A stretch of 64,000 nucleotides of DNA from Candidatus Binataceae bacterium (GTDB taxonomy: Bacteria > Desulfobacterota > Binatia > Binatales > Binataceae): NCBI GenBank assembly GCA_030038355.1, contig JASHPB010000044.1, forward strand, positions 66 through 64,065, given 5' to 3'. Positions 1 to 64,000 of this stretch are shown piece by piece. The notes beneath the pieces were generated by a model, which was not told the DNA's origin, made no database searches, and was given only the letters and a program-made list of their open reading frames with translations. Numbering within the stretch: position 1 is the first letter of the stretch; every line of letters starts with the position of its first letter. The position numbers and the translations under genes were made by a program.

Positions 1-453
1 TAGGCTAATGCTGTGGTTGCACGCGGCGGCGTGCCCGATCTCTTGTGCCATCTTCGATCTTACTCCGGGGGTCGTGTTTTTAACCTTGGTGAGCACGTCG
101 AACTTGTCATCGTGCGGCCCGGCCTGGACGCAAGTCCTAGTGTTCACCAACGCGCGCGCCGGAGGGTGAGGTTACTTGGTTGCTTGGTCAGCCTCGGGCC
201 GATTTTTCGAGGTCGTTTTGTGGGAGACGCCAACACGCGCTGCGTGGTCGGTCAGAAATGGAAGACAGGCCCCCCTACCCGCCTCCGAGGTGTCGCTTAC
301 CGCCTAATTCCAACCCGTCCCGACTGGCCTTGGGCGCGACCGCGATAGCGTTCTCCGCTGGGCGACTGAACCTGCTCCCGCCCAGAACCCCGGACGTATG
401 CAGCCGATTTTTTTACCCTGGCTAGGTAAAAGTGTTTGAATTTCTTGGATTAT

Positions 454-530
454 TGGCGCGCCCTGAGGGATTTGAACCCCCGACCCATAGATCCGTAGTC
501 TATTGCTCTAATCCGCTGAGCTAAGGGCGC
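454..530 (-). tRNA. tRNA-Arg, anticodon ACG, 77 nt with encoded CCA
   Basis: The reverse complement folds as a cloverleaf: acceptor GCGCCCU/AGGGCGC, D-arm GCUC-AGCGGAUUA-GAGC, anticodon stem AUAGA/UCUAU with loop CUACGGA (anticodon ACG), T-arm GGGGG-UUCAAAU-CCCUC, and 3-prime GCCA. Confidence 0.85.
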
Positions 531-569
531 GCTCGGAATTATCAAGCGTCCCACAACCGCGCCCGCCTA

Positions 570-1988
570 TCAAGTTCCTGCGCCGTTCTGCGACCCCGAC
601 GGTATCCAGACCGTCACCGTCGTCCCCTCGCGGAGCCGGCTTTCGATCTTTAGCGCCCCGTGATGCAACTGCACGATGTGCTTGACGATCGCGAGCCCAA
701 GCCCCGTGCCGCCCAGCTCACGCGAGCGCGCACGATCGACGCGGTAAAAGCGTTCCGTGAGCCGCGGGATATCTGCAGCCGGAATCCCCTCGCCCGTGTC
801 CGACACGATAAGCGCAACGCCTTCCTCTCCCGCCGCGCCGTCGATTCCAAGCATCGCGCGCGCCTCGGCCGTCACGAAACCCTCGCGCGGCGTGTACTTG
901 ATAGCGTTGTCCATCAGGTTGACCAACACCTGGTGCAGCCGGTCGCGATCGCCGAGCAGGTTGGGCACCCCCTCAGGACATTTGACCTCGAGATGGATTC
1001 CCCGCCGGGCCGCCTGCTCCTGCATCAGCTCGCCCGCCTCCTCGATTACGCGGCGCGGCTCCAGCTGCTCGAGCTTGAGCGGAGTGAGACCGCGCTCCAG
1101 GTCTGACAGCGAGACGAGATCATCGAGCAAACGCGCAAGGCGGCGCGCCTGGCGCTCGATGATGCTGAGAAAGCGCAGCGACGTCTCGCGATCTTCGACG
1201 CCCTGCGTGAGCGTTTCGGCGTAGCCGTAGAGCGCGCTCAAGGGAGTGCGCAGTTCGTGCGTCAGGTTCGAGATAAAATCGGCGCGGAGCGTCTCGTAGG
1301 ATTTGAGCCGCGTGATGTCGTGGAACACCAGCACGTAAGATGCGCCGCGCGCAGTACGAATCTGCACCGCACTCGCACCCAGTTGCAGAACCGCGGGGTT
1401 CTGGATCGCGATCTCGGCGCTGTACACCTCGCCATCCACCGCCGGGCGCATCGACTGCTCGACGAAGTTCTGCAGGCGCGGATCGCGGCACATCTCGATA
1501 AACGGGCGGCCGCGGTAATCACTCTCGGTGTCGAGCGCGAACATCTTGCGCGCCGCGCCGTTCAGCAGAATCACCTCGCCGCGCTGGCCGGTGACGACGA
1601 CGGCCTCGGTCATGCTGCGCAGGATCGCCTCGAGCTCGTCACGCTGCTCGATGAGCGAGTCGAACTGGTCGATTACTTTGTCGGCTGCATCGAGGAGACG
1701 ATGCTCTGCGCGGCCCATGGTATCGCGATCATCGGGCAGCACGTGCGGGGGCATTCGGCGCTCTTCGAGAGCCTTGGCCACTGAGTCAAGGCGCTCGGCA
1801 CGCCGCGCCCATCCGCTCCCGAGCGCCACGGCGAAAGTGATGCCGACAGCGAGGCCAAGAACGATCGCGAGCGTGATCCACCAAGGTGAGACCGCACCCT
1901 CCGCACCAAGAACAATCAGCAGGACCGCCGCCGGCGCGAGCCCGAGCAAAACGGCGGCGGCGATACGGAAGGTCGGAGCTTTAACCAA
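570..1988 (-). CDS. phoR: Phosphate regulon sensor histidine kinase PhoR-like; the start is uncertain and is probably the TTG at 1986-1988
   Basis: The ORF shows two N-terminal TM helices, an H-box HELRTPL and a G2 box GGTGLGLAIV. It lies directly downstream of phoB. The listed 574-aa ORF overlaps phoB at its N-terminus, and that part reads as junk. Confidence 0.8.
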   Translation of the reverse strand: MVKAPTFRIAAAVLLGLAPAAVLLIVLGAEGAVSPWWITLAIVLGLAVGITFAVALGSGWARRAERLDSVAKALEERRMPPHVLPDDRDTMGRAEHRLLDAADKVIDQFDSLIEQRDELEAILRSMTEAVVVTGQRGEVILLNGAARKMFALDTESDYRGRPFIEMCRDPRLQNFVEQSMRPAVDGEVYSAEIAIQNPAVLQLGASAVQIRTARGASYVLVFHDITRLKSYETLRADFISNLTHELRTPLSALYGYAETLTQGVEDRETSLRFLSIIERQARRLARLLDDLVSLSDLERGLTPLKLEQLEPRRVIEEAGELMQEQAARRGIHLEVKCPEGVPNLLGDRDRLHQVLVNLMDNAIKYTPREGFVTAEARAMLGIDGAAGEEGVALIVSDTGEGIPAADIPRLTERFYRVDRARSRELGGTGLGLAIVKHIVQLHHGALKIESRLREGTTVTVWIPSGSQNGAGT

Positions 1989-2733
1989 GCGCTTCGGGGT
2001 TGAAGCGGTAGCCGACGCTGCGAACGGTAAGGATAAGCTCAGGATTGGAGTCGTCGCGCTCGATATGCTGGCGGAGGCGGCGCACGTGAACGTCGACGGT
2101 GCGCGGTTCGACGAACGTGTCACGGCCCCAGACCATATCGAGCAACTGTTCGCGCGCATACACGCGCATCGGATGCTGGACGAAGAACTTGAGAAGCTCG
2201 AACTCGCGCAGCGCGAGATCCTTGCGCTTGCCTTCGACGAATACCTGGTAGGTGCCGAAGTCCATCTTGAGCCGCCCCTTCTCGAACACCCCACCCGACT
2301 CAGGCTCGGTGAGCGCGTTGGCGCGGCGCAGCAGAGCCTTGACGCGCGCGATAAGTTCGCGCGGGCTGAAGGGCTTCACGACGTAATCGTCGGCGCCCAT
2401 TTCGAGGCCCAGGACTTTGTCCACTTCAGTACCCTTGGCGGTGACGATCAGAATTGGCAGATGCGCTGTGTCGTGCGAATTGCGCATCGTGCGGCAGATC
2501 TCGAGCCCCGGCATCCCGGGCAGCATCAGGTCGAGCACCATCAGGTCGGGGACGCGGCGCTTCACGCGCTCGAGCGCCTGCGCGCCATCGACGGCCTCTT
2601 CGACGATAAAACCTTCCTGGCTCAGGTTGTAACGGATAAGCTCGCGAATGTCGGCGTCGTCCTCGACAATCAGGATCCGATAACGAATGCCGCGTTGGGA
2701 TTCCTGCACAACTTGCGTCGATACCTGCGTCAT
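1981..2733 (-). CDS. phoB: OmpR-family response regulator PhoB
   Basis: A receiver domain (ILIVEDDADIRELI...VLDLMLPGMPG) is followed by a winged-helix trans_reg_C (RTVDVHVRRLR). Its ATG overlaps the phoU stop (ATGA). Confidence 0.85.
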   Translation of the reverse strand: MTQVSTQVVQESQRGIRYRILIVEDDADIRELIRYNLSQEGFIVEEAVDGAQALERVKRRVPDLMVLDLMLPGMPGLEICRTMRNSHDTAHLPILIVTAKGTEVDKVLGLEMGADDYVVKPFSPRELIARVKALLRRANALTEPESGGVFEKGRLKMDFGTYQVFVEGKRKDLALREFELLKFFVQHPMRVYAREQLLDMVWGRDTFVEPRTVDVHVRRLRQHIERDDSNPELILTVRSVGYRFNPEALG

Positions 2734-3440
2734 GATGCCTCCCTCGCCTCCCTCTTCCTCGTCTCGACGTGCTTGATCATCTTGCCCTTGACCATGTACA
2801 CGACCATCTCCGCGATGTTCGTTGCATGGTCGGCGATACGTTCGAGGTACTTCGACACGAAAAGGAGCCGCGTCGCGGAGCTAATCGTGTGCGGGTCCTC
2901 CGCCATGTAGCTCAAGAGCTCGCGATAGACTTGGTAATTGAGCATGTCGACTTCGTCGTCGCGGTCGATCACCTGGTCGGCGAGGTCGGTATCGTCGCGC
3001 ATGAAGGCGTCGATACTGTCCTTCACCATCGTCTGTGCAATCTCAGCCATGCGGGGCAAATCGATGTAGGGCTTCAGCTGCGGAACTTCGTTCAGTTCCA
3101 GGGCGCGCTCGCAGATGTTAACGGCGTTGTCGCCGATGCGCTCGAGATCGGTCGTGATCTTGAGTCCTGTCGTGATGAAGCGGAGGTCGCTCGCGGTCGG
3201 TTGATGCAACGCGAGCAGGCGGATGCATTGTTCGTCGTTTTCGATATCGAGGCGATTCACTTCCTGGTCGCGCTCGATCACTTCACGGGCGTGGTCGCTG
3301 TCACGATTTACCAATGCCTCGATCGCCTCGGCGATTTGGCGCTCGACCAGGCCGCCCATCTTGAGCAGACCTGCGCGCAGGCCGCGCAAATCTTCTTCAT
3401 ATTGCCGATTGGTATGCTGCGGCTGCTGGGTATGATCCAT
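2730..3440 (-). CDS. phoU: Phosphate signalling complex protein PhoU
   Basis: Two PhoU repeats (RIGDNAVNICE, RIADHATNIAE) lie between pstB and phoB. Confidence 0.85.
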   Translation of the reverse strand: MDHTQQPQHTNRQYEEDLRGLRAGLLKMGGLVERQIAEAIEALVNRDSDHAREVIERDQEVNRLDIENDEQCIRLLALHQPTASDLRFITTGLKITTDLERIGDNAVNICERALELNEVPQLKPYIDLPRMAEIAQTMVKDSIDAFMRDDTDLADQVIDRDDEVDMLNYQVYRELLSYMAEDPHTISSATRLLFVSKYLERIADHATNIAEMVVYMVKGKMIKHVETRKREAREAS

Positions 3441-3456
3441 TTAGTGCTCCACGGGC

Positions 3457-4227
3457 TTAGCCGAAGCGCCCCGTTATATAATCTTCGGTCTCGCGGCGGG
3501 TGGGGTTGGTGAAAATCTGCTTGGTCTCGCCGTATTCGATAAGGTTGCCGGTGTACATGAAAGCCGTCATGTCAGAGCAACGCGCAGCCTGCTGCATATT
3601 GTGCGTCACTATTACGATAGTGAACTCTGCCTTGAGTTCCAGCAAGAGTTCTTCAATGCGCGCGGTGGATATTGGATCGAGCGCGGAGCACGGCTCGTCC
3701 ATCAGGAGCACTTCCGGCTTGACCGCGAGCGCGCGCGCGACGCATAGGCGCTGCTGCTGGCCGCCCGAGAGGCTCGCTCCGGGACGGCGCAACCGATCCT
3801 TCACTTCTTCCCAGAGAGCAGCCTGGCGAAGGCTTCGCTCGACGATTTGGTCGCGTTCTGCGCGGCTAATGCTGGCTCCGTTGAGCGTTAGTCCCGCTGC
3901 GACATTGTCCTCGATCGACATCGTCGGGAAGGGCGTCGGTTTCTGAAAGACCATTCCGATTCGCCGTCGCACCTGCACCGGGTCGATGTCGTCGCCGTAG
4001 ATATTTTCACCGTCCAGGAGGACCTCGCCATTGGCGCGGGCGCCGGGTACAACTTCGTGCATCCTGTTCAGGCAGCGGACCAGCGTCGATTTGCCGCATC
4101 CCGAGGGCCCGATGATCGCCGCTACACGCTTATCGGCGAACGATAGCGTTACATCGTGCAGGGCATGATGCTTGTTAAAGTAGGCATTGAGCTTCTTGAC
4201 GATAAGTTTTTCGGCCGTATCAGCCAT
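3457..4227 (-). CDS. pstB: Phosphate ABC transporter ATP-binding protein PstB
   Basis: Walker [10 protein letters not shown], signature LSGGQQQRL, and a PstB-typical N-terminus with C-terminal TGRFG. Confidence 0.9.
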
Positions 4228-4229
4228 AG

Positions 4230-5105
4230 TTACTTAGCAGCCTTCGCGGACCCTCCCGTGACCCATCGCACACCGAGCTCGAGGGCCAGGACAAGAGCGG
4301 TGAGAACTAATGCTCCCGCCCACGCTTGGCGCTGCCAGTCAGCAAACGGCGAAATTGCGTAGGTATAGACCTGCACCGTGAGCGTGTTGATCGGATGAAA
4401 CAACGACGTCGACCAGAAGCGGTTGCCGAAGGAGGTGAACAGCAAGGGCGCCGTTTCACCCGCGACTCGAGCCACGGCGAGGATCACGCCGGTGGCGATA
4501 CCGGCGAGTGCGGTACGCGCAACGATGGCGAGGGTGGTCTTCCACTGCGGCACACCGAGCGCCAATGAAGCCTCGCGAAGTTCAGGCGGCACCAGCACCA
4601 CCATCTCTTCGGTTGTGCGTGTCACGAGCGGAATCATGATTGCAGCGAGCGCGACTGAGCCTGCCAGCGTAGAGAACCCGCCCATCGGGCGGACGACGAC
4701 CGCGTAGGCGAAGATACCAACAACAATCGAGGGCACGCCCATCATGACGTCAGCACAAAAGCGCACGGTGTTGGCGAAAGTATCGGCGCGATGGCTCGCG
4801 AGATAAAGCCCCGCGCCCACGCCGATCGGAACGCCGATCAGAATCGCAATGCCAACGACCTCGAGCGTGCCGACGATCGCGTTGGCCATGCCGCCGCCGG
4901 GCTCGCCGACTGGCGCCGGCATATGCGTGAAAAACGCCCAGTTGACGCTCGAGAAGCCTTTGGTGAGCAGATAACCGAGCACCAGGAAGAGCGGGATCAG
5001 GGTGAGGATCGTGGCGCCAACGGTCACGGTCATCATGAAGTCGCTTTTGAATTTGCGATATCGATAGCTGGTCTCGCGACCGATACCAATTACTCCGGCA
5101 GCCAC
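4230..5105 (-). CDS. pstA: Phosphate ABC transporter permease PstA
   Basis: A multi-TM ABC permease with an EAA-like loop, positioned between pstC and pstB. Confidence 0.8.
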
Positions 5106-6119
5106 TCAGTCGCCCCCTTCGAAGCGCCGCGCCGAGACACCGAGCACGAGAGCGCGCGCCACCACGTTCAGTACGATTCCCAAAACCAGGAGCACGAATC
5201 CGAGCTCCACCAACGCGGCCACATGCAAGTCTGACGTCGCCTCGGCGAATTCGTTGGCGATTACGCTTGCGAGGGTAGCGCTGGGGTGGAACAGCGAAAG
5301 CGAAATTTCCGATGAGTTGCCGATTATCATCGCAACCGCGATTGTTTCGCCGAGTGCCCGGCCGAGGCCCAGGATCACGGCGCCAATCACGCCGGTGAAG
5401 CCGTATGGAATTACAGCGGTCTTCACCGTCTCCCACTTTGTCGCGCCGAGCGCCAGCGCCGCTTCGCGTTGAAAATGTGGCACGACACGGAACACATCGG
5501 TACACACCGACGAGATGTACGGGATGATCATGATGGCGAGAATTACGGCGGCGGAAAGCATACCTACCGCTATCTTCGGACCAGTGAAGAAGGGCGTCCA
5601 TCCGAGCCCGAACTGCAGCAGCGGTTCGACGTGATCGCGAAGCCAGGGGCCCATCACGAAAATCGCCCACAGGCCATAGACCACGCTCGGAATCGCGGCC
5701 AGCAAATCCACCAGGAAGCCAAGGCGCATGCTCAGCCAGTCGGGCGCCATTTCGCTGAGGCATAGCGCCACGCCGAGGCTCAGCGGCACGGCGATCAGCA
5801 AGGCGAGCATCGATGACACGAACGTACCGTAGATAAAAGGCAGCGCGCCGTACTCGTCGCTGACGGGATCCCACTCGCGGCTGATGACGAACGAGAAGCC
5901 GAACTGCTTGATGGCGGGGAGACTGTCGTAGATAAGCGCGATCGCGAGGCCCAGCAGGAGGACCAGAATCAACAGCGCCAGCAGGAAGGTAGTGATGTTG
6001 AAGACGCGGTCGCCGAAGAGTCTCGCGCCGGCATGCGTGGCTCTCTCACGCTTCACCACCGCGAGCTTTTCCGCCACCGAGCTCTCTAGATCTGCCAAGC
6101 GGGCTTCCCTCAAGGGCAT
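5106..6119 (-). CDS. pstC: Phosphate ABC transporter permease PstC
   Basis: A multi-TM permease and the first gene of the pst-pho operon. It abuts pstA. Confidence 0.8.
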   Translation of the reverse strand: MPLREARLADLESSVAEKLAVVKRERATHAGARLFGDRVFNITTFLLALLILVLLLGLAIALIYDSLPAIKQFGFSFVISREWDPVSDEYGALPFIYGTFVSSMLALLIAVPLSLGVALCLSEMAPDWLSMRLGFLVDLLAAIPSVVYGLWAIFVMGPWLRDHVEPLLQFGLGWTPFFTGPKIAVGMLSAAVILAIMIIPYISSVCTDVFRVVPHFQREAALALGATKWETVKTAVIPYGFTGVIGAVILGLGRALGETIAVAMIIGNSSEISLSLFHPSATLASVIANEFAEATSDLHVAALVELGFVLLVLGIVLNVVARALVLGVSARRFEGGD

Positions 6120-6161
6120 TCCTCCCGCGACTTACACTAAAGCGTCGCAGGAACTTGAGCC

Positions 6162-6201
6162 TGTCAGAAATATTAGTCGGTGAATGTTTCCATAATGTTA
6201 C
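6162..6201. promoter_or_regulatory. Candidate Pho-box-like direct repeats in the pstC upstream region
   Basis: Four 7-bp units fall on an 11-bp register (TGTCAGA, TTAGTCG, ATGTTTC, ATGTTAC) inside an AT-rich 183-bp serS-pstC intergenic region. The CTGTCAG unit resembles the E. coli Pho-box half-site CTGTCAT. Confidence 0.25.
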
Positions 6202-6302
6202 CAACGATAAAACTGGCAATGAAACCCCGTGTTAAAGTATGAAACAAGGATATTTCTGCAGGATTTCATTGCCTTTAATCACCAAAATCGGTCCAACTTC
6301 GA

Positions 6303-7580
6303 TCAGGATCTTGCGATCCGCTCGGCGCTGTCCATGTACGCCCGCAGCACCTTGGGAATCGTCACGCTGCCATCCTCGTTCTGGTAATTCTCAAGGATCG
6401 AGATGACAGTGCGCGGCAGCGCAAGACCGGAGCCGTTCAACGTGTGCACCAGCTCGGGCCTGCCGCCCTTCTTCGGCCGATATCGAATCTGGGCGCGACG
6501 CGCCTGGAAGTCGGTGCAATTGGATACCGAGCTGACCTCGAGCCACTCGCCGCATCCTGGCGCCCACATCTCGAGATCGTAAGTGACAGCGCTGCTAAAG
6601 CTCAGGTCCGAGGTGCACAGCTCGACGACGCGGTAGGGGATCTCGAGGCGCTGGCAGATTTCCTCGGCATTGGCCACCATCTTATGGAACTCGTTATCGG
6701 AGGTCTCCGGCATCACCAGCTTGACCATCTCGACCTTGTCGAATTGATGCCCGCGCTTGATTCCGCGGACGTCGCGCCCGGCCGACATCTTCTCGCGACG
6801 AAAACATGGAGTGTACGCGGTAAGATAGATCGGCAGCTGCCTCTCATCGAGAATCTCCTCGCGGTAGAGACTCGTGAGCGGCACCTCGGCGGTCGGGATG
6901 AACCAGTAGTCCTCCTCGATGTCGCGATACATCGTGTCGGCGTTCTTCGGATAGTGCCCGGTGCTGGTGACGGTCGCGGTATTGACCATCAGCGGCGGCA
7001 GAATCTCGCGATAGCCTTGCTCCTTGATTTTGACATCGAGCATCCAGCTGATCAGCGCGCGCTCGAGCCGCGCGCCGAGCCCACTCATCACATAGAAGCG
7101 CGTGCCCGAGAGCTTCACGCCACGATCGAAGTCGATGATGCCGAGCTTCTCGCCAATCTCCCAGTGCGCGAGCGGCTTGAACGATGTGAACTGGAGCGGC
7201 TCGCCGATCGTGCGAATCACGCGGTTGTCGGCCTCGCTCGAACCAACGACGACGTAGGGCCGCGGAAGGTTGCGGATGCCGAGCATCAGCTCGCTCAGCG
7301 TGCGCTCCAGCTCGGCGAATTCCTTCTCGCCAGCGCCGATCTGATCGCCGAGCGCGCGCATCTCGGCGCGCTTCTTATCTCGCTCCTCGGGGCTCGCCTT
7401 GCCAAGCTCCTTCGATTCACGAGTGCGCCGCGCGCGCAGCTCGTCGAGCTCGAACTGAAGCTTTCGGCGGCGCGAATCGGTCTCGAGCACGCGACCGATT
7501 TCTGCGGGATCGACGCCGGCTTTAGCCAGTTCGGCTTTGACGAAATCGGGCTGTTCGCGAATCAACTTGATATCGAGCAT
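6303..7580 (-). CDS. serS: Serine--tRNA ligase
   Basis: 425 aa with an N-terminal coiled-coil arm (MLDIKLIREQPDFVKAELAKAG) and a class II aaRS core. Confidence 0.9.
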   Translation of the reverse strand: MLDIKLIREQPDFVKAELAKAGVDPAEIGRVLETDSRRRKLQFELDELRARRTRESKELGKASPEERDKKRAEMRALGDQIGAGEKEFAELERTLSELMLGIRNLPRPYVVVGSSEADNRVIRTIGEPLQFTSFKPLAHWEIGEKLGIIDFDRGVKLSGTRFYVMSGLGARLERALISWMLDVKIKEQGYREILPPLMVNTATVTSTGHYPKNADTMYRDIEEDYWFIPTAEVPLTSLYREEILDERQLPIYLTAYTPCFRREKMSAGRDVRGIKRGHQFDKVEMVKLVMPETSDNEFHKMVANAEEICQRLEIPYRVVELCTSDLSFSSAVTYDLEMWAPGCGEWLEVSSVSNCTDFQARRAQIRYRPKKGGRPELVHTLNGSGLALPRTVISILENYQNEDGSVTIPKVLRAYMDSAERIARS

Positions 7581-7612
7581 CGGCTAGAAAGCATCCTTAA
7601 TCCGTTCGAGCT

Positions 7613-7858
7613 TCATCTTCTGTCATCGAGAGTAATTGCGACCAGCTCGAATCTCATCGCGCGATCGGACACGCGTCGCCGCACCGCAAACGCCTCGCCC
7701 GCCCGCCGCATCCGCTCCTCTTTGCGTCCGTCCACCGAGTCGGCCGGCTCACCCGCGCCGACACCGCTTCGCGTCTTCACCTCGATGAACACGACTGTCT
7801 CGCCGTCGATCGCGACAAAATCGATCTCGGCGCCCGCGGCGCGAATGTTACGGGCCAA
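7613..7858 (-). pseudogene. yraN: YraN-family (UPF0102) endonuclease, apparently N-terminally truncated or frameshifted
   Basis: The C-terminal part (LARNIRAAGAEIDFVAIDGETVVFIEVKTR) matches the YraN core, but the ORF begins at a TTG with an in-frame TAA two codons upstream. A YraN-like N-terminus (RGGSTRAARRARRG, compare RGEDAAAEFLERQG) is readable in the +1 frame at 7868-7960. Confidence 0.5.
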
Positions 7859-8166
7859 AATAAGTTATCGGCGCCGCCGCTTCGGATGGCGTTCCACGGC
7901 GCGCTCGCCGCGCCGCCCGAGTGGAACCGCCTCGACAAATCGGGCGATCGATGCCTAAAGCAGCGCCCGCATCCGTCCGCGGCGGGGTTTTATCTTAGCC
8001 AAGACGCCCCCCTGCTCGCGAGATGGCCAGGTCGAGCCACGAGAGGTATTCAATATCGCCGCCGCGCATCAGAGAAGAGCGGTTTGGCAGTGGCGCGTCG
8101 CTCCCCTGACACGCCGCGCGCGGGATGTTACCATCACGAGTTCGCACGGACGCGCGGCTTAAGAAC

Positions 8167-8463
8167 ATGGCGGAGAACAAGATTACCCTCGAGATGGTCA
8201 AACACGTTGCCCGGCTCGCGCACCTTCAACTGAGCGACGTCGAACAGGAGCGCCTGCGAGCAGACATGGACCAAATGCTCGGCTATGTTGACAAGCTCAA
8301 CGAGCTCGACACCTCGAAGGTGCCGCCCACCGCGCAAGTCGGCGAGGCCGGCACGCCCATGCGCCCCGACGAGGTCAGCAATCCGTCGGCGCAAGAGGCG
8401 ATGCTCGCGAATGCGCCCGCGGCTGAACGCGGCTACTTCAAGGTGCCAAAAATCATCGAATAG
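8167..8463 (+). CDS. gatC: Asp/Glu-tRNA(Asn/Gln) amidotransferase subunit C
   Basis: MAENKITLEMVKHVARLAHLQLSDVE is a GatC N-terminus, and the gene sits immediately upstream of gatA. Confidence 0.85.
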   Translation: MAENKITLEMVKHVARLAHLQLSDVEQERLRADMDQMLGYVDKLNELDTSKVPPTAQVGEAGTPMRPDEVSNPSAQEAMLANAPAAERGYFKVPKIIE

Positions 8464-8516
8464 GTACTAAGTAACTATTGGCTTAGTATTCGATTGAGTA
8501 TTGAAGCAGGACCACG

Positions 8517-9977
8517 ATGTCATCCGGACTGAACCGACTGACTATCGCCGAAGCGTCGGCGAGATTGCATCGGCGCGAATTCTCCGCACTCGAGCTGACA
8601 CGCGCCTGCCTCGCACGGATCGAAGCCGTCGAACCACAGCTCAACGCCTTCATCACCGTATCCGAGAAAGAAGCGAATGAGCAGGCGGTCGAGGCCGATC
8701 GCAGGATCGCCGCGGGCGACGCCCCCGCCCTTTGCGGTATCCCCCTCGGCATCAAGGATATCTACAACACGTGCGGCGTGCGCACGACTTGCGCCTCGCG
8801 CATCCTCGAGAATTTCATCTCGCCGTACGATGCGACCGCGATCGCCAAGCTTCGAGCGGACGGCGCCGTGTTCGTCGGCAAGGCGAACATGGATGAATTC
8901 GCGATGGGCTCGTCAACGGAGAACTCAGCCTTCGGCCCGACCAAAAATCCGTACGACCTCGAGCGGGTCTCTGGCGGATCGTCGGGCGGCTCCGCCGCCG
9001 CCGTCGCGGCGCATCAATGCCTCGGCGCGCTCGGCACCGACACCGGGGGATCGATCCGCGAGCCCGCGTCGTTCTGCGGCGTGGTCGGAATCAAGCCGAC
9101 CTACAGCCGCGTGAGCCGCTTCGGCGTGATAGCGTACGCGTCGTCGCTCGACCAGGTTGGGCCATTCACCAAAAGCGTGCGCGACGCGGCGATAATGCTG
9201 CGGACATTGGCCGGCATCGATCGCCTCGACTCCACCTGCTCGGCCCGTCCCGTGCCGGACTATGAAAAGGCGCTGAGAGGTGAGGTCAAAGGACTCCGGG
9301 TCGGGGTCCCGAAGGAATATTTCATCGACGGCATGGCCCCCGAGGTCGAGAGCGCCGTTCGCGCGGCGTTGAAACAGTATCAAGCGCTCGGCGCGAGCGT
9401 GCACGAAATCTCGCTGCCGCACGCGAGCTACGCGATCGCCGCGTACTACTTGATCGCGACCGCCGAGGCGAGCGCGAACCTGGCGCGCTACGACGGTATC
9501 CGCTACGGGCTCCGCGTCGACGCTGAGGATCACAATTCGCTGTACGACCTGACGCGCGCGCTAGGCTTCGGCACCGAGGTGAAGCGGCGCATCATGCTCG
9601 GCACCTTCGCGTTGTCGGCGGGCTACTATGACGCCTATTACCTGAAGGCGCAGAAGGTGCGCACGCTCATCCGACGCGACTTCGAGAACGCCTTCGAGAC
9701 TTGCGACGTCATCGCCACGCCGGTCGCGCCAACCACCGCTTTCAAGATTGGCGAAAAGATGGATGATCCGCTGACGATGTACCTGTCGGACATCTTCACG
9801 ATTTCGGTGAATCTCGCGGGCCTGCCCGGGATGTCGATTCCGTGCGGATATGACAGCAACGGCCTGCCGATCGGAATGCAACTCATCGGGCCGCCGTTCA
9901 GCGAGGAAATGATTTTGCGCGCCGGCGACGCATACGAGCGTTCGGGTGCATTCACGCGGCGTGAGCCGGCAATCTGA
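8517..9977 (+). CDS. gatA: Glutamyl-tRNA(Gln) amidotransferase subunit A
   Basis: 486 aa with an amidase signature region ([13 protein letters not shown]) and the conserved GatA N-terminus. Confidence 0.9.
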
Positions 9978-10010
9978 ATTGTGTTGCTGAACTATTGTTG
10001 AGCGAGAGCT

Positions 10011-11459
10011 ATGGCGACGATTAATCGCGAAAAATATGAAGCCGTCATCGGACTCGAAATCCACACCCATCTGCTGACCAAGTCGAAGATGTTCTGCGGA
10101 TGCTCGACTGAGTTCGGCGGCGTGCCCAACGATCACACCTGTCCGATTTGCACCGCGATGCCAGGGGCACTGCCCGTCCTCAATCAGCACGTGATCGAAA
10201 TCGCCGTCCGCGCCGGGCTCGCCGCGCACTGCGAAGTCGCGCCCTACTCCATCTTCGACCGCAAGAGTTATTTCTACCCTGACCTGCCGAAGGGCTATCA
10301 GATCAGTCAGTACGGCACTCCGGTCTGCAAAGGTGGCTATATCGACTTGCCGCCGGATAAGAACGGTGCGCCGCACCGCGTGCGGCTGGTGAGAATCCAT
10401 CTCGAGGAAGACGCCGGCAAGAATATCCACGAGGGCGGCCATAGCCTGGTCGATCTCAACCGCTCGGGCGTGCCGCTGCTCGAAATCGTTTCCGAGCCCG
10501 ATATCCGCTCGGGCGCCGAAGCTGCAGCCTACGTGCAGGAGATGCGCGCGATACTTCGTTACATCGACGCGTCCGACGGCCGCATGGAAGAGGGCAGCCT
10601 CCGATGCGATTGCAACGTGTCGGTCCGCCCGCGCGGGCACAAGGAATTCGGCGTCAAGACCGAGATCAAGAATCTCAATTCATTTCGCTTCGTCGAAAAG
10701 GCAATTGAGTATGAGATCGATCGGCAAATAGACATTCTCGAATCCGGCGGAAAAATCACGCAGGAAACCCACTTGTGGGATCCCGTGCGCGAAGTGACGC
10801 GGGCGATGCGCTCGAAGGAATATGCCAATGACTATCGCTACTTCCCCGAGCCCGACCTGCCGCCGCTAATCGTGCCTCCGGATCTCGTCGAAGCGATTCG
10901 AGGTGAGATGCCCGAGCTGCCGGCGGATCGCCGCGCCCGCTATATAAGGGAGTTCGGCCTTACCCCTTATGAAGCCGACGTGTTGACCGCCGAGCGCGAA
11001 GTCTCCGATTACTTCGAGGCCACGCTATCGGGACTCAAAAATCGCAAGACCGCGGCTAACTGGGTGATGACCGAGGTTTTGCGAATTGTGCGCGAGAGCG
11101 GCAAGTCGCTCGCCGAAGCAGTTCCCGCGCCAACCGAAGTCGGCGCGCTCCTCATTATGATCGAAGATTTGAAGATCAGTCTGAACGCGGCGAAGACCGC
11201 ATTCGCCACGATGGTGAAGAGCGGAAAGTCGGCGGAAGGCACGGTCGCCGAACTCGGCCTCGCTCAGGTCTCTGACGAAGGCGCGATCGCGGAGGCGATA
11301 GACAGGATCCTCGCCGCCGAGACCGAGAAAGTGAATGAGTACCGCGCAGGACGTGACAAGCTGTTCGGTTTCTTCGTCGGTCAAGCCATGAAGGCAATGG
11401 GCGGGAAGGCGAATCCCAAAGTGATTAACGATTTGCTGCGCAAAAAGCTCTCCGGCTGA
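10011..11459 (+). CDS. gatB: Asp/Glu-tRNA amidotransferase subunit B
   Basis: 482 aa; YEAVIGLEIHTHL is the canonical GatB start. Confidence 0.9.
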   Translation: MATINREKYEAVIGLEIHTHLLTKSKMFCGCSTEFGGVPNDHTCPICTAMPGALPVLNQHVIEIAVRAGLAAHCEVAPYSIFDRKSYFYPDLPKGYQISQYGTPVCKGGYIDLPPDKNGAPHRVRLVRIHLEEDAGKNIHEGGHSLVDLNRSGVPLLEIVSEPDIRSGAEAAAYVQEMRAILRYIDASDGRMEEGSLRCDCNVSVRPRGHKEFGVKTEIKNLNSFRFVEKAIEYEIDRQIDILESGGKITQETHLWDPVREVTRAMRSKEYANDYRYFPEPDLPPLIVPPDLVEAIRGEMPELPADRRARYIREFGLTPYEADVLTAEREVSDYFEATLSGLKNRKTAANWVMTEVLRIVRESGKSLAEAVPAPTEVGALLIMIEDLKISLNAAKTAFATMVKSGKSAEGTVAELGLAQVSDEGAIAEAIDRILAAETEKVNEYRAGRDKLFGFFVGQAMKAMGGKANPKVINDLLRKKLSG

Positions 11460-11715
11460 TCACTCCATCCTCGGCTCGTATCGGGCCTGGTCAGCTCTGA
11501 AATCCTTTACCACTTCACGATCTCGCTAACGCGGGAGGCGCGCAGGCGTAAAACTTTTTTTGCGGTCTAACCGGACGCGATTTGCGTTGAAAACTCGCGC
11601 CTTTTCGAGACTTTCCGCCGTCGGCACACCAATTGCCTTGTCATTCTGCTGGAACGCGAAGAAACATGCCTGCCGGCATCGTTTGTCGGCAATCGTAGGC
11701 AATTAGGTGTGAGCT

Positions 11716-12189
11716 ATGGAAAAAAATGTCAAAACATTGTTGATAAGTGCATTTTTCGGCATTGCGACGCTTGGTTTGCTGGGATGCGCCGATACCGAGA
11801 ATAATTCGGCGCCTTATGCAACTCCGGCGACCACCGCAAACGACTATTCGTCCAGCTCTACCTACTCGACGACCACGCCTTACAGCACTACCTACACGAC
11901 GACGACGACTACGCCGAGTACGACGGTGACAACTTATCCGACGACCTCCAGCACCACCTATCCGTCAACCACCACTGTCACCAAGCGGACGACGACCGAC
12001 TACACGCCCTCGTATGATTCTGGCTACTCATACAGCTCCAACGAACCGTCCTACACTACGACTGTAGTTCAGAATCCTCCGATTGAGGCGCCCGCCATGA
12101 CTACCACGCGCACGACTACCACCACCACCACCAACAACGACGGCACAATCCGCAAAGAAACCACGATTACTACGTCGCCGAACTACTAG
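11716..12189 (+). CDS. Low-complexity Thr/Ser/Tyr-rich lipoprotein (mucin-like)
   Basis: A signal peptide with lipobox LLGC|AD is followed by ~130 aa dominated by T, S and Y runs (TTTTTPSTTVTTYPTTSSTTYPSTTTV). Both the gene and its flanks are lower in GC than the surrounding DNA. Confidence 0.6.
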   Translation: MEKNVKTLLISAFFGIATLGLLGCADTENNSAPYATPATTANDYSSSSTYSTTTPYSTTYTTTTTTPSTTVTTYPTTSSTTYPSTTTVTKRTTTDYTPSYDSGYSYSSNEPSYTTTVVQNPPIEAPAMTTTRTTTTTTTNNDGTIRKETTITTSPNY

Positions 12190-12223
12190 CGCATCGTCTC
12201 GGTCATGGGCTGACGCTTCTGAC

Positions 12224-12269
12224 CGACCTTGCCGCGCCGCCTTCGAGATTTGCGGCGCCGCAGGTCGGC
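12224..12269. terminator. GC-rich imperfect hairpin between convergent genes; candidate bidirectional terminator
   Basis: CCGACC-ttgcc-GCGCCGC-(loop)-GCGGCGC-cgca-GGTCGG lies between the lipoprotein (+) and the serine hydrolase (-). The downstream U-run is weak (GGTTTG). Confidence 0.3.
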
Positions 12270-12291
12270 ATGGTTTGAAAGCCAGCTTGAG

Positions 12292-13515
12292 CTAACCAGT
12301 GGCCGGCGGGGACGGCTCAAGCGACCGCATCACATAGCGATCGAGAACCTCGAGCGGGACCAGTCCCTGTAGCGGGCTCGTGTACATCCCGGAGTTGACG
12401 ACGACCACTAAATCGAGTGCGGGAACTACGAATAGTCGCTGTCCGCCGAGCCCGACAGCGGCGGGCCAGTGGATTTCCTTTCCATCGACCAGCGAGCGGC
12501 CAAGCCAGAATTGGTATCCGTAGAAGAAGAGCGCCTCACCCATCAGATGCGGCGCCGTAGCCTCAGCGATCCATGCGGCGGGCACGATCTGCGATCCGTT
12601 CCATGAACCGTGCTGAAGAATGAGCTGTCCAATCTTCGCGAGATCGCGAGGGCGCAATCTCAGCCCACCGGCCGCGTGCGGGCTAAGGTTGGAATGCTTG
12701 TACCAGGTGAAATCCGTGATTCCGAGCGGCGCGAATAGCAGCGTGCCTGCTAGCTCGTCCACGCCTTGCCCGGTTGCCTTCTTCAATATCGCACCCAGCA
12801 GTTCGGTCGAGCCTGAGTTGTAATTCCATATCTGACCGGGAGCCGCGACGATCGGCGGCGCCAACGCAGCGCGCAACGGATCTGACGATGTGTCCATTAT
12901 GATTTCGCTGTTGTCGGGGCTGGTGTAGGGAACGTCTTCCTCATGCCACTCGATCCCCGACGACATGGTCAGCAGATCGCGAATCGTGATGCGGCTTTTC
13001 TGCGGCGTGGCGAGGTTCGCGTACTCGGGGAAAAAGGACAACACCGGTTCGTCGATGCTTTTGACCCATCCACGATCGATGGCGATTCCCATCACCAGCG
13101 CGACGACGCTCTTGCTCACCGACCGCTCGTCATGCCGAACCGTTGGCCCAAACGTCACATTTCCAACCGCGCGCCCCAGATGCTCGTCGGCGCCCGTGAA
13201 GTATTGCTCGAACACCAGCTTGCCGTGGCGAACCACGAGGACAGCATGTACGTTGTCGAGCTTCGATTCGGCGAGCCACTTGACCATCGGGCATAGAACA
13301 GCCCGGGAGAGACCGACGCTCTCGGGCGTCGCGATTTGCCAACTATCGATACCGCCGATGGGGTCGCCGCATGCGTTCGGGTCAGCATGCAGCGCCGGCG
13401 CCTCTGCGCGCTTGCAACCTCCCATCGCTAGCGCCGCCATCAAGCTGATTAGAATGATCGCTATCCTGACCACTTGGTCCTGTGACGCTACCTTCGATCG
13501 AATTGACGATCTCAT
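12292..13515 (-). CDS. Beta-lactamase-family serine hydrolase/esterase, lipoprotein
   Basis: A lipoprotein signal (LMAALAMGGC) is followed by an S-x-x-K active-site motif (SVSKS), as in class C beta-lactamase-related hydrolases. Confidence 0.75.
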   Translation of the reverse strand: MRSSIRSKVASQDQVVRIAIILISLMAALAMGGCKRAEAPALHADPNACGDPIGGIDSWQIATPESVGLSRAVLCPMVKWLAESKLDNVHAVLVVRHGKLVFEQYFTGADEHLGRAVGNVTFGPTVRHDERSVSKSVVALVMGIAIDRGWVKSIDEPVLSFFPEYANLATPQKSRITIRDLLTMSSGIEWHEEDVPYTSPDNSEIIMDTSSDPLRAALAPPIVAAPGQIWNYNSGSTELLGAILKKATGQGVDELAGTLLFAPLGITDFTWYKHSNLSPHAAGGLRLRPRDLAKIGQLILQHGSWNGSQIVPAAWIAEATAPHLMGEALFFYGYQFWLGRSLVDGKEIHWPAAVGLGGQRLFVVPALDLVVVVNSGMYTSPLQGLVPLEVLDRYVMRSLEPSPPATG

Positions 13516-13516
13516 T

Positions 13517-15394
13517 CTATAGCTTGGTGAATCCGTCGCGGCTCCAATTCTCGGAGCCAACTCCGTTGTGGACGATGAATAGTCCGTCAGGATCGTAGTT
13601 CGCTTTGATCTGTGCAAGGCGAGGATAGTTGTTCCCCCAGTAGGCCTGCTGAAATCCCTTCTGAAAATAGTTGCTCTCGCTCACGTATGCGCCATCTTCC
13701 GCAGTGATGGCGCGGAGTTCGTTGAGGCATTGGTCTATGCGCCGCGATGCCTGTCGGCCTTGGTCGACTGAAGGCTCATGCCCCGGAATTCCAGGGTAAG
13801 CGGGACCTTGGGCATCGGCCGCGATCAACAGGGCGAAGGCCCTCGTAACTGCTGGATTAGTGGCCGTGTCCTTTGTCGCCGCGATTGCCTCAGGCGGCCC
13901 TCCTGCCAGCCCCTTGTTGAAATGCAATTCGAAGCCGGAATGCCGCGAACCGGCGAATAAGGCGTTGGCGAGGCGCTCCTGCGCGTTGCTTTCGAGCAGC
14001 GACTCGGGCAGCCAGAGCGACTCATAACTCCAGATGTACCAGCCGCACTCTCCGGTGTTGCCCTTCCACCACGCGTTGTCGGATCCGGCACCCGATCGAT
14101 TGTCATACGCCAAAAGAGGTTGAGGAATCACGTGGACGAGGACATCGTCGATCAGCGTCTGCAGACGACTGCCGTTTGGAGGGAAAATTGCCTGCGGCCA
14201 GTGCTCCATCCACCACTGTACGTCCCAGAAATGCCGCGCCGGAACGCTTCCGATGGTTACCGGCCATTTTACTGAGTAGTCGGTGGAGCGCCTGGCCCAG
14301 TCGAGGAACGGCTGCCAGACCATCTTTGGTTCATCGGCGTCCAATCCGTGAGAGAGCATCGAGATTTCGAACGTATTGTCGGGATACACGCGCGCCTGCT
14401 CGCCCCAGTGATCGTTGAACAGATTCTCCTTGTAGAAACTTACGAACTCGCGGATGAGCCGCCGATACGCTTCATCTGACGACGCCACGACTTTGAAGTT
14501 GACAATGCCGAAGTACTCCGGAAGTTCGTGAGCTCTCACCGTCAACTTGCTCACGACTCCGAAGGTGCCGCCGCCGCCACCCTTCAGCGCCCAGAACAAA
14601 TCGGGATTGGTGCAGGTATTCGCGATTCGAATCTGGCCGTCAGCAGTGACAACCTCTGCTTCGAGCAAGCTCGCTGCGGCGGTGCCATAGTGCTTCGAGA
14701 AACTTCCGAAACCGCCCCCCTGGATGAGACCGGCGAGGCCGACGGTCAGGCATCCTCCCCCCTGAATGTATTTGCCTGCCTCGGTGCAAACCGCCTCGTA
14801 TGCCTGAAGGTCGATCGTGCCCGCGCCGAGCGTCACCGCCGGTTGAGGCTTCAAAGTTTGTTCGCATCCCCGCGGCACGAACGCATCGTGCATCTGGATA
14901 TCGTGCATCTGCCGCGTCCAGATGAGCAGCGAATCGGGCGCGTTGGATGTGCCCTGGTAGCTGTGGCCACCTCCTTTGACCGCGAGCCGCAAATTGTTTT
15001 CGCGAGCGAAGTTAACAGCGGCGGCGATATCCTGCGCGTTCCTCGCCGCAACTGCGTAAACGCTTGGTTTAGTGTCCCATCCATCGACCCAGCCCAGCGT
15101 CTCCGTGAGCCCCGGACTATCGCCGATGAAGTACGGGTTCTTGAGATTCCTCCAGAGTTGTTTCGCCGCGTCGCTATTCGGGTCCTTGTGAAGCACCAAA
15201 ATCGGAAAATCCACCGCAATCAGATTGCCGCCAACCGTTTCGTTGAGCTGCTTCCACGCAGTCTTCGATGGCCACGCCGCATCGGTGGGACGGCAACGAC
15301 TGGATGACGGCGCCGCGCGCACCCCGCGCGGCATCATCGTAAGCAAGGCAGCTGCCCCAGACGCTGTGAGGAATTCTCTTCTATTCATCGACAA
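13517..15394 (-). CDS. Tat-secreted FAD-linked oxidase (PCMH/VAO-BBE family), copy 1
   Basis: The N-terminus carries a twin-arginine motif (RREFLTASGAAAL). An FAD_binding_4 region (LAVKGGGHSYQGTS) is followed by a BBE-like C-terminus. Confidence 0.8.
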   Translation of the reverse strand: MSMNRREFLTASGAAALLTMMPRGVRAAPSSSRCRPTDAAWPSKTAWKQLNETVGGNLIAVDFPILVLHKDPNSDAAKQLWRNLKNPYFIGDSPGLTETLGWVDGWDTKPSVYAVAARNAQDIAAAVNFARENNLRLAVKGGGHSYQGTSNAPDSLLIWTRQMHDIQMHDAFVPRGCEQTLKPQPAVTLGAGTIDLQAYEAVCTEAGKYIQGGGCLTVGLAGLIQGGGFGSFSKHYGTAAASLLEAEVVTADGQIRIANTCTNPDLFWALKGGGGGTFGVVSKLTVRAHELPEYFGIVNFKVVASSDEAYRRLIREFVSFYKENLFNDHWGEQARVYPDNTFEISMLSHGLDADEPKMVWQPFLDWARRSTDYSVKWPVTIGSVPARHFWDVQWWMEHWPQAIFPPNGSRLQTLIDDVLVHVIPQPLLAYDNRSGAGSDNAWWKGNTGECGWYIWSYESLWLPESLLESNAQERLANALFAGSRHSGFELHFNKGLAGGPPEAIAATKDTATNPAVTRAFALLIAADAQGPAYPGIPGHEPSVDQGRQASRRIDQCLNELRAITAEDGAYVSESNYFQKGFQQAYWGNNYPRLAQIKANYDPDGLFIVHNGVGSENWSRDGFTKL

Positions 15395-15410
15395 TCCCTT
15401 GGGCGCAGTC

Positions 15411-16496
15411 TTATCGCGACAATTGCGGACGCAGACGGAGTATGCCGAATATCGCGATGATCACGGCAAACGCGAAAACGATCGCTGCGTCCGGAACCAC
15501 TTCAAGTGCCGTCGCATGATCGAAGATCAAACCCAAATACGCTTCCATCGCCCACGAGGCAGGGGATAGATGAGCCAGGATCTTCATGAATGGCGGTACT
15601 ACTTCGAGCGGCCACATGCATCCACCGAGCATTCCAAATGCAACGCCGATCCATGGACCGAGCGAAACCGCCTGCTGGCGGGTTTTGAATACCGTGCCCA
15701 TCAAGAGGACAATCGCGACGCCGAGGCATACGACCGCGGCGGTAATGAGCAGGAGGCCTAGCGGGTCGCCCCAATGAACGCCGAAGAAAAGCCACGCGGC
15801 GACGATCATGAATACCGCCTCCGCAACCATTTGTTGCGCTGGCGCGACCGCGAGCATCCCGAGCAGTTCCCAGGTGCGGCGCGGTGCGGCCAGCAGGCGG
15901 CGCGAAAGCCCGCTTTCGCGGAGTTGAAGGATCGGCAGGGTCAGGACGAAACCATTAATCATCATGAACAGGACCAGGTTCGCCGGCGCCGTGTACGGGA
16001 AGCCCACGCGTGGCGAACCAGCGTGCCCTCCTGCGGGATAACGGATCGGAGTGTCGAGCGACTTGCCGCCGCGCGCCAAACCGCTTAGCTCGGCGTCGAT
16101 GCCGGCTCGGACGATGGCGGCGGTGGAACTCGCGCTCGAAAGGTACACGGGAACGTTTCGGCCGCCGTGCCATCCGGGCGGAATCAGTATTCCGGCGTTC
16201 ATCCGTCCCCTGAAAACGGCGATCCGAAGGCGCTCCGCGTTCGTATAGTCGCGGACGCGAAACTGCTCGTTGGCTTCGAGGCGGGCGATGAGCGCACGGC
16301 TCTCGCTGGTGTGCGCTCGGTCGAGGATGCCTACCACGAACGACGAGCTCACGTAACCGCCCATCGCAAATCCTACTACTGCCATAATGACCCCGGGCAG
16401 GAGGAACAAGGCCACCAGCCGCCTGCGATCGCGCGCCGCGGCCGCGCCGCTGGCCGCGGCCGCGCCGAAAATGACGTTGAGGCTACGTCGCATCAC
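15411..16496 (-). CDS. ABC-2 type transporter permease
   Basis: Six-TM ABC-2 topology with a large N-terminal loop, adjacent to a second permease and the ATPase. Confidence 0.75.
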   Translation of the reverse strand: MMRRSLNVIFGAAAASGAAAARDRRRLVALFLLPGVIMAVVGFAMGGYVSSSFVVGILDRAHTSESRALIARLEANEQFRVRDYTNAERLRIAVFRGRMNAGILIPPGWHGGRNVPVYLSSASSTAAIVRAGIDAELSGLARGGKSLDTPIRYPAGGHAGSPRVGFPYTAPANLVLFMMINGFVLTLPILQLRESGLSRRLLAAPRRTWELLGMLAVAPAQQMVAEAVFMIVAAWLFFGVHWGDPLGLLLITAAVVCLGVAIVLLMGTVFKTRQQAVSLGPWIGVAFGMLGGCMWPLEVVPPFMKILAHLSPASWAMEAYLGLIFDHATALEVVPDAAIVFAFAVIIAIFGILRLRPQLSR

Positions 16497-16497
16497 T

Positions 16498-17604
16498 TTA
16501 AGTCATCCTTTGAAGTGTTGCGTTCGCCCTGAGACCAGCGAGCGCAATCCCGATGAACCCGACGAGCGCTGTGACCGCGAGTGGCTCCGCTATCGTGAGC
16601 AAACTTCCATGCGCGCCTGCCGCCGAAAGATCCATGAATCCAAAGAACGACTGTCCATTCGGAGTTAGGCGACTGAGGGTCTCGAAGATGTCCGGAAGGC
16701 CTTGCGGCGGCAGAAACTGTCCACCGACGATTGAGAGGAGGACAATCACGAGCGTCGCCAGCGCGTTTCCCTGGTCCGCATTGCCTGCCAGGCTCATCAA
16801 GAACGCTGTCAGTCCGATCGCCATCAGCACGCTGGTGAAAACCAACGCGGCGGTCGCAAGCCGATTACCCCAATGGGTTCCGAACAGCAACGAGGTTGCC
16901 GCGATCATGGTGCCCATCTGCACGAGGCCGATGATGAGCAGAGCAGTGAACTTGCCCGCGACAATCGCATGCGGCCGGGCGGGAGAGGCAACCAGCCGAA
17001 CGATGGTGCGCAAGTCAATCTCGGCTTGCAGCGCGCGGACACCAGACAGCACGCCAAAATTCAGAAACAGGACCGCCATCGACATCGCGAAGAAATCGAC
17101 CACCCGCATCTGCCCGCCGGCCGTGACCGGAGCCACCTCGGGAGTGACGCGATCGCGAGGCATGGCTGCACGATTCATGAAATCGCGGAGAAGCCCTCGC
17201 GTCGCGAGCATGGCGAACTCTTCGCCTCGCGCGGCGAGAATCTCAACCGGCGGTTTGTCGCCGCTGATGAGCGCTTTTGCAAAGCCGGTGTTCATCACCA
17301 CCGCGCACTCTGCCGCGTGTTCCTTGATCATCCGCTCGGCCGCGGCAAGCGAATCGACCGGCTCTATCAGGACTGTTCCTCGCGGTGATTGCTGCTCGAC
17401 GAATCTGACGAATGCGGCGGACTCTTCTGAGTGGTCGAGATCCGCGATGCCAAGGCGCATCCCCGATCCTCCATGAGAACCGCCGAGCGCAAAGCCCATC
17501 AGCGCAGTCAGCGCGAGCGGCGCGACGATCGCGGTCAGAATCGCGGTTCGATCGCGCATCCTTTGGAGAAGGTCCTTGAGGCAAACCAGGATCGCGTATC
17601 GCAT
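16498..17604 (-). CDS. ABC-2 type transporter permease
   Basis: An ABC-2 permease fold that is a paralog of the adjacent permease. Confidence 0.75.
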   Translation of the reverse strand: MRYAILVCLKDLLQRMRDRTAILTAIVAPLALTALMGFALGGSHGGSGMRLGIADLDHSEESAAFVRFVEQQSPRGTVLIEPVDSLAAAERMIKEHAAECAVVMNTGFAKALISGDKPPVEILAARGEEFAMLATRGLLRDFMNRAAMPRDRVTPEVAPVTAGGQMRVVDFFAMSMAVLFLNFGVLSGVRALQAEIDLRTIVRLVASPARPHAIVAGKFTALLIIGLVQMGTMIAATSLLFGTHWGNRLATAALVFTSVLMAIGLTAFLMSLAGNADQGNALATLVIVLLSIVGGQFLPPQGLPDIFETLSRLTPNGQSFFGFMDLSAAGAHGSLLTIAEPLAVTALVGFIGIALAGLRANATLQRMT

Positions 17605-17610
17605 GTGAAG

Positions 17611-18609
17611 TTAGTCGCGCAGGGCGCGTCCCGTCATGCGCAGAAAAACGTCTTCGAGATTTGGCTCCACTACACGCACACTGTCCGCCACGGTGCCGGC
17701 GTTGAGAAGCGCCGTCAGCATCGCGGGCAATCGATTGGCTCCATGATCGGCGACTACATGAAGATGATCGTTCTCCACGGTTGCGAGCTGCACGCCCTCG
17801 AGCGCGCTGACGATTCGCTGCGCGCGTACGAGCGAGTCGCCACGTCCCACCCCAATCTCGATTCGCGTATCCTGTGCCAGGTTCCCGATCAGCTCGGCAC
17901 GCGTGCCTTCGGCGATCAGGTGGCCTGAATCGATGATTCCGATGCGGGCGCAGAGGCGCTCCGCCTCTTCCATGTAGTGCGTCGTGTAAAGGATGGCGGT
18001 GCCAGCATCGCGGAGCCGCTCCACCAAATCGAAAATGGCGCTGCGACTCTGCGGATCCACGCCAACCGTCGGCTCGTCAAGAATGAGAAGCTTCGGCTGA
18101 TGCAGAATGCCGGCCGCGAGATTCAAGCGCCGTTGCATTCCGCCCGAGTAGGTCCCGACAATGTCGTCGGCACGCTTGGTTAGACCTACAGCTTCGAGAG
18201 CGGTGTCGATCGCCGCCCGTAGCGCGGTGCCGCTGAGATCATACAAGCGCCCCCAAAAGTCGAGATTCTCGCGCGCGGTGAGATCGAGATAGAGAGTGAT
18301 CGCCTGCGGTACGATTCCGATAAGTGCGCGCGCCGCGGGTCCAACGTCGATGTCGACGCCGTCGATCGTGATTTCGCCGCCGTCGCGTACGAGGATTCCG
18401 GCAATCATCGAGATCGAGGTGGTCTTGCCTGCACCGTTGGGTCCAAGCAAGCCGTAAATCTCCCCGGCCGCGATGCTGAATCCGATGCCTTCAACCGCGA
18501 CTCGCGCGCCGAAGCTCTTGCTGAGCCCTCGCACGACCAGCATTGGCGCCGACGGTTCGCTGGCCGTCATTCCTATCGCCGGGGGCATGGTCTCGACCTT
18601 TGTTTCCAT
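17611..18609 (-). CDS. ABC transporter ATP-binding protein; the start is chosen at METKVETMPP to avoid overlap with the upstream oxidase
   Basis: Walker A GLLGPNGAGKTT, signature YSGGMQRRLNLA, and Walker B LLILDEPT. Confidence 0.8.
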   Translation of the reverse strand: METKVETMPPAIGMTASEPSAPMLVVRGLSKSFGARVAVEGIGFSIAAGEIYGLLGPNGAGKTTSISMIAGILVRDGGEITIDGVDIDVGPAARALIGIVPQAITLYLDLTARENLDFWGRLYDLSGTALRAAIDTALEAVGLTKRADDIVGTYSGGMQRRLNLAAGILHQPKLLILDEPTVGVDPQSRSAIFDLVERLRDAGTAILYTTHYMEEAERLCARIGIIDSGHLIAEGTRAELIGNLAQDTRIEIGVGRGDSLVRAQRIVSALEGVQLATVENDHLHVVADHGANRLPAMLTALLNAGTVADSVRVVEPNLEDVFLRMTGRALRD

Positions 18610-18625
18610 CGCCGATGGTGGATCT

Positions 18626-20497
18626 CTATTGCTTGGTGAATCCGTCGCGGCTCCACTGCTCCGAGCCGACTCCATTGTGAACGAAGAATAGCCCGTCGGG
18701 ATCGTACTTCGCTTTGATCTGGGCCAAGCGCGGATGATTGCTGCCCCAGTACGCTTGCTGGAAGTTCTTCTCGAAGTAGTTGCTCTCGCTCCAATACGCG
18801 CCGGTGTCGCCGCTCACTGCGCGTAGCTGATCGACGCAATCGTCGACGCGTTTTCGAGCGGCGCGCCCTTCCACAACGTTGGGCTCATGACCTGGAATTC
18901 CGGGATAGGCTGAGTCCTGCGCGTCACCGACGATTGCAAGCGCAAATGCGTCCAGCACCGCGGGATTCGTCGCCGTGTCCTTCGCCGCTGCGATCACGTC
19001 AGGTGGCGCTCCCGCAAGTCCTTTGTTCAAGTGCAGCTCCAGCCCCGAATGGCGTGATGCCGCGAACAGCGCGTCTGCGAGTTTCTGCTGCGAAGCACTC
19101 GCGAGCAGGGACGCGGGAAGCCATAACGATTCCATTGCCCAGAGATACCAACCGCACTGAAAGGCATCGCCCTTCCACCATGCGTTACTTGGACTTGCAC
19201 CCGGGCGCTCATCAAAATTCAAGGTCGGCTGCGGAATGATATCGACCAGGACGCGATCAAGAAGGCCGCTGAACACACCAGTGTTGGGGATTGCGATTTC
19301 GACGAAATGCTCCTTCCACCACTCAACGTCCCACCAGCGCTGGGCAGGCAGGCTTCCGATCGTCACACGCCCCTCGATTGAATAATCGTTGGATGAGTTC
19401 CTCACCCAATCGAGAAATGGCTTCCAGATCTTAGTCGCCTCATCGCGATCAAGTCCCTGCGAAACCATGTTGACTTCAAATATGTTGTCCGGCCGAAACC
19501 GCGGCTGCTCGCCCCAATGATCGTTGAAGAGATTCTCGCTGTAGAAGCTCACGAACTGGCGGATGAGCCGCCGATAAGCATCGTCCGACGATGCCTTGAC
19601 CTTGAAGCTGGCGGCGCCGAAGTACTCCGGAAGATCATGCGTGCGCAGCGTCACCTTGCTGATCACGCCGTAGGTTCCGCCTCCACCGCCCTTCAGCGCC
19701 CAGAACAAATCCGAGTTGTTGCATGCGTTCGCCATCCGAACCTGGCCATCGGCGGTGACGACCTCGGCCTCGAGCAAACCCGCGGCCGCCGTGCCAAAGT
19801 GCTTTGAATAGCTTCCGAAGCCACCGCTCTGGATCAGGCCTGCGACTCCTACCGTGGTGCATCCTCCGCCCTGCACGTACTTCCCGCCCTTGGTGGTGAC
19901 CGCCTGATACGCCTGCATCCAGATCGTTCCAGCGCCCAGCGTAACCGCGGGTTGCGGCTTCATGGTCTGCTCGCATCCCTGCGGCACGAATGCGTCGTGC
20001 ATCTCGATATCGTGCATGTGCCGCGTCCAGATCAGCAGCGAGTCGGGTGCGTTGGAGGTCCCCTGATAGCTATGTCCTCCGCCCTTGACCACAAGGCGCA
20101 GATTGTTGTCGCGTGCGAATTTGACGGCAGCCGCAATATCCTGCGCGTTCCGCGCCGCGACCGCGTAAACACTCGGTTTAGTGTCCCACGCGTCGACCCA
20201 TCCGAGCGTCTGCGTGAGGCCCGGCGTGTCGCCGATAAAGTACGGGTTCTTCAGATTCTTCCAAAGCTGCTTCGCCGCGTCGCTGTTTGGATCCTTGTGC
20301 AAAATCGAAAGTGGAAAATCGACCGGAATAAGATTACCGCCGACTGTTTCGTTAAGCTGCTTCCATGCGGTCTGCGACGGCCACGCCGCAGCGCCGGGAC
20401 GACACCTGCTCGATGTCGGAGCGGCTCTCAAACCGCACGGCATCATCGAGAGGAGAGCGGCCGCACCCGACGCCTTCAGGAATGTTCGTCTGTTCAT
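18626..20497 (-). CDS. Tat-secreted FAD-linked oxidase (PCMH/VAO-BBE family), copy 2, paralog of 13517-15394
   Basis: RRTFLKASGAAAL Tat motif and VVKGGGHSYQGTS. The protein is collinear and highly similar to copy 1 throughout, and the DNA is also clearly similar. Confidence 0.8.
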   Translation of the reverse strand: MNRRTFLKASGAAALLSMMPCGLRAAPTSSRCRPGAAAWPSQTAWKQLNETVGGNLIPVDFPLSILHKDPNSDAAKQLWKNLKNPYFIGDTPGLTQTLGWVDAWDTKPSVYAVAARNAQDIAAAVKFARDNNLRLVVKGGGHSYQGTSNAPDSLLIWTRHMHDIEMHDAFVPQGCEQTMKPQPAVTLGAGTIWMQAYQAVTTKGGKYVQGGGCTTVGVAGLIQSGGFGSYSKHFGTAAAGLLEAEVVTADGQVRMANACNNSDLFWALKGGGGGTYGVISKVTLRTHDLPEYFGAASFKVKASSDDAYRRLIRQFVSFYSENLFNDHWGEQPRFRPDNIFEVNMVSQGLDRDEATKIWKPFLDWVRNSSNDYSIEGRVTIGSLPAQRWWDVEWWKEHFVEIAIPNTGVFSGLLDRVLVDIIPQPTLNFDERPGASPSNAWWKGDAFQCGWYLWAMESLWLPASLLASASQQKLADALFAASRHSGLELHLNKGLAGAPPDVIAAAKDTATNPAVLDAFALAIVGDAQDSAYPGIPGHEPNVVEGRAARKRVDDCVDQLRAVSGDTGAYWSESNYFEKNFQQAYWGSNHPRLAQIKAKYDPDGLFFVHNGVGSEQWSRDGFTKQ

Positions 20498-20531
20498 TTC
20501 ACCCGCCTTTCAGCCGGCGCTCGCCGCGCTT

Positions 20532-22040
20532 TCACAACGCGCGAGCGGACGCGGTTTGCTCTGCTTCAAGCGCGCTCAGCTGTGCGACACCTTGTGAATC
20601 AGATGCGTTCGCACCTTCGAGCCGTGCGACGTTTTCGAGATGGGTGGAGCGGTCGATGTTGTAGACGAGCAGGACGGCAATCGCAATCGCGCTGAAAGTC
20701 GTAACCGTCGGCACGAATACCATTCCAAGGTGGTACAGAACGGCCGGGTCGACGTGACCTTGCTGCGCATGCTGCGGGAAGCTGACCCAGGCCAGGATGA
20801 GGCCGGAGAGGAACGTGCCTACTCCCGTCACGCACTTGGCGATAAGCCCATTGGCGGCGAACAGCAATCCTTCCGAACGCTGGCCCGTCGCGATCGCCGC
20901 GTCCTCAACCACGTCCGCCATCATCGAGCTCGCAATGATGAATCCCGTGAGACCGAGCGTCGCCGAGAGGAAGGTGAAGGCGAGGACGATGATGAACACT
21001 GCAGGCGTGCCGTTTGGCGGCAGCATTCCGACGAGGCGCATCGCGATCGGCGCGATCGAGGTAAACAGCGATGCGAAGAACACTCCGATCATCGCGGGCT
21101 TCTTGCCGAAGCGTTTCGAAATCGCGGGCGCCAGCCCAACTCCCGCGAATGCTGCAAACAGAGTGGCCACCGCAAGATACGACATCTGCGCCGGCGTGAG
21201 CTCGAAGAAATAGGCCGAGATGTAGAAGTCGAGGCTCTGCCTGAGGCCCATCGAAATCGCGCCGACAATTCCGGAAATCGTAAGCGCCAGGAACGAGCGG
21301 TTCGTCACGGTGACGCTCAACTCGCGAAACTTGTCGTGCCACGTGGTGCGGACCCTCGGCTCGCGCGCGACCGTTCGGATAAAGCGGTGCGTGCCGATGC
21401 ACGAGATCATGATCGAAAAGAAAATTGCGATTCCCGCGCTGATCCCGATCGCGCGATAGCCCGCCGGATTCAACAAACCCAGTGGATGCGCCGCGTCCTT
21501 GCGCAGGAACACCTGCAGCGCGAGGAACGAAATCCCCGCGCCGCCTAGAGTGCCGAAGAAGAAGCGCGAGCTCATCAGGCTCGTGCGCTCGTCGTAATCG
21601 TAGGTCAGCTCCGGTCCCAGCGCAGAGCTCGGGATCTCGTAGAGGCTAAGCAATACCCGCACCGTCACCAGCATCACGCCCATATAGATGAGCAAGTGAT
21701 CCTTCGACCATCCAAGCGGCGGTGCGAGCAGAAAGTAGAACGCGATTGCGGCTGGAAGCGCCGACGCGTACATGAACGGATGCCGCCGGCCCCACCCCGA
21801 GCGCGTGTGATCCGACCATTCGCCGATTAGCGGATCGCAGATCGCATCGAAGATCAGCGTCACCATCATCACCGCGCCGACCCACGCCGCCGGCAGTCCA
21901 ACCACCTGGTTGAAGAACAACAGCAAGCCCGATGCTAACAGCGCCTGATGAACGCCGAAGGCAGCCGAGCCGACGCCATACAGGACGTTGGTCGAAAACG
22001 TCAGCCGCCGAGGCTTTGACGATGGTTGTTCAATGCTCAC
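20532..22040 (-). CDS. MFS transporter, GPH (glycoside-pentoside-hexuronide:cation symporter, MelB-like) family
   Basis: 502 aa and 12 TM. The motifs DAICDPLIGEWSD...RSGWGRRHPF are typical of GPH/MelB symporters. Confidence 0.75.
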   Translation of the reverse strand: MSIEQPSSKPRRLTFSTNVLYGVGSAAFGVHQALLASGLLLFFNQVVGLPAAWVGAVMMVTLIFDAICDPLIGEWSDHTRSGWGRRHPFMYASALPAAIAFYFLLAPPLGWSKDHLLIYMGVMLVTVRVLLSLYEIPSSALGPELTYDYDERTSLMSSRFFFGTLGGAGISFLALQVFLRKDAAHPLGLLNPAGYRAIGISAGIAIFFSIMISCIGTHRFIRTVAREPRVRTTWHDKFRELSVTVTNRSFLALTISGIVGAISMGLRQSLDFYISAYFFELTPAQMSYLAVATLFAAFAGVGLAPAISKRFGKKPAMIGVFFASLFTSIAPIAMRLVGMLPPNGTPAVFIIVLAFTFLSATLGLTGFIIASSMMADVVEDAAIATGQRSEGLLFAANGLIAKCVTGVGTFLSGLILAWVSFPQHAQQGHVDPAVLYHLGMVFVPTVTTFSAIAIAVLLVYNIDRSTHLENVARLEGANASDSQGVAQLSALEAEQTASARAL

Positions 22041-22849
22041 CAGGAACGCTCTTCACGCCGCGTGCACTCGACGCCGCCATCAACAAAAAGGACCTGTCCT
22101 GTCATCAAAGAGTTCTCCGGGCTGAGGCACCAGGCGATGATTGCGGCCATTTCATCCGGCCGTGCCGGATACTCCCCGCGCAGCGGAACCATCTGTCCCA
22201 TGGCCGACCTGGTGTCGGGATTCGAGAGGATATAGGCGGCCGCCGGCGTATCGATAAATCCCGGCGCGAGCACGTTCAGCGTGATGCCAGCGCCTGCCCA
22301 ATCGCCTGAGCCCGCCGCGCGGCGGCACCAGCAATTCAACGAATACTTGGCGTTGGCGTAGAGCGCCAATCCGACCTGCAAGCCTTGCTCCGGCGTCATC
22401 TTGTCGAGCGGCGCAATCTTCGAGGCGTATTTCCACGCGCCGTCGATCGCCGCCTCCTCGTCCATCTTGAGCATGGCACTGACCAGGCTCTCGTCGACGG
22501 GACTGAACGACGCTATCGATGAAACCGCGATCGCCCGCGGCGCAGGACTGGATTTGAGCAGCGGGCGCAAGCCTTCGAGCGTCGCGACCGCGCCGAAGAA
22601 GTTCAGTTGCAGACTGGTCTGCGGAGGGCCACCACCCGCGACCGCCGCGATGGCATCAATTCGACCACCGGAGAGTCGCGTCACGCCATCAACGAGCGCT
22701 TTGCGTCCTTCGTTCGTCGTGAGGTCGGCGACCACCTCAGCATCGCGGAGATCGGTGCCGATAACGCGCCCGCCCCGCTCCCGAAGCCATCGCGCGGTTG
22801 CCGCGCCGATTCCGGACGCAGCGCCCGTGACTACGAACGTTCGATCCAT
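22037..22849 (-). CDS. SDR-family oxidoreductase
   Basis: Rossmann motif VTGAASGIG near the N-terminus, at classical SDR length. The start is taken at MMDRTF. Confidence 0.75.
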   Translation of the reverse strand: MDRTFVVTGAASGIGAATARWLRERGGRVIGTDLRDAEVVADLTTNEGRKALVDGVTRLSGGRIDAIAAVAGGGPPQTSLQLNFFGAVATLEGLRPLLKSSPAPRAIAVSSIASFSPVDESLVSAMLKMDEEAAIDGAWKYASKIAPLDKMTPEQGLQVGLALYANAKYSLNCWCRRAAGSGDWAGAGITLNVLAPGFIDTPAAAYILSNPDTRSAMGQMVPLRGEYPARPDEMAAIIAWCLSPENSLMTGQVLFVDGGVECTRREERSW

Positions 22850-22997
22850 CATTGATACTCCCAGCATCGGCGATTCGGGTAGGAGCAACCGCGATGCCAT
22901 CGATGAAGTCAGTTAAATGCAATAATTCCCATTCGCGCGAACGCAGTTACGGCGCTGCGCGCAGTGCCGCGCGTGCAGAGGTTCTCGATCTCGACGA

Positions 22998-24080
22998 TCA
23001 TCTTAATGCCGGCGTGACGATTCCAAGTTCGATCATCGTGCGGCCGGTTTCGAATAGTGTGTCATCTACCGGGCGTGACGTAAGGCCCAAGTCCTCGCGC
23101 GCATGATCGCAGTAGGCGCGCGGCGCGTCATACGGGCGGCCATACTTCGCGACTATCTCCTCGTATCCCTTCGGCGGGCCGCCGACGGCGACATGCGGGA
23201 AGAGGCGCGCGAGATGCTGCTGCAGCTCGGCGGCGTTCAGCTCGCCCGAGCGATCGGCCGCCGTCAATTGATAGCGCCCGCCGTTGGCGCAGTGGGCGCT
23301 TTCGATTATCAGCGCGTGGGCCTCGCCGACGTCGCGCACGTCCACGATATTCCATAGGTGCTGCCATCCGCGCCCGCACGGCTTTCCCATCAGCATCCGC
23401 CCGAGGAAGTATTGCCACGAGCCTGGCAGCTCATGCGCGCGAGAGAGCAGCGGCCCCAGTCCGACGCACGGACACACCGTGATCACGTCGAAGCGGCCGT
23501 GCTCCTCGGCGACGCGCCAAGCCAGCTGCTCGGTCGCGATCTTGCCCATCGCGTACGCGACGTCGCCGTTGGTCTCGATATTCTCCGGCGTCCAACTCGC
23601 ATCCCTGCCGCGATTATCCGACGCCCAGTCCTTCTCAGTGAAGATGTATCCGGGCGCCGCCGGATGCGCGATCGCCGAGAACGAACTCGTGTATACGACG
23701 CGCCGCACGCTGCCCGACTTCTTCACCGACTCGAGCACGTTCATGGTACCGCTCACCGCGCCATCGTAAATCTGCCGCGGCTTGTTCACGTTGGCATAGC
23801 CCATGGGAGTGCCGACGTGCAGCACGGCCGCGCATCCGGCGAAGACCTCGTCGTAGCTCCCGGGCTCGAGCAGGTTGCCGGTTCGAAGTTCGACGCGGCC
23901 CGGATACACGCCGCTATTCATCGCGAGCAGATGCGCAGTCTTCTCCGGCTTGCTCTGATCCGTTACGCACGCGCGCACCGTGTGCCCGCGCTTCACCAGC
24001 GCCAGCACGACGTGCGAGCCGATATGACCTGACGCTCCGGTGACAGCAACGGGACCATCGGACGGTTTAACCTGGGGCAT
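22998..24080 (-). CDS. NAD-dependent epimerase/dehydratase family protein (extended SDR; cinnamoyl-CoA-reductase or 3-beta-HSD-like)
   Basis: VAVTGASGHIGSHVV Rossmann motif and YAMGK active-site Y-x3-K, in 360 aa. Confidence 0.75.
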   Translation of the reverse strand: MPQVKPSDGPVAVTGASGHIGSHVVLALVKRGHTVRACVTDQSKPEKTAHLLAMNSGVYPGRVELRTGNLLEPGSYDEVFAGCAAVLHVGTPMGYANVNKPRQIYDGAVSGTMNVLESVKKSGSVRRVVYTSSFSAIAHPAAPGYIFTEKDWASDNRGRDASWTPENIETNGDVAYAMGKIATEQLAWRVAEEHGRFDVITVCPCVGLGPLLSRAHELPGSWQYFLGRMLMGKPCGRGWQHLWNIVDVRDVGEAHALIIESAHCANGGRYQLTAADRSGELNAAELQQHLARLFPHVAVGGPPKGYEEIVAKYGRPYDAPRAYCDHAREDLGLTSRPVDDTLFETGRTMIELGIVTPALR

Positions 24081-24102
24081 TTGGGCGTTCTCCGATTGCT
24101 AT

Positions 24103-25770
24103 TTATCGACCGTGGCGGAGCACCTGGCCCGCGTGGACCCCGGTATGGCGGCCGTCGCGCAGGTTGACCTTGCCGTTGACGATGGTCGCCTTGTAGCCGA
24201 CCGAGCGCTGGATAAATCGCGGCGCGCCGCCCGGAAAATCATTGACCAGCTCCGGCTGCCGCTCGGCGACCTGGTCCGCGTCGAACACGTTGACATCGGC
24301 GCGCATCCCGGGTTTAAGCGTCCCGCGATCCTTGAGGCCGATGACGCGCGCCGGTCCAGAGGTCAGGCGACGGATCGCCTCGGCCATCGAGTAGAGCCCG
24401 GTCTCGCGCACCCAGTACGACAGGACGAAGCTCGGCCATCCCGCGTCCATGATTTGCGAGACATGCGCGCCGGCGTCGCCGAGGCTCGGGAAGCAGTGCT
24501 CGCTCTTGAACAGGTCGCCGAGCGCCTTCAGGTTGCGATTGAACATCCTGAGGTTGAAGAGTGCCTTGCCGCCCGTCTCGCGCGTGAGGCGAAGGAAAGT
24601 ATCCGCCCAATGCTCGCCGGCCCTGGCCGCCTTTGCCTTCAGATTGTTGTCCGACGCCGCCGTGTAGTCGGGCGAGACGCCCGCGCCGAGGTAGAAGACA
24701 TGACTCATATCTATGAAGGTGGAATTCTCGCGTTTCGCCTCCTCGAGCAGTTTGGCGCTGAAATCGGAATCGTTGATCGCGGCGAGGCGCTCGCGAAAAC
24801 TACGCGCGCGCAGCTCATGCCACGTCTCGCCCGCGACCGGCAAGTTTGACTGCAGCCCGAAGATGAAACCCGAGCCGCGCACCTGCGTGATCGCGGTGAC
24901 GTCGCGATGGCTACAGAAGCGGTCGAGAAACTGGCGGCGCTGGATGCCCGAGTCGTCTTCCTCGCCCGCGCCGAAGCTGAACAGAATACGGCTCTTGCCC
25001 TCGTCCGCGATCGCCTTCATCACTTCGAGGTCGGCGCCGACGGCCTGCATCAGCGCGTCGCGTGGCGCGACCTGCTTCGCGATTTCGATAAGCTCGATCG
25101 GATCGGCAAACGTGCCGGGAATCGAACGACCGTCCGGCAGCTGGTGCGGCGCGTAGCGATTGGTCGAGAATCCGACCGCGCCGCGATCGATCGACTCGCC
25201 CACTATCTCGGCCATCCGGCGCCTCTCGGCTGCGGTCGCCTGCGCTTCGACCGCGCGCTCGCCCATCACGTAGAAGCGTACGGCGCAGTGCCCGACCATT
25301 CCGGCGACGTTGATTCCGGGGTTCAGCTTTTCGATCGCATCGAGGTAGCCGCCGTAACCCTCCCAGTTCCACGGGAGCCCGGTGAGGATTGCGTTGCGCG
25401 GGATATCCTCGACCGTCTCCATCATCGCGGCGAGCAGCTCGCGATCGGTGGGCCTGCAGGGCGCAAAGGTGACGCCGCAGTTGCCGAGCAGCGCGGTAGT
25501 CACGCCGTGCCAGCTCACGGGCGTGAGGTCGGGATCCCACCCGATTTGCGCGTCGAGATGGGTATGGACATCGACGAAGCCTGGCGTGACGATCAGGCCG
25601 CGCGCGTCGATTTCGTCGCCTCCGCCGCCTACCTCGTGGCCGATCGCCGTGATCCGGCCGTCATCGATCGCGAGGTCGGCGGCGAAAGGCTCGGCGCCCG
25701 TGCCGTCAACGATAGTGCCGCCCTTGATGACGATTTCATGCGACATTGTGCTCTCCGCTTCATGTGACAT
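24103..25770 (-). CDS. N-acyl-D-amino-acid deacylase (D-aminoacylase) family amidohydrolase
   Basis: 555 aa. The N-terminus IVIKGGTIVDGTG...GLIVTPGFVDVHTH has a metal-binding HxH, and the C-terminal region matches Amidohydro_3 / D-aminoacylase. The start region carries a 24-bp tandem duplication, so the alternative start is 25746. Confidence 0.75.
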   Translation of the reverse strand: MSHEAESTMSHEIVIKGGTIVDGTGAEPFAADLAIDDGRITAIGHEVGGGGDEIDARGLIVTPGFVDVHTHLDAQIGWDPDLTPVSWHGVTTALLGNCGVTFAPCRPTDRELLAAMMETVEDIPRNAILTGLPWNWEGYGGYLDAIEKLNPGINVAGMVGHCAVRFYVMGERAVEAQATAAERRRMAEIVGESIDRGAVGFSTNRYAPHQLPDGRSIPGTFADPIELIEIAKQVAPRDALMQAVGADLEVMKAIADEGKSRILFSFGAGEEDDSGIQRRQFLDRFCSHRDVTAITQVRGSGFIFGLQSNLPVAGETWHELRARSFRERLAAINDSDFSAKLLEEAKRENSTFIDMSHVFYLGAGVSPDYTAASDNNLKAKAARAGEHWADTFLRLTRETGGKALFNLRMFNRNLKALGDLFKSEHCFPSLGDAGAHVSQIMDAGWPSFVLSYWVRETGLYSMAEAIRRLTSGPARVIGLKDRGTLKPGMRADVNVFDADQVAERQPELVNDFPGGAPRFIQRSVGYKATIVNGKVNLRDGRHTGVHAGQVLRHGR

Positions 25771-25782
25771 TGTGCTCTCCGC
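25735..25782. repeat. Perfect-but-one 24-bp tandem duplication spanning the RBS, ATG and first codons of the amidohydrolase
   Basis: ttcatgcgacattgtgctctccgc / ttcatgtgacattgtgctctccgc. It yields MSHEAEST-MSHE with two in-frame ATGs, each preceded by GGAGAG. Confidence 0.85.
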
Positions 25783-25857
25783 GCTCCGATGCGCATAATT
25801 GGCGCCGCCGGCGAGAAACGAACCCGTTGAGGATTACCGCGCTCTTGCCGGCGCTTG

Positions 25858-25886
25858 TTAGAACGGATATTCTAAAATAGCCGTTC
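25858..25886. promoter_or_regulatory. Nested palindrome in the divergent promoter region; candidate TetR operator
   Basis: TTAGAA-cggata-TTCTAA overlaps GAACGG-(14)-CCGTTC, within the 141-bp intergenic region between the amidohydrolase (-) and the TetR gene (+). Confidence 0.3.
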
Positions 25887-25938
25887 GAGTCAAGCGTGGC
25901 GAAGAAGAATCTTGGAAGAGAAGTTTCAAAAGAAGCCG

Positions 25939-26607
25939 ATGGTCTCGCGGCCGTCTAGGCGCGACCTAGCGGCGGCGGCCGCCGGTGATGCGATCCTTGG
26001 AGTCCGCGGCTATCGCATCCGCGATCTTGCCAAGGCCGAGGAGCGCCGCCGCGCGATCCTGCTCGGCGCGGCGCGAGCGTTCGCGAAGGGCGGCTACGAC
26101 GCGACCAACATGGATCAGATCGCACGCGAATGCGGCCTCGCCAAGGGCCACATCTACCACTACTTCCGGAGCAAGGAAGATATCTTCACGGAAATCCGCT
26201 GCGAGGCCGTGACGCGGCTCCTAGAGCGCCTGACGGCGATTATCGACGAGACAGGAGACGACCCGGAGGCGGTCATCAGGCAAGCGATCGCGGCGGCGGT
26301 CGCGCGCGCCTTCAAGGAGGGCGAGCGCTACGAATCTGTCCTGCCAGACCCCGTGTCATTGAGCCCGGAGAATCGGCGGCGCATCCGCAGGCTCGGGCGC
26401 CGTTACGAGCAGCTGTTCTCGAATGTCATCGGCGATGGCATGGCCAAGGGCATTTTCGCCCACGGCGATCCGAAGCTCGTGACGTTCGTAGTTCTACGCG
26501 CCGCACTCACGGTGTCGAACTGGTACCGCGAAGGCGGCAAATGGAAACCCCGCTGGATCATCGACCAGGTGACCGAGCAGTTGGTGCGGAGCCTCCGCGC
26601 GCGGTAG
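25939..26607 (+). CDS. TetR/AcrR-family transcriptional regulator
   Basis: An N-terminal HTH (ILLGAARAFAKGGYDATNMDQIARECGLAKGHIYHYFRSKEDIF) is followed by a helical ligand-binding domain. The start could also be at 25912. Confidence 0.8.
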   Translation: MVSRPSRRDLAAAAAGDAILGVRGYRIRDLAKAEERRRAILLGAARAFAKGGYDATNMDQIARECGLAKGHIYHYFRSKEDIFTEIRCEAVTRLLERLTAIIDETGDDPEAVIRQAIAAAVARAFKEGERYESVLPDPVSLSPENRRRIRRLGRRYEQLFSNVIGDGMAKGIFAHGDPKLVTFVVLRAALTVSNWYREGGKWKPRWIIDQVTEQLVRSLRAR

Positions 26608-27393
26608 CCGTGGGCGGATCCTACGCGAAATCTATCGGGCGGCCCTTTGATTCTCGCCGGTCAGGTTTCGAGTGGTTGGACGTCGCGATCGATCGCCGCC
26701 TGACGCTGACGGCGCGCGCTACGAATCTCGTAGGAGACCTGCAGAGGGAGCCAGAATTCCGCGTCGTTCCCGAAATACGCCCAAGCGGAGCGCACTGTCG
26801 GCGGTAATCGCGCGGCGGCCACCGATTATCTGGCAGATGCGCCTTTGCGGCACTCGCAGCGCCAGCGACAAGGGGCTCGAACCCGCGCGTGAGCGCCAGG
26901 TGATTGAGCGTCTCCTCGCTGACGACGTCGCCGATCGTTGCTTTGAAACCCCGATCCTCGATTTGATGTACGGATGGTGTCTGGGCCTCCGAGTCAGCCG
27001 GTCGGCCGACTCGCGGTCCGCCTCGACCGCGCAGACCCATCCCGGCGCATCCGCGCGAGCGCCAGCGTATGGTGTCCGTTCTTCGCGCCGATGTCGTGGC
27101 AACGATCCCCCTTGCGCGCCGCCGATAGCACGATCGGTCGAATCTCTCGCTCGGCGAGCCCCAGGGTAGGGGCGCGTATCGTGGCGGAAGTTGATGGGAT
27201 AATCGCATCCGCGGATGATTCGTGCCGGTAAGCGCCGATAGGTGGCCTGGTCTGCCACCGCCGTGTTCTTGATTTTGCGGAGTGTTCCGCGCATCGGGAC
27301 TGGCAACCTAAGCCGCGAACTGACCTGTCCGTCAACTCGATCGCGATGATTGCCCCATGGCATTCGAGCCATCGAGCAAGTAAGCATCAAAGC

Positions 27394-27699
27394 ATGAGAT
27401 CGTATCATCGAGCCGCGATTGCAATCGCGGTCTGCTACCTCATGTACCCGCCGTGGAACACGCAGAAGCAGGCGATCGATCCGAGCATGCCCATCCGTGA
27501 CTGGTACCAGGTTGCGACTTTTTCCTCGTCATCCGAATGCCGGGCGCGGAGCTTTGAACTCCTGCGACAGATGGACGGACAGATAGCCCACTCCGATAGC
27601 TACAACGAAGACGAGCAGAGGCGGCTCCGCGCAGACGCGCAATGTATCGAGGAAAACGATCCTCGCCTGAGGACCACGCAGGTGCCAAAGCCCGACTGA
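27394..27699 (+). CDS. Small hypothetical membrane-anchored protein (~101 aa)
   Basis: An N-terminal TM helix (AAIAIAVCYLMYPPW) is followed by a polar domain with two Cys. It sits in a locally lower-GC stretch, and codon support is moderate. Confidence 0.35.
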   Translation: MRSYHRAAIAIAVCYLMYPPWNTQKQAIDPSMPIRDWYQVATFSSSSECRARSFELLRQMDGQIAHSDSYNEDEQRRLRADAQCIEENDPRLRTTQVPKPD

Positions 27700-27723
27700 T
27701 TCGCCGGCAGCGCGAGCTGCGCC

Positions 27724-29097
27724 TCACCCCGCGGGCTCGTTCATCGCCTCGAGATCGACGCCGGCGGTCTCGATCCGGAATATCCAGGTCACGACGGCGC
27801 CTAACAGCGACGTTCCGATCAGGATGCAGAGCAACCTTGTAGTTCCGAGATCGACGAGCATGAGCGGAAACAGGTAAGCGGTCGAGACGGCGCCGATTTT
27901 TGCGAACGACGCGGCGAAGCCGGCGCCCTTGCCGCGAATGCGGGTCGGAAAGACCTCGCCCGCGAGCAGGTAGGTCTGCGCGTTCGGCCCCAGGTTGGTC
28001 ATCAGATTGAACAACATTAAGCCGAGGAAAATCAGCGCGCTCCGCGTTTCGCCGCTATAGACGCCCGAGAGCGCGGCAAGCGTCAGCCCGCCGGCGCATC
28101 CGATGAAACCGACGACCTGCAATCGAATTCGCCCGACGCGATCGGAGACTAGCAGCGCGCCCCCAATACCCGCGATGAGCAGGATGTCGATCAATGCGGC
28201 GCCCCGCGAGGCCAGAATATCGCTGTTGATCAGGTCGGCCAGGTTGCGCGCGTGGGCCGTGTGATGGCCAAACGCCGTCACGAGAATCGTCGGCGTGAAG
28301 ATACCGATGCCGTAGGTGCTCAGGTCCTGGAGGAACCACGGCACCGACGCCAGGATCGTTGCGCGCAGGTTCCACGCATCGAAGAGTGCGAAGAAACTGC
28401 CCTCGCGCGAACGCGCCCGTGTCTCAGTGCTGCCGAGCGTGACGAATCGCGGGTGCGGAGGGTCGCGCCTCAGCAGTCGCAGCGTGTGCTGCTCGGCCAT
28501 CTTCACCATCCCGCGGGCGAAAAGCCACGGCGCACTCTCGGTCACCGAGAAGCGACCGACCGTCACGATCAAACCGGGCGCGAGTGCGGTCGCAAACATC
28601 CAGCGCCACGCGCCGGGCTCTGGCCTGTTGCTCAGCACGATGTATCCGATCACGGTGCCGGTCAGCGCGCCCACCGCCTGGCATCCGAAGGCCGCCAGCA
28701 CCAGGCGGCCGCGGAGCCGGCTCGGCGTGCTCTCCGAGATGATCAGATGCGCGGTCGGATAATCGCATCCGAGCGCAATGCCAATGCCGAACAGATAGAC
28801 GACGAGCAGCGTGTAGTTGGGACTGAAGACCAGCAGCGTGAGGAAGACCATGAAGATGAACATCTCGATGACGAACATCCGCTTGCGGCCGAAGTAATCC
28901 GAGAGACTGCCGAGGCCGGCCGCTCCAACCAGGATACCGGACAGGCTCGCCGCGCCGACGATGCCGTGGCGTGAGGGATCCATCCTGAATTCCTCGGCCA
29001 TCAGCGGCATGGCGACACCGGTTATGAACACGACGAAGCCTTCGAAAAACTTGCCGGCGGCGGCGAGGGTCCAGATTCGCCACTGCATCGCGGTCAT
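27724..29097 (-). CDS. MFS transporter (sugar-porter-like)
   Basis: Twelve TM, with a GRKR motif after TM2 (LSDYFGRKRMFV) and a PESP-like motif. The start is taken at MTAMQWRIW; the listed ORF extends to 29232. Confidence 0.7.
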   Translation of the reverse strand: MTAMQWRIWTLAAAGKFFEGFVVFITGVAMPLMAEEFRMDPSRHGIVGAASLSGILVGAAGLGSLSDYFGRKRMFVIEMFIFMVFLTLLVFSPNYTLLVVYLFGIGIALGCDYPTAHLIISESTPSRLRGRLVLAAFGCQAVGALTGTVIGYIVLSNRPEPGAWRWMFATALAPGLIVTVGRFSVTESAPWLFARGMVKMAEQHTLRLLRRDPPHPRFVTLGSTETRARSREGSFFALFDAWNLRATILASVPWFLQDLSTYGIGIFTPTILVTAFGHHTAHARNLADLINSDILASRGAALIDILLIAGIGGALLVSDRVGRIRLQVVGFIGCAGGLTLAALSGVYSGETRSALIFLGLMLFNLMTNLGPNAQTYLLAGEVFPTRIRGKGAGFAASFAKIGAVSTAYLFPLMLVDLGTTRLLCILIGTSLLGAVVTWIFRIETAGVDLEAMNEPAG

Positions 29098-29368
29098 CGG
29101 CGCCGAGCGGAGTGTCGCCCCGTCGGACCACACCGGAGTCTCGTCGATATACTGTTGAACGGATCGCGGATGGACAGATCGTGAATCCGGTTGGGCGGCG
29201 CGATCTTCGGGCAGAGCTCTACCAATCGCCATTAGGTTAAGGCCCTCGCGGCAGCAAGCATAATAAGGGCGAGTTTCCGCAGTGATACCGACGCGTGCTG
29301 ACTGCGTTAACAGAGCGTGTAGACCGGAGCGGGCGGGACGTCTGCCGCCACTCGAGCGCGGCTCGAGA

Positions 29369-30511
29369 CTAATTTCGCACCGGCGCGAACTCCGCGCGGA
29401 TACGATCGGTGTGGGCGCCGAGCGCTGGCGCGGCGCGGCGCGTCGTGCCGTCGGTAAGTCCGCTCATCTTGATTGGGTTGCCTGCCATCCGGATGTTGCC
29501 GGCGCTCACGAACATGTTGCGCTCCGCCAGCTGCGGAAGCTTCGTCATCTCCTCGACCGTGTTGACGAGGCTGCAGGGAACGTTGGCCTCGCTCAGAATC
29601 TCAATCCACTCGGCGGCGGGTCGCGTGCGCAGCGCGCGATCGAGCTCGACTTTGAGGCGCGAGTGATTTGCCACGCGGTTGGCGAGTTCCGCGAACCGCG
29701 CATCATGCACGAGATCCGGCCGCTCAACCAACTCGCAGAGGCGGGCGAACATCTCGTCGGTCGCCGCAATGATGTAAATGAGACGATCGGCGGCCAGGAA
29801 CGCGTCGGACGGCGTAATCACCGGATGGCGGCTGCCGATTCGCGAAACCGGCGGCTCGCCGTTGAGCGCGCGCATGAGAGCCGCTTCGAGCACTGCAACC
29901 TGCGCATCGAGCATCGCGATATCGATCCGCGAGCCCTCACCCGTCCGCTCGCGCTCATACAGCGCAGCCTCAATACCGGCGAGGCAGAAGAGCCCGCTCA
30001 TGTAATCCATCATCGAGGTGCCGACCTTGGTGGGCGGATCGTCGGGCTGGCCGTTGATGCTCATCATGCCGCCCATCGCCTGGATAATTGGATCGTAGGC
30101 GGGCTGGTTGCGAAGCGTGCCGTCCTGGCCGAAGCCGGAGATCGCCGCATAGATGATGCGCGGGTTGATCGCGCGCAGCGCCGGATAATCGAGGCCGAGA
30201 TGCTGCAACGTCACGTAACGTAGATTCTCGACCACGACGTCGGCGCGCCGAATCATCTCGCAGAGCAGCGCATGATCGTCGGGCAGCTCACAGTCGATCA
30301 CGATCGATTCCTTGCCGCGATTGATCGATGCGAAGTAGATCGACATGCCGTCGCGATCCGGTCCGAAGCGCCGCGTATCGTCGCCGTGACCCGCGTGCTC
30401 GACCTTGATCACGCGCGCGCCGAGCTCAGCCAGGAGCATCGTGCAGAAAGGACCCGACAGGACGTGAGTCAGATCGATAACCGTCACGTCAGATAACGGT
30501 GCGGCGCCCAT
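29369..30511 (-). CDS. Family III CoA-transferase (CaiB/BaiF family)
   Basis: LSDVTVIDLTHVLSGPFCTMLLAELGARVIKVE is the canonical CoA_transf_3 N-terminus, in 380 aa. Confidence 0.85.
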   Translation of the reverse strand: MGAAPLSDVTVIDLTHVLSGPFCTMLLAELGARVIKVEHAGHGDDTRRFGPDRDGMSIYFASINRGKESIVIDCELPDDHALLCEMIRRADVVVENLRYVTLQHLGLDYPALRAINPRIIYAAISGFGQDGTLRNQPAYDPIIQAMGGMMSINGQPDDPPTKVGTSMMDYMSGLFCLAGIEAALYERERTGEGSRIDIAMLDAQVAVLEAALMRALNGEPPVSRIGSRHPVITPSDAFLAADRLIYIIAATDEMFARLCELVERPDLVHDARFAELANRVANHSRLKVELDRALRTRPAAEWIEILSEANVPCSLVNTVEEMTKLPQLAERNMFVSAGNIRMAGNPIKMSGLTDGTTRRAAPALGAHTDRIRAEFAPVRN

Positions 30512-30594
30512 GCTTTCCTCCCCCAGCGCGGCTACGACGCTGCCGCGATCAGCGAAGATACTGCACTAGTTCGGTAATTCTGGCGACGGGTGAT

Positions 30595-32121
30595 TCAGCG
30601 GCCACCGCCGCCTGGGGCGAGCGGATCTGCAGACACCGCGCCATGTTTTGCGGGCTTCGGCATGTGGATGTACAAATCCTCCGCCGCGGGACGCTTGTCG
30701 GTATGCATCTTCGGCGGTCGCATCGCGTACTTCACTTCCTTGAAGTGCTCGTTGTACTGGCGCTCGGGGTTGTACACGCGGTTGAATTTCCAGAGCATCT
30801 TGAGGAAGTTGGTCTGCCCCTTGAGCGCGAGCTTGCCCGCGATCGTCGCGACTTCCTTCAGTGCCGCAAACCCGAGATGCTTCTTGTTGAGCACGTCCTG
30901 CGTCTTCACGAGCTGCCGGTAAAACTCGTCGAGCGGCAGCGTCGTCGGCAGTACGGCGTGCTGGATATCGAAAAGCCGGTAATCGAGCGTCGTCAGCTTG
31001 CGCGATTCGGTAAACCAGAGCTCGGTTCCCGGATACGGCGTTGCGACCGTGAGATGCACAATCTCCGGGATGCTCATGGCCCATTCGCGGATAATCTCGA
31101 AGCGGCGCGCGTCCCACGACGGGTCGGCGATCAGGTTGATTGCGACGGTCAGGCCGATATCGCGCGCGACTTCGAGCGCCTTGTTATTCACGCCCATCGA
31201 CGAACGCTTGCGATGCAGCTTGAGCCCTTCCTCGTCGATCGCTTCGAGGCCGAGGAACATGTACTCGAGCCCGAGCTTGCGCCAATAGCGGAAGACCTCG
31301 GGGTTGCGGCATAGCACGTCGGAGCGAGTCTCGAGGTAGTAGCGCTTTTTGATGCGGCGCTTCTCGATCTCCTTGCCGATGGCGAAGCCGTGCTCGGGAT
31401 GGATGAACGCAACGTCGTCGACAATGAAGACTCCAGATTCCTTGATCGACGCCATGTCTTCTGCCGCAGCCTCGGCTGTCGATTTGCGATAGCTGCGGCC
31501 GTAGAAGGTCCACGCGCTGCAGAACGAACAGTCCCACGGGCATCCACGGGTGAATTCGATCGACGCGGCGGGATCGAGGACGCCGATGAAATACTTGTTG
31601 CGGCGGCGGCCCAGATCGCGCGCCGGGAAAAATTTGTCGAGGTCGTCGAGCATTATTGGCGCGGGCCCGACGCCACGCGTTGTTACCGCTCCCGGCACCT
31701 TCGCGATCGAATCGGTGCCGACCGCTTGCAGCAGCATCACCGCCGCCGTCTCGCCCTCGCCGCGCAGCACGCAGTCGATGGCGCCCTCGGCGTGCTCGAG
31801 CAACTCGTCCGCCACGAACGATCCGCTATGTCCACCGCTGAAGACGAAACATTGAGGATCAAGCCGCTTGAGCTCCTTGGCTAGGTCAATCACCTCGGGC
31901 GCGTTGGCGAGATAGTTGAGCGAGAAGCCGACGGCCTGCGGCTTGAAGCCTTTGAGCTCCGCGAAGAGGTCGGGATGCTTGAAAATCTGGAGATCGATCA
32001 TGCGGACATCGTGACCCGCGGCACGCACCGCCGCAGCGACGCGCTCCATCCCGAGCGGTTCCAGCCGCAGGTAGATTTCGCTGTACATGAGTGGGCTAGG
32101 ATGGACGAAGAGAACGCGCAT
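30595..32121 (-). CDS. Cobalamin-binding (class B) radical SAM protein, HpnP/HpnR/BchE-like architecture
   Basis: An N-terminal B12-binding Rossmann domain (RVLFVHPSP...GGHSGSF) is followed by a radical SAM core that includes FTRGCPWDCSFCSAW, and by a C-terminal DUF4070-like region. Confidence 0.8.
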   Translation of the reverse strand: MRVLFVHPSPLMYSEIYLRLEPLGMERVAAAVRAAGHDVRMIDLQIFKHPDLFAELKGFKPQAVGFSLNYLANAPEVIDLAKELKRLDPQCFVFSGGHSGSFVADELLEHAEGAIDCVLRGEGETAAVMLLQAVGTDSIAKVPGAVTTRGVGPAPIMLDDLDKFFPARDLGRRRNKYFIGVLDPAASIEFTRGCPWDCSFCSAWTFYGRSYRKSTAEAAAEDMASIKESGVFIVDDVAFIHPEHGFAIGKEIEKRRIKKRYYLETRSDVLCRNPEVFRYWRKLGLEYMFLGLEAIDEEGLKLHRKRSSMGVNNKALEVARDIGLTVAINLIADPSWDARRFEIIREWAMSIPEIVHLTVATPYPGTELWFTESRKLTTLDYRLFDIQHAVLPTTLPLDEFYRQLVKTQDVLNKKHLGFAALKEVATIAGKLALKGQTNFLKMLWKFNRVYNPERQYNEHFKEVKYAMRPPKMHTDKRPAAEDLYIHMPKPAKHGAVSADPLAPGGGGR

Positions 32122-32294
32122 GACCCCTCCCGTCTAAGTCGCGCCGCGCGGGCGCGAACCAGAATTTCGCGACCAGGCGACCCTGACCAATCGGCCAGTC
32201 TATGACTATCGTAACCCTCACGTAACGCGAATAAAAGACGGCGTGCAAAATGAAATGCCCGCGTTTCCTGCGAAATCTGCCGCGCTGCTAAGAT

Positions 32295-32480
32295 ATGACC
32301 ATGGCAGTCAGCAAAGGCCAGCACCAATTTCCGAGCAATCTCGTGCTCGCGATGATCCTCGTCTTCGCCCTGGTCGATGCCATCCTGATCGCTCATCTGC
32401 ACGCGCGCTTCATCGTCGATCACGGCTACGATCTCCGCCCGCGCCATCCCGCGGTCGCGAAACCCGCACCGCCATCATGA
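32295..32480 (+). CDS. Small hypothetical single-TM protein (61 aa)
   Basis: GC3-rich codons (atc ctc gtc ttc gcc ctg gtc gat gcc atc ctg) and a hydrophobic helix LVLAMILVFALVDAILIAHL, in a 480-bp divergent intergenic region. Confidence 0.35.
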   Translation: MTMAVSKGQHQFPSNLVLAMILVFALVDAILIAHLHARFIVDHGYDLRPRHPAVAKPAPPS

Positions 32481-32605
32481 GTCGGCCCCACATTTCAGCA
32501 GTCCCCTTGACAAGCTTCGGCAGCCGCCGGAGTTTGTGATCCAAGTTCCTTACATAACGAACATGCTTGTGGCGCGGACCGAATCGCCGCGCGATCGGAG
32601 TAATC

Positions 32606-33622
32606 ATGAACTACACGAAACTCGGCAGGACAGGCGTGACCGTCTCGCGTATCTGCCTCGGATGCATGAGCTATGGCGACAAGAAGTGGCGCGACTGGGT
32701 GCTGACGATGGACGAAGCGCGCGAGCACTTCGCCGAATCGCTCGAAGCCGGCATCAACTTCTTCGATACGGCCAATGTTTATTCGGTTGGCGTGAGCGAA
32801 GAGATCACCGGGCGATGGCTCGGCGAGATGGCCAAGCGCGACGAGATCGTGATCGCGACCAAGGTGCACGGCCAGATGAGCTCGGGCCTCAACCGCGCCG
32901 GACTCTCGCGCAAGAACATCCTGCAGGCCTGCGACGCGTCGCTCAAACGGCTCAAGACCGATTTCATCGACCTCTACCAGATTCATCGTTTCGACTTCAC
33001 GACTCCGCTCGAGGAAACGCTCGATGCGCTCGATTCGCTAGTCCGCGCGGGCAAGGTGCGCTACCTGGGCGCGAGCTCGATGGCGGCGTGGCAGTTCGCC
33101 AAGGCGCTGCATCTGCAGAAGGAAAACGGATGGCACCGATTCATTTCGATGCAGAATCACTACAACCTCGTCTATCGCGAAGAGGAGCGCGAGATGAATC
33201 CACTCTGCATCGATGAGGGCGTCGGGCTCATCCCGTGGAGTCCGCTGGCGCGCGGCTTCCTCGCGGGCAATCGCGAGAAGGGCGGCTCGGGCACGACGGC
33301 GCGCGCCAAGACCGACGACTTCGCGCGCAACATGTATTTCCGCGAATACGATTTCGAGGTGCTGACCGAGGTTGAGCGCATCGCGAAAGAGCGCGCAGTG
33401 ACGCCGTCGCAGATCGCCTGCGCCTGGATCCTGCAAGCGCCGGGAGTCACCGCACCGATTATCGGCGCGACCAAGCTGAACCATCTTAAGGAATCGATCG
33501 CGGCGGTCGATATCAAGCTGACGCCGCCAGAGATCGAGGCGCTCGAGAAGCCGTACCGGCCGCATCCGATTCTCGGCCACACGCAGCCAGAGCCACGGCG
33601 GATGGCTCACGCCGGCCACTAG
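32606..33622 (+). CDS. Aldo/keto reductase
   Basis: MNYTKLGRTGVTVSRICLGCMSYG...FFDTANVY matches the AKR N-terminus and catalytic region. 338 aa. Confidence 0.85.
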   Translation: MNYTKLGRTGVTVSRICLGCMSYGDKKWRDWVLTMDEAREHFAESLEAGINFFDTANVYSVGVSEEITGRWLGEMAKRDEIVIATKVHGQMSSGLNRAGLSRKNILQACDASLKRLKTDFIDLYQIHRFDFTTPLEETLDALDSLVRAGKVRYLGASSMAAWQFAKALHLQKENGWHRFISMQNHYNLVYREEEREMNPLCIDEGVGLIPWSPLARGFLAGNREKGGSGTTARAKTDDFARNMYFREYDFEVLTEVERIAKERAVTPSQIACAWILQAPGVTAPIIGATKLNHLKESIAAVDIKLTPPEIEALEKPYRPHPILGHTQPEPRRMAHAGH

Positions 33623-33704
33623 AGTTAGCGCGCGCGCAAGTTAAAGCGTTACTTTAAGCGGCGAGGCGGCACGCGACCGCCCGCCGACTGGGAGGATTGG
33701 TCGG

Positions 33705-34118
33705 ATGGAAGTCAACGGCATGGCGCACGTGATGCTCACCGTCAGCAACTTCGAGAAGTGCCGAGCCTTCTACGAAAAACTGCTGCCGTTCCTCGGGCTG
33801 CGTCCCGTGATCAACAGCGACGAGATGTACTATTGCGTCGGCGGCCGCACCGCGGTCGGAATCATGCGCAGTGACGAGCAGTATCGCAGCGAGCGCTTCG
33901 TGCAGCGCCGCATCGGCCTGCATCATCTCTGTCTTCGCGCGCGCGAACGCGCGGATGTGGACGAAGCGCATCGCTTCCTGCAATCGATTGACGCGAAGAT
34001 CGTTCATACACCCGAGGATGGTTCATGGGCGCGCGGCTACTACTCAGTGCTGTTCGAGGATCCCGATGGTATCCGAGTCGAAATCAATCACGTGCCGGGC
34101 AAAGGCCTGCTCGCGTAA
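33705..34118 (+). CDS. VOC-family (glyoxalase/bleomycin-resistance/dioxygenase) protein
   Basis: 137 aa with a paired beta-alpha-beta-beta-beta module pattern (HVMLTVSNFEKCRAFYEKLL ... HLCLRA). Confidence 0.65.
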   Translation: MEVNGMAHVMLTVSNFEKCRAFYEKLLPFLGLRPVINSDEMYYCVGGRTAVGIMRSDEQYRSERFVQRRIGLHHLCLRARERADVDEAHRFLQSIDAKIVHTPEDGSWARGYYSVLFEDPDGIRVEINHVPGKGLLA

Positions 34119-34123
34119 ACCTG

Positions 34124-34687
34124 CTACTTTGACGATTGCGAGTCCGCGCCGCTCCCGATTCCCGTTGGCAGGCCGTCGATGCTCGTGACGTTGTGCTGCT
34201 GTTGATACGGCGTTAGCGCGCCGTCGCCCTTGTTCTGCCAGTACTTGCGCAGCGTGTCGCGCTCCCTCGTGCCGTCGAACGGCACCGCGTAGCCGCATGA
34301 GGTCATGGCGGATTCGACATCGATTTCCATGATCTGACGCACGCCCGGCTCGGGCGGAAACATCGCGAGGTAGGCCTCCCACTTCTCATCGTCAGGATGA
34401 ATCGTGCGGCCACGGCCGTAGATGCGCGCGATACGCGCGCTCTTGTCGAACGAGCAGAACATGATTGTGATGCGCCCATCGTCGAGCAGATGAGCCGCCG
34501 TTTCGTTGCCGCTGCCGGTAAGGTCGAGATAGATCGCGCGCCTCTCGCTGAGCACGCGAAAGGTGTCCATTCCCTTGGGCGAGAGGTTGATTCGTCCGAC
34601 GCGCGGCGCAGTCGCGACGAAGAACATCTTCTGCTCCGCGATGAACTCCTTCAACTCGGGCGTGATGCTGTCGTGGAACTGCGACAT
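34124..34687 (-). CDS. Pyridoxamine 5-prime-phosphate oxidase family (FMN-binding split-barrel) protein
   Basis: KMFFVATAPRVGRINLSPKG is typical of PNPOx-like proteins. 187 aa. Confidence 0.7.
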   Translation of the reverse strand: MSQFHDSITPELKEFIAEQKMFFVATAPRVGRINLSPKGMDTFRVLSERRAIYLDLTGSGNETAAHLLDDGRITIMFCSFDKSARIARIYGRGRTIHPDDEKWEAYLAMFPPEPGVRQIMEIDVESAMTSCGYAVPFDGTRERDTLRKYWQNKGDGALTPYQQQHNVTSIDGLPTGIGSGADSQSSK

Positions 34688-34847
34688 CGGCGCACCTCGG
34701 TTGGGCGATGGTCTATAGGCACGCTACATGCGACGGCCTCGCCACGCAAAGCCGCAAGCCCAGCGCTGCCTACTCTCGATCGCAAGTGTCCGCTCCAGCT
34801 AGTCGCCAGCTGGACGCGCGATTCACCTAGCTATAAGGAGATCTTCG

Positions 34848-35525
34848 ATGCCTGATGCGCAAACAATGAATCCCGAGCCGCCGGGCAATTTCAGTTTCCG
34901 GCGGATGCTGCCGACGCTCATCTACGACGTTGCGCTGCCGATCATCGCGTTCAATCTGCTCACCAAGTACGGTGTCTCGACGCTGCTCGCGCTGGTCGCG
35001 GGCGGAATCTTTCCCGCCGCCAACAACATCGTCACATTCGTCAAATCGCGGCGCCTGGAGCCGCTCGGCATCATCGTGATGATCTTCCTCGCGCTGGGCA
35101 CCGCGGCCTCGCTGATTTCCGGCAGCGTATTCTTTGCACTGATCAAGGAATCTTTCCTGACCGCGACTTTCGGCCTGATCTGCCTCTTCTCTCTCCTCGC
35201 CGAGCGCCCGCTGATGTTCTACATCAACCGTCAATTCGTCGCGGGCGATGATCCGCTGCGGCTCGAATGGTGGAATGGCCTCTGGCAGTTCGAGAACTTT
35301 CGCGCTTCGCAGCGAATCGTGACGACGGTATGGGGCGTCTCCTACATCGTCGAGGCGCTAGTTCGGGTCGGACTGGCACTCACGCGGTCGCCCGCCGAGG
35401 TGGTCGCAATTTCGCCGCTGATGGCCTTTGGCGTGATGATCCTGCTCATCATCTGGACCCGGCGCTATATGAGCGCGATGCGCGAGCGGCGAGTCCGCGA
35501 GCTGCGAGCTAGAGCGGCGGGCTGA
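34848..35525 (+). CDS. Hypothetical integral membrane protein
   Basis: 225 aa with ~6 predicted TM helices, GC3-rich, and no recognisable catalytic motif. Confidence 0.55.
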   Translation: MPDAQTMNPEPPGNFSFRRMLPTLIYDVALPIIAFNLLTKYGVSTLLALVAGGIFPAANNIVTFVKSRRLEPLGIIVMIFLALGTAASLISGSVFFALIKESFLTATFGLICLFSLLAERPLMFYINRQFVAGDDPLRLEWWNGLWQFENFRASQRIVTTVWGVSYIVEALVRVGLALTRSPAEVVAISPLMAFGVMILLIIWTRRYMSAMRERRVRELRARAAG

Positions 35526-35526
35526 C

Positions 35527-36777
35527 TTACGCGGCGACAGCCTTCGCCGGAATCAGCCGCGCCTGTTCAGATTCGAGTGACAAGCATCCGAGCGTCACGA
35601 CTACGCCTAGCGCGGCGGCGACAATAAACGCATCGAAGGCAAACGAGTACGAGCCCATCACATCGAAGATTCGCCCTGCGGCGACCGGGCCGATCGCGGC
35701 GCCTACCGTCTGGAAAACGCCGCTGGTGCCGGCGATCGAGCCGAAACGCTTCAGCCCCAGCGACTCCACGGTGATCATCGGCAGCAGCACCAGCGGCGCG
35801 CCGAGCGAAAGACCGAAGATGAGCACGAACGGGACCAGCACTCCCATGTGGGCGTCACCGAATATCAGGAGAATGCCGACGCCCTGCGCGACGAAATTCC
35901 ATGCCAGCGCGCGCCTTGCGCTGACGCGATCGGCGAACGCGCCCATCATCAGCTTGCCGAGTCCTGCCAGCACCAGCACCAGGCTCATCGTCCTGGCGGC
36001 AAACGCGGCGCTGTAGTGGAGGCCGATGAGGTAGGGAATCAGGTGCAGGCCGGCGCTCGCCGCGATGAACGCGTAAAGGAAGTTCGCCCCGCAGATCAGC
36101 CAGAACGAACGCGTGTGCGACGCCTCGCCGAGCTCGAAGCCCGGGAGGTCGATAGCGGGCTGCGTCGGCAGATCGGCCGGAGCGATCGTGGCGCGCACCT
36201 CGGGCGGGCGGCTGCGGACCATCAGGATCATGATCGGAATCGCGACCACGACCATCGGAATCGCGAGCGTGATGTAACCGCCGCGCCATCCGAAATGGGT
36301 GATCGCGAGATTGGCGACTATTGTCATGCCTGCGCCGCCGAGCGCCGTGCCCGAGAGCGTAAGGCCGAGCGCGATTCCGCGGTTGCCGCTGAACCAGTTC
36401 GATACGACCAGCGCAGCGGGCAACAGCGTCGCGCCGCCAATCCCAAATCCTAGTAGCAGGTAAGCGCCGAGCATCGGGCCGTACGAATGAACCTGGCTCG
36501 CGCCGAAATATGCGGCGCCCGCGAACAGCGCGCCAACTACCATCACCGCACGAGCTTCGATTCTATCCAGCAGCCATCCGATGAGCGGCGCCGAGATGCC
36601 GGCCGAGACCGCGAGGATGCTTTGGAGGCCAGAGACCTGCGCGCGACTCCATCCGAATTGTTTGATCAGTGGGGTAACGAAAACGCCGGCGACATTGTAG
36701 CCGCCGCCGAAGATAAGAAAGAGAACCACCCACAGGCTTGCAACGATCAACCATCCCTGGCGTTCGCGCGGCGTCAT
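35527..36777 (-). CDS. MFS transporter
   Basis: 416 aa and 12 TM, with an OFA-like organisation (GWLLDRIEARAVMVVG). Confidence 0.75.
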   Translation of the reverse strand: MTPRERQGWLIVASLWVVLFLIFGGGYNVAGVFVTPLIKQFGWSRAQVSGLQSILAVSAGISAPLIGWLLDRIEARAVMVVGALFAGAAYFGASQVHSYGPMLGAYLLLGFGIGGATLLPAALVVSNWFSGNRGIALGLTLSGTALGGAGMTIVANLAITHFGWRGGYITLAIPMVVVAIPIMILMVRSRPPEVRATIAPADLPTQPAIDLPGFELGEASHTRSFWLICGANFLYAFIAASAGLHLIPYLIGLHYSAAFAARTMSLVLVLAGLGKLMMGAFADRVSARRALAWNFVAQGVGILLIFGDAHMGVLVPFVLIFGLSLGAPLVLLPMITVESLGLKRFGSIAGTSGVFQTVGAAIGPVAAGRIFDVMGSYSFAFDAFIVAAALGVVVTLGCLSLESEQARLIPAKAVAA

Positions 36778-36859
36778 AAGTTTCTCCAGCGGAGCGTTGG
36801 TGTCTGGACTTATAGCCAGCGCGCCCGACGAGGTCGAGCGGAAATCGGGACGCGCTCGG

Positions 36860-37564
36860 CTACTCCATCGAAGACAGCGGGATAAAGCCCTCGAGACCGC
36901 TCCTCATCCTGATCTGCGCGTAGTTGAGGGAGATCGCGATCACGTGAACGTTGTGACCCTGGTGAACCTCGGAGAGCTTCTTGCTCCATTTGTTCGGCTT
37001 CTCGAGCACAGCGGCGTTGTGCGAAAGCTGGAAGATCTTGTCGATCGGCTTGAGGATGTCGACCGATGCCGGATCGATATAACCGGTCTCACCGTTCCTC
37101 AGATGAACACGCAGAAAGTAATGCGTTGAACCTGTCACGCGGACGAACTTGTCCGGCTGAAGTTGCTCGAGATGCTTGCTCGTCTTGACGGGCTCGCTGT
37201 AAACCCAGTCCACCTTGACCACCTTGACCACTGCGTCCGCAGATTCGACGTCGAAGTGCTTAGGCACCTCAGGTGCACGATGGGCAGACGCCATACGATG
37301 CGCCCCGGCACTTGCCGTTCCTGCCGGAGCGGGCGCCATGCCCGCTTCGGCGGGAGAAGGCGCGGCGGCTCCAGGAGAGGCCTGCGTCGCAGCCGGGCCG
37401 CCGCCGTCGGCCGGCACGATCGACGTTTCAGGAACGCCTTCGTCCGACGGCGCCGCCGACGGTCCGGCGGCACTTGCCGCGGGCGTCCACGCATATAGCG
37501 CCGCGCCCAGCACGCTTGCGCAAGCTGCGATCCGCACCCATGCAGAATTTCGATCGTTCATCAT
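36860..37564 (-). CDS. Secreted protein with an Ala/Pro-rich linker and a C-terminal SH3b-like domain
   Basis: A signal peptide (AACASVLGAALYA) is followed by a low-complexity AAPSPAEAG region and then a ~70-aa domain (YFLRVHLRNGETGYIDPASV) resembling bacterial SH3. Confidence 0.55.
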   Translation of the reverse strand: MMNDRNSAWVRIAACASVLGAALYAWTPAASAAGPSAAPSDEGVPETSIVPADGGGPAATQASPGAAAPSPAEAGMAPAPAGTASAGAHRMASAHRAPEVPKHFDVESADAVVKVVKVDWVYSEPVKTSKHLEQLQPDKFVRVTGSTHYFLRVHLRNGETGYIDPASVDILKPIDKIFQLSHNAAVLEKPNKWSKKLSEVHQGHNVHVIAISLNYAQIRMRSGLEGFIPLSSME

Positions 37565-37594
37565 CGGCCTCCCCCTCCCCTCGGTACCTCTATG

Positions 37595-39352
37595 TCAGCA
37601 AGCGCCGCACACGGTGCATCGAGTTACGTCGCAAGGCGGGCTCTGATGCTCGAAGTGCGCCTTCTTCCGCTCGGACTCGAGGAACCACTTCTCGACATGA
37701 TGGTCGATAAAGTCCCAAGGTAAAAGCTCGTCGCGCGCATACTCGCGCGTCACGAAGAACGTGGGATCAGGCAACTCGTTCGCCACACCCGAAGCGGTTT
37801 CGCGGCGGATCGCCTGCAACTCGTGCCAAATTTTCCCAGGCTCGTCGGCGCCAGCTGCCTGCAACCGCTCGAGAATTCGGGATACTCGGCGGTCGCCTCG
37901 CGAGACCATGGTTTGGAAGTACGCTTCGCGCGGAGATTCCGCATCCAGCTCGACCGGCCCCAGTTTGTTGAGAGCCGAGCGCAGCATTGCGATCTTTCGC
38001 TTCAAGTTTCGCGCGTCTTCCATCCGATCCCACTGAAACGGCGTCCACGGCTTGGGAACGAAGGGATTAAGCGAGACGGTAACGCTGGCAAGGCGTTGTC
38101 GGCGCTCGCGCGCGCCCGCGATTATCTTGCCGGTCAGGTCGGCGATCGCGAGCACGTCGTGATCGCGCTCCTCCGGCAGTCCAACCATAAAGTAAAGCTT
38201 TAGATTTGCAACGCCCTCGCCGAGCATCATGGCCGCCGCTTCGAGGATTTGTGCTTCGGTGAGATTCTTGTTGATGACCTTGCGCATCCGCTCGCTGCCC
38301 GCTTCGGGAGCGATCGTCACGCTATGCGCGCCGGTTTCGGCCAGCGCGGCCGCGAGTTTGGGCGAGATACAATCGGCTTTGAGGGAAGAGGGCGAGAGCC
38401 GGCCGCCGCGCTCCGCCACGTCGGTCGCGATTTCGGCGACTCCAGGCACACTCGCCATCTCGGCGCCGACGAGCCCAATGACTTTGCGCTCGGCTAGGCC
38501 GTGGCGCGCCTCGGCGATCAGATTTTCGGGTGAGCGATGGCGAATCGGCCGGTACATGAAGCCGGCCGCGCAAAAGCGGCATCCCCATTGGCATCCGCGG
38601 CTCGCCTCGACCAGGTACATGTCGCCGAAGACCGATTCCTCGGTGAGAATCAGCGACGCGGTCTTGAATTGATTGAGGTCGTCGATCAGCCGGCGATTGA
38701 CGCGCGGCTTGGCAGGACCGCGATAGGCGAATGAACGGAGCCGTCCGCGTTCATCGTATGCAGGTGTGTAATGCTCGGGTACATACGCGCCTTCGACCTG
38801 GGCGAGCCGGTCGAGCAAATCGGTGTCGCCCCGATGCTCCGAAAAGCGCGCGAGGAACTCGGGTGCCATTTCCTCGCCCTCGCCAATCAGGAAGAGGTCG
38901 ATAAGATCCGCGATCGGTTCGGGATTGAGGAACACCGCCGAGCCGCCCGCCACAATCAGCGGATATCCGCGGCCCTTGCGTGCGGCGCTGCGCGCGGGAA
39001 TTCCGGCCAGCTCGAGCACCTGCAGGAGATTCAGATAGTCGGTCTCGAACGAAATCGAAAACGCGATGACGTCGAAATCGGACAGCGGGCGCGCGCGCTC
39101 GAACGAGACCAAGCGCTCGCCCGTCTTGCGCATCTGCGCGCGCTCATCGGCGTCGGGCAGGAATGCGCGCTCGGCAGCGACGCGAGAATCTGACTCGAAG
39201 ATGTGGAACACGGCCTGGTAGCCGAGATTCGCCATTCCGAGCCGATAGATGTTTGGGTAAACGACGCAGACCGAGATGTCGCCGCCGGGGCTCCGCTCGT
39301 AGAGCAGCTTCTCGCGCGCGATTCGCTCCAGCGCGCGCTTACGGATAAACAT
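37595..39352 (-). CDS. Radical SAM protein with an N-terminal B12-binding-like domain (TIGR03960-like, uncharacterised family)
   Basis: ISVCVVYPNIYRLGMANLGYQAVF N-terminus, CQWGCRFCAAGF cluster motif, and 585 aa with a Cys-rich C-terminus CDVTRCTVCGAC. Confidence 0.8.
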   Translation of the reverse strand: MFIRKRALERIAREKLLYERSPGGDISVCVVYPNIYRLGMANLGYQAVFHIFESDSRVAAERAFLPDADERAQMRKTGERLVSFERARPLSDFDVIAFSISFETDYLNLLQVLELAGIPARSAARKGRGYPLIVAGGSAVFLNPEPIADLIDLFLIGEGEEMAPEFLARFSEHRGDTDLLDRLAQVEGAYVPEHYTPAYDERGRLRSFAYRGPAKPRVNRRLIDDLNQFKTASLILTEESVFGDMYLVEASRGCQWGCRFCAAGFMYRPIRHRSPENLIAEARHGLAERKVIGLVGAEMASVPGVAEIATDVAERGGRLSPSSLKADCISPKLAAALAETGAHSVTIAPEAGSERMRKVINKNLTEAQILEAAAMMLGEGVANLKLYFMVGLPEERDHDVLAIADLTGKIIAGARERRQRLASVTVSLNPFVPKPWTPFQWDRMEDARNLKRKIAMLRSALNKLGPVELDAESPREAYFQTMVSRGDRRVSRILERLQAAGADEPGKIWHELQAIRRETASGVANELPDPTFFVTREYARDELLPWDFIDHHVEKWFLESERKKAHFEHQSPPCDVTRCTVCGAC

Positions 39353-39444
39353 CCGGCGTCTCCGTCATACGAGGATAGGTTAACGCCCTCTCGAGCGTCG
39401 TCCAAGCGGGCCGGCCAGCGTGAATATCGGCAGCTGAAAGTCGG

Positions 39445-40266
39445 TTACGCGATGACTCTCGACGGATGCGTATAGATATTGAAGCCACCTTCGCGGAGAA
39501 AGCCGATCAGCGTGAGGCCGAGTTCTGCGCCGAGTTGGACCGCGAGCGACGAGGGCGCGGACACCGCGGCGAGGATCGGCGCGCCGGCGGCGGCGGCCTT
39601 CTGCACGATCTCGAATGACAGGCGCCCGCTCACCATCATGACGCTGTCCGCCAGCGGCAACTGATCGTTCATCAGCGCGTGGCCCACAATCTTGTCGACC
39701 GCGTTATGACGGCCGATGTCCTCGCGAATCGCGAGCAGCTCGCCCGTCCGATCGAATCGCGCCGCGGCATGAAGGCCACCGGTGGAAGCGAACACTTGCT
39801 GCGCGCCGCGGAGTTTCGGCGCGATCGCGAGAATCGTCTCGGCGGGGAGGTGGATGGCATCGGTGAGCGGCGCGATGCGCCTGGTCAGCGACTCGATACT
39901 GGTGCGGCCGCAGATTCCGCAGCTCGAGTTGATGGTGAAATTGCGGCTGAGCCGCTCCCTTAGCCCCTCAGCCGGAACGTTGAGTACGATATCGAGCGCG
40001 TTGGGCTCCGGGCCACCCCGCGCGTCGCGCACGCGGCGAATCTCGCCAAGCTCGGCGCGCGAGTTGATGAATCCCTCGGCGTGTAGAAATCCGGCCGCGA
40101 GCTCTTCGTCGTCTCCCGGCGTGCGCATCGTGATCGTGAATCGGCGTCCGCCGAGCCGGATCTCGAGCGGTTCTTCGACCGCTACCGCGTCGGAAGCGGC
40201 GCGGGTTTCACCCGCTGACCATCTGAGCGGCGTGATTGGGAGTTGTTTTTTGACCCGCACTGGCAC
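39445..40266 (-). CDS. fdhD: Formate dehydrogenase accessory sulfurtransferase FdhD
   Basis: 273 aa with the conserved SCGICG motif and HNAVDK. It is divergent from the formate dehydrogenase operon. Confidence 0.85.
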   Translation of the reverse strand: MPVRVKKQLPITPLRWSAGETRAASDAVAVEEPLEIRLGGRRFTITMRTPGDDEELAAGFLHAEGFINSRAELGEIRRVRDARGGPEPNALDIVLNVPAEGLRERLSRNFTINSSCGICGRTSIESLTRRIAPLTDAIHLPAETILAIAPKLRGAQQVFASTGGLHAAARFDRTGELLAIREDIGRHNAVDKIVGHALMNDQLPLADSVMMVSGRLSFEIVQKAAAAGAPILAAVSAPSSLAVQLGAELGLTLIGFLREGGFNIYTHPSRVIA

Positions 40267-40341
40267 ATCTCTACACTATCATTGGTGAGCCTCGGCGCGC
40301 AGTGCTGAGTGCGGGCTCTTCCCCGATGATCGGAGAGTTTG

Positions 40342-43300
40342 ATGGCCAATCACTTCAGTCCCGACAGCGCAGCCAAACACTCGCGGCTTCGCGGCGCGGT
40401 CAAGAGTCACAGCGTCTGTCCCTACTGTGCGGTCGGATGCAGCCAGAACGTCTACACCAAGGCGGGCGAGCTGATCGATATCGAGGGCGCGCCCGAGAGT
40501 CCGATCAACGCCGGGCGGCTCTGCCCCAAGGGCGCCAACACGTTCCAGCTCGTCAGCAACCGCCATCGCGTAAAAAACGTGATGTATCGCGCGCCCTACT
40601 CCGATCATTGGGAGACGCGGCCGCTTAACTGGGCGATGGATCGGATCGCGGCGCTGACGAAAGCTGCGCGCGACGCCGACTTCGTAGAGCGCGACGCGAC
40701 CGGACTCACGGTCAATCATCTGAAGACCCTCGCCCATCTCGGCGGCGCGACGCTCGACAACGAGGAAAACTACCTCATCAAGAAACTGTTAGCCGGAGGC
40801 CTGGGAATTCTCTCGATCGAGAACCAGGCGCGGATATGACACAGCTCATCGGTGCCCGGTCTGGGCGCCTCCTTTGGACGCGGTGCGGCGACGACGTTCC
40901 AGGCTGACCTGGCGGCGAGCGACTGCATCCTCATCATGGGCTCGAACATGGCGGAGGCACATCCGGTCGGATTTCGTTTTGTAGTTGAAGCGCGCGAGCG
41001 GGGCGCCGCGCTGATTCACGTCGACCCTCGCTTCACGCGGACCTCGGCCATGGCGAATCTTTTCGTGCCGATTCGAGCGGGCTCGGACCTCGCCTTCCTC
41101 GGCGGCATCATCAACTACATCGTCAGCAACGATCGTTGGTTCAAGGAATACGTCCTGCACTACAGCAACGCCTCGGCAATCGTGAACGAGGCGTTTGTCG
41201 ATGCGGAGCAAAACAACGGCATCTTTCCGGGTTTGGATCCGGCGCGGCACGCTTACATGAAGGAAACCGGATCCTGGAATTACAGCACCCTCCCGGATGG
41301 AATCGGCGCAGTCGAGAGAGATCCGTCGCTGCAGCATCCGCGATGCGTTTTCCAGGTGCTGCGCCGTCATTTCGCACGCTACACACCCGAGATGGTTTCG
41401 CGCGTGTGCGGATGCAAGGCCGGCGATGTCGTGCGCGTGGCGGAGCTGCTCTGCCGCAATTCGGGACGCGAGCGCACGAGCGCAATCGTCTACGCGCTCG
41501 GCTGGACGCAGCACACGACGGGAGTACAGATGATCCGCGCCGCCGGGATCATCCAGCTATTGCTCGGCAACATAGGACGGCCGGGCGGCGGGATCATGGC
41601 GATGCGCGGTCATTGCAGCATCCAGGGTTCGACCGACGTTCCCACGATGTACAACCTGTTGCCGGGTTACTTGTCACATCCCGACGCCGTTCCTCAGAAC
41701 GCTACCCTCGACGAATACATCAGGCACGGCAGGGGCTTCGCCAACGCGCGCAATTGCTCAGCGTCCGGGTTCTGGCAGGAAGAAGCCGTGCTCGGATATT
41801 GGTCCCACATCGGGAGCTTCATCGTGAGCCTGCTCAAGGCCTGGTATGGCGATGCGGCGACGCCCGACAACGAATTTGGATTCCAATGGCTGCCGAAGCT
41901 GGATGGCGACTATTCCGAGCTGCCGATGTTTTTTCAGATGCATCGCGGCGGCGTGAAGGGCCTCTTCCTCATCGGACAAAATCCCGCCGCCGGTGCGCCC
42001 AATGCCAGCCTGAATCGCGCCGCGCTGAGAAACCTGGATTGGATCGTGGTGCGGGACTGGTTCGAGCACGAGAGCGCTAATTTCTGGTATGCGGACCCGA
42101 CGGCCGGCGATCCGAAGACGATCAAGACCGAGGTCTTCTTTCTGCCCGCTGCCACCAACATCGAAAAGGACGGCTCCTTCACCAACACCGAACGCTTGCT
42201 CCAGTGGCACGAAAAAGCGCTCGATCCTCCCGGCGATTGCCGTTCGGACACCTGGTTCATCTACCATCTCGGACAACGTCTGAAGAAACTCTACGCGCAC
42301 TCGACACTCGAGCGCGACGCGCCAATCAAAAATCTCACTTGGAATTACTCGCGCACTTCGCCGGCCACTCTTCCCGACGGCTCGCAGAGCAGGATTGCGG
42401 ACGAACCGGAAGTCGAAAAGGTGCTGCAGGAGATGAATGGGCGGCGCGTCGGCGGCGAGCTGCTGACGGGTTTCGGCGAGCTGAAGGCCGACGGCTCGAC
42501 CGCTTGCGGCGTGTGGATTTACACGGGAGTCTTTCCCGCCGAAGGTGACAATCGTGCGCATTCGCGCAATCCTGCGCTGAACGGCGCGACCTATCCCGGA
42601 TGGGGATTTGCCTGGCCGGCGAATCGCCGCACGCTATACAACCGCGCGTCCGCCGATCCCGCAGGTAAGCCTTGGTCCGAGCGCAAGAAACTCATCTGGT
42701 GGGACGAACAGCAATCGAAGTGGACCGGCTTCGACGTTCCCGACTTCGAGGCGGACAAGCATCCTTCGTATCGGCCCGCGATGGGCGCGCTCGGCATGGA
42801 CGCGATCGCGGGAGATGCGCCGTTCATCATGCATCCCGACGGCCGCGGATGGTTGTTCGCGCCATTCGGCGTTCGTGATGGGCCATTGCCGACGCACTAC
42901 GAGCCGCTCGAGTCAGTGGTCAAGAATCAGCTCTACGCGACACAGAACAGTCCGACGGTACGCGAGTTCCGCGCCGACCTGAATCTATTGGCGAAGGACG
43001 TCGATCCCGAGTTTCCCTGCGTGGCAACGACCTATCGCCTCACCGAGCACTATCTCTCCGGCCCGATGAGCCGTTTCAACAGTTGGCTAAATGAATTGCA
43101 GCCTGAGATGTTCGTCGAGATCGATCCCGAGCTCGCACTGGAACGCGGAATTGAAAATGGCGCCTGGGCCGTGGTGCGGTCGCGGCGCGGCGCGATCGAG
43201 GCGCGCGCGATGGTCACGCCGCGAATCAAGCCGCTCCTCGTCGATGGCAAGACGATTCACCAGGTCGGGCTGCCAATCCATTGGGGATATGCGGGAGAGA

Positions 43301-43536
43301 CCGTCGGCGCGATGGCGAACGATTTGACGTCGCTCGTTGCGGATCTCAACGTGAGCATGCACGAGTCCAAGGCCTTCAGCGTTGATATCCGCGCGGGCCG
43401 CCTCGGCGCCGCCAGGGTCCCCAAAGCGATCGAGGCGGCGATACGACCCGCGGGCACCGATAATCCGATCCGTGATACTCCCGAGTTCGCGCAACCAGAG
43501 GGCCGTCAACAGCGGTGGGGGCTAAAGCGAGGCTAG
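40342..43536 (+). CDS. fdnG: Formate dehydrogenase catalytic (alpha) subunit, FdnG/FdoG-like selenoprotein with in-frame TGA at 40837-40839
   Basis: Two same-frame ORFs (40339-40839 and 40852-43536) are separated only by the TGA. ...IENQARI-U-HSSSVPGLGASFGRGA... aligns with E. coli FdnG ...DNQARV-U-HGPTVASLAPTFGRGA... The N-terminal 4Fe-4S Cys motif is CPYCAVGC...C, followed by MGSNMAEAHPVGFRF and a Mo-bisPGD fold. Confidence 0.85.
40837..40869 (+). promoter_or_regulatory. Selenocysteine UGA codon plus a downstream SECIS-like hairpin
   Basis: UGA lies at 40837-40839. Eleven nt downstream there is a 7-bp stem GGUGCCC/GGGCGCC closing a 5-nt loop GGUCU (40851-40869). The spacing and the G/U-containing apical loop match the bacterial minimal SECIS. 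Confidence 0.6.
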
Positions 43537-43549
43537 TATTCGAATCGAC

Positions 43550-44437
43550 ATGGCGAACCTGCTCCGCGACCTGCTCTACCCGTTCACGCGTCCGACGCCG
43601 CCCGCCTCGCGCCGTGCTACCGGATTCTTCACCGACACCACGCTCTGCATCGGATGCAAGGCGTGCGAGGTTGCCTGCAAGCAGTGGAACCAACTTCCGT
43701 CGGACGGGTTCAACTTCACCGCCAACAGCTACGATAACACCGCGCAGCTATCGGCGACGACCTGGCGCCACGTCAAGTTCCTCGAGCAATTCCCGCCAAG
43801 CGACTCCGCGCCGCCATCGCCACCCGACATGAACCTCGATCTCAGGTCGCTCCTGATGGAAGCGCAAAACGGCCGCTGGCTGATGATGAGCGACGTCTGC
43901 AAGCATTGCAGCGCGGCGCCATGCCAGATGGCGTGTCCGACGGGCGCCATCATCCACAACGAGTTCGACGACGTTTACATCCAGAACGACATCTGCAACG
44001 GGTGCGGCTACTGCGTGGCGGCGTGCCCCTTCGGCGTTATCTCGCGCAGCGCCTTCGACGGCCACGCGCACAAGTGCACGCTATGCTACGACCGTCAGCG
44101 CGACGACCTAATGCCGGCGTGCGCGAAAGCCTGCCCGACTGAATCGATTAGGTTCGGCCCGCTCGACGAGCTGCACGAGCACGCGGTGGGAAGGCTCGAA
44201 GAGGTGAAGGCGCGCGGCTTCAAGGGCGCGCGACTCTATGGCGATCGCGCAAGCGATACTTACTCCGCGCTCGGAGCATTCTTCCTCTTGCTCGATGAAC
44301 CATCGCGCTACGGCCTGCCAGACGATCCCGATACACCGCAGCGCCACATGATCGGCGACTATATCCGCGGCGCAGCGGGCACGCTGATCTGGGTCGCAAT
44401 CCTTGCGATCGCGGTGATCGCTCGTGCCCCAGGCTGA
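43550..44437 (+). CDS. fdnH: Formate dehydrogenase iron-sulfur (beta) subunit, FdnH-like with C-terminal TM anchor
   Basis: Four ferredoxin-type Cys clusters (CIGCKACEVAC, CKHC, CNGCGYC, CTLC) and a C-terminal hydrophobic helix (LIWVAILAIAVI). Confidence 0.85.
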   Translation: MANLLRDLLYPFTRPTPPASRRATGFFTDTTLCIGCKACEVACKQWNQLPSDGFNFTANSYDNTAQLSATTWRHVKFLEQFPPSDSAPPSPPDMNLDLRSLLMEAQNGRWLMMSDVCKHCSAAPCQMACPTGAIIHNEFDDVYIQNDICNGCGYCVAACPFGVISRSAFDGHAHKCTLCYDRQRDDLMPACAKACPTESIRFGPLDELHEHAVGRLEEVKARGFKGARLYGDRASDTYSALGAFFLLLDEPSRYGLPDDPDTPQRHMIGDYIRGAAGTLIWVAILAIAVIARAPG

Positions 44438-45272
44438 ATTATCAGCCGCGCGCGTCGTCACCAAGGCGCCGCCATGGCATAGGTCGGTCGCGATCGATCT
44501 CTTGTGCTCGTCGCTCGCGGCCGGCCTCTTCGCGGTTGCCGCCATCATCTATCTTCTCGGCGACGCTACCGATCGCGCGGTCGCGATGGTCGGCTTCGTG
44601 CTCGCCTTCCCGGTGATGATCGTCGATCTCGTGTGTCTCGTCATCGACCTCGGCGACCCGCTGCGATTCATGAACATGACGCGCGTCATTAAGCCCGGCT
44701 CGCCGATGTCGGTGGGAGTTTGGGGAATCGTGGTGTTCTCGTTGGTCTCATTCCTCTGCTTTGCGATCTCGCTTGTTGGAATAGGCGCCTACGCGCTTCC
44801 ATTTCTTGCCTTGTTTGGATTTCCGTTCGCACTCGTCGTGGCCAACTACAAGGGCGTGCTCTTCAGCACGACGGCACAACCCGGATGGAGTTCGATGCGG
44901 TGGCTGGGTGCCCTGATCTCGATCTCGGCCGGCTCGATGGGCGTGGCGGTGCTGCTCGCCGCTGCGGCGCTCGCCGGGGTCGATGACCCTGCGGCGTTTC
45001 TGCGCACGGCTCTGGTTTGGATTCTTGTGGTCTACGCGATCGTGTTCGTCGCGCTACAGCGCGAAGGCGATCGATGGACGCGCGCTGCGCGGCGCACCTT
45101 TGCGGCGGGGATGTGGCTCACGGTACTGGTCGGAATCATCGTGCCGCTCGCCATCGCGCTGCTCGCTGCCGGTCCCGAGACCGATTGCGTCGCCGCGCTA
45201 TGCGTGATTGCGGGCTCGGCCGCGTTTCGTGACGTGCTGGTAAAGATTCCTCATCGTCTGGACGCGAATTGA
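44424..45272 (+). CDS. NrfD/PsrC/DmsC-family polytopic membrane anchor subunit
   Basis: 282 aa, ~8 TM, with no haem-ligating His pattern typical of cytochrome b FdnI. Overlaps the fdnH stop by 14 nt. Confidence 0.55.
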   Translation: MPQAELSAARVVTKAPPWHRSVAIDLLCSSLAAGLFAVAAIIYLLGDATDRAVAMVGFVLAFPVMIVDLVCLVIDLGDPLRFMNMTRVIKPGSPMSVGVWGIVVFSLVSFLCFAISLVGIGAYALPFLALFGFPFALVVANYKGVLFSTTAQPGWSSMRWLGALISISAGSMGVAVLLAAAALAGVDDPAAFLRTALVWILVVYAIVFVALQREGDRWTRAARRTFAAGMWLTVLVGIIVPLAIALLAAGPETDCVAALCVIAGSAAFRDVLVKIPHRLDAN

Positions 45273-46027
45273 TCGAGCAGCGCCCGGCTTCTGCCGATTT
45301 TGCAACTGGCGCTGAGCGCCGCGGTCAGAAATTTCTTCGCCTTGCGGACTGCGTCTTCGAGCGCGTCGCCACGCGCGAGATACGCCGCGATCGCCGCCGA
45401 CAGAACACATCCGGTGCCATGAGCGCCACCGCCCGCGCTGCGCGCGCTCGTGAGCTCGACGAAGTCGCGGCCGTCATAGAAGATATCCGTCGCTTGCGCG
45501 CGATCCTCAAGATGTCCGCCCTTGAGGAGCACTGCACGGGCACCGATCGCAACGATCTTCCGCGCCGCTTCGCGGACCGACTCGCGGTCGCGAATCTTCA
45601 CTCCTGTCAGTGCCGCGGCTTCGGGCGCATTTGGCGTGACGATACGCGCGAGTGGAATCAGGCGGTCGCGGAGGGCCGTTTCGGCGCTGCGCTCCAGTAA
45701 GCGCACGCCACTCGATGCGATCATCACCGGATCAACCACAGGGGCTGGCAACTTGAATTCCGTGATCGCATGGGCAACAACGCGAACGATCCTCGCGCTC
45801 GCGAGCGCGCCAGTTTTGAGCGCGACTGGCCGCGCCTCTTCGACGAGCACCTCGATCTGCGCGCTAACGAGCGCGGGCGAAACCGGCGACACGCGCGCCA
45901 CGCGCGAGCTCGATTGCGCGATCACCGAGGTCAACACAGAGTAGCCATAGACCTCGAGTGCGGCGAAGGTTTTGATGTCGGATTGAAGGCCAGCGCCGCC
46001 GCCCGGATCGCTGCCCGCGATTGTCAT
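45251..46027 (-). CDS. thiD: Hydroxymethylpyrimidine/phosphomethylpyrimidine kinase
   Basis: MTIAGSDPGGGAGLQSDIKTF N-terminus and a GTGC motif near the C-terminus. The listed ORF has a 16-aa upstream extension. Confidence 0.8.
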   Translation of the reverse strand: MTIAGSDPGGGAGLQSDIKTFAALEVYGYSVLTSVIAQSSSRVARVSPVSPALVSAQIEVLVEEARPVALKTGALASARIVRVVAHAITEFKLPAPVVDPVMIASSGVRLLERSAETALRDRLIPLARIVTPNAPEAAALTGVKIRDRESVREAARKIVAIGARAVLLKGGHLEDRAQATDIFYDGRDFVELTSARSAGGGAHGTGCVLSAAIAAYLARGDALEDAVRKAKKFLTAALSASCKIGRSRALLDQFASRR

Positions 46028-46186
46028 CGCGACGGGAATTTTGCGGCGCTTCAAGACTGAAAAATAGTTTATCACAGACCGAAAAACGCCACGAGGGGAG
46101 CGGCAAAATTAAATTTCCCGATCCTTAGTTGTCGAAGATCGGCACCGGTAGTATCGTGCGCAGCAGGCGCTTGGTCGCGCCAACTT

Positions 46187-47899
46187 ATGGCGGTCAGAGG
46201 ACAAGACGAGTTCCTGAATCTTCCCTTCCAGGAGAAGCTCGAGTTCCTCTACGGCCTGCCCGCGCGCCAGAAACGCGACCTGATTCTCGCCGCACCCGAA
46301 GCGCAGCGGCTGGTGCAATCGTTCTCGCCCGAGACGCTCTTCTACACCGTCAAAGAGATTGGCAGCGCCGATGCGAGCGACCTCTTGAGCCTCGCGCTAC
46401 CCGAGCAGGTCAAGTCGCTGTTCGATCTCGATTGCTGGGACAAGGATCGCCCGAACCTCGAGCGGATGCGCGAGTGGATCGAGGCGCTCGCCGAGGGCGG
46501 CCGCCGATGCCTCGCCGAGGGCCTGATGGAACTCGACCTGGAGCTCGTCTCGATCCTGCTCCGCGATTACATCAAGGTGCATCTACTGGATGATCCGGCA
46601 TCCTCGCCCGACGCGCCGTCGAATCGCTACGCTCAGTTCGACGAGCACTACCTGATCGAGTTCACGCGCCAGGATCAGCTCTCACAGCACATCTCGGATT
46701 TCATCGAGGAGGTGTTCGAGCGCGATTACAAGTACTTCGCGGGACTGATGGACGAGTGCTATTGGGGCGTGAAGGCGGAACTCGAGGAACAGGCCTACCA
46801 GTTCCGAAGCGCGCGCCTCAACGATCGCGGCTTCCCGGACTACTACGACGCGCAGGACGTCTTCGCCTACATCAATCCGCGCAACTTCCTCGAAATACTT
46901 AAGCAGTACGAGCCCCCGAGCCGTGCCGAGCTGCTCGATCCGGCCGAGCTGGTGCCGCCGAGTTCTGCGCCCACGCTCGCGGGCGCCGACAATTCGCTCT
47001 TCAACACCGCGCTCACCGCGGGATTCGCAGCCGACGGCAAGCGACAGTTGCGGAGCGAGATGGCGATGGTGTCGAACCAGGTGCTGGTGGCGCGCTCAAT
47101 CGATTTCGGTGATCTCGATGCAGTGCGAGTCGCCGTTGAGATGACACATGACTACCTGAATCTCGGGCTCGAGTATCTCGCGGCGGGCGACCTCGAAGCT
47201 GCAATCGAGCATCTGCGCGACACGCATTTGAAGCTGCTCTTTCGGCTTGGCGTGAGCCTCACGATCGATTTGCGAAAGCGCGCCGAAGCTACGATGCGCA
47301 TGCTTGGGGTCGGGAATCTGCGGAGCGAAGTTTCCTATCTTGACAGCCCCTATCGCGAGGTGCTGGCGGGCTTCCTCGAATTGCAGCCACGCTTCTATTC
47401 GGCGCTCGACAAAGGCGGCGCGGTCGAGATGCGATGCTTTCGCGCGATTCGCGATATCCACCTTAGCTACGCGATTCTCGATCAAATCGATGCGATCGCT
47501 GAACTTTTCCGCACGCTGCTCACGATCGATATCGCGTCGCCGCGCTTTCGCTCTGCGGTGGCGGCGCGCGAGATTCACCTGAGCCAAATCCTCACCACTG
47601 CGATGGTGCGCAACTTCATCGACGGCCGGCTCGAGGCGGAACCTTTGGAAGAAAGCCGGCTTTCATCTATTCGCGCCGCTGTCGTCCTGCAGAACGGCAC
47701 GCCAGCGCATCTTAGCGAAGAGTTCCGTCGCTCGGTCGAAGCCACACTCGCGGAACGGCTCGGCCAAGACGCCTTGCGGCGCACGAGCGACTTCGTCAAT
47801 TCCTGTCTCAATCAGTTCGAGGATGAGTTCGGCGGTCTCAGCGTAAACTATCCGCTCGACCCGCGTTTCCTTTTGAGCGTGCTGATAAAGCGCGGCTAG
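46187..47899 (+). CDS. Conserved-looking hypothetical protein, 570 aa, no recognisable domain
   Basis: A long GC3-rich ORF with predicted all-alpha composition and no signal peptide or TM. No catalytic motif could be recognised by eye. Confidence 0.6.
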   Translation: MAVRGQDEFLNLPFQEKLEFLYGLPARQKRDLILAAPEAQRLVQSFSPETLFYTVKEIGSADASDLLSLALPEQVKSLFDLDCWDKDRPNLERMREWIEALAEGGRRCLAEGLMELDLELVSILLRDYIKVHLLDDPASSPDAPSNRYAQFDEHYLIEFTRQDQLSQHISDFIEEVFERDYKYFAGLMDECYWGVKAELEEQAYQFRSARLNDRGFPDYYDAQDVFAYINPRNFLEILKQYEPPSRAELLDPAELVPPSSAPTLAGADNSLFNTALTAGFAADGKRQLRSEMAMVSNQVLVARSIDFGDLDAVRVAVEMTHDYLNLGLEYLAAGDLEAAIEHLRDTHLKLLFRLGVSLTIDLRKRAEATMRMLGVGNLRSEVSYLDSPYREVLAGFLELQPRFYSALDKGGAVEMRCFRAIRDIHLSYAILDQIDAIAELFRTLLTIDIASPRFRSAVAAREIHLSQILTTAMVRNFIDGRLEAEPLEESRLSSIRAAVVLQNGTPAHLSEEFRRSVEATLAERLGQDALRRTSDFVNSCLNQFEDEFGGLSVNYPLDPRFLLSVLIKRG

Positions 47900-48723
47900 C
47901 GACCGACTTCGCCATCAAGCGACAAGGTGCGCGAGAGCGCGCCGCGGCGGATTGTCAGCAGCAGCGGCGAGCTCCTGGCAACTGACGCGACGTCGGCGTT
48001 GAAATCGTCGAGCTGCTTCACCTCGCGACTACCGACCTTGGTGATGATATCACCGCGCGCTAGTCCGCAGCTCGCGGCGGCCGGATCGACTTCCGCCACC
48101 AGCACACCATGCGGCCGCACCATCCCAAAGTACTGCGCGATCTCGGGCGTGACCTGCTGCACCACTATTCCGAGCGCGCGCGCGGTGTCGGGGAGTTTGC
48201 CGTTAGTCGACGCGCCGACAGCGGGCGCCGTGTCGAAAAGTTTGTCGGAAACGTAAATTGGAGCGTGCACCTCACTGGCGAGCGCAATCGCGTCACTCGG
48301 GCGGCTGTCGACCGAGACGCGGCCGTGGTCCATGAAAATCTTGGCGTAGTATACGTCGTCGCGCAGGTCCCAGATCACGACTCGATCGACGCGGTTGCCG
48401 GTCTGCTGGATTACCGACTTGAGCAGATCATGCGTAAGTGGTCGAGGCGGCTGAATGTTATTGAGCGCGAGCTCAATCGCGTAGGCTTCGTTCGGTCCGA
48501 TGTCGACGCGCAATTCGCGCGCCTCGTCCTTGTCGTCGAGAAGTACGTAGTGCGTGCCGGTGCTGTCGTCGAAGCCGACGTTGGTCACTTGAACGGGGAT
48601 ATCATGTATCGAGGGTTGCTCGAGTCGCGCGGGCTCGGTGGGTGATGAACGAGAGCAGGCGCAGGCGGCAGCGACTGCTGCCAATGCCAGCAGGCAGAGT
48701 TTCCTTCCGCCTACAGCGCTCAT
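47896..48723 (-). CDS. Bifunctional-nuclease (BFN/DUF151) domain protein with C-terminal PDZ domain, lipoprotein
   Basis: Lipobox AAACAC|S. A BFN-like N-terminal domain (VLLDDKDEARELRVDIGPNEAYAIELALNN) is followed by a PDZ domain (GLARGDIITKVGSREV). Confidence 0.6.
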   Translation of the reverse strand: MSAVGGRKLCLLALAAVAAACACSRSSPTEPARLEQPSIHDIPVQVTNVGFDDSTGTHYVLLDDKDEARELRVDIGPNEAYAIELALNNIQPPRPLTHDLLKSVIQQTGNRVDRVVIWDLRDDVYYAKIFMDHGRVSVDSRPSDAIALASEVHAPIYVSDKLFDTAPAVGASTNGKLPDTARALGIVVQQVTPEIAQYFGMVRPHGVLVAEVDPAAASCGLARGDIITKVGSREVKQLDDFNADVASVARSSPLLLTIRRGALSRTLSLDGEVGR

Positions 48724-48784
48724 GGCAATAGAGACTACTGGTTTGACACGATCAGTGCCAAGCGTTCACCTCGGCCAGCCACAC

Positions 48785-49378
48785 TTATCGAATGAAATCG
48801 CGGGCAATGACATAAAGTTCGGCCGAGCCGGGACGGCTTGCCTTGGTCCGCTTCACTTCAAGCTTGGCGAAATGCTCCTTGAATTTCCCCACCATCGCGT
48901 TGAACTCACCGCTCATGAAAATCTTCGCGATCATTGCGCCTCCCGGCGCAAGCGCGCGTATGGCGAAATCAAGCGCCGTCGCGACCAACTCGTGCGAGCG
49001 CGCTTCATCGCGAACCGCGATTCCTGAGAGCTTCGGCGCAACATCGCTGGTGACGAGATTCGCCTTACCGGCGAGGGCCGCCACAACTCGCTCCCTCACG
49101 GCAGGATCGAGGATATCGCCCGCAATCGTGGTGACGCCCCGCGGAGCGTTTTTGACTTCGGTCAAATCGACGCCGACGACGAGGCCGCCAGGTCCGACCG
49201 CGCGCGCAAGAATGGCGAGCCATCCGCCCGGCGCGCAGCCGAGGTCGACGATGCGCCCGCCCTTGCGCACCAGATCGCCGCGCGCGATCAACTCTTCGAT
49301 CTTGAACGCCGCACGCGACGGCAATCCGAGCTCGCGAGCCTTGCGATAGAACTGGTCTCGTGGTTCATACGTGGCCAT
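48785..49378 (-). CDS. rlmE: 23S rRNA (uridine-2-prime-O)-methyltransferase RlmE (FtsJ)
   Basis: RSRAAFKIEEL...VDLGCAPGGW SAM-binding motif. 197 aa. Confidence 0.85.
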   Translation of the reverse strand: MATYEPRDQFYRKARELGLPSRAAFKIEELIARGDLVRKGGRIVDLGCAPGGWLAILARAVGPGGLVVGVDLTEVKNAPRGVTTIAGDILDPAVRERVVAALAGKANLVTSDVAPKLSGIAVRDEARSHELVATALDFAIRALAPGGAMIAKIFMSGEFNAMVGKFKEHFAKLEVKRTKASRPGSAELYVIARDFIR

Positions 49379-49504
49379 CGATCGTCAGTCCGCAAATGAA
49401 AGCATGTTCGAAAGTTGCGATCGAGGCGAGGCGTGCTTTTCGCGCCCGCGCCGAGCCGGTATCCTGAAAAGCTCCGTGCCTTTTTTTCGCGTGCAGTATC
49501 AACG

Positions 49505-51700
49505 ATGGCAGCAGTACGAATCGGCGACCTGAATCCTGAACAGCAGGCCGCGGTGCTCGCACCCAAGGGCCCAATCTTGATCCTTGCGGGCGCGGGCTCC
49601 GGCAAGACTCGCGTGCTGACCTACCGTATCGCCCACCTTCTGTCGGAGCGCAAGGTCGACGTCGGCGAGGTGCTGGCGGTCACATTCACCAACAAGGCTG
49701 CCGGCGAGATGCGCGAGCGCGTCGCATCGCTGCTCGATGGCGAGACGCGACTTCCGTGGGTGAGCACGTTCCATTCGGCGTGCGCGCGAATCCTGCGGCA
49801 GGAGGCGGCGCGTATCGGCTACGAGCGTAATTTCTCGATCTTCGACGAGAGCGATTCGATGTCGATGATGCGGCGCGTGATCGAGGAGGCAAATCTTCCC
49901 GACTCTCCCCCTCCCGAGCAGGTGCGCGCGCGAATCGAGCAAGCGAAGAATGAGGCGGTCAGTCCGGAGGAGATGCTGACCACGGCGGAGGGCGGACGTG
50001 GGACTGCCATCGCGCATCTCTATCGCCTCTACCAGGAGCGGCTTCGCGCGATAAATGCGATGGACTTCAGCGACCTGCAGCTCCAGACGTATTTGCTGTT
50101 CACGCAGGATCCCGAGGTGCTCGCGCGATGGCAATCGCGCGCGGCGCATCTGCTGGTGGACGAGTACCAGGACACCAATCACGTGCAGTACCTCATCGTG
50201 CGCGCTCTCGCCGAGCGCACGCAGAATCTCTGCGTGGTGGGCGACGAAGATCAATCTATCTACCGATGGCGCGGCGCGGATATCCGCAACATCCTCGATT
50301 TCGAGCGCGATTACCCGAACGCGCACATCTTCAAGCTCGAACAGAATTACCGCTCGACCAAGACGATCCTCGCCGCGGCGGGAGCGGTGATCCGCAACAA
50401 TACCGAGCGCAAGGCCAAAAATCTCTGGACCGAGAACGACGCGGGCGAGCCGGTCACCTATTATACTGGCGTAACCGAGCGCGACGAGGCTGACTTCATC
50501 GCGCGCAAAATCGCGAGCCTCGTCGCGACGCGCGGGATGCGCCCCGCCGACGTGGTCGTGTTCTACCGCGTCAACGCGCAGTCGCGCGTGCTCGAAGAGG
50601 CTCTCGTGCGACGCCGTATCGCCTACTACGTCGTGGGCGGGGTCCGCTTCTACGAGCAGCGCGATATCAAGGATCTGCTCGCATACTTCCGCGTCATCGC
50701 GAATCCTGCCGACGCCGTGAGTCTTGAACGGATGGTCGGCGTACCGCCGCGCGGAATTGGCGCCAAAACTTTCGAGGCGATCGCGGAAATCGCAGCCCAG
50801 GAAAACATTACGGCCTTCGAGGCGCTTGGCAGGATGGAGGCTCACTCCAAGGTCGCGCTTCGCATCGCCAAACAGGCAGGCGCGCTCTACGGATGGATGC
50901 GCGATCTGATGACGCGCGCGCAATCGACGCCGGTCAAGGAAATCCTCGACGCGGTGGTGGCAAACAGTGGATTCGAAGCCTACCTCGATACGCTCGCCGA
51001 TGCGCCCGCGCGTAAGCAGAACCTGGCCGAGATGCTCGCGGCGGCAAGCGCCTTCGACGCGGAGCGCAGCGGCGGCGGTCTCGGCGAATTCCTCGAACGC
51101 GTCGCGCTCGTGAGCGATGCCGATCAAATCGATTCGCGGGGCGGTCGGGTCGCGTTGATGACGCTGCATACGTCGAAGGGCCTCGAGTATCCCGTCGTCT
51201 TCATCGCCGGGATGGAGGAAGGACTGTTTCCGCACAGCCGCTCGCAGGATAGTGGCGAGGAAATCGAAGAGGAGCGGCGCCTCTGCTACGTCGGAATGAC
51301 GCGTGCGCGCAACCTGCTCTACTTGTCAAACACGCTTTCGCGCGAACTCTACGGTCAGCGCCAGGAGACTCGCCCGTCGCGATTCATGGCCGAAGTTGAC
51401 CCCGGCCTCATCAAACGTATCGCGCCCGAAAGACCATCCGGACCGATTCGGCCACTGTCGCCGCGCGACTCTTACGTCGACTATACAGATAGCCAGTTGC
51501 CCGATGCTGAGAGTATGGGTGGCGGTGGTGGCGACGGCCTTCGCGTCGGCGCGCGCGTGATACATCCGGCGTTCGGCCGCGGCGTCATTCATCGCCGCGA
51601 AGGGCGCGGCGATGCGGCCAAGGCGTGGGTAAATTTTGAACGGGGCGGAGTCAAGTTACTGGTACTAAAGTTCGCTAATCTTCGGTTGATCGGAGATTAG
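49505..51700 (+). CDS. uvrD: ATP-dependent DNA helicase UvrD/PcrA
   Basis: LNPEQQAAV...ILAGAGSGKTRVLTYRIAHLL (motifs Q, I), DEYQDTN (motif II), and TLHTSKGLEYPVVFIAG (motif VI). Confidence 0.85.
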   Translation: MAAVRIGDLNPEQQAAVLAPKGPILILAGAGSGKTRVLTYRIAHLLSERKVDVGEVLAVTFTNKAAGEMRERVASLLDGETRLPWVSTFHSACARILRQEAARIGYERNFSIFDESDSMSMMRRVIEEANLPDSPPPEQVRARIEQAKNEAVSPEEMLTTAEGGRGTAIAHLYRLYQERLRAINAMDFSDLQLQTYLLFTQDPEVLARWQSRAAHLLVDEYQDTNHVQYLIVRALAERTQNLCVVGDEDQSIYRWRGADIRNILDFERDYPNAHIFKLEQNYRSTKTILAAAGAVIRNNTERKAKNLWTENDAGEPVTYYTGVTERDEADFIARKIASLVATRGMRPADVVVFYRVNAQSRVLEEALVRRRIAYYVVGGVRFYEQRDIKDLLAYFRVIANPADAVSLERMVGVPPRGIGAKTFEAIAEIAAQENITAFEALGRMEAHSKVALRIAKQAGALYGWMRDLMTRAQSTPVKEILDAVVANSGFEAYLDTLADAPARKQNLAEMLAAASAFDAERSGGGLGEFLERVALVSDADQIDSRGGRVALMTLHTSKGLEYPVVFIAGMEEGLFPHSRSQDSGEEIEEERRLCYVGMTRARNLLYLSNTLSRELYGQRQETRPSRFMAEVDPGLIKRIAPERPSGPIRPLSPRDSYVDYTDSQLPDAESMGGGGGDGLRVGARVIHPAFGRGVIHRREGRGDAAKAWVNFERGGVKLLVLKFANLRLIGD

Positions 51701-51771
51701 GCGCGCGCGTATCATTTTGACGCTGAAAGCAGTGCAGTCGGTGGTGCGGATCCTCAAGCGGCGGTGGGCTC

Positions 51772-52836
51772 GTGAATCTATCCAAGCATAGTCGGCTATT
51801 GGCATTTTTCGTTGGCGTGGCACTACTCGCCGCTCTAACGATTTCCGTTCCGCGTTTTGCCGCGGCCTGGAGCGAGGACGAATTCGCTCGACGTCCGCTC
51901 TACGCCTATCCGTTGCCGCGGGGCAGAGACAACATCATCGGCAATCTCGTCACCTATCAGATACAGAAGGGTGACACGCTGCTCGATGTCGGCCGATGGT
52001 TCGGCGTGACCGCCAAGGAAATCTCAGATGCCAACGGCAAAATAGATTGGTGGGCGCCTCCCGTCGGCAAGCAGATCATCCTGCCCGACGAGCATATCCT
52101 GCCTGCTGCGCCGCACGAGGGAATCATCCTCAACATCCCCGAGATGCGGATTTACTATTATTATCCGTCGCCCATCGGCTCGATGCCGAAGAGCAAGATA
52201 AAAAAAATCGCCATGTCAACGCGGCACGAGGCCCACGGCGCGGTCACGCCGAGCGTGGTTTACACTTTTCCCGTTGGTCTCGGACGCTACGACTGGAAGA
52301 CGCCAGTTGGCGACTGGCGCGTGCGCGGTAAGACTCACAATCCCACCTGGGTTGTGCCCGAGGACATCTACAAAGAGCATCTCGAGCGTGACGGCGAGGC
52401 CGACCACGTGGTGCCCGGCGGCGATCCGGACAATCCTCTTGGCCACTACCGAATCGAACTGACGCTGCCCGAGTATGCTCTGCACGGCACCGACGTTCCC
52501 TGGGGCGTCGGCATGACGGTCAGCCACGGATGCGTCCGCCTGTACCCCGAGGATATCGAGCGCCTTTACGACAAGGTGAAAGTCGGCACGCCTGGGATGT
52601 TCGTCTACGAGCCCGTCAAGTACGGTTATCGCGGCGGCGATATCTACGTCGAAGTCCACGAGGACCTTTATGGCCGCTATGCCGGACTCTGGGCGTACGC
52701 CGTCAAGCAGGCGCAGGAGCAGGGAATCGCCGATCAGATCGACATGCAGAAGCTCGAGAAGGCTGTCGAGCAGAGGACCGGCATCCCCAGCAACATTTCG
52801 CCGGGCTCCTCGACCGACGACGCCAGCTCAGATTAA
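51772..52836 (+). CDS. LysM-domain L,D-transpeptidase (YkuD family)
   Basis: Signal peptide, LysM (YQIQKGDTLLDVGRWFGV), and a YkuD catalytic motif SHGCVRL. Confidence 0.8.
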   Translation: MNLSKHSRLLAFFVGVALLAALTISVPRFAAAWSEDEFARRPLYAYPLPRGRDNIIGNLVTYQIQKGDTLLDVGRWFGVTAKEISDANGKIDWWAPPVGKQIILPDEHILPAAPHEGIILNIPEMRIYYYYPSPIGSMPKSKIKKIAMSTRHEAHGAVTPSVVYTFPVGLGRYDWKTPVGDWRVRGKTHNPTWVVPEDIYKEHLERDGEADHVVPGGDPDNPLGHYRIELTLPEYALHGTDVPWGVGMTVSHGCVRLYPEDIERLYDKVKVGTPGMFVYEPVKYGYRGGDIYVEVHEDLYGRYAGLWAYAVKQAQEQGIADQIDMQKLEKAVEQRTGIPSNISPGSSTDDASSD

Positions 52837-52873
52837 AGCGCACGTGAAGCCTGATGTCCGGTGCGAAGCGCGC

Positions 52874-53632
52874 TCACACCACGGAGATGAGCGATGGCTC
52901 CGGTTCCGCACGATAGACGCAGATGATCCCAAGCTTGACGCTGAGCGTCGTCGCGTTGGCGATCGCCGGATGGTAGCCGCGAATCCTTTCGATGCTGCTG
53001 CGCACGGCGCGTGACACATTGACGCGCGCACGATGAATATCGCTTGCCGAGCGCCGATCGCGTCCACCTAAACCTAGAGCCCGAGTCAGCTCGCGAGTCA
53101 GAAATTCCAGCTCCTGCCCGATTCGCGACGCGGCGCGCTCCTCGCCCGATTGCTTCGCATCCTCGAGTTCGGCGCTGAGTCCGCCGAGTCGCTGGCGACA
53201 TTCGGCCTTGGCACGCCAGTCCAGCAGCGGGCCCGCATCACTCGAACCAATGCGGCAAGGCTCCGCCGGTGCGAGCGCTTCGCCATCTGGAGCGGCTAGT
53301 CCGGCTCCGGTAATCGCGCCGGGCTGGCGCGACCGGCACCCTGCTTCGATCTCTGTCGCGTGAAATTCGCGGTCTGGATGCGTCGATAGTTGGACCAGGT
53401 AACCGAAGCCGCGGCTGTCACGGAGCCTGAAGACTTCGGCTTCGTGTTCCAGCGTCCAGTAGTCACCCTTGCCTTTGATGACGACGTGCCTCGCACGTCC
53501 ATTGGAGGGCATCTCGGAGAGCGCCTCGACCGAGACCGCCGTGCATTGCCGGCGAGCGCCTGGCATATTGCCCGACCCGAGCACTGCAGCGCGGAATGAC
53601 GGCCGATAGTAGCGTGAAACTCGATTCGACAC
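52874..53632 (-). CDS. Hypothetical protein with a regulator-like N-terminal domain
   Basis: A 252-aa ORF. Whether this is a real gene or the 3-prime fragment of a decayed larger gene is unresolved. Confidence 0.3.
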   Translation of the reverse strand: MSNRVSRYYRPSFRAAVLGSGNMPGARRQCTAVSVEALSEMPSNGRARHVVIKGKGDYWTLEHEAEVFRLRDSRGFGYLVQLSTHPDREFHATEIEAGCRSRQPGAITGAGLAAPDGEALAPAEPCRIGSSDAGPLLDWRAKAECRQRLGGLSAELEDAKQSGEERAASRIGQELEFLTRELTRALGLGGRDRRSASDIHRARVNVSRAVRSSIERIRGYHPAIANATTLSVKLGIICVYRAEPEPSLISVV

Positions 53633-54443
53633 TGACTCGACCTTGCAGGCCGCGCATCGACACGCATCGCGGCTTCGATCGCACCGACCAGCGCCGGGAT
53701 ATTGCCGACGAATGGAAAGTGCGACCTACCCTCGAGTGGCACCAGCCGGCTCTTGGGATAGCCGCCGCGAGCTCACGGCCTATCCGATAGCCGCATACAC
53801 AATCGTGCGCGCGAGGAATCACCGTCGTTGCCGCAGTAACCGGTGGCAGCATCGCGGCCACGTCGAGCTTGTAGAGCAACCCGTCGCAGACCCGGACCGC
53901 GTTGTCGGCGCTCGTCGACCGAACATCAACTGCGCGAGCGCCGGGCGGGTGGCACCGTCGGCGTCAGGCGCACCAAGGCTGGTGAAGAATCTCGTAGCGA
54001 TTGCCCAGTGATCGAGCATCAGTTCTCGAAACGCGTGTGGTAGAATCAAGCCTTTAGGCGCCTCCTGACCGCGGAGGCAAATGCGCAACAGGATAAGGTT
54101 CGCGCCCCGCTCCGGATGCTCGACCGCGTCGATCGCAACCGGGACCGGCGGTATCGAAGCCGAGCAACGAGAGACGATCGACCCCACGCGCGGCGCCGAG
54201 CTGATCGAGAATTCGCACTTCCGATCGGCGCGAAAACTCCTCGCGCCGCCAGTCCGGGACCTCAGTTCCGGCCGTTTCATTTTCACGATCTACTTGGATC
54301 GTCGACTGATCACTCCCTTGGAAGGCCTCGATCGGTAGATACCCGCGACTAACTTCCGGCAGCGAGCCCGGATCGGCGTAACCCTACGAACACCGATCCG
54401 GTCTTTGCGCGGGCGGCTTCAGCACCCCCCCCGAGCCGCCCTC

Positions 54444-56117
54444 TTATTTTTCAATCGATGGTGTGGACTCGCCGAGTGGTTCCGGATGCGACTTATTTGG
54501 CGACGGCGGGCTTTCCTTCCGCAGCACATACAGGTAGCGCGAGCCCAATCCGAATGGCCCCGGCCACTTGAACCGCTCGACCGCCTTGGTCCCGGGAATC
54601 GGGCCGCTCGCGATCGTGTACTGGTCAATTCCCGGCGACGTGATCATCGGGATCCCCGATTCCAGTTGCATGGTATCGATACCGTGCTTCGGGTAGCGAT
54701 AAAGATCGTTGCCGTTGATTGAATAACCAGCGTCGATTGCCCAGCGCGGAACACCCTCGCGCTCGAGCGTATCCCGAACTGCAGCTACCGCCGCGATGCC
54801 ACGCTGATAGGCGTACGCACCGCCAAGCGAGAGAGTCGCCATCAGCAGGGTAAGAGCTCCAGCAAGCGCAGGCGCGAATTTCCATTTCGGCCACGGCGCA
54901 ATCGCGAGCAGCACGCAGCCTGCGGGCACCAGCACGATGTAGTAGCGATCGTTGAAGAACCAGAGCGGTATGGTCGCCGCCCAATAGAGGATCGCCGCGA
55001 TCATAAGCGCCGCCGCCACGCGATCCAGCCGCGCGATCGCGTCGCGCGCTGCCATCAGGAGCCCCGCTGCACCGAGCGCTCCCAGAGCCATCCAGCAGTA
55101 TTGCCAGCCGTTGCTCCAATAGAAGCGGTTCGCCATCCCGCGCAGGATCATGACGTTGTCCCAGCCGCCGAAGCAGCTATATTCAGGCGAGACCGGCAGC
55201 CGCGTATCGATGCGGCTCAGCACGAACGTCGCCGCGAAGAGTCCCGCACCCCAGGCAACCACCGCCCGCCTCCGCGCGCCGAGCAACTGCATCAGCGCCA
55301 TCGGGCTAAGCACCGTGCCGAGGTAGAGCAACGGGCCGAGCACGCCGGCGCGCAGATAGTTGGTAAGCGGCGCGTCCATCAGATGCGAGAAGTGCCCGAG
55401 TGTAACCTGCAGATCCCACGGCCGCGGATTAATCACCGTCTCCCAGAGCCAGATCGTGACACACACCATCGAGGCGACCGCGAAAGGAAAGAGACGCCGC
55501 ACCATGCGCCAAAGGTCGCGCCGCACACCGTTGAACAACCCCGCGCTGAAGATCACTTCCGCGCCGACGAATCCCACGATCATCATCGCCGCGAACGGCC
55601 GCACCAGGAAGCAAAGCACCGAAACGATCGCCAAGAGCCAGAGCCATTCCGCTTCGAAGCGGCCCGAGGCTTGTGCGTAGGCAAGACATGCGCCGAGCAT
55701 CAGCATCAGGAAGGGAATCTCGGTCATGAAGGAGAAGCTGAGGAACGTGTAGCAGGGATTCCCGATGAGGCAGCCGGTCGCGATCACCCCGGCCGCAAGG
55801 CCAGCGCCCGAGCGGCGCGCGATACCATAGAGGAACATCGCGCCGAGCGCCGCCAATACGACGTCCGCGATCTCCAGGGACGCAGAACCGCCGCCAAAGA
55901 GTCGCGCCCATGCCGCGCCGTAGTAGACCTGCACAATCGGCATCGCCTGCGCGTAGCCGGCGAAGCGAACCTCTCCCGTCTGCAGGTAGCGGCGCACCGC
56001 CTCGCCGTAGAGCCAGCTATCCGCCACCGGCGCGTCGGCCAGTGGATGCAGCACCGCCCACGACAGGAGATACCAGGCCGCGATCGCGCCGCACACCACC
56101 CATCCCGCGCGCTTCAA
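54444..56117 (-). CDS. Polytopic membrane glycosyltransferase, ArnT/PMT-like (GT39/GT83-like) family
   Basis: 557 aa and ~12 TM with large periplasmic loops. The overall topology and N-terminal D-x-W-x-Y-like motif are consistent with lipid-linked-sugar transferases. Confidence 0.5.
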   Translation of the reverse strand: MKRAGWVVCGAIAAWYLLSWAVLHPLADAPVADSWLYGEAVRRYLQTGEVRFAGYAQAMPIVQVYYGAAWARLFGGGSASLEIADVVLAALGAMFLYGIARRSGAGLAAGVIATGCLIGNPCYTFLSFSFMTEIPFLMLMLGACLAYAQASGRFEAEWLWLLAIVSVLCFLVRPFAAMMIVGFVGAEVIFSAGLFNGVRRDLWRMVRRLFPFAVASMVCVTIWLWETVINPRPWDLQVTLGHFSHLMDAPLTNYLRAGVLGPLLYLGTVLSPMALMQLLGARRRAVVAWGAGLFAATFVLSRIDTRLPVSPEYSCFGGWDNVMILRGMANRFYWSNGWQYCWMALGALGAAGLLMAARDAIARLDRVAAALMIAAILYWAATIPLWFFNDRYYIVLVPAGCVLLAIAPWPKWKFAPALAGALTLLMATLSLGGAYAYQRGIAAVAAVRDTLEREGVPRWAIDAGYSINGNDLYRYPKHGIDTMQLESGIPMITSPGIDQYTIASGPIPGTKAVERFKWPGPFGLGSRYLYVLRKESPPSPNKSHPEPLGESTPSIEK

Positions 56118-56288
56118 TTCAGACCGCCTTGCTCCGATTTCCAGCTATCCTCTATACTTCGCGAGGCGCCGCCGCACGAGTATCGACGAACTGTTTAGCC
56201 GGTTTTCCGCGGCGCGCAAAGAGAGCCTCCCTCGACCGCGTGATTCTCGACACATCCAAGCACGCTCGCGATATTGAAAGACCATAAG

Positions 56289-57470
56289 ATGCGGCAAGTT
56301 GCCTTTCATCGTCCCGCAATCGGCCCTGAAGAGGAGCGCGAGGTGCTCGAAGCCCTGCGCTCCGGATGGATCACCACCGGGCCCAAGGCCAAGCGCTTCG
56401 AGCAGGAATTCGCCGCCTATGTCGGCGCGAAGCATGCCCTTGCGCTCGCGCACTGCACAGGCGCGCTCCATCTCGCGCTCTGGTCACTCGGCATCGGCCA
56501 GGGCGACGAGGTTATCACCACACCGTTCACCTTCACCGCGACCGCCGAGGTGATGGGTTATCTGGGCGCGCGGCCGGTTTTCGTGGACGTCGATCCCGGC
56601 ACTTTCAATCTCAATCCCGCGCGCGTCGAGGAGGAGCTCGAGAGCGGCCGCCATAAGCGGGTGCGCGCGCTGCTGCCGGTCCATTTCGCGGGCCAGGTTT
56701 GCGATATGGATCGGCTGCTCAAGATCGTGCGCGACTACGATTTGAAAATCGTCGAAGACGCGGCCCACGCTGTCAGCGCCGCACGTCATATGGAGGGCCG
56801 CGGCATGGCCCAGGTCGGCACGATCGGCGACCTCACCTGCTTCAGTTTTTATGCGACCAAGAACTTCACCACTGCCGAGGGCGGGATGATCACGACCGCC
56901 GACGACGCGCTCGCCGACAAGATCGCCGTCGCGAGCCTGCATGGCATGAACAAGGACGCGTGGAAGCGCTACGACAAGAGCGGCTCGTGGTACTACGAAA
57001 TCCATGACATGGGTTTCAAGTACAACCTGTCCGACGTGCACGCGGCGATCGGCCTCGCGCAACTGAAGCGGGCTGAGGACTTCAAACGCCGCCGCGCCGA
57101 GATCGCGCGCCGCTACGGCGAAGCGCTTCGCTCCGACGATGCACTCCAACCGCCGTACGTCGAGCCGGGCGTCGAGCACGCGTGGCACCTCTACGTGATG
57201 CGCCTGCGTCCCGAGAAGCTGCGCATCGGGCGCAACCAGTTCGTCGAGACGCTCCGCGAGCGCGGCGTCGGATGCTCAGTTCACTGCATCCCATTACATA
57301 CGATGCATTACTACCAGCAGATGTATGGCTATCGGACTGGCGATTTTCCGGTCGCAGAAGATATATACAGTCGCTGTTTTTCATTACCCATTTACTATTC
57401 GATGTCCGATGAGGACGTGGACTACGTAATCGACACAGTATTGAAGATCGCGCGCGAAAACCGCCGCTGA
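56289..57470 (+). CDS. DegT/DnrJ/EryC1/StrS-family PLP aminotransferase, ArnB-like
   Basis: [50 protein letters not shown]; the conserved lysine region is [15 protein letters not shown]. Confidence 0.8.
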
Positions 57471-57499
57471 GGATTGATACTCGGCCGAGGAGGAACGAA

Positions 57500-58441
57500 G
57501 TGCGTGCACTGGTAACCGGAGGCGCTGGATTTCTGGGTTCGCATCTATGCGAGCGGCTGCTGAAGGACGGCCACGAGGTAATCTGCCTGGATAACTTCTT
57601 CAGCGGCAAGCGCCTGAACGTCAAGCATCTCGTGCCGCATCCCAATTTCGAACTGATCCGCCATGACGTGGTCGAGCCGATCCTGCTCGAAGTTGACCGC
57701 ATCTTTCATCTCGCCTGTCCCGCTTCCCCCGTTCACTACCAGTACAACCCGGTCAAGACGATAAAAACCAGCGTGATGGGCACGATCAACATGCTCGGCC
57801 TCGCCAAGCGCGTCCGCGCTCGAATTCTGCTCACCTCGACCAGTGAGGTTTACGGCGATCCCGAGGAGCATCCGCAGACCGAATCGTACTGGGGACACGT
57901 CAATCCGATCGGCGTGCGCTCATGCTACGACGAAGGCAAGCGCGTTGCCGAGTGCCTGATGATGGATTATCACCGGCAGAACAACGTCGATATTCGCATC
58001 GTGCGCATCTTCAACACCTACGGCCCGCGGATGGCGATCAACGACGGGCGCGTTGTCTCAAACTTCTGCGTCGCGGCGCTCCGCGGTGAGGACCTCGAGA
58101 TCTTCGGCGACGGCGCGCAGACCCGCTCGTTCGCCTATGTTGACGACATCATCGACGCCCTGGTGCGCATGATGAATCAGGAGAAGCACAGCGGACCCGT
58201 CAATATCGGCAACCCGGACGAGTTCACGATCAAGGAGCTGGCGAAGATGGCGATCGATCTGACGCGCAGTTCCTCGAAGGTTGTCATCAAGCCCGCCCGC
58301 CCCGACGATCCGGTGCGACGCCGGCCGAACATCGAACTCGCGAAGAAGGTTCTCGGATGGCAACCGACGACGCCGCTGACGGTCGGCCTTAAAAGATCGC
58401 TCGATCACTTCCGCGACCAGTTAGGGATCAAAGAAGCGTGA
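57500..58441 (+). CDS. UDP-glucuronate decarboxylase (UDP-xylose synthase, UXS/ArnA-C-terminal-like)
   Basis: GTG start with upstream [24 protein letters not shown]...[15 protein letters not shown]...YDEGKR is characteristic of UXS. Confidence 0.85.
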
Positions 58442-59211
58442 CCACGGCGCTTATCACCGGCGCCTCCAGCGGCCTCGGCGAGGAATTCGCATACCAGCTC
58501 GCGCGCGAGCGCTACGACCTGGCGCTCGTCGCACGCCGCAGGGATCGGCTCGAGCAGGTCGCTACCAAAGCACGCCAGCTCGGCGCGGCCAACGTCTCGA
58601 TTTTCGCGAGCGATCTGTCCGCTCGCGGCGCCGCCGCTGCGCTGCATTCCGAGGTGACAAAGGCCGGCCTTGAAATCGGCTACCTCGTAAACAACGCCGG
58701 ATTCGGCACGCGCGGCGCATTCGCCGAGTTGCCGATCGACCGCGAGCTCGAGGAGATCAACCTGAACGTCAGCGCACTCGTCACGCTGACGAGGCTCTTC
58801 GTGCCCGCGATGGTCGCGCGGAAAAGCGGCACGATTATCAACGTCGCATCGACCGCCGCGTTCCAGGCCGTGCCCTGGATGGCGACCTACGCCGCCACCA
58901 AGGCCTTCGTATTGAGCTTCTCCGAAGCGCTCGCGCGCGAGTTGAAGGACACGGGAGTGACTGTGCTCGCGCTTTGTCCGGGACCTACGCGCACCGAATT
59001 CCAGTCGGTCGCCGATACCGACAGCGCCAGCATGCCGAATTTCGCTTATATGGACGCGGCGACCGTCGTCGCCCAGGGCATCGAATCCGCGCGCCGCAAG
59101 AAGGCAGTCCGGATCAATGGCATCGCAAATTATCTGATGGCGCAATCGACGCGCCTTGCGCCGCGCGCTCTCGCCGCAATGATCGCGGGCGCAATGTTTC
59201 GCAAAGAGTGA
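58438..59211 (+). CDS. SDR-family oxidoreductase
   Basis: ITGASSGLG Rossmann motif and YAATKAF catalytic Y-x3-K. Overlaps the UXS stop (GTGA). Confidence 0.8.
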
Positions 59212-59299
59212 CGCGCCGGCGTCACGCTTGATACCGCATCGCATCCGCGCGACAATAGCGGCATTCAGTCCTGTCAGGCATCACGCGTCCTTTTCGGTC

Positions 59300-59629
59300 A
59301 TGTGTAAGCTTGCTTCAACAGTGGCAGCTGTCACGCTTATCGCCGGCGCCTCGATACTCACGGGATGCGCTATCAAGCCGCCTCCGCTGCCTCCAGAGCC
59401 TCCGCCCGCAATCGTGCCGCAAGCCACGCTCATTGGACCGGAGGAACAGTCCAAACCTGACGAATGGAATCTATTCCCTGATCCCACCACCGGCGAAGTC
59501 GGCGTTTATCACGAGGGCAACTACGTCGGCTCTGTAACCGGCAACGAGCCCGAATCAGAAGACCCGCCGCTGCCGCATCCGACTCAAGCCGACAAGAACC
59601 GGGAACAAAACCAGAACGCTACTCCTTGA
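59300..59629 (+). CDS. Small hypothetical lipoprotein, Pro-rich
   Basis: Lipobox ILTGC|A followed by PPPLPPEPPPA. The start is at the internal MCKLAS of the listed ORF. Confidence 0.45.
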   Translation: MCKLASTVAAVTLIAGASILTGCAIKPPPLPPEPPPAIVPQATLIGPEEQSKPDEWNLFPDPTTGEVGVYHEGNYVGSVTGNEPESEDPPLPHPTQADKNREQNQNATP

Positions 59630-60761
59630 GGAGGTTGCGCGCGATCACGACGCGCTGAATCTGCGACGTGCCTTCGTATATCTGCAGCAGCTTGGCGTCG
59701 CGCATCAGTTTCTCTACTGGATACTCCTTCATATAGCCGTAGCCGCCAAAGATCTGCACCGCGTCAGTCGTGATTTTCATGCAAGCGTCTGCGCTGAACG
59801 CCTTCGCGTAGCTCGACACCACGTTCGGGCTCTCGCCGTGATCGACGAGCCAGGCCGCCTTATAGGTAAGCAAGCGCATCGCTTCGATCTCGATCGCCAT
59901 GTCCGCCATCATGAACTGAATCGCCTGGAAGCTCGCGATCGGCTGTCCGAATGCGCTCCGCTGTTTCGAGTACTTGAGGCATTCATCGAGCGCGCGTTGC
60001 CCGACGCCGATTGCGATCGCGCCGATTTCGGGGCGGCTCTTGTCGAACGTTCCCATCGCATACTTGAAGCCTTCGCCCTCGCGCCCGACCGTCGCGCTCG
60101 CCGCAATCCGCGCGTCCTCGTAGAAAATCTCCGCCGTGTCGGCAGCGCGCTGACCGAGCTTGCCGTGCATCCTGCGCCGCGTTACGCCGGGAGTATCGGA
60201 CGGAAACACGAAACAGCTGATGCCCTTGTGCTTGAGGCGTTTGTCCGAGGTCGCGAAGCTCACGATCCAGTCGGCGACCGATCCGTTCGAGATGAAGTGC
60301 TTGGTGCCGTTGAGGACAAACTCGTCGCCCTCGCGCCGATACGTCGTAGTCATCGATGCAACGTCGGAACCCGCACCCGGCTCGGTGATCGCGAAGGCGC
60401 AGAAGCTGAGTTGCTTGGTGAGCGCGCCGAGATAGCGCCGCTTCTGTTCATCGCTCGCCGCGATCAGGAGCGGCAAGGTCGCGAGATCGTTGGCCGCGAT
60501 AGAATTCGTGATTCCCGCGCAGCCATAGTTCAGCTCCTCAGCCACCAGGCACGTCGTCAGGATATCGAGACCCGGGCCGCCGAGCTCGGTCGGCACGCCG
60601 AAGTTGATAAGCCCCGCGTCGAACGCCTTCTGCGCGACGTCGCGCGGAAAAATCTCCTGCTCGTCGTACTCGCGGGCGCGCGGGATAATTTCCTGCTCCG
60701 CAAACTTGTGCGCGAGCGCTTTCAGCTCGCGCTGCTCGTCGGTGATTTTAAAGCCCAGCAT
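59619..60761 (-). CDS. Acyl-CoA dehydrogenase
   Basis: 380 aa. Conserved ACAD regions (FAITEPGAGSD, the C-terminal YEGTSQIQRVVIAR, catalytic Glu context). Confidence 0.85.
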   Translation of the reverse strand: MLGFKITDEQRELKALAHKFAEQEIIPRAREYDEQEIFPRDVAQKAFDAGLINFGVPTELGGPGLDILTTCLVAEELNYGCAGITNSIAANDLATLPLLIAASDEQKRRYLGALTKQLSFCAFAITEPGAGSDVASMTTTYRREGDEFVLNGTKHFISNGSVADWIVSFATSDKRLKHKGISCFVFPSDTPGVTRRRMHGKLGQRAADTAEIFYEDARIAASATVGREGEGFKYAMGTFDKSRPEIGAIAIGVGQRALDECLKYSKQRSAFGQPIASFQAIQFMMADMAIEIEAMRLLTYKAAWLVDHGESPNVVSSYAKAFSADACMKITTDAVQIFGGYGYMKEYPVEKLMRDAKLLQIYEGTSQIQRVVIARNLLKE

Positions 60762-60912
60762 AGTTCATTTCTCCCACGCGCCCTCGCTCGGAATACATTG
60801 GCGAACGACTGATGATGGTTAACCGACGTCGCTCCGCGAGAAAAGAGCCTCGGCGTGACGTTCGGCCCCGCTGCGACGTTGTACGAGGATGGAGGCGCAG
60901 AATATGCCACCA

Positions 60913-61329
60913 ATGGCGCGGCGAATGACGGTCCGTCCTCAGTTACTGATCGCGGTCCGCAATGTGAGGGCGAGCAGCAATTGGTATCAGCACTTGCTGG
61001 GACTCGAGGCGCTTCCCGAACATCGTCATCGCGACTTCTACGATCGTTTGCTCTGCAACGGCGAGTTGATCCTGCAGCTTCATGCCTGGGATGAGGAAAA
61101 TCATCCAAACCTCGTCAACGCCGACGCATCGCCGCATGGACATGGCGTCGTGCTTTGGTTTGAACTGGATGAGTTCGACGCGGCCGTCGAGCGCGCGCGG
61201 CAATTGCGCGCCGAGGTCGTGCTCGAGCCGCACATCAATCCAGCGCCGAATCACTGGGAAATGTGGCTCCGTGACGCGGACGGGTACGTGGTCGTGATTG
61301 CCAGTCCGGACGGAACCGCAAAATCGTAG
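60913..61329 (+). CDS. VOC-family protein
   Basis: A glyoxalase-like fold pattern (LLIAVRNVRASSNWYQHLLG ... WEMWLRDADGYVVVI). The start among three nearby ATGs is uncertain. Confidence 0.55.
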   Translation: MARRMTVRPQLLIAVRNVRASSNWYQHLLGLEALPEHRHRDFYDRLLCNGELILQLHAWDEENHPNLVNADASPHGHGVVLWFELDEFDAAVERARQLRAEVVLEPHINPAPNHWEMWLRDADGYVVVIASPDGTAKS

Positions 61330-61447
61330 CTTATCCGTCGCCTTGAAAATCCGCACCGCTGTCGATATGAGGAGTCATTCGAGCCACTTCACCGCGTGCG
61401 GCACGTCCGCCGCAACGCGGCAATCTCAGAGGTTCAAGGAGTCAATC

Positions 61448-61747
61448 ATGCCAGTCGTCGTAATCGCGAAAATCAAGGCCAAGGCCGGCAGTGAGGCGCA
61501 GGTCGAAGCCGCCTTCAAAGACATGATCAAGCAGGTGCGTGCCAACGAACCCGGCACGCTCGCTTACGTGCTGCACAAGTCAGTGCAGGATCCAACGACC
61601 TTCGTGTTCTTTGAGCAGTACCAGGACCAGGCGTCGTTCGATGCGCATGGTAAGACCCCGCACATGCGCGAGATGGGCGGCAAGATAGGGGCGCATCTGG
61701 ATGGGCGCCCGGAAATTTTCGTCCTGCAGGAAGTCGATCGTAAGTAA
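61448..61747 (+). CDS. Antibiotic-biosynthesis-monooxygenase (ABM) domain protein
   Basis: 99 aa. MPVVVIAKIKAKAGSEAQVEAAFKDMIKQVRANEPGTLAYVLH is a typical ABM ferredoxin-like fold. Confidence 0.65.
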   Translation: MPVVVIAKIKAKAGSEAQVEAAFKDMIKQVRANEPGTLAYVLHKSVQDPTTFVFFEQYQDQASFDAHGKTPHMREMGGKIGAHLDGRPEIFVLQEVDRK

Positions 61748-61858
61748 TTTGATCCGCGCGCGGCGCGGGAGTCCTGCTCCGCGCCGCGCTTTTCATTCTC
61801 CGCCCATATCGCCCACGTGGCGCGCGCGATATAACTGTTCCCATCGAGGAAGATTCCT

Positions 61859-63124
61859 GTGTCGTCCGCGCTCGCAATCCTCGGCGGCAAGCCGCTTCGC
61901 AATCGGCCCTTCCCCCGCTGGCCCGTTTTCGACGAGTGCGAGCGCCTGCAAGTGCTCGATGTGCTCGAGTCCGCCAACTGGGGCGGCTTCCCTTCGCCCA
62001 ACCGCAAGGCTCGTGAACTTGCCGAAACGTTCGCCGCCTACCAGGGCGCCCGCTTCGCGATTCCGACTACATCCGGCACGACGGCTCTGGAAGCGGCGCT
62101 GAAGTCGCTCGGCATCGGACCCGGTGACGAGGTGATCGTGCCCGCGATCACGTTTGCCGCGACAGCCTACGCCCCTGTCGCTTGTCTCGCTCGTCCGCTG
62201 TTCGCCAACGTCCTCGCCGACAACGCCTGTATCGATCCTGCTTCGGTGCGGAAGCTGATCACGCGCCGCACCAAAGCGATCATCCCCGTTCACTACGGCG
62301 CCACGCTCGCCGATCTCGACGCGCTCAGCGAAATCTCGCGCGCGCATTCGATTCCGATCGTCGAAGACTGCGCGCACGTCCCGGGCGCTGCATGGCGCGA
62401 GCGCGGCGCGGGCGCGTGGGGCGCGCTCGGATGCTTCAGCTTTCAAACCACCAAGCCGATGACCGCCGGTGAAGGCGGCATGATCACGACCGACGAGCCG
62501 GAGCTCGAACAGCGCTGCCAATCGCTCATCAACTGCGGGCGACGGCAGCCCGGCGATGACTTCGAGGGTCCCGTGCTGGGCGCCAACTATCGGATGACGG
62601 AATGGCAGTGCGCCGTGCTGCTCGCGCAGCTCGATCGTCTACCGCAGCAGATCGAAAGGAAGAGCAGGCATGCGGCGCGCCTCCGCGCGGGCCTCGATTC
62701 GATTCCCGGGCTTCGCGCAGTCGCGCGCGATCCGCGCGTCACGCGCGAAGTAATTTACGCGTTCATCTTCATGGTCGATGAAGCGGCGCTCGGCGTATCG
62801 CGCAACCGCTTCGTGCGTGCGCTCCGCGCCGAAGGAATCCCGGCGGGAGTCGGCAACGAACCGGTGTATCGCTCGGCGCTCTTCCCGCGCGCATCCGCAG
62901 CGTATCGCATCGCCTGCGAGATGGCCGGAGCAAGACCCGACGAGCCGATCGATTGTCCCGTCGCCGAGCACCTATTCGAACATGCGATGGTCGCGATACC
63001 GCACGAGTGCCTGCTCGGCGACGAGCGCGACGTTGACGATATCGTCGCGGCGGCGGAGAAAGTCGCGCTCGGCGCGGCCATGTTGAAGAGCGCGGATCTC
63101 AAGCGCCAGGAGCCATCCTCCTGA
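61859..63124 (+). CDS. DegT/DnrJ/EryC1/StrS-family PLP aminotransferase (second copy, divergent from 56289-57470)
   Basis: GTG start. LAILGGKP..., the conserved FSFQTTKPMTAGEGG lysine region, and 421 aa. Confidence 0.75.
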   Translation: MSSALAILGGKPLRNRPFPRWPVFDECERLQVLDVLESANWGGFPSPNRKARELAETFAAYQGARFAIPTTSGTTALEAALKSLGIGPGDEVIVPAITFAATAYAPVACLARPLFANVLADNACIDPASVRKLITRRTKAIIPVHYGATLADLDALSEISRAHSIPIVEDCAHVPGAAWRERGAGAWGALGCFSFQTTKPMTAGEGGMITTDEPELEQRCQSLINCGRRQPGDDFEGPVLGANYRMTEWQCAVLLAQLDRLPQQIERKSRHAARLRAGLDSIPGLRAVARDPRVTREVIYAFIFMVDEAALGVSRNRFVRALRAEGIPAGVGNEPVYRSALFPRASAAYRIACEMAGARPDEPIDCPVAEHLFEHAMVAIPHECLLGDERDVDDIVAAAEKVALGAAMLKSADLKRQEPSS

Positions 63125-64000
63125 TGTCTCATCTTCAGGCAGGCGCCGCACGCGTGAAACTCGAGCCGCCGCTCGGCATCGCGATGATCGGCTATGGACG
63201 CCGGGCCGGACGCGCGTCGGGCGTGCACGACGATCTCGCCGCGCAGGCAATCGTAATCTCGGATGGAACGACGCGCGCCGCCATAGTCAGCGTCGACCTA
63301 CTCGCGATCGGCGCGCGGGTCGCCGATCAAATCCGCGACGCGATCGCCACGGCGACGGGAATTCCTGCTGCTGCCATGATGGTCTGTGCGACGCACACGC
63401 ATTCGGGCCCGATCTTCAATATCTTCGCGACGCCGAAGCGAGACGCCAAAGCAGGCGACGATCGCGACTTGAATTGGGAGCGCGCGCTGCCGGAAAACAT
63501 CGCGCGCGCTGCCATCGAAGCGAACAATCGGCTCGAGCCCATCACGATGCGGGTCGGACGCGGCCATTTCACGCTCGGCACGAATCGCAGGCTCCGCCGC
63601 GCCGACGGCTCGATTCAGCTCGCCGCCAACTATGCGGGAGTGGCGGAGTCCGAGCTGCTCGCACTTGGTTTTTACTCCGCGAGTGGACGCGCGCTCGCGT
63701 TCGTCTTCAGCTATCCCTGTCACGGCGTGGTGCTGTGCGAGGACAACTTGCTCTATTCGCGTGACTGGCCGGGATTCGCGCTCGACGAGATCGAATCGAG
63801 CGCCGCGGGCGACGGCGCGATCGCAATTTTTCTCCAGGGCGCGACCGGCAATATCGATCCGCGAAGCCGCGGCAGCTTCGAAGTGGCGAGCGAGCACGGC
63901 CGGGCCGCGGGCCGCGCCGTGCTGGAAGGACTTCGCGGGCAACCGGCCCTCGAGGACGAACCGCTAGCGGTGAGAAGGATTCCGCTCGCGCTCAAGCTGC
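63124..64000 (+). CDS. Neutral/alkaline ceramidase-like hydrolase, N-terminal part; the gene runs off the window
   Basis: MIGYGRRAGRASGVHDDLAAQAIVISDG and CATHTHSGP match the conserved ceramidase N-terminal domain motifs. There is no stop codon before position 64000. Confidence 0.55.
   Translation, partial: MSHLQAGAARVKLEPPLGIAMIGYGRRAGRASGVHDDLAAQAIVISDGTTRAAIVSVDLLAIGARVADQIRDAIATATGIPAAAMMVCATHTHSGPIFNIFATPKRDAKAGDDRDLNWERALPENIARAAIEANNRLEPITMRVGRGHFTLGTNRRLRRADGSIQLAANYAGVAESELLALGFYSASGRALAFVFSYPCHGVVLCEDNLLYSRDWPGFALDEIESSAAGDGAIAIFLQGATGNIDPRSRGSFEVASEHGRAAGRAVLEGLRGQPALEDEPLAVRRIPLALKL

Follow-up and report, generated by a model that had tools for sequence, protein, structure and literature searches.

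Gene content and packing of the locus

The window considered here is a 64-kb stretch of a contig originating from an uncultured soil bacterium, Candidatus Binataceae. Open reading frame calls place 10 co-directional, closely spaced genes on its minus strand between 12292 and 25770, facing a divergent TetR gene at 25912-26607. All of these ORFs were found as a first-pass annotation had described them, and Pfam and NCBIfam searches confirmed its family assignments, apart from the subtype of one reductase. The features are as follows:

25912-26607, plus strand: TetR-family repressor (TetR_N + TetR_C_24, Pfam), divergent from the operon
25852-25900, minus strand: conserved putative promoter/operator element, CTTGACT-N12-TTTTAGAATATCCGTTCTAAC, reading toward the operon and containing a TTAGAA-N6-TTCTAA palindrome
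24103-25770, minus strand: presumably cytoplasmic, metal-dependent amidohydrolase, N-acyl-D-amino-acid deacylase (D-aminoacylase) family (Pfam Amidohydro_3, 123 bits)
22998-24080, minus strand: extended SDR of the dihydroflavonol-4-reductase (DFR), cinnamoyl-CoA reductase (CCR) or aldehyde-reductase type (Pfam Epimerase/3Beta_HSD)
22037-22900, minus strand: classical SDR of the 3-alpha-hydroxysteroid dehydrogenase/carbonyl reductase (3-alpha-HSD/CR) subfamily (full-length alignment to 1fjh)
20532-22040, minus strand: GPH-family (MFS_2) cation symporter, presumed importer (Pfam MFS_2, 277.8 bits)
18626-20497, minus strand: oxidase A, predicted Tat-exported BBE-like/VAO-type flavoprotein oxidase of the MtVAO615 clade (Pfam FAD_binding_4 + BBE)
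17611-18612, minus strand: ABC-2 exporter ATPase, DrrA/NodI-like (Pfam ABC_tran; start uncertain, 18612 or 18675)
16498-17604, minus strand: ABC-2 permease 1 (ABC2_membrane_3)
15411-16496, minus strand: ABC-2 permease 2 (ABC2_membrane_3)
13517-15394, minus strand: oxidase B, second predicted Tat-exported BBE-like oxidase (Pfam FAD_binding_4 + BBE)
12292-13515, minus strand: beta-lactamase-fold serine hydrolase, predicted lipoprotein (Pfam Beta-lactamase, 113.9 bits; longest ORF to 13617)
12190-12291, minus strand: GC-rich hairpin between convergent hydrolase and lipoprotein genes, possible operon end (from fold energy)

The operon is made of ordinary enzyme families, and its proteins score below the cut-offs of nearly all curated NCBIfam models. 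Several 1-4 nt overlaps had been described; with sensible start codons, the 4-nt overlap between the GPH and classical SDR genes is the sole true one, and all other pairs are separated by spacers of 1-34 nt, plus one 97-nt gap between the two SDR genes. Overlaps of 50 and 100 nt in the longest-ORF calls were rejected as artefacts of start-codon choice. The true start of the classical SDR is probably near 22852 (MMDRTF...), and the serine hydrolase begins 1 nt past the stop codon of oxidase B. Nine consecutive neighbors on the same strand have a probability of ~0.2% from orientation alone; because of this value and the conserved synteny presented below, the arrangement exceeds chance, and a single TetR-associated unit spanning 12292-25770 is supported. 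The hairpin downstream (-44.2 kcal/mol, z -2.3 against shuffles, without a U tract) is a weak candidate for its end.

The TetR regulator and a conserved operator-like element

The closest solved or curated relatives of the TetR protein in PDB and NCBIfam searches are 3dcf, 3vpr, DarR, FadR and KstR2, and in sequence it resembles the CoA-thioester and fatty-acid sensors FadR, KstR2 and PfmR. FadR (Bacillus/Thermus), PfmR, KstR2 and DarR are TetR-family repressors that control operons for the catabolism of lipids, CoA thioesters and steroids. The window protein shares with them the N-terminal HTH and a TetR_C_24-type ligand domain, a gene divergent from and adjoining its presumed target operon, and a palindromic putative operator of ~18 bp overlapping a promoter-like element. 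However, its score against the Bacillus FadR model is 58.9 bits, below the 200-bit cut-off, the operator has a sequence of its own, and the downstream genes are not beta-oxidation genes.

The palindrome previously noted at 25858-25886 is indeed present, as TCGAACGGCTATTTTAGAATATCCGTTCTA at ~25858-25887, upstream of the operon head. It forms the core (TTAGAA-N6-TTCTAA) of a motif of ~45 bp, in which TTGACT and TAGAAT are spaced by 13 nt, so that it is not a canonical sigma-70 promoter. The motif occurs once in the window, against 0.1 copies expected by chance, and once per locus in all 15 loci where a TetR orthologue (58-87% identity) adjoins the module, whether the first gene of the operon is the amidohydrolase, the SDR or the oxidase. 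It was also detected upstream of free-standing, TetR-unlinked ABC-2 operons in two loci (L044, L055), and was not found in ~105 other loci scanned (1.29 Mb in all). Because the motif also precedes these two unlinked operons, the data point to a single regulon comprising them and the TetR-linked operons.

Two putatively exported oxidases of an orphan clade

Oxidases A and B are 74% identical to each other, and relatives carry separate orthologues of oxidase B (83-89%). Both carry twin-arginine motifs at their N-termini (MNRRTFLK and MNRREFLT), with a TAT_signal match of 21.5 bits for oxidase A. The best PDB match of oxidase A is MtVAO615 (6f72, E 2e-55), and alignment assigns His142/Cys213 to bicovalent FAD binding, Val216 to the O2 gatekeeper position, and Glu571 (equivalent to Glu519) to the position held by the catalytic Tyr in carbohydrate oxidases. 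These residues are invariant across 24 homologues. Both oxidases belong to the orphan MtVAO615 clade.

Besides MtVAO615 and MtVAO713 of Myceliophthora thermophila, the "clade II" VAO/BBE-type oxidases include ecdysteroid-22-oxidase and the alcohol oxidase with which Hypomyces makes hypothemycin (PMC6017366). No substrate is known for MtVAO615, which showed no activity on 23 carbohydrates, and characterized members of its clade act on bulky secondary alcohols, namely ricinoleic acid, a hypothemycin precursor and ecdysteroids (PMC6017366). Compared with MtVAO615 and MtVAO713 (6F72, 6F74), the window oxidases are of similar length (~575-625 aa) to MtVAO615, their best solved relative, and, like this secreted enzyme, are predicted to leave the cytoplasm. 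They share its His/Cys/Val/Glu constellation: Glu stands where other BBE-like oxidases have their catalytic Tyr, and the gatekeeper is a small Val, which implies reactivity with O2. The alignment is good only over the FAD domain and the C-terminal BBE segment, not over residues ~370-555. Moreover, the window enzymes are bacterial, predicted to reach the periplasm via Tat, and encoded alongside transporter, SDR and repressor genes, whereas the fungal enzymes are Sec-secreted and glycosylated and lack such a context.

Predicted cytoplasmic enzymes, transporters and lipoprotein hydrolase

The amidohydrolase, which shows HxH (DVHTH) and NCG motifs, matches N-acyl-D-glutamate deacylase (3gip, 142 bits), D-aminoacylase (127 bits) and OngB (107 bits) in the PDB. 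OngB is the de-N-acetylase of GlcNAc1A in the Ong pathway for oxidized chitin; the window shares with this pathway the enzyme family (match to 9kb1/9kb3) and a possible order of oxidation outside, import and deacylation inside. However, the N-acyl-D-amino-acid deacylases score higher than OngB, LPMO, deaminase and KDG genes are absent, and the oxidase type argues against sugars. The extended SDR is the enzyme that required revision: listed at first as an epimerase, it is nearest to DFR/CCR/aldehyde-reductase-type ketoreductases (dihydroflavonol-4-reductase 122 bits, CCR 110 bits, then ketoreductases), and a sugar epimerase was rejected, UDP-Glc epimerases reaching only ~31 bits. The classical SDR matches the 3-alpha-HSD/CR of Comamonas testosteroni (HsdA, 1FJH) at 129 bits, with the next-best SDRs at <=58 bits; the inserted helical region aligns, and the catalytic Ser and YxxxK are kept. 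Nevertheless, this similarity is only moderate, and steroid-degradation genes are absent nearby. The coniferyl-alcohol dehydrogenase model PRK12428 scores 97.6 bits (cut-off 242).

The symporter scores 171 bits against TIGR00792 gph (cut-off 231), its helix-II motif DxxxDP is readable, and it is weakly and about equally similar to MelB and the lysolipid symporter MFSD2A. GPH proteins are classically glycoside carriers and, as a rule, importers. The ABC-2 ATPase reaches 277.8 bits with TIGR01188 drrA (cut-off 312). As in DrrAB/NodIJ-type exporters, one ATPase is combined with ABC-2 permeases (DrrA and NodI being the best curated matches) and a TetR-type putative operator lies upstream, but here there are two different ABC2_membrane_3 permease genes, and the cassette lies between two oxidase genes rather than beside a biosynthetic cluster. 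A metagenome scan anchored on permease 2 returned 301 relatives; permease 1 always accompanies the ATPase and permease 2, and most of the close relatives have no adjoining oxidase or GPH genes. For the serine hydrolase, translation from the ATG at 13515 would give a lipobox (LAMGGC), the SxxK motif is SVSK, and PDB matches are Lsa45 (139 bits), 6-aminohexanoate-dimer hydrolase and EstB.

A conserved core with variable additions

Of 30 genome loci anchored on the oxidase, ~12 have a core in which TetR diverges from SDR, GPH symporter and BBE-like oxidase genes; these come without exception from Binatia-type MAGs, and the classical SDR is the constant partner of TetR. The core occurs in L010, L011, L013, L029, L031, L032, L033 and L035, and extended forms in L001, L007, L008, L009, L015, L117 and L119. 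The amidohydrolase and the DFR/CCR-type reductase are a head extension of this core. The functional unit linked to TetR that the first-pass annotation proposed held up in this synteny check: the block from head to oxidase persists in four relatives (L001, L007, L117, L119), with proteins 84-92% identical, and in part further out at 65-77%, and the core recurs in more distant Binataceae.

Taken as one set, the ten genes contain this conserved core but do not form a fixed pathway, since both the ABC-2 cassette and the serine hydrolase are present in some close relatives and missing from others. What lies between the two oxidase genes varies: close relatives with this chromosomal site in common have the ABC-2 exporter there, a third oxidase, or no gene at all. 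The three-gene cassette is missing from the syntenic L117 and L119, and its orthologues lie mostly outside the module, including free-standing copies (L053, L045, L042). Duplicated oxidases flanking an exporter are real here and in one relative, but not a conserved design. Orthologues of the serine hydrolase (84-86%) hold the tail position in L117, L119 and L120 and are absent in L007, so that three of the four syntenic relatives have the gene; in L118 the gene has another context. Other additions are a crotonase (L009, L015), an F420-dependent LLM oxidoreductase (L011, L031, L032, L035) and, in L008, an ABCD-type fatty-acyl-transporter-like protein replacing the GPH symporter. Three amide/ester hydrolase families have been recruited: Amidohydro_3, the beta-lactamase fold and M20, the last adjoining the module in L005. 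Because the oxidase is often solitary (L002, L003, L012, and all Acidobacteriota and Gammaproteobacteria loci) and copies of both kinds, solo and module-linked, are intermixed in the tree, its role is not exclusive to the operon.

Proposed function and alternatives

From the observed gene content, packing, core synteny, modular variation, conserved operator and oxidase active-site signature, the reading we favor, at about even odds (roughly 0.5), is a TetR-repressed operon whose products would first oxidize a bulky amphipathic alcohol in the periplasm and then import and deacylate it, with efflux under the same control. Here we infer localization, transport direction, the inducer and all chemistry, each chemical step from low-identity family resemblance.

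A carbohydrate or glycoside route is the most serious alternative, although we consider it unlikely. Periplasmic BBE-like oxidases would turn a sugar or amino sugar, either free or as part of a glycoside, into a lactone, aldonic acid or keto-sugar, followed by GPH import, OngB-like de-N-acetylation and action of the SDRs on the sugar ring. The GPH-type transporter would suit this route, and given the glycoside tradition of that family a sugar-type substrate fits it better, which counts against the reading we favor. Many BBE-like enzymes in the PDB list are oligosaccharide, chito-oligosaccharide or N-acetylhexosamine oxidases, the amidohydrolase also matches the carbohydrate de-N-acetylase PpOngB, and in L045, L061 and L072 the next gene after the ABC-2 orthologues belongs to the gluconolactonase family. 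However, all carbohydrate oxidases carry the catalytic Tyr where the window oxidases have Glu571, these group with MtVAO615, inactive on the 23 carbohydrates (PMC6017366), and the OngB match is the weaker one. Kinase, aldolase, dehydratase and glycosidase genes are absent from the operon and every related locus, the TetR is FadR/KstR2-like, and relatives add a crotonase and an ABCD-type transporter. The glycosylated substrate suggested initially is therefore disfavored.

Somewhat less probable still is an export-and-mature or resistance function, in which the ABC-2 system (or an MFS_2 flippase) would export a self-made metabolite or envelope lipid precursor to be finished outside by the oxidases and lipoprotein hydrolase, or in which efflux and oxidative inactivation under TetR would serve drug resistance alone. 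TetR beside efflux genes is the classic resistance layout, the ATPase is closest to DrrA/NodI exporters, and the operator-like motif precedes ABC-2 operons even when unlinked. BBE-like relatives include AknOx, TamL, GilR and the mitomycin radical oxidase resistance protein. AknOx, aclacinomycin oxidoreductase, is a secreted BBE-like oxidase acting on an exported compound; the likeness lies in a Tat-exported or secreted bicovalent flavoenzyme handling a bulky molecule outside the cytoplasm, with the adjoining ABC-2 exporter as a plausible supplier. However, AknOx uses Tyr450 and sits in a biosynthetic cluster, whereas the window oxidases have Glu571 and an importer in their conserved core. PKS, NRPS, terpene synthase and glycosyltransferase genes are absent from the operon and all related loci, the constant core lacks the exporter, as do the syntenic L117 and L119, GPH proteins are mostly importers, and the amidohydrolase belongs to a degradative type. 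Least probable is a mosaic of independent adjoining modules (amidohydrolase/reductase, SDR-GPH-oxidase, ABC-2, oxidase, hydrolase) co-oriented by accident in a variable chromosomal region: each block does occur somewhere without the others, and the inter-oxidase slot varies among close relatives, but the short spacers and the overlap leave no space for separate promoters (the 97-nt gap possibly excepted), the window holds one operator/promoter motif with terminator-like sites at chance level, ABC-2 operons elsewhere follow the same motif, and the order from head to oxidase is kept in relatives.

Periplasm-first oxidation and uptake remains the best reading, and retains the earlier idea of extracytoplasmic modification, uptake and cytoplasmic steps under a ligand-sensing repressor. 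The substrate would be a bulky, amphipathic, hydroxyl-bearing organic compound, probably amide- or ester-linked. A related inducer, plausibly CoA thioester- or fatty-acid-like, would free the TetR from its operator and allow transcription from the single promoter/operator at 25852-25900. The two Tat-exported bicovalent-FAD oxidases would then use O2 to oxidize the alcohol, most likely a secondary one, in the periplasm, where the lipoprotein hydrolase may also cleave an ester or amide bond. After import through the GPH symporter, the two SDRs would interconvert carbonyl and hydroxyl groups in the cytoplasm, and the amidohydrolase would split off an acyl group or an amino acid. The ABC-2 exporter, a cassette presumably captured between the oxidase genes, may expel the compound or a toxic intermediate under the same regulator. 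Steroid or terpenoid, phenylpropanoid and hydroxy-acyl-amide substrates match this enzyme set about equally.

Status of the locus

The gene cluster that the first-pass annotation described is confirmed as an observation, and the interpretation attached to it, a locus for processing or detoxifying a glycosylated or acylated small molecule, is only partly supported. The locus is a ligand-controlled catabolic/efflux operon of common families, built around an orphan oxidase clade and specific to uncultured Binataceae. A periplasm-first catabolic or detoxification logic is the reading preferred here, with a probability of about one half.

Gene content and surroundings

Ten consecutive open reading frames occupy the minus strand from 12292 to 25770, with tetR on the plus strand beyond them. 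The family names first given to the cluster genes are borne out by Pfam and NCBIfam profiles:

12292-13515 (-): beta-lactamase-fold hydrolase
13517-15394 (-): oxidase B, FAD_binding_4 + BBE
15411-16496 (-): permease 2 of the ABC-2 cassette, ABC2_membrane_3
16498-17604 (-): permease 1 of the ABC-2 cassette, ABC2_membrane_3
17611-18612 (-): ABC ATPase of the ABC-2 cassette
18626-20497 (-): oxidase A, FAD_binding_4 + BBE
20532-22040 (-): MFS_2/GPH symporter
22037-22900 (-): classical SDR
22998-24080 (-): extended SDR (the reductase)
24103-25770 (-): Amidohydro_3 enzyme (the amidohydrolase)
25912-26607 (+): TetR regulator with a TetR_C_24 ligand domain

With sensible starts, the intergenic spacers are 1, 16, 1, 6, 13, 34, -4, 97 and 22 nt, which upholds the tight packing reported at first; of the several 1-4-nt overlaps reported with it, only that of the SDR/GPH pair is genuine. 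An Rfam scan of the cluster and its vicinity found no RNA element, terminator-like sites in the window occurred at chance level only, and a stable hairpin lies 3' of the last cluster gene.

The cluster is flanked by the housekeeping genes gatA, gatB, serS and pst on one side and by an MFS sugar-type transporter gene on the other. Homologues of the oxidase assign the contig to Candidatus Binataceae. The housekeeping side, syntenic with the related locus L117, comprises a tRNA gene (457-530, -), a pstCAB-phoU-type phosphate transport block with serS (2730-7580) and gatA/gatB (8517-11459). A small lipoprotein gene (11716-12189, +), with the lipobox LLGC, largely Thr/Ser/Tyr-rich low-complexity sequence and no Pfam match, is kept in the same place, with gatB on one side and the tail of the cluster on the other, in L007, L117, L119 and L121 (56-67% identity). 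On the other side, a 1.1-kb gap separates tetR from the MFS transporter gene (27724-29232). L001 and L007 have an intact Methyltransf_21-type gene, which is represented in the window (~26873-27384, -) by two tblastn segments in different frames, suggestive of a pseudogene or frameshifted remnant, or else of a sequencing error.

Conservation and synteny

Exact-sequence look-ups with the window proteins gave no match, and genomic context was therefore taken from homologues. With oxidase A as anchor, searches yielded 30 species-level genome loci, and with permease 2 they yielded 80 metagenome loci; the hydrolase served as a third anchor, and all window proteins were mapped onto the 121 fetched loci (L001-L121). 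Four close relatives hold the cluster at the same chromosomal site, adjoining the Thr-rich lipoprotein gene and gatB, and the head block and the oxidase A/oxidase B pair are 83-92% identical to the window in close relatives.

Gene order of the cluster in the window and in close relatives
Window: TetR; amidohydrolase-reductase-SDR-GPH-oxidase A-ABC-2-oxidase B-hydrolase
L007: as the window, without the hydrolase
L117: TetR; amidohydrolase-reductase-SDR-GPH-oxidase A-oxidase B-hydrolase, no ABC-2
L119: order of L117, with a third oxidase (65% identical) between oxidases A and B

From these same-site architectures, the head block and the oxidase pair are orthologous and stable, and the site between the two oxidase genes is a variable slot. 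The hydrolase gene is present in most, not all, same-site relatives: in L117, L119 and L120 a dedicated homologue search located it, again as the tail gene, and it is missing in L007. Its classification as not conserved, which had followed from its absence in L007 and in all 36 loci mapped first, was overturned by these tail copies, and a recent foreign origin was rejected, its GC3 of 0.72 matching that of its neighbours.

Beyond the close relatives, the conserved synteny proposed as a check on the gene set is found in Binataceae loci, where the core module and the head block recur. The minimal core, TetR with SDR-GPH-oxidase, occurs in L010, L011, L013, L029, L031, L032, L033 and L035, and is reduced to TetR and an oxidase alone in L017. 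Variants include an extra crotonase gene between the head genes and the SDR (L009 and L015), an ABCD-type half-transporter in place of GPH (L008) and an appended F420-type LLM oxidoreductase (L011, L031, L032 and L035). In L005, L006, L010 and L029, a gene row convergent with the core module (11869-16639, -) encodes a sulfotransferase, an M20 peptidase/aminoacylase, an unknown protein and a further MFS_2 transporter that is only distantly related (28% identical), another pairing of a deacylase with a GPH-type carrier beside the oxidase.

The ABC-2 orthologues (70-78% identity) lie mainly in other neighborhoods (e.g. L042, L045, L047, L053), and some adjoin an SDR, GPH or oxidase gene (L037, L039, L040, L043). 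On metagenome contigs without an oxidase, an SMP-30/gluconolactonase-family gene follows them (L045 5730-6590, L061 883-1887, L072 997-1776).

The oxidase is solitary in about 17 of the 30 oxidase loci, including every one from Acidobacteriota and Gammaproteobacteria, and solo and module-linked copies interleave in a distance tree; the family thus also has roles outside the operon. The tandem oxidase pair of L008 is a separate lineage-specific duplication. Other Binataceae carry near-identical paralogues, 74% identical to oxidase A and solitary beside housekeeping genes (L003, L004 and L018 10001-11872; L002 10001-11878), one of them adjoining the secE-nusG-rplKAJL-rpoBC ribosomal cluster and another lying between a Ppx-GppA gene and a gene for a bacterial DNA-binding (HU-type) protein. 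Members 63-69% identical occur in Acidobacteriota (Acidoferrales, Bryobacteraceae) and Gammaproteobacteria/Pseudomonadales MAGs (L019-L024, L027, L028, L030, L034). Conservation this high is unusual between phyla and suggests that the family is under strong constraint or has moved horizontally between soil bacteria. In soil metagenomes, close homologues number in the thousands. In three Microflora Danica long-read MAG contigs (L031, L035, L036), the oxidase genes around 10001-11900 appear in two to four tblastn segments, probably through assembly homopolymer frameshift errors and not as real pseudogenes.

The oxidases

Oxidases A and B are 74% identical, and both exceed the Pfam gathering thresholds for FAD_binding_4 (PF01565, 68-75 bits) and BBE (PF08031, 44-46 bits). 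The comparison with solved VAO/BBE-type enzymes that had been recommended at the outset gave MtVAO615 as the best match of oxidase A (6F72, E 2e-55), with typical BBE enzymes scoring far below it among PDB entries. MtVAO615 is the only studied bicovalent member of its clade, and its structure has been solved with no substrate assigned (PMC6017366). His142 and Cys213 of oxidase A align with His157 and Cys222 of MtVAO615, which carry bicovalent 8-alpha-N1-histidyl, 6-S-cysteinyl FAD, so the same attachment is predicted; Val216 occupies the oxygen gatekeeper position, and Glu571 (in YWSESNY) aligns with Glu519, i.e. the position of Tyr429 in GOOX. All four residues are invariant across 24 homologues. 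In MtVAO615, where the FAD-linking pair and the gatekeeper have been described, Glu519 stands where BBE oxidases that act on carbohydrates or tailor antibiotics have the catalytic Tyr; the enzyme had no activity on 23 carbohydrates, and its clade is grouped with oxidases of bulky secondary alcohols such as ricinoleic acid, a hypothemycin precursor and ecdysteroids (PMC6017366). Assignment of the window oxidases to the carbohydrate-oxidizing BBE-like type (GOOX, ChitO, LaO, AA7) was rejected, the catalytic Tyr base being absent and Glu571 standing in its place. Judged by residues (Glu571, Val216), length (623-625 aa; clade ~575-625) and RR signal peptides, both would belong to the MtVAO615-type 'clade II'.

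Both oxidases are also predicted Tat substrates. Their twin-arginine signal peptides, MNRRTFLKASGAAALLSMMPCGLRA in oxidase A and MNRREFLTASGAAALLTMMPRGVRA in oxidase B, fit the Tat pattern (S/T-R-R-x-F-L-K near the N-terminus, then a hydrophobic segment and an A-x-A site), and the Pfam TAT_signal score of oxidase A (21.5 bits) is slightly below the cut-off of 22.7. An AlphaFold2 model of oxidase A, built on a low-diversity alignment of 24 sequences, was poor (mean pLDDT 44.9). A search of the literature on periplasmic or Tat-exported bacterial BBE-like oxidases and on Binatota physiology returned nothing specific to the module.

Accessory proteins and rival readings

Almost all curated NCBIfam equivalog models fall below cut-off for the cluster proteins, and none of the similarities described for them, the oxidases included, is membership of a characterized family. 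The GPH protein is above cut-off for MFS_2 (PF13347, 277.8 bits) and below it for TIGR00792 gph (171 vs 231 bits), with MelB and the lysolipid carrier MFSD2A as equally weak matches. The amidohydrolase (PF07969, 123 bits; best PDB matches 3gip and 1m7j), in which the metal-ligand motifs DVHTH (HxH) and GNCG (Cys) are readable, would be assigned to the D-aminoacylase/N-acyl-D-amino-acid deacylase family; N-acyl-D-amino-acid deacylases are its closest relatives, and the sugar de-N-acetylase OngB is more distant. The reductase had been named an epimerase, and this name does not hold: GalE-type chains match the N-terminal Rossmann part alone, at ~31 bits, vs 96-122 bits for DFR, CCR and ketoreductases over most of the length, and the protein is a putative DFR/cinnamoyl-CoA-reductase/aldehyde-reductase-type ketoreductase. 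The SDR can be aligned end to end with 3-alpha-hydroxysteroid dehydrogenase/carbonyl reductase and retains the catalytic residues.

The TetR protein has TetR_N and TetR_C_24 domains and scores far below the cut-offs of the curated FadR and KstR models. Its characterized relatives are FadR, KstR2, DarR and 3VPR (Thermus PfmR), regulators whose ligands are fatty acids or CoA thioesters. This type of regulator, the Glu-type active site of the oxidases and the absence of sugar-catabolic genes make a sugar or glycoside route unlikely, even with a GPH transporter and the amidohydrolase's match to OngB in its favor.

The ABC-2 ATPase scores 277.8 bits against TIGR01188 (cut-off 312.45), and the permeases satisfy Pfam ABC2_membrane_3, with 29-50 bits against DrrB models (cut-offs 147-223). 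Export and maturation of a product, or resistance to one, would fit a DrrA-like pump and the AknOx-like precedents; it is distinctly improbable, as no biosynthetic genes are present and the exporter is dispensable, being missing in close relatives. A start at ATG 13515, 1 nt past the stop of the upstream oxidase, would give the hydrolase a lipobox. A class C beta-lactamase was rejected (AmpC-type NCBIfam models, 18-26 bits vs cut-offs of 680-880), and the nearest structures are the Leptospira lipoprotein Lsa45 and nylon-oligomer hydrolase/amidases, not AmpC; the protein is a predicted beta-lactamase-fold serine hydrolase, not a beta-lactamase.

A shared candidate promoter/operator element

The palindrome noticed upstream of the cluster proved real and is part of a ~45-bp element (window 25852-25900) of the form CTTGACT-N12-TTTTAGAATATCCGTTCTAAC, with the core TTAGAA-N6-TTCTAA. 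Intergenic inspection gave CTTGAC-N12/13-TTTTAGAATA..CGTTCTAA as the conserved part; the exact window palindrome GAACGG...CCGTTC was not found in relatives. A consensus sigma-70 scan returned chance-level results, and the 13-nt spacing of the element caused it to be missed there and in the terminator scan. The 64-kb window contains one copy (0.1 expected by chance), as does each of the 15 loci with a TetR orthologue, where the copy always separates tetR from the leading gene of the operon, be it the amidohydrolase, SDR or oxidase gene. The element is also found immediately ahead of two free-standing ABC-2 operons (exact in L044, one mismatch in L055) whose surroundings lack TetR and module genes, and was found in none of the remaining fetched loci (1.29 Mb scanned). 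We infer that TetR binds this element.

The strongest argument for a single regulon is this shared element, which also indicates that the ABC-2 exporter is functionally part of the regulon though physically mobile. The core genes probably constitute a co-regulated unit. That the locus is a functionless mosaic is the least credible reading, given the tight gene packing, the single operator and the motif ahead of unlinked ABC-2 operons.

Proposed route and substrate

Under the periplasm-first logic, an inducer would free TetR from its operator. In the periplasm, the Tat-exported oxidases would use O2 to oxidize an alcohol carried by a bulky amphipathic compound, and the lipoprotein hydrolase may cut an ester or amide there. 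The GPH symporter would then take up the oxidized product for processing by the two reductases and the deacylase in the cytoplasm, with the co-regulated ABC-2 pump limiting toxicity. The recruited accessory genes, which encode amide/ester hydrolases of three kinds, a crotonase, an ABCD-type transporter and an F420 alcohol/ketone oxidoreductase, favor a lipophilic alcohol in amide or ester linkage over a sugar. Hydroxy-acyl amides, phenylpropanoid derivatives and steroid or terpenoid alcohols cannot be told apart as substrates on this evidence, and any particular substrate class would be a doubtful choice. A steroid-specific reading was not adopted: the 3-alpha-HSD-like SDR, the weak 3-beta-HSD and KstR matches and a match to the NCBIfam model '3-succinylated cholic acid synthase' (124 bits, cut-off 800), from which it was drawn, are all sub-threshold, and steroid-ring degradation genes are absent.

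More speculatively, and with the odds against it, the Binataceae module may be an undescribed route of periplasmic oxidation, then import and deacylation, for an abundant soil amphiphile. The module consists of a FadR-like TetR with SDR (3-alpha-HSD-like), GPH and a Glu-type BBE oxidase, with deacylase, reductase and crotonase genes and co-regulated ABC-2 efflux as optional parts; candidate amphiphiles include N-acyl lipids that are hydroxylated, derivatives of phenolamides or monolignols, and steroid or terpenoid alcohols.

Meaning for the Binataceae and the oxidase clade

Nothing at the locus suggests a new mechanism or principle. What is new is that a core module is conserved, that the oxidase paralogues enclose a cassette slot, that the operator is shared with unlinked ABC-2 operons and that the oxidases carry the MtVAO615-type active-site signature. 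The Binataceae are uncultured, widespread soil bacteria, and to our knowledge their physiology is known from genomes only. The MtVAO615-type clade is very common in soil metagenomes, and the soil-amphiphile route, if true, would give this orphan clade its first physiological context and first tractable substrate clues. Altogether, the operon sets the oxidases beside a repressor with its operator, an importer of their own, an exporter under common control, and reductases and deacylases as partners; this context offers a concrete route to de-orphan the oxidase clade and a way to learn what Binataceae consume or detoxify.

What the first reader, a model, noticed from the sequence alone, without database searches (positions are those of the whole stretch)
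40339..45272. Selenocysteine formate dehydrogenase operon: recoded UGA with SECIS hairpin, alpha subunit without a Tat signal, NrfD-type membrane anchor
The alpha-subunit gene is split into two listed ORFs only by a TGA at 40837-40839. Reading through gives ...QARI-U-HSS..., which aligns with the Sec site of E. coli FdnG. A 7-bp stem with a GGUCU loop begins exactly 11 nt after the UGA, the spacing required for SelB-dependent recoding. Two further features are atypical. First, the alpha subunit has no twin-arginine leader, and an in-frame TGA at 40327 precludes an upstream extension, although the beta subunit has the FdnH-type C-terminal anchor that normally implies a periplasmic complex. Second, the membrane subunit is an 8-TM NrfD/DmsC-like protein rather than the dihaem cytochrome b FdnI. 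Together these suggest a non-canonical FDH topology. A naive annotation would miscall the alpha subunit as two genes or as a pseudogene.
Basis: partly seen in the sequence, partly recalled or inferred. Interest (0 to 1): 0.7.

Follow-up and report, generated by a model that had tools for sequence, protein, structure and literature searches.

The report
Inward-facing selenocysteine formate dehydrogenase operon
This is a real selenium-containing formate dehydrogenase operon whose three subunits all carry signals for facing the cell interior rather than the periplasm, an orientation not described for this widespread but uncharacterised enzyme type of soil bacteria.

Summary
The alpha gene (40342-43536) has one in-frame TGA (40837-40839). 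It aligns exactly with the selenocysteine of E. coli FdnG and D. gigas FDH. A 7-bp hairpin with a GGUCU loop starts 11 nt downstream, in the same register as the E. coli fdhF SECIS. All 76 readable relatives keep the TGA, and the hairpin codons are frozen at synonymous sites. Acidobacterial relatives carry tRNA-Sec, selD and selA beside the operon.

The alpha subunit has no Tat leader, here or in any of the 76 relatives. The beta subunit is FdnH-like, with 16 Cys and a C-terminal helix. The third subunit is an 8-helix NrfD/PsrC protein.

The "non-canonical topology" reading is supported. Lys+Arg in the membrane subunit lies on the face that docks the Fe-S subunit: 15 vs 2 here, 13.9 vs 3.1 on average, 79 of 79 relatives. 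This is the reverse of E. coli DmsC and NrfD and of two relatives whose alpha has a Tat leader. The beta helix is followed by only 2-5 residues. The complex therefore most likely faces the cytoplasm.

The alpha-beta-NrfD architecture was already named FqoABC in 2021, but it is uncharacterised and was treated as periplasm-facing. Sec machinery in this genome could not be checked.

The parts
39445..40266 (-). fdhD, the formate dehydrogenase accessory sulfurtransferase, divergent from the operon
   Evidence: NCBIfam NF001943 294.8 bits (cut-off 269); Pfam FdhD-NarQ 241 bits. The same divergent arrangement is seen in Binataceae relatives.
40327..40329 (+). In-frame TGA that closes the alpha reading frame upstream. 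Together with the 75-nt gap to fdhD, it leaves no room for a signal peptide.
   Evidence: Sequence read directly; upstream open frame SESL-MANHF.
40342..43536 (+). Alpha (catalytic) subunit, FdnG-type Mo/W-bisPGD formate dehydrogenase, 1064 aa. Fe-S Cys at C26/C29/C33/C61; active site U166, H167, R422. No Tat leader.
   Evidence: TIGR01553 1015.7 bits (cut-off 814.2); NF041513 1397.7 (cut-off 1400). 1KQF_A E 3.5e-230 over residues 11-1017, with Sec, His and Arg446 columns conserved.
40837..40839 (+). UGA decoded as selenocysteine (U166)
   Evidence: Aligns with Sec of FdnG and of D. gigas FDH. TGA is present in 76 of 76 relatives, in the context ENQARI*HSASVP.
40851..40869 (+). SECIS hairpin: stem 40851-40857 / 40863-40869, loop GGUCU 40858-40862
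   Evidence: Centroid fold. Same register as the E. coli fdhF SECIS. Synonymous sites frozen. Covariation 0/500 shuffles. Rfam SECIS_3 over 40834-40892, 40.4 bits.
43550..44437 (+). Beta subunit, FdnH-like four-cluster ferredoxin, 295 aa. C-terminal membrane helix at residues 275-291 (nt 44372-44422), followed by only RAPG.
   Evidence: TIGR01582 159 bits (below its cut-off of 334.7); Pfam Fer4_11. 16 Cys in 4 motifs. Helix and tail analysis.
44424..45272 (+). Membrane anchor, NrfD/PsrC family (FqoC-type), 282 aa, 8 helices, no haem ligand motifs needed. Predicted N-in/C-in.
   Evidence: Pfam PF03916 43 bits. AlphaFold pLDDT 86.7. Best PDB match PsrC 2VPW_C, TM 0.66/0.73. Profile alignment to PsrC places W18-H19, loop 2 and Y142 on PsrC W14-H15, loop 2 and Y130. 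K+R 15 vs 2.

Best explanation
The operon fdhD | alpha-beta-NrfD encodes a membrane-bound, selenocysteine-dependent formate:quinone oxidoreductase of the FdnGH + NrfD-anchor type ('FqoABC'). In this lineage it is assembled on the cytoplasmic face of the membrane.

Shown:
- UGA 40837 sits at the catalytic Sec position, and a conserved SECIS hairpin follows it at the fdhF spacing.
- The alpha subunit keeps the Sec/His/Arg active site and the 4Fe-4S motif.
- The beta subunit keeps four cluster motifs and a C-terminal helix.
- The third subunit has the PsrC fold.
- No subunit has a Tat or Sec signal.
- The Lys/Arg bias of the anchor is the reverse of N-out NrfD proteins.

Inferred:
- SelB recodes the UGA.
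- FdhD sulfurates the cofactor.
- Alpha-beta fold in the cytoplasm and stay there.
- Beta is inserted as a tail anchor with a 2-5 residue external end.
- The anchor sits N-in/C-in, so that its conserved N-terminus, loop 2 and loop 4 (the PsrC-type quinone pocket and Fe-S docking face) look inward.

Electrons from cytoplasmic formate would pass through five Fe-S clusters to quinone on the inner side. Formate protons are released and quinone protons taken up on the same side, so there is no FDH-N-type redox loop. Energy is conserved downstream, unless the NrfD subunit itself moves protons. The likely role is to feed internally produced or imported formate into an aerobic or microaerobic respiratory chain.
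For: Sec and SECIS:
-.
- tRNA-Sec, selD and selA lie directly beside the same operon in seven acidobacterial loci of the family. PGAP-annotated selD/selA/selB lie beside the related actinobacterial operons.

Formate dehydrogenase identity: plus the adjacent fdhD.

Architecture is conserved across Binataceae, Acidobacteriaceae, Bryobacterales, Gemmatimonadales and Planctomycetota: 80 loci, and 2876 protein clusters at E <= 1e-5.

Orientation:
1. None of the 76 alpha N-termini has RR plus a hydrophobic stretch. In contrast, T. roseum and Nonomuraea locus 1 have SRRRFL plus an h-region.
2. K+R on the N-terminus/L2/L4/L6/C-terminus face against the L1/L3/L5/L7 face is 15 vs 2 here. The family mean is 13.9 vs 3.1, with the same direction in 79 of 79. 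After removing conserved K/R columns it is still 7.9 vs 2.2.
3. With the alignment-mapped loop boundaries, E. coli DmsC scores 2 vs 7 and NrfD 3 vs 9. With each protein's own predicted helices the values are 4 vs 8 and 6 vs 13, the same direction. The anchors of the two relatives whose alpha has a Tat leader score 2 vs 9 and 7 vs 7.
4. PsrC has both termini on the P side (PMC8076601). The conserved loops align to its quinone and Fe-S face.
5. The beta helix is followed by a mean of 4 residues, against 13-19 residues starting RKRR or RRRK in the two Tat-leader relatives.
6. No small Tat-bearing partner ORF lies in the window.
Against: - Orientation rests on sequence statistics (the positive-inside rule) and on the absence of a signal. 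No experiment and no dedicated predictor (SignalP, TatP, DeepTMHMM) was available.
- Part of the K/R excess lies in conserved, probably functional residues.
- The T. roseum anchor, whose alpha has a Tat leader, shows only a weak opposite bias (7 vs 7 to 8 vs 10).
- In the Tat-less actinobacterial and alphaproteobacterial relatives the beta helix ends in a polybasic tail (RKKGRR, RRRR). This does not fit a simple cytoplasmic tail anchor, so the rule may not be general.
- A cytoplasm-facing enzyme wastes the large formate-to-quinone potential drop unless NrfD pumps.
- Sec machinery was not found in the window, and the rest of the genome could not be searched.
- The 2021 review and the 2026 R. 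equi paper both assume or argue for export.
Confidence: 0.7

Rival explanations
1. The complex is periplasm-facing like FDH-N and like FqoABC as drawn in the literature. Alpha-beta would be exported by a cryptic or degenerate Tat signal, or by hitch-hiking on a Tat-signal protein encoded elsewhere.
For: - The closest solved relatives, FdnGH and D. gigas FDH, are periplasmic.
- The beta subunit keeps the FdnH-type C-terminal helix.
- Tat-less actinobacterial relatives keep an RRxFL-like N-tail and a polybasic beta tail.
- The R. equi paper argues for export (PMC13332983).
- The review treats only SoeC as inverted (PMC8076601).
Against: - In this family the N-tail is 13-25 polar residues with no RR consensus and no hydrophobic core, in 76 of 76 loci.
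- The beta N-terminus has no h-region before the first Fe-S motif.
- No TIGR02811-like or other Tat ORF lies in the window.
- The anchor's K/R bias is opposite to all N-out controls in 79 of 79 members.
- The beta tail is 2-5 residues with at most one basic residue.
- No fdhE is present, unlike the T. roseum operon, whose alpha has a Tat leader.
Confidence: 0.2
2. The TGA is a genuine stop. The locus is then a pseudogene, or two separate genes of 166 and 894 aa, and the hairpin is a chance feature of GC-rich DNA.
For: - The single-sequence fold is no better than shuffles (z 0.84).
- Rfam SECIS_3 scores below its gathering threshold.
- No sel genes or tRNA-Sec lie in the window.
- Gene callers split the gene in all metagenome records.
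Against: - The TGA is kept at exactly the Sec column in 76 of 76 loci across at least five phyla, with both halves intact.
- Synonymous-site freezing is confined to the hairpin.
- Compensatory changes occur in the stem.
- The hairpin is in register with the fdhF SECIS.
- Sec machinery is adjacent in relatives.
Confidence: 0.02
3. The enzyme is a cytoplasm-facing Mo/W-bisPGD oxidoreductase with a substrate other than formate, or it works mainly as a quinol-driven CO2 reductase.
For: No activity has been measured for any member. The beta subunit scores below the FdnH equivalog cut-off (159 vs 334.7). NF041513 is narrowly missed.
Against: - Alpha exceeds the curated FDH-N alpha cut-off.
- The Sec-His pair and the Arg446 equivalent are conserved.
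- FdhD is adjacent.
- CO2 reduction by quinol is thermodynamically very unfavourable (established redox potentials, not computed here).
Confidence: 0.05

Closest known systems
E. coli formate dehydrogenase-N, FdnGHI (PDB 1KQF)
   Same: The alpha subunit is FdnG-type: E 3.5e-230, with Sec, His, Arg and the 4Fe-4S motif at the same columns. The SECIS lies right after the UGA. The beta subunit has four [4Fe-4S] motifs and a C-terminal membrane helix. The enzyme needs FdhD.
   Different: There is no 33-residue Tat leader. The anchor is an 8-helix haem-free NrfD/PsrC protein instead of the dihaem cytochrome b FdnI. The predicted orientation is cytoplasmic, so no redox-loop proton motive force is generated. 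No fdhE is present.
FqoABC, the 'formate:quinone oxidoreductase' proposed from genomes by Calisto and Pereira 2021 (PMC8076601)
   Same: The gene content is exactly the same: FdnG-like, FdnH-like and an 8-helix NrfD-like FqoC. It is uncharacterised.
   Different: FqoABC was reported from Actinobacteria, Chlorobi, Crenarchaeota, Chloroflexi and Deltaproteobacteria. It was treated as P-side facing, with only SoeC called inverted. The present family (Binataceae, Acidobacteriota, Gemmatimonadota, Planctomycetota) lacks the Tat leader and has the inverted charge bias. Versions whose alpha has a Tat leader do exist (T. roseum, Nonomuraea locus 1) and show the opposite signals.
Actinobacterial formate dehydrogenase, NCBIfam NF041513 (formate_DH_Act); R. 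equi FDH-alpha/beta/NrfD (PMC13332983)
   Same: It is the best-scoring alpha model (1397.7 bits). The operon order is the same. SignalP finds no Tat peptide in R. equi. Tsukamurella and Arthrobacter loci are Sec-type, with selD and selA adjacent.
   Different: The score is 2.3 bits under the cut-off. The actinobacterial proteins keep a longer remnant N-tail (RRxFLxxW..RQL). Their NrfD subunit is larger (334-366 aa) with a very basic N-terminal extension. Their beta tail is polybasic.
SoeABC sulfite dehydrogenase and NarGHI nitrate reductase (cytoplasm-facing molybdoenzymes)
   Same: Both show that this enzyme class can flip to the N side. SoeC is an NrfD-type anchor regarded as inverted (PMC8076601). 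NarG keeps a remnant, non-exporting Tat-like N-tail (from my own knowledge of Ize et al. 2009; not re-read here).
   Different: They have different catalytic subfamilies and substrates and no selenocysteine. From my own knowledge, not tested here: NarI is a dihaem cytochrome b, and SoeB has no C-terminal membrane helix.
Thermus thermophilus polysulfide reductase PsrC (PDB 2VPW chain C)
   Same: It is the best structural match of the anchor (TM 0.66/0.73). It has 8 helices in two 4-helix bundles. The quinone-pocket residues are aligned (W-H at the N-terminus, and the Tyr of the YKG motif with PsrC Y130).
   Different: PsrC has both termini on the P side. Here the same face carries the positive charges. 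Sequence identity is 21%.

Membership tests
FdnG-type Mo/W-bisPGD formate dehydrogenase alpha subunit | Curated family score (TIGR01553) plus the three Pfam domains (Fe4S4, Molybdopterin, Molydop_binding) | tested here: met
   1015.7 bits against a cut-off of 814.2; all three Pfam domains above cut-off.
FdnG-type Mo/W-bisPGD formate dehydrogenase alpha subunit | Catalytic Sec/Cys followed by His, and the conserved Arg (FdnG U196, H197, R446) | tested here: met
   U166-H167 and R422 align column for column with 1KQF.
Bacterial selenoprotein gene (SelB-dependent recoding) | In-frame UGA at a position where homologues have Sec or Cys | tested here: met
   Sec in FdnG and D. gigas FDH; Cys in Chelatococcus (NQARVCH); TGA in 76 of 76 relatives.
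Bacterial selenoprotein gene (SelB-dependent recoding) | SECIS hairpin immediately 3' of the UGA, with a G/U-containing apical loop at the fdhF distance | tested here: met
   The stem starts at +11 nt and the loop GGUC at +21, identical to E. coli fdhF. Synonymous constraint and covariation support it. Rfam SECIS_3 gives 40.4 bits, below the gathering score of 63.
Bacterial selenoprotein gene (SelB-dependent recoding) | selA, selB, selC (tRNA-Sec) and selD in the same genome | not testable with these tools
Family members in Acidobacteriaceae have tRNA-Sec, selD and selA next to the operon.
FDH-N / FDH-O complex (FdnGHI) | Twin-arginine leader on the alpha subunit | tested here: not met
   Alpha residue 11 aligns with FdnG residue 35. 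An in-frame stop lies 12 nt upstream of the first candidate start codon (TTG 40339). There is no RR plus h-region.
FDH-N / FDH-O complex (FdnGHI) | Dihaem cytochrome b gamma subunit (FdnI) | tested here: not met
   The third gene is NrfD family. The next gene downstream is a convergent thiD-type kinase.
FDH-N / FDH-O complex (FdnGHI) | FdnH-type beta subunit: four [4Fe-4S] motifs plus a C-terminal membrane helix | tested here: met
   16 Cys in 4 motifs; helix at residues 275-291. The TIGR01582 score is only 159 against a cut-off of 334.7.
NrfD/PsrC membrane anchor family | Pfam PF03916 above cut-off and the 8-helix double four-helix-bundle fold | tested here: met
   43 bits against 25.8. The AlphaFold model has pLDDT 86.7, and the best PDB hit is PsrC 2VPW_C.
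NrfD/PsrC membrane anchor family | Canonical N-out/C-out orientation of the 8-helix members (PsrC, DmsC, NrfD) | tested here: not met
   The K+R distribution is 15 vs 2 in favour of the N-terminus/even-loop face, against 4 vs 8 (DmsC) and 6 vs 13 (NrfD). The family shows the same direction in 79 of 79 members. This is a prediction only.
FqoABC (Calisto and Pereira 2021) | Adjacent genes for an FdnG-like, an FdnH-like and an 8-helix NrfD-like subunit | tested here: met
   The same order is found in nearly all of the 80 loci.
NCBIfam NF041513 formate_DH_Act | Whole-protein score at or above the curated cut-off of 1400 | tested here: not met
   1397.7 bits with Cys substituted for Sec. This is a near miss. 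It is best read as a sister group of the actinobacterial enzymes.

The most novel reading that the evidence does not exclude
A whole respiratory complex has been turned over in the membrane. In a large clade of soil bacteria (Binatia, Acidobacteriota, Gemmatimonadota, Planctomycetota; thousands of sequences) the periplasmic FDH-N-like FqoABC has become a cytoplasm-facing selenoenzyme. All three subunits changed their topogenic signals in concert: the Tat leader was lost, the beta tail was trimmed to a true tail anchor, and the charge bias of the NrfD anchor was inverted. Versions whose alpha has a Tat leader and Tat-less versions coexist in one genome (Nonomuraea). If the NrfD subunit also translocates protons, this would be a formate-driven pump rather than a redox loop.
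Probability: 0.6. Interest if true: 0.6.

Novelty: new variant of a known kind. Interest (0 to 1): 0.5.

Why it matters
Formate is a central intermediate of C1, oxalate and fermentative metabolism, and Binatia are predicted methylotrophs. The published genome survey of this phylum lists only an NAD-dependent formate dehydrogenase in its metabolic cartoon (PMC8262859). A quinone-linked, inward-facing selenoenzyme would change how electrons from formate are budgeted in these abundant, uncultured soil lineages. It would also add a selenium requirement.

For bioenergetics, it gives a second case beside SoeABC of an inverted NrfD anchor. It comes with natural paired controls (relatives whose alpha has a Tat leader against Tat-less ones) and with cultured hosts (Tunturiibacter, Silvibacterium). 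This makes the open question of whether NrfD subunits pump protons directly testable.

For annotation, metagenome gene callers split this gene into two ORFs in every record seen.

Tried and rejected
- Rfam at gathering thresholds found only a tRNA-Arg and no SECIS. The relaxed scan found SECIS_3 below threshold.
- Single-sequence folding of 64 nt gave no signal above shuffles, so I relied on comparative data.
- My first hydropathy segmenter merged short loops and missed helices in half of the relatives. I replaced it with alignment-mapped loop boundaries.
- I looked for a trans-acting Tat partner, using a TIGR02811-type motif and a generic RR plus hydrophobic scan in six frames. There is none. 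The only hit lies inside the NrfD gene. The small ORF upstream of the Chelatococcus alpha gene is not a Tat protein.
- SRRATGFF in the beta N-terminus was considered as a Tat motif and rejected. It has no h-region, the RR is not positionally conserved, and it runs straight into the first Fe-S motif.
- I scanned about 36 window ORFs for selA, selB and selD and found none.
- The profile protein search returned only close family members in its top 120. Comparators with and without a Tat leader were therefore taken from the plasmid collection.
- Literature searches for a cytoplasm-facing NrfD-type FDH found nothing beyond PMC8076601 and PMC13332983.

Full report
**1. What is in the sequence**

Between 39445 and 45272 the window carries a divergent fdhD (39445-40266, minus strand) and three co-directional, tightly packed genes. 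The first gene appears as two ORFs, 40339-40839 and 40852-43536. They share one frame and are separated only by TGA 40837-40839. From ATG 40342 the read-through product is 1064 residues.

- It exceeds the curated cut-off of the FDH-N alpha family: TIGR01553, 1015.7 against 814.2 bits.
- Its best model is NF041513 'formate_DH_Act', at 1397.7 against a cut-off of 1400.
- Against solved structures the best matches are E. coli FdnG (1KQF, E 3.5e-230) and D. gigas W-FDH (1H0H).
- In both alignments the TGA column is the X that stands for selenocysteine. The following His and the Arg446 equivalent are conserved.

The second gene (43550-44437) is a four-cluster ferredoxin of the FdnH type. It has 16 Cys in four motifs and one C-terminal hydrophobic helix.

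The third gene (44424-45272) is an NrfD/PsrC-family protein (Pfam 43 bits, cut-off 25.8) with eight helices. An AlphaFold model (pLDDT 86.7) finds PsrC of Thermus polysulfide reductase as its best structural match, with TM 0.66/0.73. There is no FdnI-type cytochrome b. The next gene downstream is a convergent thiD-type kinase.

**2. The recoding signal**

The hairpin is GGUGCCC-GGUCU-GGGCGCC at 40851-40869 and begins 11 nt after the UGA. By itself it is not better than shuffled sequence in this GC-rich context (z 0.84). Rfam at gathering thresholds reports nothing. The comparative evidence is strong.

- I fetched 80 loci that encode relatives of the membrane subunit. All 76 whose alpha gene covers the site have TGA in the context ENQARI*HSASVP.
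- Among 61 distinct downstream sequences, the seven codons that form the hairpin (TCG GTG CCC GGT CTG GGC GCC) have synonymous-site entropy of 0-0.26 bit. The flanking codons have 0.4-1.5 bit. This includes an invariant GGT glycine codon in genomes that otherwise prefer GGC.
- More distant relatives show compensatory changes in the stem: G-C to C-G in Thermomicrobium, C-G to G-C in Nonomuraea, and G-C to U-A in Tsukamurella and Arthrobacter.
- On a 32-sequence alignment, 93.8% of cells pair and three pairs change on both sides. No shuffle out of 500 reaches the observed values.
- The hairpin is in exactly the register of the experimentally defined E. coli fdhF SECIS: UGA, 11 nt, stem, loop GGUC at +21.
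- A relaxed Rfam scan aligns SECIS_3 over its full length at 40834-40892. It scores 40.4 bits with E 2.7e-8, below the gathering score of 63.
- In seven acidobacterial loci of the same family, tRNA-Sec lies within a few hundred bases of the operon, joined by selD and selA where the locus extends far enough. In Tsukamurella and Arthrobacter, selD, selA and selB are annotated next to it.

The window itself holds no sel gene and only a tRNA-Arg. The rest of the genome could not be searched.

**3. No export signal**

- Alpha residue 11 aligns with FdnG residue 35, the first residues of the mature E. coli protein.
- An in-frame TGA lies at 40327-40329. Only 75 nt separate the ATG from the fdhD start.
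- The absence is a family trait. The N-tails of all 76 relatives are short and polar, for example MFRFPLTKKPQTSREPFS...SRLRGA. They have no twin-arginine consensus and no hydrophobic core.
- The beta N-terminus runs directly into the first Fe-S motif. Its RR is not positionally conserved.
- No small Tat-bearing ORF of the TIGR02811 kind, or any other Tat-like N-terminus, lies in the window.
- By contrast, two NrfD-type FDH operons found in the plasmid collection have textbook leaders. These are Thermomicrobium roseum (MAATLSRRRFLKVGGAAAGTAVGALAGLG...) and Nonomuraea gerenzanensis locus 1 (MEVSRRRFLSIGPMGVLGGSALG...).

**4. Which way the complex faces**

A profile of the anchor family aligns with PsrC. 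W18-H19, the DLGDPLRF...KPGSPMS loop 2 and Y142 of the YKGVLFSTTAQPGW loop 4 fall on PsrC W14-H15, loop 2 and Y130. In PsrC this is the quinone pocket, next to the Fe-S subunit. PsrC has both termini on the P side (PMC8076601). The N-terminus and the even-numbered loops are therefore the face that carries beta and alpha.

Lys+Arg counts on that face (even) against the opposite face (odd) are below. All rows use the alignment-mapped loop boundaries, except the family mean.

| Protein | Alpha Tat leader | K+R even vs odd |
|---|---|---|
| Window anchor | no | 15 vs 2 |
| Family mean (79 distinct relatives; even > odd in all 79) | no | 13.9 vs 3.1 |
| Family mean after removing columns with conserved K/R | no | 7.9 vs 2.2 |
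| Chelatococcus | no | 28 vs 12 |
| Tsukamurella | no | 28 vs 10 |
| Arthrobacter | no | 27 vs 9 |
| Nonomuraea locus 2 | no | 27 vs 8 |
| Indioceanicola | no | 28 vs 12 |
| E. coli DmsC (control of known N-out topology) | control | 2 vs 7 |
| E. coli NrfD (control of known N-out topology) | control | 3 vs 9 |
| Nonomuraea locus 1 | yes | 2 vs 9 |
| T. roseum | yes | 7 vs 7 |

With each protein's own predicted helices instead of the mapped boundaries, DmsC gives 4 vs 8 and NrfD 6 vs 13, and T. roseum gives 8 vs 10. The direction is the same.

A third signal comes from the beta subunit. In the window's family the C-terminal helix is very hydrophobic and is followed by only 2-5 residues (LKP, LRS, RAPG; 78 distinct tails). 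This is what a tail anchor inserted from the cytoplasm needs. The two relatives whose alpha has a Tat leader carry 13-19 residue tails that begin RKRR or RRRK.

The three topogenic signals therefore agree that alpha-beta sit on the cytoplasmic side and that the NrfD anchor is inverted. The literature accepts this arrangement only for SoeABC (PMC8076601).

**5. Mechanism**

Shown:
- The catalytic residues, cofactor motifs, SECIS, fold of the anchor and absence of signals.

Inferred:
- SelB-dependent insertion of Sec166.
- FdhD-dependent cofactor sulfuration.
- Oxidation of cytoplasmic formate.
- Electron transfer through the alpha cluster and four beta clusters to a quinone bound at the inner side of the anchor.

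Formate protons and quinone protons are handled on the same side. The enzyme therefore cannot build the FDH-N redox loop. It would act like succinate dehydrogenase or SoeABC and feed the quinone pool, unless the NrfD subunit itself translocates protons. That is an open proposal for this family (PMC8076601).

The taxa that carry the enzyme are mostly aerobic soil lineages, and Binatia are predicted methylotrophs (PMC8262859). A role in burning internally generated or imported formate is plausible. A monocarboxylate/oxalate-formate-type MFS gene lies 3.5 kb away, but it scores below all cut-offs.

**6. Relation to what is known**

The gene triplet was noticed by Calisto and Pereira (2021) and named FqoABC. 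It is uncharacterised. It was reported from other phyla and handled as P-side facing. A 2026 comparative-genomics paper on Rhodococcus equi describes the actinobacterial version. It notes that SignalP finds no Tat peptide, yet argues for export.

My comparators show that both kinds exist. Nonomuraea has one of each in a single genome. The actinobacterial and alphaproteobacterial Tat-less alpha subunits keep an N-tail that looks like a decayed Tat motif (ARRSFLQWPVVRQF, GRRAASFLRDWSLPRQL). This recalls the remnant N-tail of NarG, which I cite from my own knowledge.

One observation does not fit. In those actinobacterial and alphaproteobacterial relatives the beta helix ends in RKKGRR or RRRR. 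Their orientation is therefore less clear than that of the window's family.

**7. Verdict**

The operon is an ordinary member of a very large sequence family: 2876 clusters at E <= 1e-5 in a capped search. NCBI already annotates it piecewise, and its architecture has a name. What appears not to have been recognised is the concerted inversion of the complex in this clade.

I rate it a new variant of a known kind, of moderate interest. Confidence is about 0.95 in the selenoprotein and FDH parts and about 0.7 in the cytoplasmic orientation.

Noticed in passing
L094 9581-10603, L096 (beta frame ending 10420), L097 (beta frame ending 10463): In Tat-less actinobacterial and alphaproteobacterial relatives, the beta C-terminal Ala-rich helix ends in a polybasic tail (ARKKGRR, WRRRR, GGRRQA), like the relatives whose alpha has a Tat leader. 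Their NrfD subunits nevertheless have a strongly N-in charge bias. The two signals conflict, and this is unexplained.
   Followed up: partly
L095 6363-, L093 6336-, L097 (alpha N-terminus near 6360): Tat-less alpha subunits of Arthrobacter, Chelatococcus and Indioceanicola start with a decayed twin-arginine motif and a conserved W(P/S)xxRQL segment (MARRSFLQWPVVRQF; GRRAASFLRDWSLPRQL; ARRLRNFLREWSIPRQL). There is no hydrophobic core. This looks like a remnant signal peptide, possibly a chaperone-binding site.
   Followed up: partly
L091 (Tat leader, Sec) and L096 (Tat-less, no internal stop), both Nonomuraea gerenzanensis NZ_LT559118.1: One genome carries both a Tat-leader and a Tat-less NrfD-type FDH operon. 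The record is filed as 'plasmid I' but is 11.85 Mb, so it is evidently the chromosome.
   Followed up: partly
L040 7909-10629; also L064, L065, L070, L073, L075, L084: tRNA-Sec lies immediately next to the alpha-beta-NrfD operon in Acidobacteriaceae, including cultured Tunturiibacter and Silvibacterium. selD and selA follow it in six of these seven loci (no hit in the shorter L064).
   Followed up: yes
L092 8111-8983: The Thermomicrobium roseum operon, whose alpha has a Tat leader, includes fdhE and two small hypothetical genes after nrfD. The window operon and its Binataceae relatives have fdhD only.
   Followed up: no
L093 6336-9566: The Chelatococcus alpha subunit has Cys (NQARVCH) where the others have Sec. 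It is preceded by a translationally coupled 77-aa ORF of unknown function that is not a Tat protein.
   Followed up: partly
L037 3155-3199; L095 6927-6971: Two SECIS variants have the loop AGUUU instead of GGUCU (GGT to AGT, Gly to Ser, plus CTG to TTG), in a Fimbriiglobus MAG and in Arthrobacter. They are independent changes to the same loop sequence.
   Followed up: no
window 35527-36777 (-) and 29369-30511 (-): The first is an MFS transporter closest to the lactate/monocarboxylate and oxalate-formate antiporter families (130 and 68 bits, all below cut-off). The second is a family III CoA-transferase closest to CoA:oxalate CoA-transferase (405 bits against a cut-off of 522). Together they may link to formate or oxalate supply.
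   Followed up: partly
window 30595-32121 (-): Hopanoid C-3 methylase HpnR (844 bits, cut-off 650). This is a lipid-biomarker gene usually associated with aerobic bacteria.
   Followed up: no
window 37595-39352 (-): A TIGR03960-family B12-binding radical SAM protein (413 bits, just under the cut-off of 462) lies next to fdhD. In the more distant Binataceae locus L002 this position is taken by an ABC-2 transporter, so the linkage is not conserved.
   Followed up: partly
window 13517-15394 (-) and 18626-20497 (-): Two paralogous FAD-binding/berberine-bridge-type oxidases flank an ABC-2 exporter (15411-18675).
   Followed up: no
window 46187-47899 (+): A DUF6178 protein of 570 aa follows the operon. 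The synteny thiD - DUF6178 - BFN/PDZ protein - FtsJ methyltransferase - UvrD is conserved in Binataceae locus L002.
   Followed up: no

Follow-up and report, generated by a model that had tools for sequence, protein, structure and literature searches.

The question raised by this locus is what a polytopic glycosyltransferase (GT), encoded opposite an operon for an aminotransferase (AT), a UDP-xylose synthase (UXS) and a classical SDR, does in the cell envelope. A sequence-only reading had seen in these genes the logic of the polymyxin-resistance (Arn) pathway. The window, that is, the whole 64 kb stretch of DNA analysed, belongs to a Binatia MAG, from an uncultured soil bacterium of the class Binatia. 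ORF reading recovered the four genes at the positions proposed (Table 1), with GT diverging from AT-UXS-SDR, and the reported GTGA overlap of the SDR GTG start with the UXS TGA stop (58438-58441) proved real, so that SDR is translationally coupled to UXS. The genes had also been assigned to the right families, and the cluster is best read as acting on an envelope glycan, but the Arn-like route to lipid A came out weak, and the cluster is not the known polymyxin-resistance pathway. We presume, with a probability of about 0.4, that it is a Binatia-specific envelope glycosylation module handling a pentose (xylose or a 4-amino-pentose) by way of a polyprenyl-phosphate donor.

Table 1. Features of the cluster, in window coordinates
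Feature	Coordinates	Strand	Size	Remarks
GT-C-fold polytopic glycosyltransferase (GT)	54444..56117	-	557 aa	Uncharacterised PMT_2 subfamily
Divergent control region between GT and the aminotransferase operon	56118..56288		171 bp	Alignment and promoter scan
PLP-dependent DegT-family aminotransferase (AT)	ORF 56274-57470, likely ATG 56289	+	393 aa	
UDP-glucuronate decarboxylase / UDP-xylose synthase (UXS)	57500..58441	+	313 aa	
Classical SDR	58438..59211	+	257 aa	GTG start; adh_short E 1e-47 (Pfam)
Small conserved lipoprotein	59300..59629	+	109 aa	Translation and alignments; absent from the list of the sequence-only reading

Proteins of the cluster

The decarboxylase matched human UXS1 (4gll/2b69) over its full length (E 1.1e-127, 429 bits, 63% identity) versus ArnA at about 1e-25 and about 92 bits, and was 59-63% identical to rhizobial and Azospirillum UXS. 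When the hUXS1 residues T118/S119/E120/Y147/K151/R277 (PMC3438964) were used for mapping, the catalytic signature T-S-E / Y-x3-K / R was complete (T114-S115-E116, Y143, K147, R274); a GAGGAGG Shine-Dalgarno lies upstream of the gene. Judged by these matches, the enzyme is a canonical UDP-xylose synthase. An ArnA-type or bifunctional UDP-4-keto-pentose synthase was rejected, with the ArnA model at 110 bits against a cut-off of 777 and PRK11908 at 107.9 against 294 (NCBIfam). UXS and ArnA share their path as far as UDP-4-keto-pentose, and canonical UXS normally retains NADH and the 4-keto intermediate (PMC3438964); once the intermediate escapes, the enzyme stays NADH-bound and is inactive (PMC12488480). 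On this count, among others, the proposal that UXS does the work of ArnA in a pathway of the Arn type to lipid A is weak.

The GT belongs to a narrow family: a search of 1.84e9 proteins gave 33 representatives at E<1e-30. The consensus of this family, MRRAGW, speaks for the TTG start. A profile search had been suggested as a way of choosing between GT83 (ArnT) and GT39 (PMT); it returned PMT_2 (PF13231; E 1.7e-7, 32.1 bits vs cut-off 26.1) as the sole Pfam match and allowed assignment to neither. No NCBIfam family, and hence no ArnT model, matched at E<=0.001, PF02366, MIR and PMT_4TMC were all absent in Pfam, and neither phmmer nor the family profile found a GT-C chain in the PDB by sequence. 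The protein has about 13 hydrophobic segments, and its AlphaFold2 model (pLDDT 72.9, pTM 0.80) gave ArnT (5f15/5ezm) as the top Foldseek match (E 2e-6, TM 0.41), followed by AglB, EmbA/B and Pmt4, with Pmt1/2 also among the fold matches. Model and fold match together present the GT-C architecture of ArnT, namely a multi-TM N-terminal domain, an invariant loop-1 D33 and a C-terminal periplasmic domain. Further invariant positions in alignments A1 and A2 are Y37, which lies with D33 in the first periplasmic loop, R173, W386-x3-D390-R391-Y392, FSFMT(D/E), and IDAGY..NG in the C-terminal periplasmic domain. GT-C enzymes use lipid-phosphate-linked donors, and a polyprenyl-phosphate-linked sugar would be the donor of the modelled GT. 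Loop 1 reads ADSWLYGE...GYAQAMP; with the motifs aligned by eye, Tyr37 is kept, Leu takes the place of Arg and Met59 that of Lys, and the wider family has YPxAQ at this stretch. The RYA/YFEKP motifs of ArnT were thus not recovered, the YFEKP lysine being absent in this moderately secure alignment, and GT39 membership was likewise rejected (loop 1 with DS, not DE; PMT folds below ArnT and AglB; the three domains named above lacking). In Burkholderia and Salmonella ArnT, the YFEKP Lys and a Tyr of periplasmic loop 1 are essential (PMC5377068).

The AT matched DegT_DnrJ_EryC1 in Pfam (E 2e-123) and carries its Schiff-base lysine, K191, in FSFYATKN. Its description as ArnB-like held in so far as no solved structure is a better match than those of ArnB (E 1.7e-78, about 43-45% identity), but the protein fell below the NCBIfam cut-offs (PseC 377 bits vs 423.5, ArnB 341 vs 631) and showed 44.8% identity to a Shigella sonnei pINV O-antigen DegT enzyme vs 39% to Pantoea ArnB; it is as close to 4-keto-6-deoxy-HexNAc aminotransferases as it is to ArnB. 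It is probably a UDP-4-keto-sugar 4-aminotransferase of the DegT/ArnB/PseC clade, for which homology singles out no one substrate; within the operon, a 4-keto sugar is produced by UXS alone.

The SDR, best matched over its full length by the NCBIfam mycolate reductase model (194 bits vs cut-off 380), bears a hydrophobic C-terminal helix. It had been regarded as an extra gene, but it is not a local addition: deep-branching Binatia commonly carry it, and its loss took place in the Binatus crown clade, where AT stays. The small lipoprotein has a signal peptide with the lipobox ILTG/C, a linker rich in Pro, Ser and Thr, and the invariant core WNLFPDPTTGxVxVYHxGxYVGxVTGNE..EDPPxPH (alignments A4, A5); its predicted model shows a largely disordered chain and a single beta-hairpin. 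It had no Pfam match and only 20 homologues, whose named sources are Binataceae only. By tblastn the gene was present in 53 loci, in every case as the next gene after UXS or SDR and read in the same direction, including 52 of the 57 AT-bearing loci, and absent from four of the five UXS loci without AT.

On the GT side of the control region, alignment of seven Binatia intergenic regions revealed a TATA(G/C)-type box that is conserved, together with GGAG as ribosome-binding site. The operon side has a weak sigma-70-like candidate site, TCGACA-17-GATATT (56247-56275), and the promoter scan of the region was not significant (3 sites vs 1.5 expected).

Conservation across Binatia and missing pathway genes

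GT faces AT-UXS in about 60 independent Binatia loci; the arrangement is not due to chance. Among 56 GT-anchored loci, 53 have GT opposite AT-UXS or UXS, with GT identity down to 41%, and the gap of 92-305 bp is interrupted in none of the 53. AT is missing from at least three lineages that retain GT and UXS, and in the AT-less loci UXS is again placed directly head-to-head with GT. The AT-UXS-SDR operon also occurs in L002, L003, L038, L042, L045, L047, L050 and L087-L091. In two GT+UXS loci (L051, L057) a hydantoinase takes the place of the genes beyond UXS.

Such linkage could also be an inherited neighbourhood with no shared function, in which the operon feeds UDP-xylose and the like to cytoplasmic LPS or exopolysaccharide glycosyltransferases, GT uses an unrelated donor (polyprenyl-P-mannose or -glucose) and the gene order is frozen; we regard this as a possibility to be taken seriously, if somewhat unlikely. 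YkuD, UvrD, FtsJ and acyl-CoA dehydrogenase genes are likewise conserved neighbours, with no plausible functional link, and as YkuD and UvrD keep their place in the synteny nearly as persistently as UXS does, inherited order could explain much of the linkage. The same explanation is favoured by one locus that keeps AT-UXS-SDR-lipoprotein with GT cleanly absent (L088), by two with GT and no UXS (L043, L054), by the distant GT relatives in other phyla, which have no UXS or aminotransferase nearby, by the ordinary O-antigen/EPS clusters in which rhizobial and Azospirillum UXS are found, and by the want of a linked donor-synthase gene. Against it, GT/UXS is the most persistent junction, surviving the loss of YkuD and UvrD in L055 and of YkuD, UvrD and acyl-CoA dehydrogenase in L057, and it is never split, whereas the GT/YkuD junction repeatedly takes in foreign genes (McrBC, TIR, NHL). 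The head-to-head order restored after AT loss argues in the same direction.

None of the sizeable ORFs of the window encodes ArnC, ArnD, a formyltransferase, ArnE/F or Ugd. The noted lack of a formyltransferase or deformylase was thus confirmed across the 64 kb, and the arnC/arnD-like genes that were to be searched for were not found there. Polyprenyl-phosphate GT2, flippase and Ugd genes were missing from the window and, to a distance of 8 kb, from every Binatia locus, and a search of the window and of 82 related loci for GT2-GtrA homologues was likewise negative. In one distant member of the GT family (L082), a GT2+GtrA gene immediately precedes that of the GT.

Proposed module and remaining alternatives

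In the pentose module that we prefer, UXS would, by homology, turn UDP-glucuronate into UDP-xylose via a UDP-4-keto-pentose intermediate. In most lineages the co-transcribed AT may then make a UDP-4-amino-4-deoxy-pentose from UDP-4-keto-pentose that either leaks from UXS or is formed anew when the coupled SDR oxidises UDP-xylose, while lineages with GT and UXS only would use plain xylose. A GT2 encoded elsewhere would load the pentose or amino-pentose onto polyprenyl phosphate, which would be flipped across the membrane, and the GT-C enzyme, with Asp33 as predicted catalytic residue, would transfer the sugar to a periplasm-facing acceptor; lipid A and LPS core are candidates, and so are proteins, for example the Pro-rich lipoprotein of the operon. 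The persistence of GT/UXS and the restored head-to-head order count for this module, as do the identity of UXS with its complete signature, an AT of the UDP-4-keto-sugar clade beside the sole 4-keto producer of the operon, ArnT as best structural match, the GT2+GtrA gene of L082 and the conserved exported lipoprotein. Counting against it are the missing linked polyprenyl-phosphate GT2, flippase and Ugd, the loci lacking GT or UXS together with the unlinked distant GTs, the retention of the 4-keto intermediate by canonical UXS with the ambiguous AT substrate, and the lack of a formyltransferase or deformylase that could drive an unfavourable transamination in the way known from Arn.

In its most specific form the module would be an undescribed route, in which a true UXS feeds an ArnB-like transaminase, SDR possibly re-oxidises UDP-xylose, and a new GT-C subfamily delivers xylose or 4-amino-4-deoxy-pentose via polyprenyl-phosphate-pentose with the Pro-rich lipoprotein as partner or acceptor. 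We hold this version to be doubtful; if true, no polyprenyl-P-xylose or UXS-fed amino-pentose system would precede it, and the literature searched contained no system with polyprenyl-P-xylose.

Protein O-glycosylation is an improbable alternative, in which the PMT-like GT-C would place a pentose from a polyprenyl-phosphate donor on Ser/Thr of Pro-rich exported lipoproteins, the co-encoded one being a dedicated acceptor or partner. Actinobacterial PMTs glycosylate Pro-rich lipoprotein regions, and the PMT_2 match, the Pmt4 and Pmt1/2 folds and the largely disordered lipoprotein with its invariant DPTTG fit the idea, which is purely inferential; the absent PMT domains speak against it, as does the lipoprotein gene, which tracks the AT-UXS operon and not GT (present in GT-less L088, absent from the GT+UXS loci L051, L055 and L057). 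Arn-like polymyxin/CAMP resistance, with UXS in place of ArnA, AT yielding UDP-L-Ara4N and an ArnT orthologue modifying lipid A phosphates, draws on the ArnB and ArnT structural matches and on the shared route to UDP-4-keto-pentose (PMC3438964), and is quite unlikely given a UXS-type decarboxylase, the absent Arn genes, the lack of any ArnT match by sequence, the replaced essential lysine (PMC5377068), and an AT that scores below the ArnB cut-off and is dispensable in at least three lineages.

Comparison with known systems

The Arn (Pmr) pathway of Salmonella, E. coli, Burkholderia and Cupriavidus (ArnB, ArnA, ArnC, ArnD, ArnT, ArnE/F) resembles the Binatia cluster in the oxidative decarboxylation of UDP-GlcA to UDP-4-keto-pentose, in its DegT-family 4-aminotransferase and in its polytopic GT-C; it differs in having ArnA in place of canonical UXS, the further genes missing from the window and a GT with the YFEKP lysine, and the Binatia operon includes a classical SDR and a small lipoprotein, with an AT that is optional across lineages. 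ArnT-like GT-C systems acting on lipid A or core with a separate GT2 are Rhizobium RgtA-D/RgtE (GalA), Francisella FlmK/FlmF2 (GalN) and Bordetella LgmA-C (GlcN), in which the carrier-loading GT2 is genetically linked and the sugars are hexose-derived. They share with the proposed module the path from nucleotide sugar to polyprenyl-P-sugar to periplasmic GT-C transfer without ArnA, whereas the Binatia loci have no linked GT2 and the sugar would be a pentose.

Bacterial GT39 PMTs (Mycobacterium Rv1002c) and the yeast Pmt1/2/4 structures share the GT-C fold, the PMT_2 match and a possible Pro-rich lipoprotein acceptor, but in fold the Binatia GT is closer to ArnT, and the sugar pathway beside it is that of UDP-xylose, not mannose. 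Known UXS enzymes (human UXS1; the 'UDP-glucuronic acid decarboxylase family' of Sinorhizobium, Rhizobium and Azospirillum) are alike over the full length of the protein, while the bacterial ones lie with Leloir glycosyltransferases or GalE-like epimerases, neither head-to-head with a GT-C nor downstream of an ArnB-like aminotransferase. Dehydrogenase and DegT aminotransferase pairs are known in GnnA/GnnB and WbpB/WbpE, where the dehydrogenases belong to the Gfo/Idh/MocA family and are not classical SDRs as in Binatia; the Binatus crown clade, moreover, has AT without SDR, and the likeness to these pairs would hold if SDR re-oxidises UDP-xylose at C4 to feed AT.

Gene layout of the window cluster

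The sequence-only reading had placed four ORFs between 54444 and 59211 and interpreted them as an envelope cluster similar to the polymyxin-resistance (Arn) pathway. All four were found at those coordinates, namely a GT-C membrane glycosyltransferase (GT), a DegT-family aminotransferase (AT), a UDP-xylose synthase (UXS) and a classical short-chain dehydrogenase/reductase (SDR), and the GTGA overlap claimed for the last two was confirmed, the GTG start of SDR overlapping the TGA stop of UXS. Every named close homologue of the window proteins came from Binatus or Binataceae. The Rfam search of the cluster region returned no RNA element, and the promoter and terminator scan did not rise above background. 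A conserved element upstream of the GT start reads AGTATAGAGGATAGCTGGAAATCGGAGCAAGG on the minus (GT-sense) strand. Its TAT and GGAGCAA parts are kept in seven Binatia lineages, which makes it probable that the element supplies GT with its -10 box and ribosome-binding site.

Positions of the cluster genes and of other features in the window
Feature	Position	Strand	Description
GT	54444-56117	minus	557-aa polytopic protein
Element upstream of GT	56118-56160	minus	
AT	ORF 56274-57470, likely ATG 56289	plus	DegT/DnrJ/EryC1, E 2e-123
UXS	57500-58441	plus	extended SDR; GAGGAGG ribosome-binding site ahead of the start at 57500
Classical SDR	58438-59211	plus	adh_short, E 1e-47
Small lipoprotein	59300-59629	plus	lipobox ILTG|C
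Insertion spot	52840-54440		~1.6 kb; ORFs of 252 aa and 155 aa
Second DegT-family aminotransferase	61859-63124	plus	421 aa
Neutral/alkaline ceramidase-like gene	63124-64000	plus	
Oxidase/ABC-2 exporter set	13517-25770	minus	oxidases of 625 and 623 aa
TetR regulator	25912-26607	plus	diverges from the preceding set
B12-binding/radical-SAM gene	30595-32121	minus	
B12-binding/radical-SAM gene	37595-39352	minus	

Three further gene sets were observed in the window. The second, divergent DegT-family aminotransferase, for which all NCBIfam models scored far below cut-off, is translationally coupled to the ceramidase-like gene, the two sharing 1 nt in TGATG; the pair is kept in most Binatus loci and is followed by a rhodanese gene in relatives, and such a pairing of a sugar-aminotransferase-like enzyme with a ceramidase is unusual. 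Two paralogous FAD_binding_4+BBE oxidases flank an ABC-2 exporter (two permeases and an ATPase), after which come an MFS_2 transporter, an SDR, an NmrA/epimerase-like protein and an amidohydrolase, and the whole set with its TetR regulator (13517-26607) has the appearance of an oxidation/export cluster, uncharacterised and without relation to the GT/UXS cluster. The two B12-binding/radical-SAM genes are located near a family III CoA-transferase, an aldo-keto reductase and MFS transporters.

Enzymes and lipoprotein of the cluster

The decarboxylase had been read as UXS-type in place of ArnA, and the searches agreed: human UXS1 was matched over the full length (E 1.1e-127) and ArnA only at ~1e-25, and the NCBIfam models for ArnA (110 bits vs 777 cut-off) and for bifunctional 4-keto-pentose/xylose synthase (108 bits vs 294 cut-off) were far from satisfied. 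The catalytic residues T114-S115-E116, Y143, K147 and R274 are kept and map to the hUXS1 signature T118/S119/E120/Y147/K151/R277, and judged by sequence the enzyme is a canonical UDP-xylose synthase. Since UXS that loses its 4-keto intermediate becomes an inactive NADH-bound enzyme (PMC12488480), a simple replacement of ArnA by UXS would be mechanistically awkward, although the sequence would permit a leaky enzyme. In cultured bacteria, UXS is placed in ordinary polysaccharide clusters (O-antigen or EPS), and a plasmid search for adjoining UXS and AT homologues gave no such pair. A 624-aa Methylobacterium protein encoded beside UXS was considered as a GT relative and rejected as unrelated to GT.

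ArnB enzymes were the best solved relatives of AT (E 1.7e-78, ~43-45% identity), and its PLP lysine lies in FSFYATKN. From homology AT is a UDP-4-keto-sugar 4-aminotransferase, and its sugar cannot be read in the same way because the ArnB equivalog and PseC models scored below cut-off (341 bits vs 631 and 377 bits vs 423.5, NCBIfam), the Shigella sonnei O-antigen plasmid DegT enzyme (44.8% identity) is closer than Pantoea ArnB (39%), and homologues at such distance in the plasmid search were clustered with 4,6-dehydratases. UXS is the sole 4-keto-sugar-generating enzyme inside the operon of AT.

The only Pfam match of GT was PMT_2 (32.1 bits vs 26.1 cut-off, E 1.7e-7), and NCBIfam models gave none. 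Its AlphaFold2 model (pLDDT 72.9, pTM 0.80) adopts a GT-C fold, for which Foldseek ranked ArnT first (5f15/5ezm, E 2e-6, TM 0.41, 13% identity), followed by AglB, EmbA/B, Pmt4, STT3 and PglB. Invariant positions throughout the family comprise two residues of the first periplasmic loop (D33 and Y37), FSFMT(D/E), R173, W386/D390-R391-Y392 and the C-terminal IDAGY..NG motif. Loop 1 of ArnT carries RYA and YFEKP motifs with essential Tyr and Lys (PMC5377068); that of GT reads ...DSWLYGE...YAQAMP, in which neither motif is conserved, the Tyr is retained and the Lys is missing. Neither GT83 (ArnT) nor GT39 (PMT), the two families proposed for a profile check, fits GT, which we therefore place no more narrowly than in an uncharacterised GT-C subfamily with predicted ArnT-like architecture: phmmer and family-profile hmmsearch against the PDB found no solved GT-C match, the ArnT motifs are lost, and Pfam found neither PF02366 nor MIR domains, which are PMT-specific. 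The family is small, with 33 representatives at E<1e-30 among 1.84 billion proteins; of the full-length relatives, those with 39-45% identity likewise belong to Binatia and those with 23-33% to other phyla.

The best NCBIfam match of SDR was mycolate reductase (194 bits vs 380 cut-off), and its PDB matches were nondescript. The lipoprotein has a Pro-rich linker after its lipobox and an invariant core, WNLFPDPTTGxVxVYHxGxYVGxVTGNE..EDPPxPH, and gave no Pfam match; it has 20 detectable homologues, whose named sources are Binataceae only.

Synteny across Binatia loci

One genome was scanned per species, and the 80 loci obtained were all compared with the window proteins. GT stands head-to-head with AT-UXS or UXS in 53 of the 56 GT-anchored Binatia loci, and the gap between them (92-305 bp) is uninterrupted in every head-to-head locus. 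UXS lies directly opposite GT with AT absent in five loci (L034, L044, L051, L055 and L057), two of which (L051 and L057) have a hydantoinase after UXS, while GT is without both AT and UXS in L043 and L054; AT-less loci occupy three or more distinct positions on the GT protein tree. One JGI soil contig of 370 kb (L088, 3704-7777) carries YkuD, 57 bp and then AT-UXS-SDR, with GT cleanly absent, and is a natural "deletion mutant" for GT, useful in comparative tests. Outside Binatia, the distant relatives of GT (in Acidobacteriota, Methylomirabilota, Saprospiraceae and other groups) have heterogeneous neighbours, with no UXS or AT nearby.

SDR, an extra gene in the sequence-only reading, is no local peculiarity. 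It is present on several deep Binatia branches of the GT tree, its clusters at >=65% identity number more than 120, and the GT<>AT-UXS-SDR layout occurs in four of five large-contig loci from four SDR clusters (L087, L089, L090 and L091), the fifth being L088. The reading of SDR as a rare add-on (8/56 loci) was dropped, given its deep-branch spread on the GT tree and in SDR-anchored loci; the species-rich Binatus crown clade has lost the gene. The lipoprotein gene, found in 53 loci and alongside AT in 52 of 57, comes right after SDR, or after UXS where SDR is missing, on the same strand; four of the five AT-less UXS loci lack it, and L088, which has no GT, carries it.

Insertions vary at the junction where the 3' end of GT meets the YkuD L,D-transpeptidase gene: the spot is empty in L002 and holds McrBC in L001 (11924-14880), two TIR-pentapeptide genes in L044 (3082-5281), an NHL-repeat protein in L034 (9739-11148), and in the window two ORFs with no Pfam or NCBIfam match. 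In L090, a Binataceae locus, a methyltransferase-GT2 fusion (497 aa; 483-1976, minus) follows GT on the same strand and replaces YkuD/UvrD, and the lipoprotein and acyl-CoA dehydrogenase genes are separated by an inserted group II intron reverse transcriptase gene (RVT_1+GIIM; 7553-8512, minus).

Readings of the cluster and comparison with the Arn pathway

The cluster is a conserved, class-wide, uncharacterised module, which rests on synteny in one uncultured class and has no linked carrier-loading enzyme. In the best-supported reading, to which we give a probability of about 0.4, the cluster would be a module for pentose glycosylation that is specific to Binatia. UXS, by its homology, forms UDP-xylose; in most lineages AT would turn a UDP-4-keto-pentose, putatively supplied by UXS leakage or by SDR re-oxidation of UDP-xylose, into a UDP-4-amino-pentose; an unlinked GT2 would put the sugar on polyprenyl phosphate; and the fold of the GT-C enzyme suggests that it may pass the sugar to a periplasmic acceptor.

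The main rival, that adjacency is inherited gene order without common function, is somewhat unlikely but draws on the almost equal synteny of YkuD and UvrD, the missing GT of L088 and the lack of a linked donor synthase; however, the GT/UXS junction outlasts decayed wider synteny in L057, where YkuD, UvrD and acyl-CoA dehydrogenase are gone, and foreign genes repeatedly enter the other side of GT and not the GT/UXS gap. Ara4N on lipid A, as first proposed, is improbable: the decarboxylase is UXS-type, the ArnT motifs are lost in GT, and Pfam found no GT2/ArnC, ArnD-type deacetylase, formyltransferase, Ugd or SMR-type flippase among nearly all sizeable ORFs of the 64 kb, so that the claimed lack of formyltransferase and deformylase stands and the arnC/arnD-like search, run over the 64 kb window, found none. 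The sequence-only interpretation is supported in part: an envelope-glycan role is plausible, and membership of the Arn pathway is not. Protein O-glycosylation is comparably improbable; its acceptor would be the operon lipoprotein, whose predicted model is largely disordered with one beta-hairpin (pTM 0.28). A GT2+GtrA gene adjoins GT in one of ten distant relatives examined (L082), and tblastn with this query gave no match in the window or 82 loci. In the literature library searched, no relevant report turned up of UXS with ArnT or undecaprenyl phosphate, of polyprenyl-P-xylose or of 4-amino-4-deoxy-xylose, and LPS is not a topic of the Binatota genome paper.

Should the linkage be functional, the pentose glycosylation module would be a second evolutionary route by which bacteria decorate their envelope with pentose or amino-pentose, built on UXS instead of ArnA and on a GT-C subfamily having no characterised member. 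It would define a trait in the surface chemistry of a soil and peat class that is abundant worldwide yet uncultured, and would pose the enzymological question of how a transaminase is fed when canonical UXS normally hides its 4-keto intermediate. If not, the cluster would be an ordinary UDP-xylose operon beside an orphan glycosyltransferase. Compared with the Arn pathway, no ArnC, ArnD, formyltransferase or Ugd was found in the 64 kb window, and compared with ArnT, GT is without the essential YFEKP lysine but has a predicted ArnT-like architecture.
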